In this document: positions 1 to 64,000 of the stretch, one piece after another | Layout of the letters: each line of letters begins with the position of its first letter | How positions within the stretch are numbered: position 1 is the first letter of the stretch | Source of the DNA: Fimbriosthenelais zetlandica | Lineage: Eukaryota | Assembly: GCA_977030845.1 (NCBI GenBank) | Contig: OZ365114.1 | Coordinates: forward strand, 25,358,001 to 25,422,000 | Length of the DNA stretch: 64,000 nucleotides | Direction: 5' to 3' | Made by a program: the position numbers and the translations under genes | The notes under the pieces: model-generated | Seen by the model: the letters and a program-made list of their open reading frames with translations, nothing else | Told to the model about the DNA's origin: nothing | The model's database searches: none

Positions 1-513
1 TCCTTTGGTCTACTTGCGTTGCCTATTTGCTTGAATTCATTTTGCGACTCATCAATTTTATTTTTCGCGATGTTTTTTCTCGTCGGACAACATTAGTCTT
101 GTCGCATTCGACATCTCTTTTGTTGGATATCGTTGCGTTTCGCTTTGGCCGTCTTTTTTCTCACCGGTATCGTCTGGTTCGCGTCTTGGCCGCCATGATG
201 GATCGCCTAGCCCAGTTGCGCCATCAGTGGTAGACCTATGAACTAATACTCGCGTGGCGCCTCAGTTCACCATATCCACACTAGATGGCAGGTGCGCGCC
301 TTGGGTGCCCCGCAAGAGCGGAAACAGACTTGAGATTCAAGGCAAGCAAATGGCAAATATAACGTACTAAACACTATTTATTTTATTTACGATACTGACA
401 AACCCCCAGCTTATCATTGATTGGACATTCTTTCTTTTGGGAGAGACATGTCATGTGAAATAATCAAGGAATAACACACGAATGCCACAGACAGAGTTTA
501 CTTTGTTTACAGT

Positions 514-530
514 CCGCCATTTTGACGTCA
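514..530. promoter_or_regulatory. Composite YY1 site (CCGCCATTTT, 514-523) overlapping a palindromic CRE/ATF site (TGACGTCA, 523-530)
   Basis: Both are exact consensus matches, about 340 bp upstream of the EXT1 ATG in a CpG-rich region. Binding is inferred. Confidence 0.6.
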
Positions 531-727
531 TTGCCAGAAATGGGTACGTTACTGCCGTAAAACCTGAAGCCCAATATCACTAATATATCAGTGATTTTGT
601 CACATAAATGGACTACATATATTTAACGTGGATCATTTATATATCTGTTATCATTTGGAACATGTCGCATTGTTCTATATTTTTGTGGGGTATATCGACA
701 CTGTCGACCCGTTTACTGCAGAGACTC

Positions 728-900
728 ATGCTGGGCCAAACATGGCGGAGTAAGAGGCAGTGGGCACCTCCAAGATGCTGAAAACTTTATCACAATCCAG
801 AATTATCAGTGGATACCGGTAGCCCGGACTCTATGTACGGTACATGAAGACCCGGCGGTGTCGATGCAGGCGAAAAAGCGTTATTTCACGGCGGCTGTAG
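728..900 (+). promoter_or_regulatory. Cluster of five upstream ORFs in the presumed EXT1 5' leader
   Basis: ATG-to-stop at 728-781 (17 aa), 742-753 (MAE), 775-822 (15 aa), 833-847 (MYGT) and 844-900 (18 aa, out of frame and overlapping the main ATG at 864). The TSS is not known. Confidence 0.55.
738..748 (+). promoter_or_regulatory. YY1-type motif AAACATGGCGG, probably near the EXT1 transcription start
   Basis: It matches AANATGGCGG on the sense strand; such sites typically lie just downstream of housekeeping-gene TSSs. Confidence 0.5.
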
Positions 901-1753
901 TTGCATTGACGCTGCTGTTGTGTTACTTTGCCGTACAACGGTCACAAAATGGCGATGGAAGGGCCTCATCATCATCTGAAAGGGAGAGCTTGTGTTTCCT
1001 TGAGGAAACTGATGTACAAGCCGAGAGGGACTTACGTCCCTCAGCAAGGCAAAGGAGAGAAACTCGCACGCCGGCTTTTGACCACAAGAATTGTCGCATG
1101 GAGACATGTTTTGACTTCTCACGCTGTCGGTTTGGCTTCAAGGTGTATGTGTATCCAGCAGAGGAGAGTGCATCACAGATCTATGGGGAAATACTCAACT
1201 CTCTCAGAGAATCCAGATTCTACACCCAGGATCCTAATGAAGCCTGCCTCTTTGTCTTATCTATAGACACCTTAGATAGGGACACCCTAAGCTCACAATA
1301 TATAAAGAATGTCCAAAATAAACTTGACAATTTAAAATGGTGGAAAAATGGCCAGAACCACATCATATTTAACCTTTATTATGGGACGTGGCCGGATTAC
1401 GCTGAAGATGATCTAGGATTTGAGATAGGTAAAGCAATACTGGCCAAAGCCAGCTTCTCAGAGGCACATTACAGGAATGGTTTTGATGTCTCCTTCCCAT
1501 TATTTCATAAAGAGCATGAATCGAGGGGAGGGGAGGCTGGATACCTACAAGCCAACAATGTCCCACCCATTAGAAAGTATACACTAGTTTTTAAAGGTAA
1601 ACGCTATCTGGTAGGCATAGGATCTGAGACAAGGAACTCTCTGTACCATATTCATAACGGAGATGATATTGTTTTACTGACTACATGTAAGCATGGCAGA
1701 TGGAAGAATATACAAGATGAAAGGTGTGAAAAGGATAACCTGGAATATGACAA
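864..1753 (+). CDS. EXT1: Exostosin-1 (heparan sulfate co-polymerase subunit EXT1/tout-velu), first coding exon only: 296 codons plus 2 nt, covering the signal anchor, stem and most of the GT47 glucuronyltransferase domain
   Basis: The translation starts MQAKKRYF, the hallmark EXT1 N-terminus, followed by a hydrophobic type II anchor (FTAAVVALTLLLCYFAV). It carries the EXT1 motifs CRMETCFDFSRC, FKVYVYP, ACLFVLSIDTLDRD (DxD motif), NHIIFNLYxGTWPDY, AILAKAS, FDVSFPLF, FKGKRYLVGIGSETRNSLYHIHNG and LLTTCKHG...RCEKDNLEYDK. The GTG at 858 in the ORF track is not the start; the ATG at 864 matches orthologues. The ORF's stop (TAA 1755-1757) lies inside the splice donor. Confidence 0.97.
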
Positions 1754-1759
1754 GTAAGT
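1754..1759 (+). other. EXT1: 5' splice donor of EXT1 intron 1 (CAA|GTAAGT, phase 2)
   Basis: The sequence reads GAC AA|GTAAGTG, a consensus U2 donor. It splits the Lys codon of YDK, matching the exon 1/intron 1 boundary of human EXT1 (YEK|YDY, recalled). Confidence 0.95.
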
Positions 1760-1775
1760 GTTGTCAACTCTCACT

Positions 1776-1977
1776 AGATAACTTATCTCAACTTTATTGT
1801 TAGAAGAGTGAATCCTTATCTAGTCTCCATCCCGTTGATACTTTTGTTGCCTTCCCACTGTCACTGGTCGCGAGATAAGGTGAAATCCGTGATAAGATAA
1901 TGAATGGTGGACAAAAATTATGCCCCCTTCTTATCTTTTGACAGTTTTGTTAATATTTAATAATGTCCTAATGATAA
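1776..1977. promoter_or_regulatory. Homotypic GATA-site cluster at the start of intron 1 (candidate enhancer)
   Basis: Eight WGATAA/TTATCW sites start at 1776, 1783, 1816, 1873, 1890, 1895, 1931 and 1972. They include an inverted pair (AGATAACTTATCT) and a tandem pair (TGATAAGATAA). Confidence 0.55.
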
Positions 1978-4900
1978 GTGTCCAAAATGGTTACTTTATT
2001 TTACGGAATAGTACATACATATACACACAGAACTGAGAAGTGTTGATATTATTGGAAGAGGTTTGTCTTTTTGATAGAGACTTGACTTTGGTGCCAAACA
2101 TTCCTATACAACGTGTGGGGTGATTCATGAGTCATTGCCATTGATTGCAACCATTTATTTGTACTCAAAGTTTGCAATCATATCCTGAAATGTATGGATA
2201 ATATTGTATAAAGTAAGTTTACAGAATATAGATTGACTGGATGCTTACAAGTAGGTCCTTATCACTGCGGTATTTGTGAAGGTTCTGGTATCTGATAATT
2301 ATGAACACAATATGATAGGGGTGAACTTCTGTGTAAGTGTCATCCTGATCTTCATAAGTGAACCAATACACAAAGTAGGCCTATAGTATACCAAGGCAAA
2401 TTTCCAACTGATCCCAATTTAGATGGGAAAAGATCCATGTCTATCATGGAGGTATTTGTGAAGACTTTGATGTGTTTTGACTTATTTTGATAAATTATGA
2501 AGTGATTGGGTTGACATTTAGCTGTATCATGAATGTTCTGATAACACACAAGTGATCCCAGTTTAGTTGGGGAGGGGTGCGGTTAGTGGAAGATACTGGG
2601 TGCTCATTCTAATGGGAGGAAGTTTAGAGAAAGAGTGGAGGATGAGTGAGAGAGAGTATGACCATCAGAGACCAATCTCTACACTAAACACTTCACATAT
2701 CGATCCAGCTGTTGCTTCCATAAATGATGCCCATACATCTCAACACTGTCTACAGTACATACTGTAAATTCTATACTTCAGCCTTGTTTGATGAATTTTG
2801 CGGGTATATGCGTCACAACTCGGACCTGTCCATCCAGACATTGTCTGTAGTTTGAATGTTGTAGAAACCTGGATGTTGCTCCTGGATGTCTTCCAACTGT
2901 CTGTTTAGTTTGGTCTGATTCTCCATCAAAGAGGGTCAACTAAATTATTCATATATGTATTCAGACAGGATTTCATAGGATTCATCATCAAGTACCAAGT
3001 TTAATAATGATAATCCTCATGTTATTTTGCTCAATATTGTGATATAATACAAATTATTTTGGTATATATACAAATTATTGAGACACATTATTGTGGTATA
3101 CCAATGAATGCCAATCATAAATGGACCTCGGGGCGTATTTTAATGCTTCTAAACTTGTTATCTAAGTGCCAGTATGAGGACATGGATGCCATGTGCTGTT
3201 CCCTCATACTCATTATGTGGAGTTAATTTGTCAAGGCTCTCGTACATCATGTATATGAGTAAGTGAAATTGCTTGGCTAAATGAGGTCCTTGTGATGTGG
3301 TGCATTGACCCGCTGTCCGGTAGCGAGTTACCATGTTGAATAACCATAGCTCAGTAAGGTTGATAAATTTATCTACTATTAGACATGCTCTGCAAGCCAC
3401 ATGAATTTATTTCCATCCCTAAAAAAAACACCATTAGCCTAGATAGGAACCCCCAGGTCATCTATGTTAAATAGCACATCACAAAATGGAATCCAACTAG
3501 GATCTGTTAGGTTATCTTTATGTAGTAGCTTTTTTGTGAGGTACTAGGAACATTAAGTTTTCGTTAGTGCTTATTTTCGTTGAAAGAAACCTGGAAACAA
3601 ATCTAGAAATAAACTCTGGCGGAGTTCGGTGATTGACAAAGTCTAAATAATATCAAGCTCCAGCTTGAGTTTTTCTTGACTTTGGAGGTTTTATCTTCGC
3701 CTGAGATGTTGAGTGTTTATCGATGTTAGAACTTAGTAATGCCTCACGGGCTGATGAGGTTGCCCCTGTCAAAAAGAAAGCCAGAATTTGTGTTTATTTG
3801 AGCATCCAACAAGGGCAAGAATGTTTATAAACGGACTTAAAATGGGAGTACGTTGGTCTGGGTCTGGGTTACCTCAGTGACAGTTAGTACCATGGCCGTG
3901 ATGGCATCTTCTCTACCTTCACTACCCCGCTCTACCCAAACAACACTCACACCAGTCACATGTGAGAATCAATATACTATATACACACTATCATCTTGGA
4001 CATGATTATTTATCCTTCAACTCCTCAGTCCACTCTCCCTCCAGAGACAATCTTTGAATGATTCTGTTTTGAATTATTTCAATCACATCCCTCCAGATCC
4101 CGATTCTCTATGTCTTTCATAGTAAAACATCATACCTGTAAGCTGAGTGTATTATGACTGAGGATAACAGTTGTTTCTAAAGTGTGGTATTAAGTCTCAG
4201 TGGCTTAAGTTTTGTGAGTACACTTGGCCTTTCAGTGAGTAAAGGGAAGTGATGTATAGATGCCATTATCTCCACTCTCGTGCGTGATGCAATGGAAATC
4301 CACCTTGGCATCTTGACAATAGTAGGTGAGAGCACCGTATCTCCTATAGTAGGACTATTAAGGCTACACAGAAAAGATGTGGGAGATAGCTCTTACAAAT
4401 ACAGCCTGTCAACGCTTAACTCTTGCCAAGTATTACTGCCAGGTAGGGCATCACTTGGCATGCTTATACATGCTCCTGTCCAACATTCACTGATGGCACA
4501 TTCCTAAGATCAGAATTAGCATATCTGTACTGAGAGAGGTCAATGGAACCCTACGATCTGCATTAGGTTGGTCAGTTGGCCAGAATAGTAATGCATTGAA
4601 TGACAACCAGAAGGTAGATCAAGCATCAGAAAATCTCAGCACCTGACCCTATTACCAATTTGGAAGATAACTGGCTTAAGGCTATATTAGACCTATAAAA
4701 ATATCGGTCTTAGTTGCCCTGTAGCATCACTAAAGTATAATGGTTAGGAATAATCCCAATATTGAATTGTTGGGATATTTTGAACTGGAAAGGGTCGTGA
4801 AAGCGGGTGATACGTTTGTCATTGACAGGATATCATGTTAAGTGGACATGGCTGTCTGGGTCTGTCACGAGGAAACATGGTATGTTTTATACCGCTCTCA

Positions 4901-7084
4901 AATGTTCCCGTCTCAGACGAGGAAATCATATCCACATGTGAGAAAATGTGGAACATTTTATTAATGGGGAACGCTCATGCCCTAGATTTAATACGTTTTG
5001 CCTCTCCTCATTTTATAATTTGGAAAGTGGAACCTTTTAAAGTGTTTAGCTGTTCCATGTATCCGATCGTATCTCCCATTTTACAGTCGGTGTAATACTA
5101 GGCCTGGATATCCACTGATGAACTGTAAGGAAATGGGAGATAATAATTTTCAAAAGTAGCTAAAAATGTTGTCATTTGAACCAGTAATGCATGATATGAG
5201 CCCTATAAAACTGTCAAGGCTGCAACAATTTGGGATAATATTCAGTGCAGCGAGGGCTTATTATCTTAATAAAAATGTCCAAAAATCACCATTACTGTCC
5301 CGAAGAGTCAGTTTTTGCTCTTAAATATCGGCCACGAGCTGGAATATTTACTGCCCTCTCAATTATTTTCTGTAACAATGTGTTCAGAATGTTGGAAACA
5401 AGTTTGTGTTTGGGCTTCCTCAGTTACTAATGGTTAGACTTAAGAAATACCACAAAACCGCAGCCCCTCAAGTGCCTGTGCACCTGCTACTGCACCTGCT
5501 TTATATGAGACTGATCTTCATGGGACTTTGGACAATTTATTCCTCATTGTTAACAGAATCAATCTCTGTGGTTAATCCATCAACATAGAGCTCTGGTTCA
5601 CTGTACATGCTTAATTAAATGTGCGACTCTATATAATATATATTATCTAGAGTCACTTTATAGCTCGGATGTAGTCGAAAATAAGCTCAGATATTGCATC
5701 CTCCTCTTGCAGGTCCAGATGCTACCACACTGGCCCTGCTAGATCCTATGCCCTTTCCCCGGGAGGACCACCTACTGAGCGACTTTGACCTCCTTAAACT
5801 TGTATTACCCCATCATCCAATGAGCTAAGCCCTTACTCTAGCTATGGCATCCTGGGGAACCCCTATCTTTCTTACCATAATAGAAGTGTGTGTCCTTCAT
5901 CCATATAACTATATATAACTTGATATGCTTCATCAATGGCAATGAGCTGTAGTCTCCGTTGGTATTTTTCTTTCAATAACATCTCTCTCCATTTTGGTGT
6001 CCCCACAATGGACTAGTGAGAGGCAAAAATATGGGTATAATACCCTCAGAATATATCCTCCTGTCCTATGTAGCAGGCATTATATTTCAACTTCTCAAAG
6101 TACAATACCTGCTCCTTTATTATCGGGAGTAGGCCTAAATTACAAAAACAATCGTCTCATCCTCCTCCATGTTGTCATGTTTCCAAGCTAAGGCTTCCCT
6201 TTTGGCTAGTAATATTAAACAATGTCACTCTGGAAGAGTTTTAAAGACGGGATTCGGAAAACTTGAATATCTCTGACCTTTAACTAGCTTCCATGGTTGA
6301 AACTTGAATTTCCCTCGCCTCTTACAACAAGGCTTCTTATTGGTTATCATCTAACCCCTTATCCCCATCTGACCCAGAAACCAACGGAATCCTCCAGTAT
6401 ATTCTAAAAATAGATGCGTCCAAGACAGTGGACGCGGGACATCTGATTGGAGGAGAAGCCTGATTAATTATTCATGAGTTCCCAGGAATGTGGGGACGAT
6501 CTGGCAGGGCGTCAGACGGAGTTTATGAAACGGAGGAAAGATGCCCTGCTGTGGGGAGGATGAGATATTGAGACTGTCAGGACTTTATGCCCGAGGCTGG
6601 GAAAATGGTTTCAGATATTTTCTCCGCTTATAATGAGGATATTGTTAGGTTTTATGCGTCACTCTAAGCTGAGAATAGTAACTGGCGTTTACAATTACTT
6701 CATGCCGTTATGACGTAGTAGGCCTAGTAATATATGACACTGAAGAAAAGTTGGCCAGACTGAGTATAGAGTTTGTAAAGTTTGGATCTGTGTTGAGGAT
6801 GACACCGTGAAGGTAAAGTGATGAGAGGTGTTGATTAGCTGCTCAGCCTACACACATTAACATCTCCCTTATGGCGTTTCCATCTCTCCATCCTCAATAG
6901 TAAGACATTTATCAGCAGTGTGGTGCAGGATTCCCGCTGTCCACCCCTTCAGAGCAGATCACAGAAGATGATCCTTTCATGTGATCAGGGCACATCATTC
7001 TTTACCGTACTATACCCCCTGATAATACATCACACCTGAGAGAGGGTGGTGGAGGGGTAAATCTACAACCCCGGTCTCCTATAA

Positions 7085-7111
7085 CCCTCCCCCACCCCCC
7101 ACCCCCCACCC
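7085..7111 (-). repeat. (CCCCCA)n-like tract; G-quadruplex motif on the minus strand
   Basis: CCC T CCCCC A CCCCCC A CCCCCC A CCC gives five G-runs with 1-nt loops on the template strand. Confidence 0.75.
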
Positions 7112-10100
7112 ACTCATCTCCCAGGAGGCATACGCGGGTTATAAAGAGTGAATGATTAGACCCCCATTTAAAATACAGTGAATCTCTCCCTTTAGAGTAG
7201 CCTCCACACGCCAGACTGAGCCAAGTTATATAGAGGGGCTGGCCAGAGGTCAAGACTAGTGACCCTGGCTTGCTTGGACCAAGTAAAACATGCAAAGAGC
7301 TGACCCAGGGGTCTGGATCGTGGATGCTGGCTGACATGATGGGTCTAGCCTGCCTGGAGTGCTCCAGCCTATACAGACTGAGGGCTCGTTCAATGAGAGA
7401 GAAGCTCAGAGCATATCCAGGCCGTGAACCACTTCCTCTGCTAGTTAAATTATCTACTATAGATGTGTTATTTATAGTAAGTACATGATATTCACCATGC
7501 AAGACTACAGAGTGGATCCGGGTCAAGGAGTCAAGTGTTGCACTTTACTTCTGGGTTCCCAGTTCACATGCTCAACCATTGTTATGACCCATAAAATATT
7601 TTCTCTGTCAGATCTTTTAAACTTCTGGTCATTTTTTCTTGATCTGATGCCGTTTTCACATGCATGCTTTGGGGTCAGTACAAGCGAGTACACTCTGGTT
7701 CTCAGAATGATTTTTTTCTGTGCTACCAGCCCAAAGTACCAGCTAGGCCATATGTAGGAGCCCAGTAATAACAGCTGTGTGATTTCCACCATATTTCGTG
7801 GGTTCCTGGGAATGGTTCGAGATGTTGCCATGAACATGTATAACAAAGATGGTCATTACCATGATTCTGACATGATAATGTTTAGTGCATGATGATTAAT
7901 CATTATTGTCTTCACATATTCTCTCTCGCACAGCCTTCCAAATGAGTTTTCTCACACAAAATGGCCCATTTAAGGCAATAAAGGCTTGTACCATCTTAAT
8001 AGTGAATTGCCCAGGCGTTTTCCAGGGCCTGTGATTCACACGCCTAGAGCACGTAGATCAATAGGAAACTGGGTAGTATGTGATGACCCTCTTTGGGCTG
8101 ACCCAGGCCAACATGCCTCTCACATCGCCCAATCTAAATTTACTTTACACAAACCACGCCAAACCATCTCAGAGATAGCCTGCTACATGATGAGACCCGA
8201 CCATCTCAGACAGGACCGAGAAAATGGATCTGTGTGTTTGTGACTTCCAAGAACCATGTCTCTGGAATTGAAATTTCATGGCAAATTCTCATTTGATTTA
8301 AAGCTGGTTGGTATACATGTATAAATATGCATATTAAAATGCCAAACCATTGAATAGTGTTATTTCTAACACACTTACCACCCTCTTTTACCAAGCCCGA
8401 ATGGAATGTTGTAATATAATTTCATGGAAAGTCCATTGATAGTACAATCGGTCATTTTGCGTGGTAAGTAGTTTTAGAGGCGAGCAACTGGAAACATGCC
8501 ATTTTTTGGCCTAGATCACTATATGATGAGACCCCAGCCAGTCGATAAAGGCTGGGGGCTTGCTTGCCAGTCGCTAGAGGGCGGGATACCATATTTTACC
8601 CTGAGGGAACCTTTTCACCTTATCCCCATGTAATAAATAGCTGGCACTAGACGGTCCTTTTGTGTTACATCTCCAGCTAGCTATCCTAAATGACTAATGA
8701 TAAATTGAAGACACGAGGCTGAAGATGAGACTGAAATGTCTCCATCTTGATAGCTAAAATGAGAGCTCCCATAATAACAACTCTCCATCTCCCTCTATCT
8801 ATACCAGACATTGAAAACTAACCCGGCCAAATCTACATTCCCCGTGCCCGCCAGGAAAGGTAATTATTTGAGATTTTTCTATATGCAGCTCTCAAGTGTA
8901 GCAAGCATCTCGCCTGGAGAATGAATGTTATTCCCCTCTTCCTGCTTGTAAGCGGGGTGAAATACGACGATTGGTCACAGCCTCTAGGTAGGCACGTGGT
9001 GAGGGTTCGGCGCCGCCTTACCTATATATCTAAATCACCTCTTTTTCAGACAAGCTCGTCTACAATCTGGGAGCTCCATTGCTTTGCTTCGGACACTTTT
9101 TTTCACCCAGATTCTCTCGCCTAAGTCTGTGATCCTAATTCTCCTGACGCCTGCACCTCCTGCTGATAGATTCCACACAGGGTTTGTGTGTATTAGAGAA
9201 ATGGACGCGGCAGTGAAAATAAATATGTTATCATATCAACATCCAATACTGCCTGCTCCACTATAAAACTCTGTTATTCTCAGTATTTCCTTGGTTAAAA
9301 AATGTCCAAATGGAAAAAGTGCATCAGCAAAGAGATGCTCCGAGCAATATAAATACTACATCCTGATGGACTGGCGCTTTCTTCAATATTTTGAGAAGGG
9401 ATTTACAACTGTTTTTCTGTTGTAAAACGTTTGATATTTTAAAATTCCCTCTCTCCTGCACTCACGTCTTAGTATTGAGTTTGTGAATTGAATATAATAG
9501 CCAAAGGACGAACAAAATATGGGCATGCAATATGTAATGGTTTGCTCCACTCAAAACATTGCTCTGACCTTTGTGTCATACTACTAAATTTATAGTAAGG
9601 AAGCAATAAAGGACTTGACATTCAGAGGAAGTGAAATTTAAAACAACACCCTAAAAGTTACACCATCCGTCTCAGGAAATGCCAAGTTTTAAATCAGCCA
9701 CCTCGCCATTGTAAAGCTATTTTTTCTCTGCTAAGTCGATATTTGAAGAGAGGCGCCCACAGTTAGTGCTATACCATTAATGCTTCCGGCCCAGAAAAAA
9801 AACCCTCCGCCTTCCTGGAACAAAGATAACATTAACCTATCTCGATTTATATAACCGACTCTCCAGCTGTAAGGCCAGAGAGGAAAAAGGTGAACGGAAT
9901 AATAGCTCCTCCAAGAAATGGATAAATCACGTGTATGAATGAAGAAAACTGGACCCAGCCTGGCCCATGTATTTGTTGGCAATTAGGCCTTCTTCATTCT
10001 TTCATTCGGATGAAATAATGATGGGAAATGAAAGGTGTTAAAACAGGTTCCATTCTCGTGTAGCTCTGGCTTGGAGCCAGCAGATGGGATTTTAAATAGG

Positions 10101-13100
10101 CAGTGCTGACATGGCCAAGTGCCCGACCCCCCTGATTACACCCTGCGCCCATCTCTCCTCAATGTAGTACATCAATGATGCCTCATCATGTGAGCCTATG
10201 GTCCTCCAGTGTGAACACACGGGAGCGCCGAGTATAAACGTAAACGAAGCCAGGTTGAGAAGAGAAAGCCCTCGCCTGATCTATATCAAATTATAGCCCG
10301 ACTGACCACCATCCACTTGCTGAAGATCGATAGCAGTCTGTACAGAAGATAGCAGCTCACATCCTTGTTGTAGCCTTCATTACTAAATGGACCTGCTTCC
10401 CTCCAGTGCAGGCCCACCCCCACTGATGATTTTTGTTTTTAAATAGCTCGTATTTGTATTGCGCTGCGTGTGTAACTCTGTGGGGGACTATTATAAAATA
10501 CTTTACTCTATCCAGCCATTTTGTTGTGTCAACAATAGACCATTATGGTCTCTCCGAGTCAGGATCGTGCTCCATGGGGGCAGCCCCTATCAGCTATTGA
10601 TCAAAAACACAAAGTCTGTTTCTGTGATTTCATAAAATATAGGTTTATGTTTCATAAATAGAACAATTGCCCACCACGAAGTTGTGAAATGAACGGTTCC
10701 ATATGTACCGTAAATCAAGATGTTTAGTTTATTATTTCCTCCATTTTCGAAATACCAAAACTGTGAAAAAGCGGTCCAACAAGACCTTGTAATTGACAGA
10801 TCATTGCATGCAGCTCATGTGTTATGTATGTGAAATTAACTCAAGAAATCCAAACACCCACTTAACATTTTACTACCCACTTAATGCCTACTATTGCTGT
10901 CAATTGGCCACACGCTCACCTCTTGTACTGAGGCTTTAGTCAGAGCTCAAGTGTCTGCTCTACCTCAAGAAAGGATATATGAATGTTTTCTTAACTCTCC
11001 TTCTTTAGTCTGGAGCCACAAGCCTGCAGCTACTAGCTCCCTGCTAGTTCCCCTGTTAAAGGCATGCCAAAACACACAGAGGCGTCTGTAGATACTTGTT
11101 AAATTCATTTGTAATGAGGGCTGTGCCAGGTGAGCCTTGTTGTAGTCTTTAGGGATCAAGACCCCCACTGGGCCCACCTATAGCTCCCATCAAAGTCCTT
11201 TCCCATTGATTTGAAAGCAAGTTAGGGATTTTTTCACATCCCCTCGACCGAGGAATCATGTCGCGTTTCATTCTCAAAAACATCATGCGCCATTTCATTA
11301 ATCATCATTTTGATTAAAAAGTAAAGAACCGGGGAAAAAAATGAGTCCATCAGGCACGATGTTTGTCCCGTTGTTAAGGGGTTGTATTATCAGGATTAAA
11401 TATTATTGTAATTCTGGTTTTAATGGATTGTTGCGGGGCTCACTGGTTTGACATGAAATTAATATCTGTACAGTAAAGGATGAAGCTTAGGGTAGTTTAT
11501 TACTTGTAGGACTCATATTAGATCTCAAATTTCATAGTACCTCCCCTATTTTACTATCATATTGTCATTTACAAGGTTTTTTTTTATATCCATGGTTTAT
11601 CATTACACACTCATAAGACACATGAGACCTTCACTCTAATATTAATATGAGCTACATGCCATTTGAAGCATCAAACATATGACGTACAATATTGTCGTGA
11701 TGTTGTGTCTAATATTGTATCAAATTATAGTTTATAAATAACATGACAGATGTAGCAACAATGGTAGTCTATTTATAAATTATATAGGCAATATTTTGTG
11801 AAATTTTCATGTTTCTTTTTGGATTTTCTAACTTTGCTCTTAGAGTAAAATGAAGGTAATGCCTGCTAACGATCCCTAAGCCTATAAACGTAGTTTACCT
11901 TTTCATTTATTAAATTTTTTGACTAGAATATCTTGTCAGTGGGTGTTTTCCTGAATATGGGGACATCCCAGATCCCCCTTCGATGTAGATCTTATAATAG
12001 ATATAGGAACTCACCCAAGAAGACTTGACTGTGGGTAAGATAAACATATACATAGACCAACGTTTCTGCTAACTACCTGGGAGTTAAAAGGTGGATGTTG
12101 GGCTAGCACGCTCCACTGCTTATCGTTACTTATCTCGTCTCTACCCACCATATCACTACACTGACTCCATCATTCTTATCTCTCCTCCTCACCTCCCTGC
12201 TCCTAGCAGAGACCCCGTTAATCAGCCTTATGATGACTCTCCATCTCTACCACTCAGTCAACCATGACAAGCATCTCCTGCTCTCTCTCCTCTCACCCCC
12301 GGGCCAGCCTAGATACGGTATTGACCATAATGTACCTAACACCTGTGACCTCTGGCCATGCTGGGGGCTCCTGTCTTTCCTGTTTTGACCAGATTTTGAG
12401 AGGAAGTCATTAAACTCGGCATCAAAAATCACCCACCCAATCAACGGACATGTGAATTTTAAATTCACCAGCCTTGGCAATCTGTATGCTTTATGCTTGA
12501 TTTGTTTGGAAAATTAGCCAACAATAAGTGGACGACCCCCTCCTGTGAGTAACTTCCCTCGCCCTGTTTAACCCCTTGACCTTAACCGATATAAATGGTA
12601 AATAGTAGGTCAGGCGTGTAACCAGATAACTTGTAGGCTGATGGGTGATGGCTCTGTCAGGGTTAATTGAAAATTAGTGTCGGAGTGAGATTTTTGGCTC
12701 TAGAGTCTTTCTGATTGTCATATATTAACTTGCTATGACAGATGGTGAAACATCGGCCTCCTTCTGGCCCTAGTCTCTGTTCAAAAATGTCCTAACTGTC
12801 TGGCCTCCCTTCTCAACTTTCCTTCGATAGAAAAATACTTTTCGCGAAGAGAAGTTTTTCATAATTTTTCCCCTGAGAAGTTTTCAGTCATCTGTAACAT
12901 AACATGTCTGATAACCGTCAGCTTTGACCCATCAGGGGTCTGTATTCACTCCAGTATCATCACTAGACGAGCGCTCGTCCCTAGGTCATAAACCCCTCGT
13001 CCCCCCAACCCCCTTGGAGGGCTACAAATTTCCCATTCAAGATGGGAAATATTTTATTATTAATTTCAACAAAATAAAAGAATCAAAGACTTGCGCAAGT

Positions 13101-16100
13101 CTAGATAACCGCCTCACATCTCCCAGTTTCTTTCCTCTACAGATGAAGTAGAATGCCCCCCTCCGCAAGACTTGCCGCAGGCAGACACGAACTCAACTAA
13201 TGAGATGCTATTATCCTTGGTTTTTACCAGCTTTTTGTGGGGCAATAAGCTTAAGCAGACATAATTAAAGTGACATATCCTAGGTGTACACATGAATGCA
13301 TCAAATCTGTGACAGCCTCACGGGGCTTTGAAGTTGAATGGACCATGGACATGGTTACAACTGATGCATTTAATGTTACAAGTCTCACTCTCACCTTCCA
13401 TGGTGTGTTTTACCACTCCTAGTTGTCATGAAATGAGGCTTTGTCGAAGATAAATTCTACACTTTTTTCCTTCTTTCACGCCTCGATTTTTCGGATCAAA
13501 GTTACCGAAAGATGAATTTGAAAGATCTATGTGAAAGTGAAGCGTATGGATTTGATTTCCACATTTAATGCTTTGCTATAAAACTAGCTTTGTGATCACT
13601 TACCTCACCTAGTTCAGGATCGATCAAAAGGAAAAGTGAGATTGTTGATGGAAGATTATAGAGTGTATTCACCATATCCTCCCCACTCCTCTAACTTCAT
13701 CTGGATCTCATTAAGTCAGGAACAAATACCTCCTGGCCGTTCCAGGAATAAATCCTTCCGGGTAAATTTTATTTGTTTACTCAATAGACTGGGCCTGAGA
13801 TTGGTCTGGAGAGGCAGTCTGGTCGGTGGAGAAGCTTTGAAAGCCTGCATATCAGGGGCGACGCCGTCTAGGCTGATCCAGTTATGAGTATTTCCACTCA
13901 ATATGAGTATTATTAGTACTAAATTAGCGCCCTACTTCTCCCTGTGAATCGAAACAATACCATTAATGATAATATAATAAACCTTAATTCCATCTTTATT
14001 ATGGGGGCAACAGAAAAATTCGGGTCAACCCCCGCAGTCAATGGCATGAGCTGTTGCTGCTCATACACGAGTTGCTCGTCTATTCACATCATATCAGGTG
14101 GAATAATGGTCCTACAACTCAAACCTCCTGTCTGCAAGTGTATTTTCTCAACCTACACGAAAACAGAATTAACATTTTTTTACATCCCATGCAGCTTAGT
14201 AAGAGCTGTAGGCTGTAAATCCATATGATACCATTCACAGGCCTGCTGGCATCTCAGACTATAGCTCCACTCCTCCTGCCAGCACCATCATGCCTATTAG
14301 CATGTCAATATGTGTGTTGATCCAATGCCAAGTTTGCCACTGGTGACTTGCTTCTTGTTATTCCCATTTTAGATGTTCAGACCTGAAAAAAGGAAGTTAC
14401 AGACAGTATATTTCCAAGCTACTATAAAGAGAAGAACATTTCATTACAGAGTATATGTGCTTGTAGTTATAAGCTATGAAGCAGCTTATAAGATAAATAC
14501 AAGGTCTGTAATATTGTCAATGAGATATTGTACATACACATCAGATTGCTTATTTTGCATCCACTTGCTATACTTTCACCATGTGGGAAAGTAACATTGC
14601 CCCGGGGACATTATGAATATCACTTGACTTTGCAGTGAAGATTAGTAGAGTAAGATTTTAAGCTGGGGATATGTAATATGCCATAGCCCACCCTCTATAG
14701 AGCTGGTCTCCACCTGTACCTTGTTTGTTTTCACAGATTAAATGCAGGTTAGAACTTTGCATACCAGGGAATATTCCCCTGTCTCTCAGTGTATTAGGGG
14801 CAAGAATGTCCATGTCTATTATAGAGTCTGGCTGCCGTTAGTTATCACATAACCCATTCAATTTGTATCCCCATAGACAACAAACAGAAAATTTCTCGTT
14901 AAATTTACTGGAAAATTTACCCATTAAAATGCGAGAAAAAATTAGGAAGGAAACGGAGGAAGGGATGGAAAGTGAAGGGAAAGGAGAAATCTCTGGTGAA
15001 GCCACCAACTCAGTTCTTGATCTCACTGATGGGTCACTCAGCATGGGGTTCAGGGCCTCCCCCCAGTACACCTCATGGATGGAGGCCCGCCCAGCAGGCC
15101 CTCCCCCTTCTCACCTTTACCTCTTCTCCCTCCAAGTCATATGGAACCAATGAGCTGACCAAGCATGTATAGGACATTCTCAATATTAATCTTGAGATAC
15201 CATTAGATCCGGTTTCACAAACCTACTCACACATGTTCCTTGGCATTTCATAACCAGACAACTTTGATAAAATTTCACTCTTCCACCATCTGGAGAGCAA
15301 GGTTGGAAGAAATATTATGGGTATGAAATTCGACCCTTCAACAGAAGGTTGGGGCCTCGTGCAGCATCCAATTTTACTTGGTATATTCTGAACTTTAGCC
15401 AACATTCCCATCCTTCACCCTATAGTCTGTATGTAAGCTGTCCCAAAGTTTGTTGTCACTTAGATGTAGGCAGAGTAATGGCATTTTTATGGCCTTCAAT
15501 TCATCAGCCTCTACATCGACGAAAACCGTGCAAATCCACCATTGTCAGTCGCAGTATGCCTGCTTTCGTTCAAGCGTCAATTTGTAATTGTTGGTCACAT
15601 TCCAAAAATACTCTCTGTCTGCTAATCGGAGTGAAACCACGTGGACTTTTTCATACCAATTTCTTAATACATACCACTGTATATATCTCCACTGGTTACC
15701 TTGACGACATCCCACCGCACCTGAAAATATGTCCAACGTTTAGAAATTTGTCACGTATTAGACAGAATATCCCTCCATTAAGACATTACCTGTTTTACGA
15801 GGTCATGTCTAAAGGATGAATTTCATAAGAAAAACCTTGTATTCCATAACAAATATATACTCTCTCTATTTTTGGAGTATAGTATCTGATGAATTTCATG
15901 GGTGTTTGTTTTAGAAACATTTGTTATGGTGCAGGGTGTAGTTTCCACTACTAACATCGCCGATCGGCGTAACTGCTATCAAATCAGAAAAAGAGATAGA
16001 TTCAATTTGTAGATGTCTAGGAAAGAATAGAATATGTTTGATTAGGGGAGGATGATACTGGAGAGTGGAATAACTCCTTCCTGGCATGCTACATATTTAA

Positions 16101-19100
16101 GATAATGGAGGCCAGCAGAAAAAAGAGAAGAATCGGATCTAAGGTTCATCTAAGCATCCAATTGAGATGTAATCAAGAGGGTGCGATGAATGTCGTAGAG
16201 AATTCTATATAAAGCCATCGCTCCTGACTAATTGAGAATATTGGAAAAAGGCCCTCAGCATTGCAAAGGGTTGATTAGGTTTTAAGTATTTTAACGTGCA
16301 TCTGGACAAAAACTAAGATTGCCATCTGCGTTTATCCCTCAGCAATCCCAATCTGTGTTGCACTTAAATCGTAGAGAAAATTAGGGAAATTAGGGAAATT
16401 ATCTAGATTGTAATATATTATTATAATATATTCCAAAGTCTGGTTTGTGGATCAGGAATAGGTAAAGCTAGGATGATCGGCTATGTGCAGGATTCTGCTT
16501 CTTTCTGCTGCTCGGGTCTTTTTGAAATGCAGCAGGCACAACGAAGGTTAGCAGGCGGTGGGTCTCTACTGTACTTAGGTTATCCCCTCAGGTGCATGCC
16601 TCCGCTCTGATCAGGGCTGACAGCTAGAACGGCCTGAAGACTTGACTCACTTGGCCACATATTGCCTGCACATGGTCTCTACATAGCTCAAGGGGATCTA
16701 TTCCTTCTCTCTATGTTCTCTTATGCCAACACAACCTACTTCCTAAAGTCAGTCCTAACAGAAACTGATGGAGAACCTATCCACGCTTCTTGAATCTCAG
16801 ACTTGAATTAAAGTTCATGATGATAGGTTTACTATTGTGAGATGGGGGAAATATATGTTTTATGGAGGTTCATGTGCCAAGAGTGCAAGTTCATAATTGA
16901 ATTTTTATCCATTCAGCAGCTATTTCATATTTCACTATGATGGCGGGCGAATCATGACTCTAACAGACCATGTGCATTACCATAGGGCGGCCACCACCTA
17001 ACCTTTCCGTGGAAAGTGGAGACACTCCTATTTCTGGAACTGTCATTCAAGCAGGTCATTTTTTCCAGCTTTTTTGACATTTATTTTAGCCCGCTCACAT
17101 TACAAGCCCTCTTCATAGCCAGGTTGTTTGTTTAGCTTTTCAGCGAAGGAGTTTTGTTCCATTTCGAAACTCTTTAGATGTCAATTGAACTTTTTCAATA
17201 AGCAGATGATGTTTCCTACATGCTTAGTATGGATAAATGCCATTGAGAAATCATCTGTGGAGCTGCCAAGGCCATCTATAGTTTGTGTACATGTACTGGA
17301 GTGGTGGTGAGCAGTCTACTGACCAGTGGTTACATGTAGGTTGGTAGTAAGTGTTTGACATGATGGTCGTTTCATTACGTCCTATGCTCAGGTGACTGAT
17401 AGACCAGGTCCTACTCACCATCACAGCAATCTTTGAACTAGAACCACGGCCAACACCTGTTCATACCTGGAAGCACACACATTCCCCCCTCACCCTCTCA
17501 GCCCTCCAGCCGTGTAATTTACCTGCCAACCGGGTTAATTTGGACCTGGTCGGATAACCGATACAAGGTGTTTCAAGTGGGGATTTCAAGGATAAATACC
17601 CGGCTATATGACAGATATAAGCACTGACTGGTATACCACTGGTCTCTGTCACTAAAACTGGCCATATATTTAGCACTCACTTACCTGATGTGCATATTAA
17701 AGTGATTTTGAATCATCCGTTATCTTATCCATTTGAGACTAAAAAAAAAATTATCTTAAGCAGCATCTTCTGTGTGAAATGTAAGTGCATTAAGATAAAT
17801 CATGTACACGTTTCTTTTAAAAAATATTAATAATTCCCGTTAGATCTTTTGATCTTTGTCATGCTCTGATAGATGGAACTTCTGAAGGAAAAGGGACTGC
17901 CCCTGATTTCCAGGGATGAACTATAATTGTTCAGATAATCGTATATTACATGCCTTGGTTCCCAACCTGTTTACTAATACTGAAAGTTGGATCCTTCTGT
18001 TTCAATACTGTATTACTTTGAAGTATGCACATAACCCCCATCTGTCTAGACACAAGATGAATTAAGGTAGCTAGGCAGGGATGTGTTTACTCCCAGTTCA
18101 AGGGCTATAAATGCATTCCCCGGCCATCCAGTGAGAGCGGAATCTGGCGCAATAGGCAGCGTTATGATCTATGCCAGGGATCGGTCCTGCCTTTGTTTGA
18201 TATCCATCGCCACAAGAAAGAAGATGAATTAACTTTTTTGTCCCCCAGTTTGTTTTCTTTCTCAGAGAAGAGATCACTGAATCCTATATACAGTGGAAGT
18301 AGATTTTAGTCGTATTTGATTCTATCTATCTTTATGTAATGGAAAAGATCACAAGAATTATGTGGTCCTGTGAGATAGATATATGAAATCGAATGCAGTA
18401 TTGTCTGTCTATCTTGACAGATCTATAGATATAATGTTTTAGACAGATAGAATGTCTGTTTACCATGTTATATGGCACCAGTTAGAACTTAAGGCGACAG
18501 TGTAAATTTTGATGACTGACCCCTCAAGTAGACATGTACTAAATTGCATTCTGACTGCACTCTAGCGATAAGATAAATAATGGAAGGACCGATTGTTCTC
18601 CTGTGATCAGATAAACTTGGATTACATATATTCAGGATGCTGTGATAAAAAGTCCGAGATCAGGCCGATTTCTACCTCCACTCCAACCCGCATCTACCCC
18701 ACAAATCCAAATCTAGTTAAAAAGAAATTAGATTAAATCATTCTCCAATATACTTCTCCTGCCCGGCCCTGCAGCATGCCATTTCCTTTTCAAGATAAGA
18801 AACAAAAACTCCATCTCAATGATAGGGGATATCCTATATCGCCACCAACCAGATACAATTGTCCTGTCTGTCTCGTCTCTCAAAATATGTTTCGCCATAT
18901 ACAATGTTTGATTGCTATCCGCTTGCTTTGATATAGCGGTAATTTAATAGCCAGCGGGAATGCGTGTAATATATTTGCAATACCAAACGATTATTGTACA
19001 ATAGATGGCTGTTTACTCGACTCTGATGGTGCATCTTTCCATTACTTTACAGAAGCCCCCTTTTACGTGCATCTCGTTTTTCCCTGCACATTAAGAACTT

Positions 19101-22100
19101 GGCTGTAGGACCAAGTCATGGTCGTACATCAAAGGGTCTGTAGCTTGAGAGATTAGAGTTGTTTAAGGTCATTTTGATGCACGTAATTAGATTTTCTGTG
19201 GGGTTTTAGATCCCTCGTCCCTGTTTCATTTAGATATTTGAACATTAAGCTTGTATTTAGTTAGATTCAAAGATTGAATATATACAGTCAGCTTTGTAAA
19301 TACATCATCAGCAAAGGCACTATAATATTATGTTCTGAACATTATGAAATTTATATAATTGTATTAGACCGACAAATGGTCTGGGGGACTATGTTCTGTT
19401 TATATTTTTGGTATTCATCAGCACCAAATCTCATATAAGAGAACCCGCAGCCTCTAATAATGAGAAATCCAGGGGTTATTGTCCTTTCAAACTAAAGGAC
19501 CAAAACATTCCATGCTACACACAGAGCATCAATTTATGCTTACAAGGAGCACCATCTGGTGGTGCAAAGATCCAGCGAGGAAAATAGAGGCAAAAATGTG
19601 CTCCCTGTGGTGGTGAGTGATCCCCACATCTCTAGTTAATCCGCGCCTGGTATTGTCTCTGGCAGTAGAGAGATGACACTTTATGCCAGCGTCTTCAAGC
19701 CTTCTGGTCCCTGCTCTTTATCATTCCCCCACTGGATGTTGCCCAGACTTTCAGAGACTGGCTGGAAAATAAAGCTTAATGAAGGAAGAGTGGGTAAAAG
19801 GCAGGGGAAGACAATAGAGGTTGATCAGAGGTCGTTTCCTCACACCCACCCATCCCAGCCTGGCCGGACGAGCGCCACGTGACAGTCATGTGACCTCTGT
19901 CTCAGGCTAGCCCAACCATCCATCTTCCCAAAGGGTATCGATCCAAGGGCAGCAAGATTGGATTGTTTATGGGCGTGCGAATTCTAACCATCATCTTGGG
20001 AATATTGTGTATGGTAAACACGTGGCTTGGGTGGGACTGCGAGCATCAGAACCTCATATGTTAGGTTCTCTTCGCTCTTCATCATTATTGATAATCTCTG
20101 ATCTTTCTTTCATGCTTAAGTGATCTGGTCATGATCTGAAATTTAAAATCATTCAGGACTTGGTCTGTCCATTTATTCTGGACTTGAAGCTATAACCAAC
20201 ACTCGCCAATCATTGCTTTTGGAGAAAAATAGCTGAGAAAGAAGTTTGGATTTGGTGTGGGAGTGTTGGCCCAGACGTTATTGATACAGTGGCCCATGTT
20301 CATGGTCCCTGACATGACAGTTGCAATGGACTGGTGGATTTCTCGGTTCGTCTCGAAAGTGACTGTGACTGTGTGTGGGGCTTTTTTAGCCTGGAGCCAG
20401 AGACTCGGTACACAGGCTCTGTAATGGACGTCAAACAAGACAAGTTGACAGTGCGCTCACTCTGCCCATTGGTCTGATATTAATTCATACACGACACTTG
20501 CAGTGTGTAGATTGGTGGTGGCGGAGGAGGAGATGGTGAGATTAATGGTCCATTTTAGCCACATAATGGCCAATCACAGCCACCAACCACACATCACACA
20601 CTGTTCCCTCTTAATGTAATTTGTCTGACTTCTAATTCCCTGGTCAAACTTATAAAAACATCATCTATACTATCATGGGAAGCAAGGCTATCTATGTGTG
20701 GTTGAACACTTTGATGAATATTTTACATTGGTGTCAAATGCCAATAAAGGTCTCTCACAATAGCTTGCCAATCTGTTGTCTTCAGCTTGTTCAGCTGTTC
20801 TCCAGGGTAGCTAATTCTAACCCCTCATTGTTCGGCTTGTAGTAGCCTACACTGAATGCACTTCACATGTATACATGTTCTCTGGCCCAGTTTTACCCAT
20901 TGTAGTTACCTGTGCATAATCCCTGTATTGTGCTGCACGATGAAGAGCCCGATAAAACTGCTATCACTAATCCGATGTTGCTAATACTGCATTGACAATG
21001 CAAGAATGAAATGAAAGCCCACCATTGAGGAGCATGATCTATAGTTGAGATACATGTACATCTCTATTGGGTGATCATATGCCTTTAGCAGTGCTCGGGC
21101 TACACATCTCAACTATTCTAGTCAATAGAACACCCATTGACCGAACCTGATAAGCCATCTTATGGTTTCACCTGTCCATACAAAGAACTCTGAGAATCCT
21201 TCATATTATGGGAAAGTGATATACTGATGTCCTGAGGCTAGAGTTTAATGTAATTTAGACTCTTTGCCCAAATATAGAGTTGAGTTTAGTGTATCCGCCC
21301 ACATGACATGGTCATTCTCGCTTTGCACGAGAATCTCCAAATCTTTAAATTATCGGGCAAGTCATGAAAACATTGAAATTGAAAACGATAGCATCAGTTC
21401 AGCATCAGTTGTTAACTGTATATGGGTTATAAATATAAGGCAACCCCACATCGCCCCTCAGGACTGTGTACCCCTTGTTCCCCTCCCCCTTGTTTAGCAG
21501 TTCTTACCCAAAGAAGTCATCACTAGGAATAATCCCTGCTGCCTTTGGAGGCAGGACCCCCTTGTTGTTCAGTTATGTAGCTCAGCTTAGAACGTGATCC
21601 CTTTGTTGGGGAGAGCGAAACTGAATCATTCAGCTACTTTATACATGTTGTATTCACTCCATCTCATTCGTATCCTCCTTGTGAACTGACCCAACAAGTT
21701 GCCAGGTCTTGCGTGGGATAGATTAAATAGAATAGACCAAAGACCAGTCAGTCCCATCTGTACGGTTATTTGCTCTCAGCTCCACCAGGCCTTTTAACAG
21801 AGAGCTGTCTTTCTCAGTAGTCAACGTTATATGAATTGCCCATGGCTTGGCTAAAGCAAATTTTAAGCCCTGTCAAGAGATGTGTTGAACCTGAAGCAAA
21901 ATACAGACTAATCCTGCTGCATTGAGAGGGGGTCTTGGTGCTCCATATTTGGTGGCCTCCTTTCTATACACAAGGTAACCAGTACATGTAGAAGTCAATA
22001 CCCTGTCTGTTGCTATCCCCTGAGGTGGAGACGAGAAAATGAAACCCATAATTATACCCTGCAGACTACGCGCATGTCCATTTTGAAATCGAACCACTCA

Positions 22101-25100
22101 AGAATTCCCCTTCAGGATTTCTATGAGTTTGTATTAAGCGGAAAGACATCCACTTCTTCTATGATTAAAATCCACAAGAGTTGAAAAGAAATTTTGACAT
22201 ACATGTAGTTTCTTTTGAACTTCTTGTCCTTAATATGGACCGGAATTTTTCCATCAGTGTATTGGTGGGAATGTTCTCTTGATAACCATGTAAATCAATG
22301 ATAAAAAATAAGCTTCATGAAGGTCATGGTCTAGAGAGCCCAGACAGTTAGAGTTGACATAGTGACCCATAGCTTGCTGGGATCATGGCCTTTGTCCCTA
22401 TTTCACTGTAGATTTATTTCTTCCCCAGCAGCAGTCACCCCCATCTCAACACCTCTCAGGTAGATAGACCTTTTTACAGGTAACTCCCGTGCTTTAAAGC
22501 CTGTAAGATATCCTCACTGTTACAGTGCTGCAGCTGCCTGTAATCTAGCTGAGGATATATTATTTAAATGCTGGTATATAGGCGTGTAGACAGCTATATT
22601 AGATTGCCATATATCCCAGGTGTATTTTTATGGATCCAGCTGTCTCGATTCCCTCCCTTCTCATTTATTTTTTTAAAAAACATCGACTTCCACAACTAAT
22701 GCAAGTTTGAACGAGTACAACCAATCTGTATTGAATACATTTGACAATGCAGAAACTGTTGCCTTTTCTTTGGATCTCATAAAAGAGTCCATTCCTTGGC
22801 TGGAAAAAAGACCATTGAAACGACTTGTAAGGAAGGTGTAGACCGGAATCCTGACACGCCATCCATTGGGTGTGTTTAAAAAACAAATAGCTGGTTTAAG
22901 TTTACAATGGGCGGGTGAAAAAGGTGAAATATAAGCTCGACCCGCCCACAGGCCTGTCTTCCTGCCTGGCCTGCCCAGGCTCTATACCAAGCTGCAGGGG
23001 TTGTTCAACTTTCACAGTCCTGATACCTCCTTAATACCCCCATCCTGCGTCTCACCCCGCTTTTGTCTCTGCCGGCCATGTTTGGGAGTGGAATGCGGCC
23101 TCTGAACATGCCTTGGTAAGCTGCTCCACTGAGTTACTAGGGGCTAGCAGTCTTTTTTCTCCTGCTTTTTATTATGCATATCATTGATCCGTGAGCACCT
23201 TTGATGTTTCAAGTTGCCGTTAAAAACTGGCCAACTGGTACTTGTGGTGGGTTCAAGGCCCGCCTCAGCAATGAACATTCACTTGATGTGTGAAAAAAAT
23301 GCTTGCATATATGGAAGTTGCCATCACAGACTTCTCATGGGAACTCGTTCACCTTTTCGTGAAACCATATTTTATGCCCGAAAATAATGATCATGAAATA
23401 CATCTTTTTTGATGCCTTTGTATAATCATAGACCATAAAGGTGAATAATTTAAGTAATGCATTTTATCAGTAGTTGTGAGAAACATTCACGGAATCCCAA
23501 CGCTATTTAGAAATCAAAAACCGTGGTTTAGAACAGCTCGAAATGAAAAAAGAAATCTTCGTGAAGGGGAAAAGTATTTGCCATTGCCAAAAATATCAGA
23601 TTACATCTGAGTAAGTGCATTGCTAAGTGCATTCTTGGAGCACCTGTTTCATTTCTATAAGATCAGAAGTTACCATGCAGCATACAACACCACCCTTCTA
23701 ACTGCAATACAATTTGCCATTGCTTTTCCGCAATCAAAAAGTTATGCATGACCACACAGTTAACCATAATATTCCACGATTAATAACCTGAAATTAATTG
23801 GAGAAATCACTTCCCAACAAAATGTATTTGTGTCTTTGTCAAACCGTATGGTTGGGCAGGTTGTATCTGCCCTTTTTACATTGACAAATAGACTCCTTTG
23901 TCAGACCATTGAGGCTGCAAAGAATAGATTCAAGGTGAAGTTGGTTGCCACAGAAAGTTATACCACGTTTTCAAAGCTCAGAAGAGGGCAACCAACTCTG
24001 AGTGTTTTTACCAGGGTAAAGTTTACAATCAACTGCACAAAACATGAAAGAATCAAGAGTTTGAATGGAAAGGAAAAATTAAGGCTCCTCGGAGATTCGC
24101 ATGCTGTGCACATGAAAGAACCTTTGAAGTGACAAAAGGTAAATAATGTATTTGATACCATTCTGCCCATGTTCACCCTCTACGGGAGCTATGCAAATAT
24201 GTCTTTTTCAATTGGCACACACACGTGACTGTCTATTACCATGGGTCTTTGTGGATCCCAACTTGAAGATAAAGAAGCCTTCACTAGGTAGGCCAGCTTA
24301 TCAAATAAATACCTCACATATTGCATTCATGCACCATTGGCATTATACATTCACCCTTATGTTCCCAATCTTTTAAAATTGGGCTTTTGGGTAAAAGTGC
24401 TTTACTGTCAACAGTGACAACCCCTGTTGGTTGCCAGATATTGCTCGTAAAACAGAAACTGTTTATAGAGAGAAGAGAAATGAACAAACATGGAAGCACA
24501 CAACAGCAGCGAGGCAAACAGTGGTATCGATACATGACCCGGACATGTCTTTTGCCTGGAGTGCATGGAAAAACAGAAGGCAGGTCATGGCGGTGTGAGT
24601 GTTATGACCACTTTTGATGTGGCCTGTTAGCCCCAGCCTGCCTCATGTCGAGGGATGACCCAGCACTGGGGCACTGGATCATGATGGCAGGCCAATGATG
24701 GAGGGCCAATGATGGCTATACATATGGACATGGAGCTTTTACTCCCCTCTCTCTTTTTCCATCTCACCACGACCCTCCCGCCCTTTCACTTAGTCTATTT
24801 TTCCGAGGCCACAAATTTAACCATATTTTTGAAAAACACCCCCGAGGGGATGCCCTGACCATTGGCAATCATTTCTGCTACCTGCATGTATATAGCTGAA
24901 ATAGCTCATGCTCGTAGCATAATTGAGGGATAAATTTAGTCAAATTGTGGTACAAATTAGAGAAAATCACCGATGGGTAACTGATCTCTGGCAATTGCAC
25001 TGCTCCACTCCACCGTGCTGCTACTGCTCCACTATGATATCAAATTGATCGATGGCATTAGCAATTCTAATTCTTCTCCTCTGCCCACAGTTCTCCACAT

Positions 25101-28100
25101 TACCAGGCAGCCATTTAGGTGATAAATGGAGGCAGTGTTAACATGTGAGGGTGGCGCTAATCGATTGATGATTAGTAGAACAATAGGTGCACATGTGGAT
25201 AAATTACAAGCCTACATGTCCTGATAAATGATTGACAATGGTACATAACCACCCTATGAATAAGCAAATGAAATGCCGCACATGCTATGGGAGCACCCGG
25301 CGAAAAAATCAATCCAGAATAATACAACAATCGCTATGTTAATGATACTTGACTGCTATGTAAATACTGGCGCCCTGTTCATGGTTGTTTTAATGAATCA
25401 AGGATGAAATGGTTGTTAATCATTTCAGATCCCATTATTTATGATTCATACTCGAAGCTTTTTTAAAAAAATCAAACGTTGACACAACAACGAATCACAA
25501 TCATATACGTACAGAGGTACAATTTTTTTTAAGAGTTTGCCTCTGGTATTTCTCACCATATGGACTGAGGAATTATAACGAATGAAGTGGCAACACTATA
25601 TATTTTGTGGTAGGCTGAATAGATGAATTCGCCGTACAGAGGTGGCATATATATTATACACCAGCTCCTTCTGATGCTCATTTCACCTCGCTATGATTAT
25701 CCCGGCTGTCGAACCGTGTAACAACCCTGTCAACTACAAGGGAGTTAATCTTATCGACCCCCAGGGCCTGGAAATAAAGGATGAATCTATTTCAGGGCTG
25801 GGCATTAAGAAGATTATAAGAATGTGAGCGTTTGTTTAATGGGCAAACCTTATTGATAGTGGAGTTTCACAAATTGATGCCTGTAATCTTATTGATTACA
25901 TTATAGACTGAATTTATTTTTTAATTTATCTACAATGAAATACAAATACCTGATTTTATCTGGATCTTTATCCCTCCAAACAAGCCCATTTCAAGCCGAT
26001 CCTTGCTGACTGAAGTTGCGTATTAAAACCTGTCTCATATTGGAGATCGGTCCGCAAAAAGCTCATAAATGCACCTAAATATGATCGGACTAATAATGAT
26101 TCAGGGCCGGCAGAAAGCCTCAATTACCTCAAATTAGCCACTATAGTGGGCGGAAAATAACACATGAACACAGCTAATAAGGCTGTTTAAAATTACCTAG
26201 CTGGACTTCTACAGATACAATTAATCCCATCACCCAGAGGCCGATAGATGACATATACGATGAGACGATTTTAAAAGGACCAGGATGTGAATTAGATTGA
26301 TATGTGTGGTTCACACTTTCCCTTGCGGTTTCCTTTGTATATCTGTGGCTGTTTGTGTGGGCCTCGTCAGCTCTCTAAGACCACCAAGGCTTATTTTGTA
26401 CATAGAAAGCCACTTAGCGAGAAAAGGTTGTTTTCCCTTATATCCTCTCACTACCAACCAATTGCTTCACCTCCTCCAACCTTTTTGTCACCTGCCTTAA
26501 GTGGGCATAGAAGTCCAAAGGAGGAATGATGAAATTATCTGGCCTTATAAGTCATTGACCTTTAGAGGGAATTGATATCTGAAAACTCGGGATCTGGGAA
26601 TATCCAGAGCCCAGCCACCACTAAACTGATCATAGTGATGGTATACCACACATGTTTTTAGCTGAACTAATCCTGTTTAGTTCTTTCAGAGCTAATAGAT
26701 GACCCCTGTATATAATTTCAAGCCGTGGCCTCTGCTACCATTCCCTTCACATCAGACTCAGAGAGGGCTAACAGTGTGCTGGTGCCATGTATTATCTATC
26801 ACACCTTTTATAGGGTGAAAAGCTTTGGTGTGTTCTGATCACCATTGACCGGCGTGATCCATTAGGCTCCTATACAAGGCTGGTTCTTGTTTGAAATTGC
26901 ATTAGGCGATATCTAGGAGGGGTCCAACGGTATCTGTGCCAAACAAGGCCAGATTAAAAGTGAGGTGCTGTGTATGGCTGATCAGTGCACCAACACCCAG
27001 GCTATACACAGATGAATGTGAAACTGGTCATGAGAGAGAAGTAACAGGTCTGTGCACATGAAATTCCTTCATCAGGCAAAGCTGTTAACCACTGACTATT
27101 CCTGCATTCATTGCCCAGTCTATTGCGCCATGCACCCCTCCACATTCGTCCGAGTAATAACATTAAGTACATTTTCATGTTGCCAGATGCTCTATAGAGA
27201 CCATCTCCGCACATGTCCTGTCTTTCGTGAACTCTTTTATATTCGGCAAATTTCTGTGTTAAGAGTAGCACTTCCTATGTTCACATGTGAATCTTTGATG
27301 TGAGCACATGTTGGTGTAGAATATACCAGCTCTGTTGGACAGCAAGGAATAAACTAAATGAGTTGGGTCTATAGAGTGTAAGGTGGTGAACCAGAGGGCC
27401 TCGGGATCATGCTGTTTTATTGAGCCCGAGCCTGTTTTCCCCTGGAGTTTGTTTATGTGTGAAGACCTGTAAAAACCCGGCCCCGGCAATGTTATACATG
27501 TACCGGCGGGTATAATGTCGTGCACATCCCATGTGTTCTCCGCTAGGCGACAATAAAAACCCGGCAGTTGTGTGGTCCATTGATGCTCAACCGTTTGAGC
27601 TTTTCAAGTCTCAGTTGAACAAAACAAATTTCCATCCTGAAGCTTCTAAATTATTGCGGTCTGTCGGAAGATGTAATTTGTTGCCTACACGATGTTCTGC
27701 GGTTTGATTTAATGGCATGTACGCCATGAAAACCTGATTAGAATAGATGGGAATAATTAGTAGCAGGATCGAGAGGCAGAGCTCGCGCTAATTTGCACCA
27801 CTCCAGGGGAATGATATATTCCTGTGTCCTAATGATTTATTCTATTTTTCAACTCTAATTTACGAATCCCATACCACACTAGATATGTCATTCCGACGTA
27901 AGTAAATTTACTCCTTTCTGCTGAATTGACATGGTGAATTTCTATAATATAAGAGGCGTAGTAGAGCGAATAAAATATTAGATGAAGGAGCTACATATCA
28001 TGGAGTCTGGCCATTGTGCCTCAAGACGACCATCATCTATTGTGGAGGTCCACTCTCGAGGCATTGGTCATGTGCCTCAGGTCAGTGGGTGCCGGCATCA

Positions 28101-28214
28101 CGTGACCTCGATGCTGGCCTATCAGCTTGAGTTATTGCCGCCACATTTCACTATATAACGTAGCTGTGGGATCCTGGCAAGAACCTTCAGTCAAGCTCTG
28201 TACAATTGGTCAAA

Positions 28215-28471
28215 CGTGTGGAAGGTCGCCGGTTCAAACCGAAAACTAAAAAGTGGTACTAGTGGCTCCCTCGCTTGGCATTCAGCAATAAAAGGACAGT
28301 GCTGGGGCTGGTCGACCTGGTGTCATTATAATGTGACTGGGTGATTTATTAAGTTATGTGTGTCTGTGACATGATACCACAGTGAGGCATCGCTATAAAA
28401 GAGCATAGGGCTCACTGTCACAATTAGGCATCGTCATGATATAGATATGTTGAAAGTTACGTTAAACAAAC
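28215..28471 (+). mobile_element. Degenerate tRNA-derived SINE with Meta/MESC-like core
   Basis: A B-box-like GGTTCAAACC (28231-28240) is followed by AAAAGTGGTACTAGTGGCTCCCTCGCTTGGCATTCAGCAATAAAAGG. The body contains ATAATGTGACTGGGTG and CAGTGAGGCATCGCTATAAAA, and the tail is TGTTGAAAGTTACGTTAAAC. This layout matches Meta-core SINEs of molluscs and related animals as recalled; it was not database-checked. Confidence 0.7.
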
Positions 28472-31400
28472 CTGGAATTGCCTCTAGGTTATAAATGAAT
28501 CTATGATAATGTGTGTCACAATCTTCTTGCTCCTTCACCACTGCACCAGCTTCTGCATTATCTTGAACACCGAATTCTTAATTCCTAACGTGTTCATCAT
28601 GCCAAGACGCAATTGTAGGCATAATTGCTGTTCTTTCTTCCAATGGAATGAACCATCCCTTTTGAGACGTGTTTACATTTTGAGCACTAGAGATGTTCAG
28701 CTGTTATTTATTGCATTTTTGCTATCTCATTGTGGAATAGTTTCATTCAGCGTGAAGTATAATGGCCCACCCATTGTCTCCATTGTTATGGCGGAACAAT
28801 GAAGCTTTCAGTGTTCTCACATACTATTGCTTGATTGCAAATTTGTTCTCTTCCTTCTTTTTGTGGCTGTTTTAACTCAGCTTAAGCAGTGATGTAGGAA
28901 GAGGGATATACCCTGACATTATATATGACACATTTGGCCATTATCATGTTATTTTGTTTCTCCTGAACTTGAACCTTTTTCTCGGTCTTTCATCAGCTAG
29001 GTTGGAAACTGTACCGAAATCCTTCTCATAATTCCAGCTTTTACTGTCTCATTCCCTCATCCCAGCCATGGTCAGACCCTGCCTTTCTCCGTGCACAGTG
29101 ATACCAGCTTCCCGTCTTGTTTCCCACTTTAATTGTTTGCGTGACTGTGCCCATGCGCAGACTGTGTCGGAGGTATTTCCTGTTTGTTGGTGATCCCCAC
29201 TCGTCCCGCAACATGCCAGCCATTCACCTCAGTAATGTACCTCTTAATGGCTTCCCTCTGAAGCCACTTCACAAGGCAATGCTTTAGCCAAGCTGTTTCA
29301 TTGCAAAGAAGTGAATGCTGAGATTCAACTTGTTTGAATGCATTTTACTGTTCGACAGAGCGGAGGCTTGATAGTCAATGCAGCCCACCATTGAGCTTTA
29401 ATTTGGAATTTCCCTTAGAGAATTGTATGAAATACATTAATTCATCTGTGAGTGGTTCAAGTAAGCTGGTGCCATAGCTGCAGCTTTTAGACTTCAATGT
29501 GAGTTGTTCCTCATAACATGTAGTTTTCTTTATTAAGCATAACCGCTGACATATTTACCTGCTTTAGTTTCAGCTATATGACACGAGAAGCTGAAATTGG
29601 AGCTTGGAAATGGAAAAATCTGTCAAGTTAGATGAGTCACATGGTCTGAGATTTCACAGGCTCAACAGGCACATGATTCATCTTGTACAGTCATCTCCAA
29701 TTACTATTGGTTCCGCAGAAAGTGCGAGCGTCTCAGCAGCTCCTGGCCCACTTGGCAATCCGAAATAGTTGGTTCTGAGAGGATCTAATGGTTCTCCCTC
29801 TAAATTTTCATCTGCCTTCTTAAGCATCTGGTGCTACTCTGCTTTATAAAGTGCAACCCCACTACCGTTATAATGTAATGCTTTCAGACATGTCAAATCC
29901 CACTTCTCCACTTCTCTGTCTCGAAGCATGTTCAACAAGCTCTGTCTTCATGGACAGAATCCCCAAGGACCCATTGCTGTCTTTAGCCGAGCATAACGGG
30001 GTGCGTGAATTCACTCTTAAAGACCCAGTCCCTCGTCAAATGCTCTAATACCTCTATCTGGGAACCCCGGCACCTGTAGACGATGCTGATCCCGACCATG
30101 GGAACCATGGAGGCTGGTCACCCACCATGTGTTGATAGTGGAATTCAATGCACACTGCTATATTATTAAATGAAACGACAGGATGGTGGATTGTGTGTAC
30201 TGTCGGGTTTCATTTTACATGATGGGCCTCGACCCCGTCGTGCTACCACAATTAAAAGCGACAGATATAAAGCCCTGCTTTAGGCTGCGGTTCAATATTA
30301 TTCGTCCAGACAGCGGAAAAAATGATATGATTTTTTCTCCCAAGGTATACTTACTAGAGATGGATATATATGACTTATGGATAAAAGAAAGAGAATGTGT
30401 AGTTATAGCTTAGGGAGCTGTAGTAGATAGAGTTCCCTTCTGGAGCCTACTGGGAGGTTATAAAGTGTTATAGCTTTGACAAGCCAGCAGCAATTGCTGT
30501 CTGCTCAAGGTGCGTGATTCTTGACATGGTCGAGCAGTCGCTGGATTGCATATCTCTCCTCTGCATAAACAGCTTTCTATATTCAATCCATAAGACATCC
30601 TTGACGTGTAGGATGGGATGATGGATGGACCGCCAATCCAGCAAACACTTGGTGCGAGGTACAACAGGAAGAAATACACAGTTCCTCCTTCTCCCTCCAT
30701 GCAAGCTCCTCTTCCCCATAGCCAAACAATGTATGAGTGGTATAGGGAAATGGGGTGGCTGAACGCCTGCAACCCAATACATCCGCTCCCTTTATACTGC
30801 TTCTTCACTCCCGCCTTGAGAAATGTCAGAGGTTTAACTCGCAATAAAATTGATCTTGGTCATTCTCCTCACTCTCTTTCAGATGGATGAACAAGTTGAA
30901 ACTCCATCTTTATGACTTCTCCATGGAGTTAAATTTTCAACCAGGACATTTCCATTTGTTGAACTTTAGAACTGAATGAATTATTTAAAAGGTCAGCTTT
31001 AGAGCAATTAGAATGACATTGAAATAAACCTTGGTATATATCATGCAAATATGTTTCACTATCTATCCATCGCACACTAAGTGTCTGACTGTGAAGAGCA
31101 TCGGCCTCTGTTACATTCAATCTAACATCTATTCCCACTCACAGTGGCGTGCTGTCCTTGACTTGATGCCAGTTGATTAGGATAATTGGTGCTTAATTGG
31201 ATAAAGTCTCTCTGAGGATCCCTACACGATGCTAACACCCTCTTGTTATGAATCGTGTATACACCCACCTGATGTCTGTTGTTTTAATACACCCACATTC
31301 ATCTCTCTTCATATTTCCCTTTCTCTGAAGCTTTGGTTTATTTAATACCAGCTGTTTGAGCATTTCTATTTCTACTTACATTCTGTGAAGTTTTATGTAA

Positions 31401-34400
31401 GTGAAGTAGCTTTTGACCTTGCTTTGACCTGAGGGATATATCCCCACTGGCCAGCCCTGTATACGCAATGATTCAGGGCCACCAGAAGACGTAGTTTGAT
31501 TGGTTTGCTTGGCTCAAGTCACAACTTTAAGAGATGGGGCCCAGTATTCATCAATGCGATTAAATGAGCCAGCACACCAGATTGCCCATCGAAATCAATA
31601 CTTTCCATTATCCACCTCCTATTTCTCACGGGCGCGAATCGCCTGGTTTTCAAATATCTGCCGTGATTGGTGCCAGGTTTTACTGGCCTGACAATAGCCA
31701 ACCTGAAGGGAAGTGGTTTTCTTTAGGGAAACCCCTCGCCAAGTGTGATCATTTCAGGCTGTGCTCCCCAACTGTCATCTAATCGGACCCTCTCAGTGGC
31801 TAGCTTAAATAAGACACATTATTTGGGAGGGATGATGTAGAGGATTCATTAAGGTCGACATTGTGAGAATCTCTTATTTGTCACTGAATGAGAGGTCTCT
31901 GTTAGAGGTTCTTAAAGCAGTGGTAAAATAACTCTATAGTGGCAGTGCCCACCATTTCTATTTTCTGCAATTTTCTCCAACCACGTTACAACCGGTCCAA
32001 TTATCTAGGAATCGCTTAGTAACCGCAATGACCGCAGACAATCTGTGTTCTTTAAATAGATCTACTTTCTCCTGAAGGAAAAACGAGGTCCTGGGAACCA
32101 CATAATAATTTCATTCAGTGGGATCCCTCTAATTTGAATGAAATTAGTTTACCTGTCCCATTAGTGGGATGTAGTTTTATACCCTTCCTATTTTAGATTT
32201 GTGTTTTGAATTACTGCAGAGTTGCATTGGATGAAATGATAGGAACTCGAGGAGAGTTAGATCATTTCAAATCAAGATCACTGCTCTGTCCCTGAGAACA
32301 ATATTAAAGTAACCTTATACCTTTAAATGTGAATACTTTAGTTTGGCTGAGTATATTTTTTATAACTCTGAGTATGAATAAGGACGTATGAGCAGTAGAT
32401 TGGTCATTTGAGGGTCATTTAACACATCTCATGACCAGGACATTGTTTTTTGCCCATCCTACAATGGAACCTCCAAAAACCTCCTAGTAAAACACGCCAT
32501 CTTGATTGTCGCACGCCTTTTTACTCACCACCATCTGGAAATCAGATTTTAATGCTTCACAAAAGCAGGACTTCCCAGGGGCAATGTAATCGGTGGCCAT
32601 GCAGCCTCTCATAGCTTTTGGCAGTGAGTAGGCAAGATTTCCCGGGGAATCAACGTTGCAGGATGGCAATGAAATGCATGGGAGAAGAGGAAACTTTACT
32701 TCAAAGATTTCACTGCCGATCTATTTACTTACGAGATGGTCTTTTGCTCAAAGCTACAAAATTAATCCCCTCTGAAATTCAGCCTCCCTAACAATGTTGG
32801 CGCTCAGGTTCCAAGGTATATCCATTTACAAGGGGATGAGTAAACAAAGTCTCAGGCGACTAATTGCGAGAAGTTCATGAATGTGCTGAGAGAAAGCAGG
32901 TATTTATGAAGCAAATTCTAAAGTAGGCCTTATCAACACTGACCAAGATATCCCCGGGGAATGGAGGGGAAAATTCCCAATGAGCAGTGAGCTGTCAGGA
33001 GGTCTGTCATGGAAAAAACATGGCACGTTAAAAACGTGATTAAGATCTCCATAGAAAGCCGGAGCTGGAGCCCCCAGTCACTCACTGATGCAATATGAGG
33101 AGACGTGAACATTTCACCAAAAACATTCCCCAGTTTTGATGCATTGGATAGCTTAATGCTGGCAATTAAACCGACCCCGCAATGTTCCATTAGTCCAGAA
33201 CCTACCTCCATGTATGCAAGCTTCTCCTTTTACCACTAAAAGAGTGTGAATGTAAATGCCACGGAATTCTTATCACATGTAAATGTATTCTCAAATGCCG
33301 TCTCAACACTATTTGATAGTTCTGGACATCATTTTCCCTACTGTTTCTAACAGCAACCGCCCTGCCCTGTTCGGATTCCATTGCCCTGGTCCCATTATTG
33401 GGAGATTTTGATTTAAGATCACGAAGATCCTTGCTGAAATCCGAGCCCACTATATGTGTCACTCATTGTTCAGCCACATAATATAACCACCATAGCTCCA
33501 CATGTCCATAGAATAATAAGAGATTTGCATCTCAAGTGACTTTACTGGGTGTGGACATCTAAGTCCTGTGTTGTTCTCAGACAGCGGCGTTCTGCCTGAG
33601 ACGCCATCAGGCAAGACTATACCTCGTCATTATGAATAGTGAGCTATGGTTCCCCTATACCTCTATCCATCCCACAGGTATTACATCATCCTAATACTTG
33701 CTTGGTTTGTGTCAAGCCAGATACCAGGCTTCTGTGCCCCAAGGCAGGCAGGTTCCCTATTGGTGGCTGGTGAGACGCATTGTTAACGTTAAGGAGGAGG
33801 TCATTATTATAAGTGATGGAGGAGATTAGAACAGTTATTCACATCCCGATCATTGTAGGATTAGGGCCTCAGATATAAGGCGCGATGCTATAGTGACAGC
33901 TTTGCGAGGTGGGTTCTATCCCCGTGCTGAAAGCATGTAAGAAATGCCGTAATAAAATTCCATTCACTGAGCCCCAACCAAGCTTTTTAGTCATTATTAA
34001 TTTTAGCCAAGGGGTTTTCCTTTAAATTCTTCCTTGAAAAGACTAAAAAGTGTTGGTTCATAATAAAAGATGTACACTCATTGTTGAGTGAGCATATAAA
34101 CTGCGCATTTCTCAATCGCTCAATACATCATACACTCTTGTAACAAAAGCACCAAAATTGTTGCATCTTAATCTTTTGGCAATTTTCAGACTGCCGATGT
34201 CTGAGATTGCACTCCGTATGAGGAATAAGACATGACACCGACCTCCAGTCTCCAGGGTGCCATCTGTTAGGTTCACCATGACAATAGCCGTGCCATTCTT
34301 CCACCACTGGATGACCTCAGCTTTGTGCTATACAGCTGATTGTCCCCCCATCGTGACCACATGTGGACAGTGGTCACTGTGTGCTTGGTCCTGCCTCTCA

Positions 34401-36359
34401 CAGCAAGCCATGTCAATGGTACCCTCTGCTGATCATTTTCGTATCAGCAGAATGCCTTTAAAAACCACCATCATCCATTATACTCCTGCCCTATACCATC
34501 CACCAAATGCCGACCAGAAAAAAGCCTGGAGTTTCTTCTCCGGGAAGCCCGCATGCATTTCATTAATGCATTTATCAGCACCACAAGGTCGTTGGCATTC
34601 ATTTAAGCATGAATCTCAAAAAGCTAACTAAACTCAGAGGGCTGAGTGATTTGCCTCAGGGTAAGATATCTCAACGGCACTCCGTTTAATGACCACGCAC
34701 TCGTTTGTTAAAACATGGGAATTTTATGCCGTGGTTGATAAGATGACGTTTTCTTTATAAGATGGAAATTTCATTTAGATATGAATGACGAGTGTCAGAT
34801 AATCGTGAATAATACAATATGTAATCTAAATGAATCCATTGTGCGAATGCAGCAAGTGTCATAATCGCTTCAATTCGATTTCCTCTTATGTACATATTGC
34901 TTCGCCCCCGCTCCATAAGCTCATTGACCTATATATTGTACAGGACCTTCTCAGCAGCTACATGCAAGGTTGTCTTTAAGGCTCTAGCTATTTTCACATG
35001 TCAATTTAGCCTCCAAGTCCTTAGCACCTTTCACTCCAAAAAGCTTTTAGATAGAATTTCCTACCCATTGTGTTCACGTTGCCTCTCTCAGACAATTCAC
35101 TTTGCGTCCGCTTTGTGGTCTGAATATTGCTCTGGCTATTTGCTCGGGGCGATCATATGGCGTTGGCACCATGTGTAAATCTGCGTTAGTTCTCTGCCAA
35201 CACTGAACTCCATCACCCATGTACTCAAATCCCACTTGAGGTTCAGGTGTGTTCTTCAAATGACTATACCTCCTCATGCCATGACCATCCACTGATACCA
35301 TATATATACCCCGAGTCTCTCGCCCCACTTGAGCGACTTGCTCTTGCTCCGAATTGCTCTTGAGTAGGTTGATGGAGCTGGTACTAATGAGGTAAAGGTA
35401 TAGGGCTGGATGGACGGCTCATTCCAAACTACTGTCTGCTCCTTCTTACTGTGCTCGATGCATTAAGAAAAACAAACCTGGTTAGTGTCAAGAGTAGAGT
35501 AGAGGGATGTACCAGACATGGCCTCTAATCAGCTGTATCAAAGACCCACCATTCATCTACCTCACCGACAACCAATGGTAAATATCTCTCCAATAGATTT
35601 ACCCCAAAGTTCCTCTCAAATCCCTCAATCGTGGATATTGATTTTAAACAGTGTGGATGTATATTGGAATGAATATTTAACTGGGGTGTTGTCTTGGGAT
35701 TAGGATTAGGACAGCGCGTGCTTCCTTGTTCTCCCACTTTTTGCCCTCATCACCCGATCCTTTATCCAGTGTCGGGTGATGATATTGGCTTTGCAACTTT
35801 AATGTGAACTGGGGTGTGTGCCCCATTCCCTGAAATGAGAAGGTAGTCAATCATGATGCCAGGCTTTAATGCACCTCTAGTGGGTCTGTATTTGTTTCGG
35901 TCACCGCATTAGTTGTGAAATTTTACACAAAGTAAAAGTATGGATATTTCTCTCTACAACCCATTTAGGCCAGCAGCAGTAAGGCCACATCGCAGTGAGT
36001 AGTATAGAAAAATAGGGGCCTGCTTCCAATTTCATCCATATATGGATTTTTAGATGGCACCTTCGAATTAAGTCTAGGAATGCGAGGCTAGAAAACTGTT
36101 AGATATTATCTTCTCAGCGCTTGCTGTATTGATTTAGTGAGTGAAAAACATGGACACTTTATTCCCTTCCACACAGTTTATCAATGTCTGTGGATGCCCC
36201 CGGATCTTCCATTATAACGTAGGGATTGAGGTTGCCTTTGTCTCCTATTTTTATCTCCGCATTCAGTGGAATACTGATGTCCATGATCGATATGAGTACC
36301 TGTTTGAATTAAGACCACTCTCATGAAATGATGAATTACAAATTTTGTCAATATTATTG

Positions 36360-36397
36360 TTGATCTCATAATTTTTTCATTTCCTTTTTAGGTAAGT
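36360..36397 (+). other. Recursive splice site RS1 (branch point, Py tract, TAG|GTAAGT)
   Basis: TTGAT (36360-36364) and CTCAT are branch-like; ATTTTTTCATTTCCTTTTTAG (AG 36390-36391) is directly followed by GTAAGT (36392-36397). Confidence 0.8.
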
Positions 36398-36445
36398 ACA
36401 ATTCGAACGATCGATTCCTGAATGAAATGAGTAATTTCGGAGTTG
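36392..36445 (+). other. Cryptic RS-exon 1 (54 nt) closed by TTG|GTAAGA at 36446-36451
   Basis: A good donor lies 54 nt after the RS1 acceptor; a weaker alternative TGA|GTAATT is at 36431. Joined to exon 1 the exon reads AAG TAA, so it would be a poison exon. Confidence 0.6.
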
Positions 36446-36571
36446 GTAAGAGCAAAGTAACTTTACTTTACTATATAATTTGAGTATGTTTTTGCACTAG
36501 ACTAGTAGGAAATAGTACCTCGTGGCATATAAGTAATTGTAGTCAATGTCCTGGAATATGTGTGCACTTCC

Positions 36572-36611
36572 TGCATGGATGGTAAATGCGTCATTGCATG
36601 GATGGTAAATG
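36572..36611 (+). repeat. Direct duplication of a 17-mer, TGCATGGATGGTAAATG (period 23), each copy carrying TGCATG
   Basis: Exact copies at 36572-36588 and 36595-36611. Confidence 0.9.
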
Positions 36612-38876
36612 TTTCCTACGAAGTCATTTTATGCTATATTAATGCGACTGCCGAAGCTAGAATAATAGGTTGAAAATGTGTTGCACATCTGAATGCTGGT
36701 AATAGTTGACTTGGGGGAACATGCCGTGATAAGTGGTTGGTGAGAATTAAATGCACATTTCATTAAATGTATTGAAATTACTCCATACAGAGATCTCTGA
36801 TCTTGCCATTTACCGGAATGCCGGTCTGGCGTTGTCAAAATGGCCCATTTATTATTTCCCGTTGATTGAATTCTCAAGACTTTGCCGCATTTAGCACAGT
36901 ATCTCGTAATGGCCAGATGTTGAACCTGTTCATTTCGAAAGCAACAATTCATACTTCCCCCATCTATTTCTGACAGCTCGGTAATGGTTCACCCAGCAAT
37001 GACAATGAATGCCTGAATGAAAACCCCGATGAAATCATTTATAACAATCAGTCCACCGAAATGTGGACATTTCATTAGGTGCTGGCGGGGGGAGATAATT
37101 TGATTTCTGATATATAATTAAGAGTACCACCCACCGCTGGTCGTCTAGGCGTGTAGATATGCCCTTTTAGACCAGATTACATTATCCGCTCCTGCAGTTA
37201 GAAATAATGGCCACATAGTTTATTCATTGCACTGTCTCATTGTTTCCTACTGCTCATTCGTCGCCACTATTTCGTGCCTCCGCTGACTACGTGGCAGTAG
37301 CTATTGCTTTAACCATATCTATTGCTATCTGCTAATACCTCCGGCCCGCCCTGCCACCAGAAATAGTTCACATGCCTGTTGACCAAAGATAAAGCCATGT
37401 AATCATTTAATTTTCCCTCCAACAGCCAGCCAGTTATTTACGACCACAATTTTGGCGATAGAGTTGTATTGTTGCATATTATATCGATCGTGGTAGATAA
37501 CATTCCCATAGGTAGTAATCCATGCCTATATTATTATTTTATAAGGTGGTGGCTTCACATTAAATGTCAATTGCACGACAGTGGCTTTGCACTTGCCATC
37601 AGGATGGGTCTATGAAATCAGAAAGTAATAAAAGGGGACAATTCATTTTTTATAAAGCCCTATATGATACTAGTGTTCCCCTTTTAAGAACTATTATTAG
37701 GGTGGATCGCATTCTCTGGTGTTTGCCACAACTCATCATGAAGACACTTTAAACACCGAGCGATCTCCCATCACGCACACACAAAACTAAGACTTAAATG
37801 TCTATGCCACGTCCTAATTACCCATAATTTAAGGACATTAAATACTTTTTGATGCTCCTTGATGTGCTATTTGTTGTCTACCGGCATCGCATGTGGTATC
37901 ATGGTAGGTCCCTCAATGGGTTCACTATCTAACTCATGAATACACAGTATAGCTGTCTACATCTATATTTGTCATCTCTTTATCTATTGTATGTGGGCTA
38001 GCTATCAAGGAAACTATTGAGGGAACAGTGCATTGCTGATTGCTGCTATGCCGAAACTCTCTTCTAAGATCAACATGTCATGCACTTCATGTAATATTTA
38101 ATGAAAAACACTTCCTCAATGGCTGCTCTTTGGAAAGCTCCTAATTTCCCCGTCTGTATAAGCCGATTATGACCAGTCCATGTCCTCATTTTATCATCCA
38201 ATCGATTAGTAGTCGATTTATTTACAGCTATATCGATCCATGTACAAGTTTGCATTATAATTATATATTTATGGCTTTGTTTAAGCCCCGTGGGTTATGT
38301 GACCAATAGACCTTGTCCTTGATGGTTTATTTATATACAGCTATGTGGAGGTTCATTAGGGTGGGGGGACATGGGTATAATGAGCAGAGCAGCTTGTCGG
38401 CCTAATTAAGTAGTTTCCCGGCTATCAGACTATGTCACAGGCAGACCTTTGCATCATTGATGCTGTCTTTGCTATAGTGGGCCCGGGACTGGTTTTCTGA
38501 TTACTTGGGCAGGTGCAAAACTTGAAATAACCACATCGATTTGTACAGTCGGACGCTCTTATCTAATTGACCTCGCCTGAGCTTCTCGCTTTGAAGGCAC
38601 AGAGAGGAAGAGTTGCTCATGGGCTGCTCATCAGCCTGAGCTACGAGCGTGTACAGATAAATATACCCACCATTCCTCCTCTACCCCAGCCTTGCCTTCA
38701 AAGATCTGCTGGGCGTGGCATGCACTGCAAGTTGCTTTGAGAATATTAAGGAACGTATTTGTATCCTTTTTGATTTCAACAGTACAATAAAACCACACCC
38801 CTTCTTGAGTGTTGACCTTAAGATATTAAACTCACTATGTCCATGGGTTTGTGCTTTCGGTACAGCAGAAATAACT

Positions 38877-38896
38877 CCCCCCCCCCCCCCCCCCCC
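38877..38896. repeat. Poly-C homopolymer (C20)
   Basis: Read directly from the sequence. Confidence 0.95.
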
Positions 38897-41800
38897 TGAA
38901 ATCAATACTTGTAGAGGGTGAAATAGATTATTGGGGCATCAAGTTCGTTGTCTTAATGCACCAAAGATACGTACCACTACCACCTACCCTTGCACTTGAT
39001 GTGCTTTGACAGAATTAGACTAGAAATCTGTCTGACTCTCTCTCCGGTACATGTCTATTTCTCTGTGTGGGTGTCTAACTTGAAGGAGAAGGGGAAAGAG
39101 ATGTGGAGAGAGAGAGAGAAAGTAGAGTGAGAGGTGCGCACCTATCCCAGGCTGTCACTGTCAGTCAGTGACAGTCTGAAAGTGCCTGTACCCATCCGGC
39201 CTCCCACTGAACACAGGCGGACGCAGGGTATAGATGTAATAAACCTTACACTTATTATGTGAGAGAAAAGTCACACTTGACGCCAACAAACTGGCCTGCC
39301 ATCCTCCCACACGCCTTCACATCAGACGGCTACTTGTGCTGCACATAGACAGGGTGGGATATAAGTAGCTGTGTTAGGGGGTGAGCAGAGACACAAGTGA
39401 GGGCACTATAGGAGGGAATCCACATTCTTAACACACCTTTCCCGCAGTAAGCACCAGTATCTAGTTTGAAGGTACCTGCCAATCTAGCTTATAACTGCAG
39501 AGGAGAGCAATAGTGGGTTAGGCCTCCGACTTGATGGTTATTCATCTAACATAGACATGCCAGGAGCTTTGTTGATGAGCAGGGCCAATGGTGTGCACCT
39601 CATCTACGATAAGATCGTTTTTTTTTGTTTCTGGGTCGTACTTTGCATGTTCTAAGATCCTTTGATGAATCTAGGATCTGAACTTCTTGCATGCAATTCC
39701 CTTTAGTGTAGATGAATGGTGTTCCCATTGTTCGTCTTGCTATTCCCATGATTAAATAGTCCAACTAGTGATAACTTTCAATTTTGTTCGGCAATAGCTC
39801 TCCCCTACACCTCCACTTTTCGAGACTACTTCTCTTAATGGAAGCCAAGCGCATCTGGGGAATGTAGATTAGGTTTGGGTGATGTTAGTCCCTCACAGAG
39901 ATAACCAGAGCTAACACCTCCACACTTTGATATAGAGACTGAGCAGGCTTCTCCACCTGATCACATTATCACAATTACTTAACCCATCCTCTCCTCTACT
40001 CAGTACTAGTCATGTACTTTCTACACAGAGGGAGATGTCAGAGCCAACCAGATATATCTCCCCATCGTCCCCAGGGGAGCAGCATTAATCTGGCTATGTA
40101 CTTTCTTAACAACACTCTGACGGTCCAATATGTAAGTGCATCCCTTTGAAGGAGAAACCTTCGTGTTTAAACGCGGAGCCTTCTGCTGTAAAAGCCAATA
40201 TTTATTCATGAGACGAGATGGGAGAATTTTCTTCTTATTTATTGAGTTAGTGCCAAAGATTTTTCAATTTCCGCCCCTGTCTGCCTGGTGGGGCCTGCTG
40301 TGTTTTATGATGTTGGTATATATTTGCCTGACACAGTTCTCTCTTCTCTTCTTCCCAACGTACATCATGCCTATAATGCTCTTATTGCCATGTGAAATCA
40401 TTAAAAAGTTAAACAAATAGAGATCGTTCCTATATCCGCTTTTAGGTGTAGTCGGTGTCTTTCATTCGAACAGGTGGCTTGTCGACAACCATGTTTTTAT
40501 ATTTATTTTCCTCTAAAAACATTGCAGCGATATAACTATTATGAGATTAATAAGACTAAAGTATCAGATATATTTTTACTATATAATATACACCTTCATC
40601 TTGGATTTAAGTAGTATAATATTTGTAACACATCTAAATCCATTAATCAAACCCAGGCTTAGGATCCCGAGTATTGGATTGTGCAGTAATAAATGAAGGC
40701 CTGTATCGATTAAAGGTGGGATCCGACGCTCAGTGTTTATATCCTGTTTCCATTAGCCAGCCAACGTCAGTGATGATTGTCAGCCGCGAATAAATCATGC
40801 ACCAGACAGACATGGATTAATTTAGTGGTACACAAAAACATATTAACAGCCAAGGCCAACTCAGTCCAGCCAGCCAGTCTGTGCCATACAAACTACGAGA
40901 AAGCAATTTAATATGATTAGGTATTGTTACTCTGTCCCGGAACACCATGTTGTAGCACAGTTCCCATGTGAATTTCTTGTAAGGTTCTCTAAGATGTGAA
41001 GTGTTGTTGACGGGGCCTCTGTGCAGGCTTCTCTGCAATCACGAGCCTTTATTGGTTAATTCGTAGGAAAGGAGTTCTGTTGAAATTCATTTAGTTTTAT
41101 GAGTGAAGTTTAGATGGGTATTCAATGTGAGATGATAGCTGAGCCCAGGTGTAGCTCGAATAGCCTTACATGGAGGATTATTTCACAGTGCACAGTGTCC
41201 ACTCTTAGTAGTAATCCTTTCTCCACAGTTATAGACTCTTTCGATGGATAAAATGTGTTGAGTTTCATGGAGGATACACTCACTAAAATAGTCGTTCGGG
41301 ACATATAAAACAAGTAGATTTTTGGCTGAAGTTCAGCATCATCTCGTGCCATACTTTCAGCCAGCTTGGCAAGACTTTAAAGGCACACAAACGAGTTGGT
41401 GTTTAATGTGTCTGGTGGTGTTATAGGCCAGGCTGCTGTAAATTTCCCCTGGCGTGCTATTACTGTAAGTTGCAATTAATAACTGGAAGGATGGCTCTAG
41501 AGGCCTTCCCTCCCATCTCACTCCACTAGATCCAGTGGAACCCTCCTTAATTCCCCTCAAGTCGGCTGTGATTGAGTTCGGACCTAAAAAGGATTCGCAG
41601 TTAATTAGTTGGTTAGAGAAACTGAGCGAGGCAAGGGCTACCAACCAAATGCGCAGTTCCTCTTTAATGAACAATCCTGGAGTTACTTTGACTGTGGATT
41701 GGTCAGAAGCCCTGATTCCCTGTTTGCCATTTCTCGATGCTTCTTGCCCATCTCATCGTCCCGCATCTTGAACCCTGCCAACTCTATTAACAGAAGACCC

Positions 41801-42342
41801 ATCTTCTAAATGATATTACCTTCCCCGAATTATGTGTCGTGTAGTGAAACATAAGCTGTGAGCTAGATTGTTCGAGAGTATTCGTTCTTTTTAACAGCAA
41901 AGAATTGGGTGGCTAGGTTCATAATTTCCCAGCTTGCTTGCTAAAAAATATTGCTAGAGAGATTGGAATCGGGGAGGTAGAAACATACTTTTTATGAAGC
42001 CTAATTAATGCCCTCTTCGATATAATCTTGGGGGCTCCTGTTCCACATGGATTGTACAGATGACCTGAAGTTCCACATCAGTCTTTAGTTGGGAATAAAC
42101 GACCGTCTGCTGGATTTAATTTCCACAAGACGTTGTGTACGCGTATAAACACTGTCATTAGTCCAACATATGATACCGTCCACGGAATGAAGTTAACGAG
42201 ACACAAGTCAGAGGGAATTCCCAACTGCTGTATCTCCTATCCTTTAAAACCCTATCATTTAAACGAGGAGTCAAGCTGAAGCCTCAACTATGGGCCTACC
42301 GCCTACACGTCTGTGTTTACCGCCCTTGCCTATTGATTCACT

Positions 42343-42383
42343 CCCACCACCCCCACCACCCCCCCCCCCCCCCCCCACCCTCC
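42343..42383. repeat. C-rich tract (CCA repeats plus C18)
   Basis: CCCACCACCCCCACCA is followed by an 18-C run (42359-42376) and ACCCTCC. Confidence 0.9.
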
Positions 42384-43334
42384 AGCCAAATGCTGCCAAC
42401 AGTTAAATAACGTTTCCACCACGTGAAGCCCCGGCAAATGCTCCAATATGCCGTCCACCCGATTCCAGAAATCAATTTGTCATCCGCTAGCCGAGGCAAT
42501 GAAATCGACATGGCTACCTGTTGGAAGGGTCGCCAGGTTAATGATTACATTACCCCAGCACGCCACCAAATGACTTGATGAATGAATGTCTGGAGATATA
42601 AAAAATGTCCAAATCTCCTGCTGCAGGATTTGGTGGGATGACCCATGAAGGAATATCCGTCCTCCAGTCCATGACCAACTGGAAATTAATATGGCAAAGT
42701 AGTCTGCAATTAACCCAGTTTCCCCCGTAAATCCACTTGATCAGACATTCCAAGTAATGACTGGACAAAAAGAGAGATTCCTTCATTATGGAATTATCAT
42801 TTTCATTACTTGCTGAAGTATTCTTTTTATGCTATAGACTTCTGCTGCTATAGAACTTTCTGGAAGTAATGGCGAAAAATATGTAGGGTAGAGTGCATGG
42901 GAATCGGCTTGTAGCATGATGTATAAGTACATCACTTACAAGAAAGAAGCCTGGAAAGTTTACATATACATGTAACGATCCAATTATGATTCATATGGAG
43001 AGAGGCTGGATTGCCTATATGAAGACCACATCATCCTGGGTTAGGGTTGTCTGAGGGAGGCATCCTATATCTCATCAGTAAGGGTACTGTGTAAGAGGAG
43101 CATTGCTGTTCTGCCTGAAGCCATCGATTTATTAGTAGGACTCCATGTACATACTAATTACTGCTGTCATTGTTGGTTCTTAGCCAGGCGTAGTAATTAG
43201 AGTTGTCTGCCTCAGTGGATTAGACGGATCTCACCAGAAGTAAAACTCTACGACCTGTCTGCTTCATGAGACAGGCTGGTCAGGTGCTGCTTCAAACAGC
43301 CAGATGTCATTCACCCCAACTATATGTTATTGTG

Positions 43335-44739
43335 TTAATGTTCAATAACAGATTCCGTGGTGGAATATAAGTATAAATAGGCTACTTCCATACCCCTCCC
43401 TGCACTGAATCTTTCAGAATGATGTTTCAGAATTATCAATTTTATAGATGAAGAATAAATATTTGGTGTGTCCAATCTGAAGTATTCATTATGAACAAAT
43501 GGCTTCGGGAAAGGAAGGAGATACTTAGAACCCATTCTCAAGTTAGAGAAAAAGATTTCCGAGGAGAATTGTCGCCGGCATTCCAAATTTTTATATCGTT
43601 CAGAAAACAAACACGATTATTTTCCAGCCTGTTCATCCCACTAAGTGGATGAGAATGTTTTGATATCGTTATGTGTCGCCTATTCTTCACTGTCTGTCAT
43701 GCGGCAATCATCACTGTCCCAGTGGTCGGCAGAACACCTCTTGTTATCTTGACTTACCAACTTTCTCCAGGGACTGGCAGCATTTAAAGAAGCTGTGATG
43801 TATGAGTGGAGAAAATCATCAGTCAAATTGCCTTCTGACTTTTCAATCAGATTATAGTTGTATTGGAATACATTGGATGAAATCATATGAAAGTGTTTTG
43901 TCTGGTTAACAAACCTTCCCTGTTATGGGCGTTATTTTACTGTTGACAAGGATGAAGCTGTCCTTTTCTACTCTAATCATATTAAATGTCAAATATAGCG
44001 AAGTACTGCTCCAGACATGAAAGATAATAGTCATACCCTCTTTCCGCCGAAGGTATACGATTACCCTAGAGTCGTCACTTTTCATGATTGACAGAGAAGC
44101 TAAAGTTGTCCTCGTCTAGTCTGGTAAAGAGCACTCTACATTCTCCTATTGATTTCTGAGAAATCTTGTAAAAGTAAGCTTTTTCTTTGCCGAACCATTG
44201 GCCACTTGGTTGTTGAAGCCCAGCCGAGTTTTCACATCACTTTATTACTTGACAATGGAGCGAAAAGCCTGTGTTGGTCCTACGAGCTATAGTAAGGTTG
44301 AGGAGCAGAATATATCATATGTAATCTGTATAGATTCTTAATCTCCAAACCCTCTGGTCATTGTTGATTCCATTTGTTTGTAGACAGTTTTAATTGTCTC
44401 CCTCAGGCTCCTTTCCAATATTTGCTCTCGTGTTTCATTTTTAGTATGTGCCCGATTCATTTCCGCCCGAAAGGCATGCATATAGATTTGTTCAAAAATC
44501 AATATATGCAAGAGCCTATTAAATTCACGCTGGAAAACTGAAGTTGCGTTGAAAAATTGGAATTAATATGCCTGTTCAATAATTGGAATCCCCCCGAAGA
44601 ATTGAAGGCTTGATGTATTCCATTTTATCTGTGTCAAGCCAGGAGACTGTGTTTCCAGTCCAGTTACGCAGAATATGACTTATGATCATAATGATTCTTT
44701 ATGTCGCTGTTCCATGCGTGAGTCCAATTCTGATATCAT
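43335..44739 (-). pseudogene. Possible decayed protein-coding relic (TE- or virus-derived, family not recognised)
   Basis: Two stop-poor minus-strand blocks: 44739-44338 (134 codons, one internal stop) and 43886-43335 (184 codons, three internal stops), in different frames. The composition is protein-like, but no motif was recognised. Confidence 0.3.
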
Positions 44740-47700
44740 CCCTTCACTAACCTTACAAGATAAAAGCACTACTGAGCTTTAAAATGTGAATTATGGGAGA
44801 CGACAATGTAGAGAAGGGCAGGCCATATTATTCATTTTTTCTCCCCAAGGACTGAGGAGAACATGATACCATTTTCATTGTTGGATGTGAATTCCCTTCC
44901 TACTCAAAGGGGATGATTATCTCTGTCAACAATAACATCGCCTCCAGTAACAACTGTGCCTTTTTAAACAGCATTTTCTTGATTTAAACGAAGGAATTTC
45001 AACCAAATATTGAAGTTTTCAAGTCCCTTTCTACTTGAATAAAGATCAGTGAAATTGCATTCACTCTTTCCTCCAGGCTTTAACGACTTTGATTAGACAG
45101 AAATCAAATTACAAGTAACTTTGGTGACAAGAATTTCTAAGATCCTCTCAGCGATCCGTCCCTGAATTAGGTAGCACTTGATATAAATGTTTCAGTGAAT
45201 AATATATAAAACAAACAACTTAATATGACCTCTTCTATAGGACCATATATTGGGTGAATTGAGTTTTAGAGGTCAAAGGTCAAATAATATCTTATAGAGT
45301 CTATGATAAAATGCCCAATCTCAATTGTATTTATCAAGATTGCCTGTGCCCGGTGACCCTGTATGGAGTGTGTGTATGATGTGGCCGGAGGCAGCCAGGC
45401 ATGTAATGTGAACAACAATTGCTGGCGGGACTGCCTGTCAACCACCGCTAAATATTTGATCACTTCTCCAGCCAACAATAAGCATCCCACAGGGAGCCAA
45501 CCACTAGTCCTATGGTCAGCATTGCCACCACCTTTCTATCCATGTTTTGTCACCTACCTACATTTGTCTAATGATAATATTTGTAACGCCGAGCATTCTG
45601 CCCAGGCTTATGTTGGAAATGACTGGGTGGATAATAAATGCAGGTGTCCGAATTCCATTTGACAGAAATTTGTCAGGTGTATACAATATTCCTGTCAAAA
45701 AAGGTAATGGGACCTTGCAGTGTATTGTTAGTAGTTGGATGGACTAAGTTTGTACACGATCCTAAAGTCGCTGCCTGTATATATACACTTCATGAACCTG
45801 CACAAATAATGAACAAAGCCTTGTTTTGTTCTTGATCAAACATAAAACAATGTCTCATTTACATGTGGTCACTGGTGGAAAGGGAGCGTGTTGACATCCC
45901 ACCTCAGCTAGCTTGGATCCTCCCCAGGATTTACCTTGATCATCCTCACCTGTGCACACACTTACCACTCTTTCTCTACCCTCTCTGTCATCCCTCTATA
46001 GCGGGGCCATAGAGGCTGTATATTGTCCAACCAACTAAGTCCATCCATAAATAAAATTTACTGACAAATGCCAAAATCTACTATCTATTTGTAGAAGGAA
46101 ATCTTTGACAATTTAAAATCTGTAATACCAGACATTGCTTAATTTGACAATGGAGGAATATGTCTATAGGTGTTTGGTGCATTTGACTTTTATGCAGTTT
46201 AAATTCTATGCTGACATCTTCATTTCCTATCTATAGACACATCATGAAGGGTGCTTTTTATCTCTGGGAACCATCCCTCTTCATATTTGTCAGCTATTAA
46301 GCAAACACAGGTGATTCGATTTGCGGCTTCGCATAGAAAAAGTGCTATTTACAGATGCTATTTCCACAATGCTTTTTGGTGGAAGGTGAAGTATAGTCTT
46401 TACTTATGATACTGTAGTCACTAGCCAAAAATAAGCATCTTGCCTAGGATCGATTCAGTGCACAACTTCTGTGAAGGCCTCTCCAAGTTTAGTACACTAT
46501 GTCTAGTATAGTATGTACTTGGCAAATACAAAAAATTCTTTCTAAAGTTCCAACTCTACAGTACAGGTTTTGCCTGTCTTTATGGATTTGTCAAGTCTTC
46601 AAGCAACACCTACAAGCATCTTATAATCGTTCACATATATCATATGAACCTCTCAGTCTGAATTTATGACTGTTAGAAGTTTGTATAGTATATAAGAAAA
46701 GCAGGTGCAGGAACTGAAACTCTTGCCGTGCCTTGGTGCCTTTTGACTCAGACAGACTCCCAACTTTTCACCTTGTACAAAGTTTTGGGTCCCATCTGGC
46801 TTTTGCCTTGATAGAAACCTGAACTAAGACCTTGCCAGAGGACAGGGCTTGCAAAACAGCCTCCTCATATTGTAAAGAATATTTCTTTCAAATGAAGGAT
46901 CTTATTTATTATGAAAAAATAAGCAGTCGTCCTGTTCATTTTGTGATAGAGACGTGGAGACAGTGACATTGTCAGTGAGGACGGCTCGTGCTGGAGACTA
47001 TGTCATTATTCCACTCTATACACATGAGCCACCAGCTCCTGACATACACAGATGATTGCTTCTTTAATGAGGCTCATTCTCACATCACATATGTCATGAA
47101 GATCCGTCTTCTGGCTGTTAGCTTACACCAGTCATTACACCGCCTAGCTCGGTGCCTACACGCCTAGCGGGGGCCGAGTATTGGGCGGAAATTATTCTTG
47201 ATTTGAAGCCCGTGTCTTTATCGTATCATTCCCCCATCCCTTGTCTTCTGATGATTCGCATTGTATAGAAGGCAGTCATTGTTCCTCAAGCCACACCCAC
47301 TTCATGTGGCTTACCATACTTGCTTTGCTTCTTGATTAAACAAAAATCATTGAATTGAATGAATATGTATCATTATCTCTACACACTGACTTAGATGTTT
47401 GACTTCGAAAGGAAACTTATAACCTCAACGAATTTAAATTTGGGGTAGTATTACAATCGTAAATCAAATATAAGTCAAACATAAGGCAAACATTTCTAAG
47501 GTCATGATGCGAATGGCTTGTTTAATGGAAAAGTAAGGCCTGAAAAGACATGTTTGTAAATGGAAGAGATTTGTTTCAAAAGAAATATCCCCACTCTCTG
47601 TATATTGTTCTGGTATAAATTGGAGAAGAATGTGCCCTTTAAATTTTCTTTTCCGAGTGTACGCTACATTCTTTTGGGATGAGAGTGAGAAAACCATAGC

Positions 47701-50700
47701 AACAGTGGGACGTCCATTCTTGGTACGGAAGTAAATAGCAGTGCCATTCAATGCTATATATAGCAGAACTTTTATACTTGTTAAGATCCGACACCCATCC
47801 CTTTTCTATGTAAACCTACTCTTTGTCATTTATATTGCCAAAAGAGTTTTTATTCCCTGTCAACGTGGATCCGTCATGTGGGTTAGATTATTACCATATG
47901 TCTAGGCGTATACTTGGTTTTTCCAGTCTCATCATCTTGTCAGTAATTTTACCATTTATGACCCTCCCACTTTTGTCACCCATTATGCTTTTAAGAGCTA
48001 TCTGTCTGCTTATAAAGTATGCAAATCATGTCTACGTTGTGTGTCATGCTACTTTGGAAGTAATAAGCTCGATGGCTCTCACATTCAATGAGTGCATATG
48101 CGTGCTTGAACAAACAACAATTCATCACTTCAAGTTGATGTGTATATAGCGAGAGTGTACGCCGGGTGTATTAGCATAGCTGCTGAATACCGGATTTTAT
48201 CTCTCTTCATATTGAAAAATATTTGCTTCATATAAAGTCTGGAAATTGAGCTTGTAAATTTAAAACAGATCTACAGATTCCATAGTGTGTGAAATCAGAT
48301 GTTTCTGGCTTCATATCTGACCTCTAATGATCTGAACCTTACCGTAGAAGTCTCCCAAAGTACTTTTCCCATTTTCAGATATTTTGACAATGCCCAGCTC
48401 ACATGGCTAAGGAATTAATGACATACAACATGAGTGAAATCCGAGCATCATGAATGGTTGCCATGAAGTCCCATGATCATCTGCTATAGGATCATGTTTA
48501 TTTTCACCTCCCACCCCACCTCCCACCTCACCTCACTTTCACGGCAGTATCAATCTATCTAATTTGCTCAAATTACTAATGCCCTGATGCCAGTTGAGTG
48601 TGGACTGGTCACCTCACTGGCACCCAGCTCTCAGGTTTGATTGCTGAGCGGTGGTGAGCAGGAGAACCATTCCACCATGCTCCCAGCATGGAGGTTTATC
48701 GGTGGAATGTGTGTCCATGTTGATGTGGGCATGATGATGAGGGTGGCTGCCACCAGTAAGGTTAAGAAGGGGTTATGAGGTGCCTGTGGTTGTTATCCAA
48801 GAGGAAAAACCACGGCAGAATGGCCTGCTTGCATGCTACCAACGTATAATAACAAATCTGCTTTGGGAGAACGTTCACAAATCGAGACTCAACAGTGGGC
48901 CTGTTTTGACTGGTGAATGAATGGGCCCTGTCAGGGGACAGTCTCTTCGTTTATTTTGCTCTCTTGAAAACAGGTGTGACTTTTTTCTCTCCCCTCTTGT
49001 AAAGGGATTGGCATTGTACAAATGGTTGGTAATTTAAACAAATGCCTTCAGCGCCACTTGATTCGTGAGCTGCATTTTTGGACAGGCTGCAGAAGAACAA
49101 CAAGGAACAGATATCTCTGATGAGCTCCACCTTGTCGTTGACAATTTACATAACATAGTCAAGGCGCATCTCCATTTTAATATACATTTCCCATTGGATG
49201 ACAGCTTTTTGTCAGATGTCAGTGTATGATGACAATAGGCAAGATGAGAAGGAAAGGAATATAAACATATTTGTGCCGTTCTTTGAAAGAAGACCTGATT
49301 TTTATGTTCAAGTCGGTTACATATTGAAAGACGTTGAGATACATTTACCAACCATCTGCTAACACCGACTCCAAAAACATCATTGGTGCATTTATTCCAT
49401 GATGCTTTTACAAGCTTTTTAGTCGCACTTTTCTGTCATTCCGACCAGCTTGTCTTGTTCCATTATGTGGTAAAAAGGACACACTTAAGATCATTGTTGA
49501 ATCCAGCCTGCTATTGAGTCTGACAATCTTCCCACTGCTGCAAGGTTCATGCGAGCACTGTATCTAAGAGGCTATGAAAGAGTGCTTCACTGTTGAAAGA
49601 TTCCTCACGTGTAGACAACGCTTGGCTATGTTGATAGAAGCCCCGGGATAAGATGAAATAAAAAAGAATATGAAGAAGGAAAAAAACAGTCTGGAGCCGG
49701 CTTGAGGGGAACTCCGAATGTCACGTACTGGGGTGGCATACAAGAAGTTGAAAAACCAGAAAATGATAAGGGAAACCTCAAGAGAGTAAGATGATTAATT
49801 AGAAGTTGAAGATAACAATCCATCCTTATTATGTTTTCTTCACATTGGAGATTAATTAAAGGATGTACAAATGAGATTGGCAGTGCTCATGAAATAACGG
49901 CTTAAATACATTGTGATGCAGATCAGACTTCTCTAGAGAATAATATATGTCTACAATATTATGGTTGACAGAAAAATATTATCTCTGTATTTGTTACATA
50001 AAAGTTGGTTACGTCTTGACTATATCACCCTATGTCACCCAATGCTTGAGAAAAAACAATGGAAAACTGCCTGAATTTTGTATCAATCAGTATGGGGGTT
50101 TCCATTAATCTTTACTTCTAGAAATTTGTGAAAGATTTCTTCGTTGATATTGTCGTTATAAAGAATTGACTGTGAGGAATTTCCTTCAAGAACCTTCCTC
50201 TATCATTGAAACATTTTGTAGAACACTGTCAAGTTTTTGACGATCCATCGGATGATGGCATACGGCATATGCCTGGAGGCAGCCTACAGTGATGGGAACA
50301 TTCCCCGAGCACCTACCTGATGAAGGATGCCTCCACCTCAGCCTCATCTGTTAATATTGGCACCATGCTCCAACTCCACCCCACATAAAACACACAGCTA
50401 AAATATTTATATCCTGATAAAACAATGCCAGGCCTTTGTGTGGGACAGATATGACTTGTCATCATTTACATATAGCTTGGTTGTAGACTTGAGATTCTGT
50501 GATCTCAGTGCATGGTACAATGTTGGGCTGCATTCCCCTCATTCCCATCTGACATATGATAGGACAGGCCTATACATATGGATGATCCTATCCATAGCCT
50601 GGATGGCTATCAGAATTTCTATATTGATTGCAGATATACTATATCTTATATTAATTCACCTATATTTGCATGGTCGTGGGTAAAGGAATATATCTTTGCA

Positions 50701-52800
50701 GACATCCACCACAAAGCAATACCAGAACGATTTTCTTTCCCTGGTTCCCACATAACCTTTCCCTGATCACTTTCGAGCTGGAGGAAGGACACACGTAGAT
50801 AAATCTTGCTCTGTCACTTTCTTTCGGAGTATTTTTCTTGTTGGTCTGGCTCTGCAAACTTTTATATTGAGCAGAGCAGATCGATGTCTTACAAGTGCCT
50901 GGCAGCGATGGGGATGGAAACAAAGAGATGACTTTAGAATTAGTCCAGATGGTAGCAGGTGAGGAATAGATCACTGGCTTCTGCCTGGCCCATCTTTTTA
51001 CTGGCTCATTACCTTTTTCCTTGGCTGTCAGAACGTTGACAGACCATAGATCAAGGCAGAGGATAATCTAAAGAAATGACCCTGGGTGGTCTTTGTGCAC
51101 GTTAGGGGGATCATAAGTCGTGGTACAGCAGTGAGTGATAGGTGGCGTGGGCAGGGGACAGGTTCAATGTGCACATTTCACATTACCGCTGGAAGGGATT
51201 GCTGAAGAAGGCTGCACTGTCGAAAACTTATTGAGAAGTTAGTTGTCATTGATGTAATGTATTTGTGGCATTTTGCCATACGTTGATGCCAGCTATATAT
51301 TGGGCCATATATCTTGGGAAATGGAGCGATGCTCTATGATTGGCTGTCAAAACACATTTTTGACCATTTTAGGGAAATAAGGTTTCCGCCCTTTGAAGCC
51401 CTTTGACAAAGCATTCATTTCCTACCAAACGAAATAATACATCAGATGTGGCTGTGAGCTGTGCTTGCCTTTCCAGGAGAGTGGCCAAGCCATGCTCTCT
51501 CTGCCCACCATGGCTTGGCGAAGCCACAGGAAGGCCATTAGAGGCCTTACACAGACCCAATCTGTCAGAAGTCAAATGAAATATCCCCCGCTCTACCAGC
51601 CTTGATGCCTCCGAGCGTGATAATGCATTTAGAGTGAGATTAGAGCTGGAAGCTCAGCCTAAATGGTTTTACTAGATTTACCTTTAGGTCATGTTATGAT
51701 CAGGCTCCACCTCCGCCCTAAGGCATTAAATGCTGAGCTGAGGCAGTTCTACACAACATGCAAAGTGATGGGCATACTAAGTGATTTTTTACATGTATAT
51801 ATGGCTTTTTGTGCAAGAAAGTATCAGCATCTCCTTTCATTTGATGCTCCTTAAATTGTCCTGATACCGAATAAGCACTGACTCCATTCTTCTATAACAC
51901 ATGATTCCAGGCTACAGTAACAGAAAAATATGATTCGTCGTTCATAGGTCAAACGAATGGAGAGCCCTGTGTTTATATGTTGTGTCTGCATGGAGAAAGA
52001 AGGCTCTTTGCAGCCTGAGGAAAAATGCGAGTTTCTTGAGTGAGTGTAACTCATCTTAGTTTAGTTGTGTGTGTTGTATATCAACGACTGAAACGTGACT
52101 ATTGAGTGAGACAGCCATTGAGATGAAGTACATGTGACTACTTTCAACAGTAGAAACATTGAGACCATGTAACTTCTGTATGAGGAACATTCCAGTACTT
52201 TGTATTCTGAGGAGGAAATCCTGTCTCCAATGATAGCTTCCAGATCATTAATCAAATCAGGCTTTTTTTAAGTTCGCATCCATTGCTAATTTGAACTGTC
52301 AATAAGATTAAGAATTACTTCCATATAATCTTCCTTTGCATTCCGTGAGCCATTGAAAGTGGTGCAGCGGCAGACAGGAAAAACTACTCCCTCTCTCTCC
52401 AAAGTCATTAATGATAAACAGCTCAAATACATTCCCCCGTGTTTCAATTAAGAATTGTACCCAGGAGAATGGTGCTTGCCAATAATTGACGACTAGAATT
52501 TGATGTGGAGATATTCATAATGGCGCTCTGATCAAGCCTGTTGCCATGACATTCCCGAGGATCAGGCGCAGCCAACAGCATAATCATCAGCGACTGAGCA
52601 TAAAATGTACATATCTAATTGTCTCAAATGGATTTCCTTCACGAGGAACTTCTGTACCTAACTAATTCTATCCTGTCATGGTGAAGACTGCAGTCACCCT
52701 GCATGCACTGCCAGTCTGGGCATAGATTGTATCTCCTATCAGTTAAGAGCATTTAGCAAAACTATGTAAAACATACCATGATAATATTACTTATCCAAGG

Positions 52801-52840
52801 TTGATTGATTGATTGATTGGAACGATTGATTGGAACGATT
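52801..52840. repeat. (GATT)n microsatellite with GGAACGATT interruptions
   Basis: TTGATTGATTGATTGATTGGAACGATTGATTGGAACGATT. Confidence 0.85.
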
Positions 52841-54723
52841 CTGTCAGTATCATTTATTTTATATTCATAATTAGTTTCCTGTGGTAGAGCAGTGCACGGA
52901 TGATGACAGCAGACTATGGGCAAAAGACGTTACTTGAATCTCAGAACCATCATTTTTGAATCATGAATGTTGAAAACGTTATGAATATTTTATCCCACCT
53001 ACTGGTGAAGGCCCATCTTTTGAGTTGAATCCTACATGTTACTTTCAATGGATTGGTAGGATTTAAGCAATGATGTTTTAATTTAATGGTCTGTCTTGAA
53101 AGGAACTGGTGCTGAACCCTATTTGACTTTTTAGCAGCCTCTCTTGGAATAATTAGCCTGCTTATCCTGTGCTGGAAAGCGTCCTAGCAATTATCGATCC
53201 CTTTGCCCAATTCTGAAAGCGTTTAATCATCCTTATTCCCCCGATTAAACCAAGAAGGGCTCTCGTAATGGGACACGAACCAGCTGCCATGCCGATTCCA
53301 TATCCATGAACATCACTTACACCCACCTTACTCAAAATTCTATTTAAGGAACTTTCTTTGGTTTTACAATTTAAAAAAATGGATGGAAAAAACTGCTATC
53401 ATTAAAGTCCATGGTGTGGGAAAGCCATGACGATTTTCAGATGGATGGGCGGGTGTAAGAGGAGGATCATAAATCTGAGAGTGAAGCCCAATCAGTACAA
53501 TTTAGCACACACATCACATGGCTTCCACATGGCTTCCTCATGTGTCTTAATCCCAGATGGAAGCCATTCTGCTTCCCTAATGGAAATGAATGCCCCATAT
53601 CAAGTGAATCTCTTATATGAAGTAAGCAAACTGATGCCCATTCATATATATATCTCCCTGCTCTAATGAATTTAAGGGAAGTTGGTGATGAGGATTTACT
53701 CACTCATCAGTCGCCGAGCAAACTTTGAAGGCAGGCCATGGAGGACCTGATTCCTCTCCCTTAAATAAACATTCCCCTCTCATCATCACCCAATGCTTGC
53801 CATATTGTATTCTAGGTCTCCATGCATCACAGGGAATATTAAACATCTATCTTAGCAAACTTACACCGTCAAATGCTGCCATACTCCAAAAATGCCACAT
53901 GCTTTGTTCTAGATCCTATGGATAGGATCCCAATGCGTTGTATTATGAAAGAACTAATGGATGAAACGAAATTAGATACAATAGAAACTTGAGTGTATTC
54001 AAAGTTAAATTCCAGTAGGTTGCATGCCTTGTGGGTGGGATGGATGGTATAGGGCTTGCCTTTTACCTCGTGTAATGTATAATCTGAGTAAGGATATTTA
54101 CCATCATAATATAGCATAGACATTCACAATCGGGGATTCGCATGGTGTAAAGACGTTAGTAAATGATGCATGATAAGCAGGTAACGTTAGGGCTACCATT
54201 ACAGGTCATATTCCTCAGTCCAGTCGTTAACATGCTGCAAGAGGAGATGGTGCCACCCATCTGAAACTCTACCTCCCGCATTTACTTTTCCGGTGTTACC
54301 AACATTGTAGCCTACAGTTCTCATTAATCTGTCTAAACGGGATATAAATTGTCATATATGGAACGAGGAAAAGGCTTACCTTAATGTACTATTACCCATT
54401 TTGAGAATCTTGCAATGTTACTTAATGTATAGAGAAGGGTCAGCAATGTGCTCGATGGATCCATCATACGAGTCAAAGATATGACCCCGACTCAACATAG
54501 CGGGTCTCTGGAGGCCCACAGGCTCGTTTACCATGGCATTATGCATTCATGAGAGTCCAGCACAATTATATGCACAGCTCCCTGGTCTCTTTATTAATTG
54601 CCTGATACCATGTCATAAATGGAAGATGGTCATCTCCTTACATTCTGTTACACTAACGTATTCTCATGTTTTCTGCCTGTATCGCATTATGATTACTAGT
54701 GTATCATGTTCAAATATCATTCG

Positions 54724-54759
54724 CTGATTTCAATTTTGTCTTTTTTTTTGCAGGTAAGT
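54724..54759 (+). other. Recursive splice site RS2 (branch point, Py tract, CAG|GTAAGT)
   Basis: CTGAT (54724-54728) is branch-like; TTTTGTCTTTTTTTTTGCAG (CAG 54751-54753) is directly followed by GTAAGT (54754-54759). Confidence 0.85.
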
Positions 54760-54806
54760 TTCCCAACTAGACTTCATGTCTGCATTTACTATGTTTGCTA
54801 CCATAT
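54754..54806 (+). other. Cryptic RS-exon 2 (53 nt) closed by TAT|GTGAGT at 54807-54812
   Basis: A consensus GTGAGT donor lies 53 nt after the RS2 acceptor; an alternative GTG|GTAAGA at 54851 would give 97 nt. Joined to exon 1 the exon reads AAG TAA. Confidence 0.6.
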
Positions 54807-57800
54807 GTGAGTATGAAAGTCTGTGCTGAGCATCCATTAGCCAGAGAGTGGTAAGATCTGAGTTACTTTAGCCACCAATAAGATAGATTTTTATGTCCTG
54901 GGTCATTGAGACCAGGGCTGACCTTGTAAATGTCAGTGTATGAAGTAGGGATATATTTCGTTCGTCACTGTCAGTGCCTTCCATCAAAAATGAATGTAGA
55001 AATTGATAGGGAGAGGATGATTCGCTAGACTTCTGTACTCGACAGATGTTGGTCCATCCTAATGATAGTGGGGCAATTCCGCTGGCATAACGCTATCGCA
55101 CATGTTTTTTGTGGTCTGTTCTTGAGCTTTCCAACTTTGAGATTGACATATCGCTTCTGTTGAGTGTAAATCTCCTCCAGGACAACCCGACCCTGGGTTA
55201 TGGTAGTCTCGATGAGACAGATTTGACAGTCGCTGTCAACTTTCACAGTTAGAAACATAAATTGGACTCATATTTGGGTCGGAGAGATGGTCTCGTCCAA
55301 CAAGCCTTAGCTGTCTCAGGGTCAAAGATCCAGGCAGAGGCAATAAATAAGGTCCTAGCTTTATTCTGTCTTGGACCTTTCAGAGCTGTTAGACGAAGTC
55401 TCGGTATTCTTTTCAGATGGCCATTCCATTCATTTGCGACTGGGGTACCATTATACCCAGGGTATAATTTATACTGTATCGCTTTCTGTGATGTAATTTG
55501 CGATATGAAATCTAAGTGGGCTTTGCAGATTTGCGATATATTTTATTTGCATTCTTTTGGTGGCAACATCACTTGATAAGCAAACAGCGCTATGCATGCT
55601 TTTCAAAGTAAATTATACCCTGATATACTTTGTTCAGAATTGAGCTTTCCAACTTAGACTTGATCTATGACGATTGACAGTAAGCTCTTCATTAGACAGC
55701 AGTCCACCCAGTTTCTACTGACACCAAGGTCAGCCTGCTGAGAAAAAAAAGTGAACCCAGCAGTTCTACTAAGCTCGGTCCAATCTCTTTGACGGTGATT
55801 GAAAAGGCCACAGACTTCTGAACTTGATTTGCGATGTGGCTCAGGTGGTCCTTGGGGCATGTGCATCATTATGGGCCTTGCTCAGTGTGACCGCTGTGAA
55901 GCTGTGAAAAGGGATGGAAGAAATAAAGAAATATAGACCCCAGCTACTGAGGTAATCTATAGACTGATCAGGAACCATGTTCCAACAGCCCTCACTGGCT
56001 CCCTCCAGTGACTGGCTATAGCGCCTCGGCTCCTTGCCTCAAGCTTTGGCTTAGAGAAAGGCCAGTACCTGCTGGCAACTTTATCACAGTGAGAGATGTG
56101 TTCCTGGCACTGGTCTTATCAGAGATCACCGAGTGAATGAAAAATAGCTGGAACAACCTGGTCAAGTACTTCTGTATGAAGAAAAAGTACGGTGCTCATA
56201 GTCGTGGGTTAAAAAGCTACCAAAATCTTGACTTCATCATTAATTTATCTTGCAGCATACACATGACATGAGTATCACTGTATATGTATATTCAATGGAA
56301 TGTAGCTGAGTTTCCAATGTCTTCTTTTATACTCACAAATCATGTTGGGTCGCATACCTATTTCATGAGGCTGGTATAGCTGAAGAGGACAAGCATTATC
56401 CTGTCCCATTGACAGTTTTCAGGATTTAGCATCCAACGTGGAGAGGCTTCAGCTTAATACAAGTAGCTGTAACACGCAAGGCTTGATCAATGCCATTGGT
56501 ATTGTATTATATGAACACAAGGCAAATGGAAACAAGGCAAGATGTTAGTCATTGGGACCAGCAATGTTTACCAATTCCTTGCCAGAAGTCTCTCTTAAGA
56601 GGTTCATCTATTTCTAACAAAGGGCTCAGGTGGACATAATATGTCAAGTGGATGTGGATTCAATATTCTGAGATTTCATATTCACTGCTTCATTTAGATT
56701 TTTGCTGAAATTGGCATTTGCAGTATATATTGAATACCACATTGGTGAAACCCTCTTACCATTGTAGGAGACGTATATTGAGTATTGGTCATGGCTATTG
56801 CTGGAATTAGTCCCTCATGTGGCCCATTTTGCCCTTGAGGTAGATGATGGACGGAGGGCAGAAGAAAATATGAGCAATAGAGACGCGGCCCTGCGTAATG
56901 ACCCCCTGAAAGTAGTATATGGAAAAGGTGCCCTCTTAGGAATTGGGGTGATTTTATGTAGGCCCCTGAGAATTGGCGCTGAGTAAAATACACTGAAAAT
57001 GTGATGGAATGAAGGTATATCCATTACAGCACTGTGGGGGCCTCCTGTGGTCCTGAAGTATGAGGTCTGCGGAAAAGCATATAATGAAACTAAGGCAGAC
57101 CCGTACACGATAAATATTTTAAGAGCTTTGTACCATATAACATCTGAAATGTTCTTGGAGGGTGAGGCGGTTTATCATTATGTGGGATGAAAGAATCACC
57201 CATCAGCTAGTTGGACTAGGTTTACACTGCCTAGACCAGATCATGTTGCTAGAAGCCATCCGGTATCAGCACAACTCCTGATATGTGAATTACACAGTCC
57301 CATCACGTTTTCAATCAATTCCTTTGATGTGTTAATACTTTTAATGACACCGCGCTGTCATATAGGGCACGGCTTTGACTTTCATGAAGATTTGCCCCTT
57401 TCACTGGATCCCACCAGTGATGAAGAGTCTCCTAAGAACATCTTGATGAGAGTATCTAGATTTATGAAGATATCACCATCACGTTGAACAGATTGATAGA
57501 TGACCTCGCCATGTCTGTGTACGTCCGGGCTTGGAACGAGATGAATTTCAATGTCCATACCAGACATTGATTTAGTAGAAAGTGTCAATGTAAAAGGATG
57601 CCCTGTTACGCCTGAACATGTCATTAAGGATCGTACACCTCTTGTAGATCAAAAAGTGATACGTTTACTGCCACACTCTATCATTCTGCTGCCATTAAAA
57701 GTTGCCAGCTGTGGTGGGGGGCGGAGACATGGTGGGCCTTGGGTTAGTCCGCTGACGCGTATAGCAGATCTGAAAACCCTGCTATGGATGATGTATTTCC

Positions 57801-60800
57801 TAAACTCCTTTATTCAGGGCCAGGTGAGCCCAGAAGGGATTTTAGACGATCCACCCGAGTAAGCATGTAATTCCCTTTTTGATTCTCTCTCCTTGACTGC
57901 ACTTCATTACATCTCGTTTTCTGATTTGATTGGTGAGGAGGGGCACACTTCCCCGGGCTTTTAATTACCTTTGCATTGATTTATTCATGCAAAAGGTCTT
58001 CTCAATCTTCTCTACCATCCATGGTTTTTAAAACTTGTATGTCGGTATCAGAAGATCAATTTTCAGAGGGAACAGTGCTGTATATTTTACGCCAATAAAG
58101 CCAGCATTGCATACTGGTAACTCAATTCAATGTTGTTGCAGGGAACAAAGCTGTGGACGTAAGATCTGCACTCTATATTAGAAACTATTAAAGGTTAGCC
58201 TTGGCCTAGAGGGTTTAATGTGGGCGGGCAGTGATAGATAGTCCTTTGAGAGGGCGGGCATGAGCGATGTAGCTGGTAGGATGAAGCAGGCAGCTAGATC
58301 ATAGATCAAACCATCATCATAGTGAATGATATCGATGATAATGGTGCCCAAACCTGACTAGATGCCTGCCGCCTTATATAGACGTTAACCCTGATTATGA
58401 ACACTATGTGGCAATACGATATATCAATAGCTTTATGATTGATTGGAGGCCAGTACTGGGGATCAGAGCTCTATATGTTTGACTAAGTCATTTGCCCTGA
58501 CATCTATACCTTGTAATACTTCTAATGGTTCACCCAGGCTCCATGACTGGTGAAGTGTTACCTTACATATATGCACTTAAAATGGGCATCATATTTTACT
58601 TACATTGTCTAATTAATAGATCATCTAAAGACCGTCAGATGACAAATCATCTGCTCCCAAAGAATTTGTGTCCTTTTTTGGTGGAGACTCACAAAGATTG
58701 TCCCCGTAGGAAAATGTATTCAAAAGAAGGGGATGAAAGCAAGTTACCAAGACCTTTTAACTAATTGTCTTCTTTGTGAATGGAGTGAAGTCTTAAAAGA
58801 CAAATCTGTCACACCAACGTTGAGCATACAAGAAAGCCATAAAATCAAACTCCTCAGTTCCTTCGGCAAAGGCCCAACAAAGACAACTTTGCCTTTGCAA
58901 TTAGAATGAGCCAAAGAGTGGTCTTTGATGGGGCGCGCGATAAGGCGCTGACGATTGATGGTTCAAGATTGACTTTTATTTAATCTCACGCCCTGGGAGA
59001 TCTTTATCAGATAGTAAAGTGTAGTAGGCTTTTAGAGTATTTAAAGATACCTTTTGCATTGATCTATTTACGCAGATGAAAGAAACCATTTACTATCCCA
59101 TTTTCCCAAGGTTGGACCAATCTAAGTCTTTCTTCGATTTTTTAAAAAGTAAAAAGGCATTTCTTTGTGGGAGGAGGTCGTACATCTTAACGCTACATGC
59201 CGCAATTAAGATGTTGTTTAATCCCTCTTGTTCTGTGCTGAAAAATGAGGCTGAGTGAAGCAAAATTAATATCAAGTCTTGGTACAGGCAGGGGTTTGAA
59301 TCATCTTCAAACTGACTTTCATCTTTGTGCTCTGATTCCTAATTTCTATTTCGTCTGACTATTGTGTTGCAGTAGATTTGTGTACTTCTTGTTCCCTCTC
59401 TCGGTGCTATGTACATTATTGACGATCATATTTCAGTAGCACTGGTTGCTCTGTGGGATAGTAGCAGTGTTGATTAATTACATTGAGGTTGTAGAGCACC
59501 TGTAAAAGGCCGTCACCTGGTTGGGTTCCGCTGCGGTTAGACGTACTACTTATACCCTGCACCACCCAGTGTTTGAAGAGATGATCAAAGCTTGCCCACA
59601 CCCAGCCTGTGAAGGTGTACTGTAAGCACAGGGTGGCACGGAGTATAGATTACATGAGGCTTATGATAACAGCAGGACCAAACATGATTAATTGTGGAGA
59701 AAGCAGACAGCTAGAAAGAGGTTACATCCACCACAGCTATAGACAACCTTACGATGGTAGTTAATGGCTGGTCTGATGGCGGGGGACCTGGCCTTGGAGG
59801 TACAGCCTTCACAAGGCTTATGCATGCCCTGCTTCAATAGGGTTGATCAGTATGGTGTAAATCGAAAAACAGGAAGCTTGAGGTGCTTCACCTCTTTGGC
59901 ACGGGGCTCACATCACAACACCTTTCTTTATACACGTGGGAGCCGTCAGTAGGCTTGTACTGTTAATCGTTGCACGTTAGGGGGTAAATACAATGGCTGT
60001 ACCTGGCAACTAGTAACTTTGGTACACTATTTGTGTTGGGATCTTTCATCTATGATCACATATACGTATGATCAGACGCGATTTGAGCTGGCCTTTATGG
60101 CATGTCTATGTTCCTTGCAGCATCTCATAGATATGCTGTTTATTAATAATTCATAGCTGATAAAAATGGCTGCCGTAACCTTGAAAGTGTACGGTTTTTG
60201 ATAGCTCAATCCCCATCATTCTGCTCCACATCGTCCTTGAGAACAAACTCTTATCAAAGCAAGCCTCTCAAAAGGCAGGCCTGAAGTAGTTCGCACCATA
60301 AAGAAGGAAATACTTGGATGGCCTCAGCAGAATGTGCTGACAGGATTCTCCAAATTTTGAGGAGATTGAAAAACTATGTTTAGTTCTCAAGAGGGTGTCA
60401 TGAACGGTTTCCTCGTAAATGACGATTTGGAAGGTTTTAACAGTGATAAAAATGATCAAAGTACCTCACTGTTTTGGACTCCAATTAGTGGCAGGAATTT
60501 CGTTTCAAATCATCTTGGAAGCGCTCTTCATACACACAGTGACCAGTTTACTGAGGTCACATTAGACCGATGGAGTTTTTCCTCCCCAATATTTTGGTCA
60601 CTTATTAATTGGATATCCTAGAACATGTTCGAACGAATGTGAATAAATCTAGGGCAGACTCGCCCTGTCAGACTAAGAGATTGATTTGTGTGTCACTTGA
60701 CACTTGCTTCTTGGGTTCTTTAATTGCATGTTGTATCAGAAATGTGGCTCGTTGGGCATGATATTGAGACAAGGTAATCCATCACTTTAGGCCGGATCTA

Positions 60801-63800
60801 GCTAGTTATGGCCTACAATATTGCCCTTTATCAAAGGGGTGGTCCTCTCATACGATGTCACCTTACAACATGTAACCAAAGTTCTCACTGCCATTTGCAG
60901 CTTCTATGGTTGCAGACTCAAAGGTTTGGCTGGAAATGAATTTTGTTCATGTTTGAATACTGAACATGTCTAAAAGTTATATAAATCGGTGTATATTTCA
61001 CAAGATTTCTTGTAGGAATTGATTGGTACAATATTGACGTGCCCATTCCTGTTGGGGTGTGAATGATGGATAATTCCCGGCAATTTGAAGCCCCAAGTGT
61101 TCAGAGGAAATGCTATCTCTTCAATTGCCTTCCTGCGGCCTACGTGCCTGCCAAGGTGGTCAACGACCCAATTGATATAAGTGTGAATCTATATGCATCA
61201 TTTCATCATGAGGGGCTTATTGGGAGCACCATCACAGCCTCCCAGCCCTTGATCCTTCCTACCTCCTAACTGGTGTGATTCACCACAATTTTCCTTACAC
61301 CCTCCCATCCAGCCACCAAGCTGGGACCTGTCTCATGACCCGGACATAAAGGCTTAGGGCAGAAATCTGTCCAATTTCACTCACGTCACTAGCCAACGAC
61401 CTTGCATCGAGCCCGGGGTCGATTCCATTTTCATTAGGTACGTGACACAGTCTTGGGCAATCGGTGGAGATTAGAGGTGTGTGGCAAGGAGCCACTTCCT
61501 GCACAGACGATCAATTTGAGGTGAGGGAAACACCAGCATTGGGCAGGCCTGATGGCGGGGAAATTGGCACCAACATCATGTGATAGGCAGAGCAAAGTAG
61601 GCAACCGGCAAAGTGAGGACATTACAATGCGAACAGGGATGTTGAAGTTGAATGATTTTTCATTCCTGTGAGAGGAGCAGTCTGATTGTCTGACATAGAA
61701 ATGCCCGCGTCTAAAGCTTGGGTCTTGTGAATTCTGGCCAGAATGACCGAGTGAAGATTGTCTGATTGGTAAGGGACATTAGCTGGTGTATTCAGCAAAG
61801 TGAGGGCAGCAGTGGAGGGGATAGACACGCCATACATTATTCTACTAGAACTTGCCTATTCCTGCATCTTCTAAATTATTTAAACTTCTCTGCTCTATAG
61901 CCGTGTAAGCCGCCCTTGGCGTGAAGATAAGGTAAAGAAAGCTTTAGTTGGCCAAAGATCAAGACCACCTAACCATCATTGATGACTGGGCACTATTCTC
62001 TTCTCTCTGAGTCTAACACATTCCTATCCACAAACCAGTATTCCATGTCTCATACATATTCTTGCTTCATATTGAATAGCCTTGAATTTGACGCTACACA
62101 GATCTGTCCGAGTGACATGCTATTCAGACCCTACACACCGAATACCCCCGAAGCTACATCCACCATCACCCATCATATTCTCACTGTGCATTGTCCCAGT
62201 GCACATACATTTGTGACTTGATATTGAACATTCATGAATGTTTTATATATCATTTTTGCTTGGAGAATCTGATATCTGAGATAGAATCTCCTCTTTTGGT
62301 AGTCAGTTAATTGTTGATTGACTTGTAGGTTAACCAGTCTCTGGGCCTGTAGTACCATCACTATCTAGCCACTCTGTATACATATTTTATCACCACCGAC
62401 GTATACATGCACGTATGTAGCCTCATAATCATAAAGATGTCAATGCTGGGTCACAGCTTCCTTGGTATTCTGGACATGGGGCGGCAGGAGGTGAGGCTAT
62501 CCTCTATTTCTCGCCGTCTCACCAAGAAATTCCCCTTATGAATGCCAAAGGCAATGGAACTGTCATTCCCAGCCACCTCTCTCGACACTGTCTCAGCCCT
62601 ACAGCACCGCCATCCATCCTTCCTCAAAACAGCCCACCACTATCGAATTTACTGTCAAAGTGATTTGCTAAATCTGATATGTCCGAGACAACAATAAGTC
62701 CACTGATTACATTTGTCAATAAAGTTATAAGGACACATTGGCATACAACTTGGCAGCTTTTTTTCTCAGTATGGCACTGTCTGGTCCATTGGGAATGAAT
62801 TGACTTGGACAACTTAGACTGAGACCTCGGGCAGATTGTCAATATACAGGGTAATTTTGTTTTATAGTTCAGTTGTAATGGCTTTCCATTGATTGCGAGG
62901 TATGGACAGAGTGCTGGGGTTTATTGTAGGGGCAGTTCTCTCCCCTCTTTATGTACCTTGCACATTGTGGTTATGGCTCTTTGCACTGCTGAGAATCGAT
63001 GGCAATTTGCATGGCAATGGTATCCATGGAAATGGTCAATGTCAGTGAGAGTCCATGAGTGTGGCAGTGGCAGTGGATGTGCACTTGGCGAGGAGAATCG
63101 ATATAATAAAGTTTGGATATCACTTGCTGGCTGGACTATATATGTGGTATCTCTCCACCTCGGGAAGAATCGCTCATTCTCTCACACCGTGCCTCTCCAG
63201 AGCCTCTCCCGCCCACAGTTCTCCAGGCGATGCCTGCCATCAGTGATTGATGGTCCCTCCTATTCATCTGAAACCTCTGCCGGATCTTTTTCTTTATAAG
63301 GCCTATCTACCAGGCTTGATTGGCAGATCAAATAAATTGTCTTTCGCCAGAAGTACCTGTGGAGTAGTACTCTAGCCATGGGAAAAGGCCAAGCCACAAC
63401 AAGTCTTATAAGGGTCCCTCTCCTTCATGTGATTCCTGACTAAAATTGGTCTCCATACATCACCAAGGCATTCACAGGAATGCTTCTATTCAGGAAGTAC
63501 AGTTATGACAGGAAAGGCATGGAGTCATGCAGAGGCTATTGATTTAGTAGCTGCCCCCAGCACTGCTCATATTAATCATGATGGCTACATAGGAATCATA
63601 TTGACCTGGTAGCATCAAGGGATGAAACCCTTTACTCTAAGACAAATAAGGATCAATAAAATGAACATCATTTCAATATGTGCTATGAATGGGAGTGAGT
63701 TATTCCATTCCCAATACATTTGGTGGATACCACTTTAGATTTCATTGCAAATGCCCTGGTCCCCCCCCCACCCCGCTTGATTATTCCCGTTGGTCCATAT

Positions 63801-64000
63801 TATTACGCCGTGAGTACATACTCTGGCCATATAGAAATATGGGTGTGACAGAGAGAGCTGAGCTTGCGTCCCTTCACACCTCACATCAACCTTTAACCTG
63901 ACCTCCTCAGGGAGAACCATTGTTACTGGCCTGACAGCCTGACACGACTCTTCCATTTGGCTGAACTCGCATATACACCAGGGCTCGGGCGGGCTGACCC

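Follow-up and report, generated by a model that had tools for sequence, protein, structure and literature searches.

Ratchet points with cryptic RS-exons have reportedly been described in the Drosophila genes Ubx, kuz, Bx and luna, in work attributed to Hatton 1998, Burnette 2005, Duff 2015 and Joseph 2018/2021, and RS-exons are said to have been described in vertebrates by Sibley 2015 and Blazquez 2018. To our knowledge, experimental demonstrations of recursive splicing come almost solely from Drosophila and from a few vertebrate genes, and for other invertebrates we know of genome-wide motif counts alone.

The dinucleotide TT at positions -6/-5 is found at 99.5% of fly ratchet points, as against 44% of ordinary fly acceptors, and the fly sites divide introns of 11–133 kb into segments of 2.6–63.6 kb (bioRxiv 10.1101/006163). 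An RS-exon of ~50 nt and competition between donors are the elements of a published model (PMC8605326). Enrichment of ratchet sites in large introns was predicted in 2009 for sea urchin (8.2x), mosquito, bee, beetle and fly (Shepard, McCreary & Fedorov, PMC2773006), and lungfish are reported to have undergone intron gigantism without such a shift to recursive sites (bioRxiv 10.1101/2024.12.11.627982). For human EXT1 intron 1, the evidence for one stepwise splicing intermediate is one RT-PCR product, shown in a supplementary figure (Kelly 2015, PMC4482092). EXT1 appears in Zhang 2018 in an elongation-rate table only, and the fly genes ttv, sotv and botv were absent from the supplements of Pai 2018. 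A first-pass annotation of the DNA analysed here had proposed recursive splicing for an invertebrate EXT1 gene with a giant first intron and had presented it as apparently new both for EXT1 and for a probable lophotrochozoan. Given the invertebrate enrichment reported in 2009 (PMC2773006) and the human EXT1 intermediate (PMC4482092), this novelty was overstated; the mechanism is already known, and the predicted sites in EXT1 intron 1 would be a good new example of it.

The window, which is the whole stretch of 64,000 nt that was analysed, contains exon 1 of an EXT1 orthologue. Its ORF starts with ATG at 864, encodes 297 aa and matches Pfam Exostosin_GT47 (E = 3e-31); the same ORF would be expected in transcripts that join exon 1 to either predicted recursive site. 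A search of genome assemblies for an exact copy of this ORF gave no match. Searches with full-length EXT1 relatives (tblastn) matched residues 1-288 alone in the window, and the exon 1 boundary lies at the identical codon position in EXT1 of relatives. Exon 2 was absent from the remaining 62.2 kb of the window, on which basis the whole stretch after 1753 is taken to be a single EXT1 intron of > 62 kb. In a tree of exon 1 proteins, the window sequence grouped with an annelid sequence, away from arthropods, a priapulid, a sea urchin and vertebrates. The host animal is probably a spiralian, and the tree is consistent with the probable lophotrochozoan origin suggested at first pass.

The features of the locus are listed below, RS1 and RS2 being the two predicted recursive sites. 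All splice scores were obtained with a crude, generic matrix drawn from general knowledge of the metazoan consensus, neither MaxEntScan nor species-trained. Acceptor ranks are among the 3,796 AGs of the + strand, and a slash before GT marks a splice junction.

864..1753, + strand: EXT1 exon 1, coding portion, with 296 translated codons and 2 further bases (phase 2), ending ...GAC AA
1754..1759, + strand: authentic intron 1 donor GTAAGT in the context CAA/GTAAGT, score 9.1
13598..13605, - strand: antisense AGGTAAGT control without acceptor context, acceptor score -8.5, AG at -7
17679..17686, - strand: antisense AGGTAAGT control without acceptor context, acceptor score -2.9
36360..36391, + strand: predicted RS1 acceptor, with branch-like TTGAT and CTCAT (A at -29 and -24), pyrimidine tract, TT at -6/-5 and TAG; acceptor score 8.8, rank 4
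36392..36445, + strand: predicted RS1 ratchet point and 54-nt cryptic RS-exon, beginning GTAAGT; K then stop if included
36446..36451, + strand: candidate downstream donor of RS-exon 1, TTG/GTAAGA, score 7.2, below the regenerated 9.1
54724..54753, + strand: predicted RS2 acceptor, with CTGAT (A at -27), an 11-nt pyrimidine run, TT at -6/-5 and CAG; acceptor score 11.1, rank 1
54754..54806, + strand: predicted RS2 ratchet point and 53-nt cryptic RS-exon; inclusion would give K and a stop
54807..54812, + strand: candidate downstream donor of RS-exon 2, TAT/GTGAGT, score 6.7
GT at 54851, + strand: alternative candidate donor for RS2, GTG/GTAAGA, score 8.4, giving a 97-nt exon

The octamer AGGTAAGT was found four times in the window, at 36390 and 54752 on the + strand and at 13598 and 17679 on the - strand. 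About 2.1 copies are expected by chance and 16 of 100 shuffles reached four, so that the count by itself is unremarkable. What sets the + strand copies apart is their context. At both, a pyrimidine tract ending in NYAG directly adjoins the donor (tttccttttTAG/GTAAGT at RS1 and tcttttttttTGCAG/GTAAGT at RS2), giving joint acceptor and donor scores of 17.7 and 20.0, respectively. Pyrimidines occupy 15 of the 18 positions from -22 to -5 at both sites, in Y runs of 10-11; no AG occurs in the 45 nt upstream of either; and YTNAY motifs lie at -24 and -29 of RS1 and at -27 of RS2. The two antisense copies have GG and CA at positions -6/-5, as against TT at both + sites. The sequence thus bears out the first-pass observation in its details: these are the sole + strand octamers, its coordinates and counts were all correct, a polypyrimidine tract and a branch-like motif do precede both, and the minus-strand copies, with their poor acceptor context, serve as the internal control that it took them for.

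Because exon 1 ends in CAA and each site begins with GTAAGT, joining of exon 1 to either AG would regenerate CAA/GTAAGT, identical to the authentic donor, as had been pointed out earlier. Second donors follow 54 and 53 nt downstream (GT at 36446 and 54807), also as described, and the arithmetic behind the three segments (34,638 nt, 18,362 nt and 9,247 nt or more) was correct. Both RS-exon donors are weaker than the regenerated donor. A donor of such strength would fall within ~50 nt by chance in roughly 10% of cases for each site, so the evidence for the RS-exons is modest. At RS2 the donor at +97 is stronger than that of the 53-nt exon. After splicing to exon 1 (phase 2), either RS-exon would bring a premature stop following a single K (AAG TAA). 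Neither RS1 nor RS2 is a copy of a repeat, and both are set in unique sequence: at E < 1e-5 the window had no self-similarity, neither tandem repeats nor a matching Rfam family turned up, and the likeness of the two sites to each other is confined to the core.

Scoring of the sites against all intronic AG/GT, which had been proposed at first pass, was done with the generic matrix on 459 AG/GT sites from both strands. RS2 and RS1 were extreme outliers, the next best joint score being 8.1 among the 211 sites of the + strand and 10.7 among the 248 sites of the - strand. High-scoring sites amounted to 3.2 per 100 kb in sense orientation versus 0 in antisense, and both sites are restricted to the sense strand. 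None of 1,000 introns simulated with a third-order Markov model reached 17.7 (highest 17.4), and two sites of at least 12 arose together in 1.2% of them. In related genomes, where ~125 kb was scanned on both strands (~250 kb counting both), no joint score exceeded 11.1. Authentic EXT1 acceptors in relatives scored 1.6-10.2, and the acceptors of RS1 and RS2 lie at or above that range.

The likely identity of RS1 and RS2, in this EXT1 orthologue's intron 1, is that of recursive splice sites of the Drosophila type (intronic ratchet points). They share with the fly sites a strong acceptor adjoining a GTAAGT donor, TT at -6/-5, a sense-strand position in an intron exceeding 11 kb, the presence of several sites in one intron, and predicted segments (34.6 and 18.4 kb) within the fly range. 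Each would also have an out-of-frame cryptic exon of about 50 nt whose own donor is outscored by the regenerated donor, and the 'more prominent pyrimidine tract' of ratchet points agrees with the high acceptor scores of RS1 and RS2. They differ in that the host is probably a spiralian and in being predictions from sequence. The study of Shepard, McCreary & Fedorov (PMC2773006) likewise inferred ratchet sites from sequence and from sense-versus-antisense comparison, and the site density found here resembles its fly value; that study, however, reported genome-wide densities, with no individual gene and no spiralian, whereas here one intron was followed site by site together with orthologous introns. 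The model for vertebrate RS-exons is like that for the candidates, with definition of the RS-exon followed by donor competition and with a premature stop in any RS-exon that is kept, but in vertebrates the RS sites of long introns are few and not enriched over antisense. The orthologous human intron is giant too and has yielded one exon-intron splicing product. The proposal of recursive splicing in EXT1 intron 1 is sustained in part, by extreme-outlier, sense-only sites in unique sequence that match all published sequence features of Drosophila ratchet points, and finds no backing in the conservation test.

We infer that the sites are used, in the following order and with skipping of the cryptic exons. 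During transcription, U2AF on the pyrimidine tract and the AG at 36391, together with U1 on the donor 54 nt downstream, would define a short cryptic exon. Exon 1 would be joined to 36392 and a 34.6-kb lariat released. The resulting junction, being equal to the original donor, would outcompete the weaker RS-exon donor, so that the cryptic exon would leave with the next segment. The cycle would be repeated at 54754 (18.4 kb), and further steps would take place past the window. Any transcript that retained a cryptic exon would run into the immediate stop and would thus be unproductive.

The same anatomy could serve regulated poison exons. RS1 and RS2 would then be their acceptors, and inclusion of 54 or 53 nt (or 97 nt) would lead to nonsense-mediated decay of EXT1 mRNA, as with vertebrate-type RS-exons, without subdivision of the intron being their function. 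Inclusion would indeed bring an immediate stop, usable donors are available on both cryptic exons (at RS2 also the 8.4 donor at +97), and vertebrate RS-exons are often expressed (PMC8605326). Against this, the regenerated donor at 9.1 exceeds the exons' own donors at 7.2 and 6.7, so that skipping by re-splicing would be the default, and a poison exon does not need a perfect donor hexamer at its start, two of which would occur by chance at ~(1/4096)^2. We regard poison exons as an unlikely account of the sites, and one that overlaps the recursive-splicing reading without excluding it.

Two further explanations were weighed. The elements bound by U1 and U2AF might have another role, such as suppression of premature polyadenylation, provision of internal alternative first-exon donors, or action as splice signals of an unrecognised mobile element. 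CAGGTAAGT / AGGTAAGT is an ideal U1 target, and sites specific to one lineage are what an insertion would leave; yet a function through U1 alone would call for neither a top-ranked acceptor nor TT at -6/-5 nor an AG-free zone upstream, and the flanks showed no repeat copies in the window, no similarity to the relatives and no matching Rfam family. Such roles appear quite improbable. The other explanation is chance juxtaposition, in which the octamer is as frequent as expected and two of its copies follow T-rich stretches by accident. The excess of four octamers over 2.1 is not significant, with 16 of 100 shuffles reaching four, and the features were picked after inspection of the sequence. But the two sense octamers coincide with the first- and fourth-ranked acceptors of 3,796, none of the 1,000 simulations yielded even one such site, both antisense copies fail as acceptors, and none was found in ~250 kb of related sequence (both strands counted). 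Chance is accordingly given almost no weight, and a chance origin of RS1 and RS2 was rejected on the score gap, the acceptor ranks and the simulations.

Contigs of two relatives, with 80% and 72% protein identity, were followed stepwise until exon 2 was reached in both. EXT1 intron 1 measured 24.5 kb in the former and 13.2 kb in the latter, and its sense strand contained no site with a score of at least 8 except an authentic exon boundary. In two more distant members of the clade, the initial 10 kb of intron 1 was free of such sites. The flanks of RS1 and RS2 had no similarity to the introns of the relatives, which do not align with the present intron. The conservation test suggested at first pass gave no positive outcome, the orthologous introns of the 80% and 72% relatives being much shorter, unalignable and without such sites. 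Fly sites, in contrast, are strongly conserved; conservation of the ratchet-point core was not found in the 80% and 72% relatives, whose introns (13-24 kb) lack RS1 and RS2 and are not collinear with the present one. Because of this lack of collinearity, the absence of the sites shows lineage specificity and not a lack of function. Since they are absent from the shorter introns, RS1 and RS2 seem to have arisen alongside intron expansion. Whether they are fly-style constitutive ratchet points, gained de novo in this probable spiralian as EXT1 intron 1 grew from about 13-25 kb to > 62 kb, is a more tentative matter, which we consider plausible and do not favour outright.

A sense-only array in a conserved housekeeping gene would provide a test case for the gain of ratchet points upon intron growth, for which this intron is suited by being 3-5 times shorter and site-free in relatives, and likewise for the fly-type mechanism outside arthropods. 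If the reading is true, and if similar sites elsewhere in the genome are real as well, recursive sites would be able to evolve fast in response to intron growth, unlike the situation in lungfish, and ratchet-point splicing would be documented beyond arthropods and vertebrates. The practical value is modest, as an aid to annotation (such sites are not to be called exons) and as a candidate system for RT-PCR.

In the closest relative, with 92% identity, represented by contigs of 2.1-2.9 kb, the intron was unalignable from 5 nt beyond the donor. A reverse-transcriptase ORF is present in the intron of one relative.

The open reading frame of EXT1 exon 1 starts with an ATG at 864 and encodes 296 residues (N-terminus MQAKKRYF) that match Pfam Exostosin_GT47 (E = 3e-31). 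Only the first ~288 residues of full-length EXT1 relatives matched the window, and these alignments ended at 1751-1754, where the sequence reads GAC AA|GTAAGT. The boundary, after ...EYDK in phase 2, was common to all relatives fetched. No further EXT1 exon was found in the window using protein queries and tblastx with exons 2-7 of two relatives, and 1754-64000 (62,247 nt) was therefore taken, as far as can be seen, as intron. In every species fetched, the exon 1 donor (window 1751-1759; L001, L004-L007 and L012-L015 among the relatives' fetched stretches) was AA|GTAAGT or a near variant (GTGAGT, GTAAGA). Phase-2 readthrough of this donor gives K and then a stop, and gene callers therefore list exon 1 as a separate ~296-aa protein in many assemblies.

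AGGTAAGT is present in four copies in the window where chance predicts 2.1; the number of copies is thus uninformative alone and sequence context decides. All AG|GT were scored with simple matrices, an acceptor matrix (16-nt pyrimidine tract and position -3) plus a donor matrix. The two predicted recursive splice sites (ratchet points), given by the first base after AG, were as follows.

36392, + strand: RS1; joint score 17.7; acceptor score 8.8, ranked 4th of 3,796 sense AGs
54754, + strand: RS2; joint score 20.0; acceptor score 11.1, ranked 1st of 3,796 sense AGs

The next best of 211 sense sites scored 8.1 and the top of 248 antisense sites 10.7; a single antisense AG in 4,217 had an acceptor score of at least 8.8. 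Third-order Markov simulations of the intron (n = 1,000) gave a top score of 17.4, none reaching 17.7, and 1.2% contained two sites scoring at least 12. Both strands of ~125 kb of related genomes yielded no score above 11.1. The two-site observation is thus real and beyond chance. The first-pass annotation had seen both + strand octamers behind a long polypyrimidine tract with a branch-like motif and treated the two antisense copies as an internal control; the scoring bears this out, the antisense copies having poor acceptor scores (-8.5 and -2.9). RS1 and RS2 are flanked by unique sequence, their mutual likeness being confined to a ~49-nt core, and within the window neither self-similarity (E < 1e-5) nor tandem repeats were found.

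Fly ratchet points carry TT at -5/-6 in 99.5% of cases, compared with 44% of ordinary acceptors (Duff et al., bioRxiv 10.1101/006163), and RS1 and RS2 both carry it. Neither site has an AG within 45 nt upstream; RS1 has YTNAY motifs at -24/-29, and RS2 has one at -27. Nine authentic EXT1 acceptors in relatives scored 1.6-10.2, placing RS1 and RS2 at or above that range, in keeping with the more prominent pyrimidine tract of ratchet points. According to Duff et al. (bioRxiv 10.1101/006163), host introns in fly span 11-133 kb, and their segments average 18 kb (range 2.6-63.6 kb); the EXT1 intron exceeds 62 kb, with segments of 34.6 and 18.4 kb. Fly ratchet points also require a cryptic exon, ~50 nt long and in most cases out of frame, with a donor of lower strength than the regenerated donor (Joseph and Lai, PMC8605326). 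Likewise, the predicted cryptic exons measure 54 nt (RS1) and 53 nt (RS2), and their donors, TTG|GTAAGA (7.2) and TAT|GTGAGT (6.7), score below the regenerated CAA|GTAAGT (9.1). Donors this strong occur at ~1.8 per kb, giving each a ~10% chance of being correctly placed, so they are supporting rather than strong evidence. RS2 has another donor at +97 (score 8.4).

The best reading, on sequence and by analogy, is that the intron is probably removed stepwise via RS1 and RS2. The cryptic exon at RS1 would be recognised by exon definition, exon 1 would be ligated to 36392 with regeneration of a donor, and this donor would be re-spliced to RS2 and then further on. We infer use of the two sites, the step order and cryptic-exon skipping from fly and vertebrate models. 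Were a cryptic exon retained, the frame would read AAG TAA and stop at once. The chief rival, in which RS1 and RS2 are acceptors of regulated poison exons, overlaps the stepwise reading and is unlikely as an explanation in its own right. An exon starting with a perfect donor and joined to CAA will tend to undergo re-splicing anyway.

EXT1 loci of relatives, by exon 1 protein identity, were as follows.

92%, closest relative: contigs of 2.1-2.9 kb only; intron alignment lost 5 nt past the donor
80%, second relative: long contigs, followed in steps of 10 kb; exon 2 (L010 10313-10411) precedes exons 3-5; intron 1 ~24.5 kb; no sense site scoring at least 8
72%, third relative: long contigs; exon 2 at L011 14546-14623; intron 1 ~13.2 kb; sole RS-like match (8.4) coincides with the authentic donor boundary of exon 2
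60-61%, two more distant clade members: intron 1 >10 kb; no RS-like site in its first 10 kb

Conservation of the sites, which the first-pass annotation had proposed to look for, was not found: intron 1 of the 80% and 72% relatives contains no RS-like site, and RS1 and RS2 lack the conservation typical of the fly family. In introns that are not collinear, as here, missing conservation does not count against function. Intron 1 of these two relatives is shorter than the window intron by a factor of at least 2.5 to 4.7, and the sequence comparison suggests that RS1 and RS2 arose together with intron expansion. The intron (1754-64000) is unusually clean, with no Rfam match and three ORFs of at least 130 aa. 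Given no self-similarity, tandem repeats or Rfam match, recent transposon copies do not visibly explain the expansion over the relatives' 13-24 kb. A relative's shorter intron has reverse-transcriptase ORFs (L008 16089-18648).

Beyond exon 1, the single similarity between the window and the relatives' loci was a 141-nt element (window 28308-28446; L005 11126-11260, also L004 and L008; 74% identical). Within the window it is single-copy and sits 26.5 kb into the intron; the 80% relative has it only ~0.24 kb beyond exon 1. Possible explanations are a conserved non-coding element, pushed away from exon 1 by inserted DNA (~26 kb), and a short interspersed element that the loci share.

Only proteins about as long as exon 1 were compared, and named matches were therefore few; the best was annelid Paralvinella (57%). 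A maximum-likelihood tree placed the window, three relatives and Paralvinella in a supported clade apart from arthropods, Priapulus, sea urchin and vertebrates. The earlier label of probable lophotrochozoan is consistent with this grouping.

The mechanism of recursive splicing is already well known. Ratchet-type sites in large introns are enriched on the sense over the antisense strand 8.2-fold in sea urchin and 21.7-fold in fly, and are enriched in mosquito, bee and beetle too (Shepard et al. 2009, PMC2773006); the density in the EXT1 intron, 3.2 sense sites per 100 kb and no antisense site, is fly-like. The first-pass annotation knew of no report for EXT1 or a lophotrochozoan. For human EXT1, Kelly et al. 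2015 (PMC4482092) mention one exon-intron splicing product in intron 1, which qualifies the former part. Of the 40 top-ranked among 474 papers containing 'recursive splicing', no title named a spiralian. Fly EXT genes were not present in the accessible part of the Pai 2018 supplements. Only the comparison with relatives is new, as it shows sites that are lineage-specific within an expanded intron.

Isolated acceptor-like sites at 25091 and 30883 (both +) and at 55901 and 49086 (both -) score 8.7-9.5, as strong as RS1, and have no donor hexamer after the AG (one reads ctctttcag|ATGGATG); these may be fortuitous or may mark the 3' splice sites of unannotated exons on one strand or the other. Upstream of the EXT1 ATG, 505-535 reads GCCATTTTGACGTCATTGCC and includes, by eye, the palindrome TGACGTCA, the cAMP-response-element consensus, with a GCCAT motif beside it. 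This stretch may be a core promoter element.
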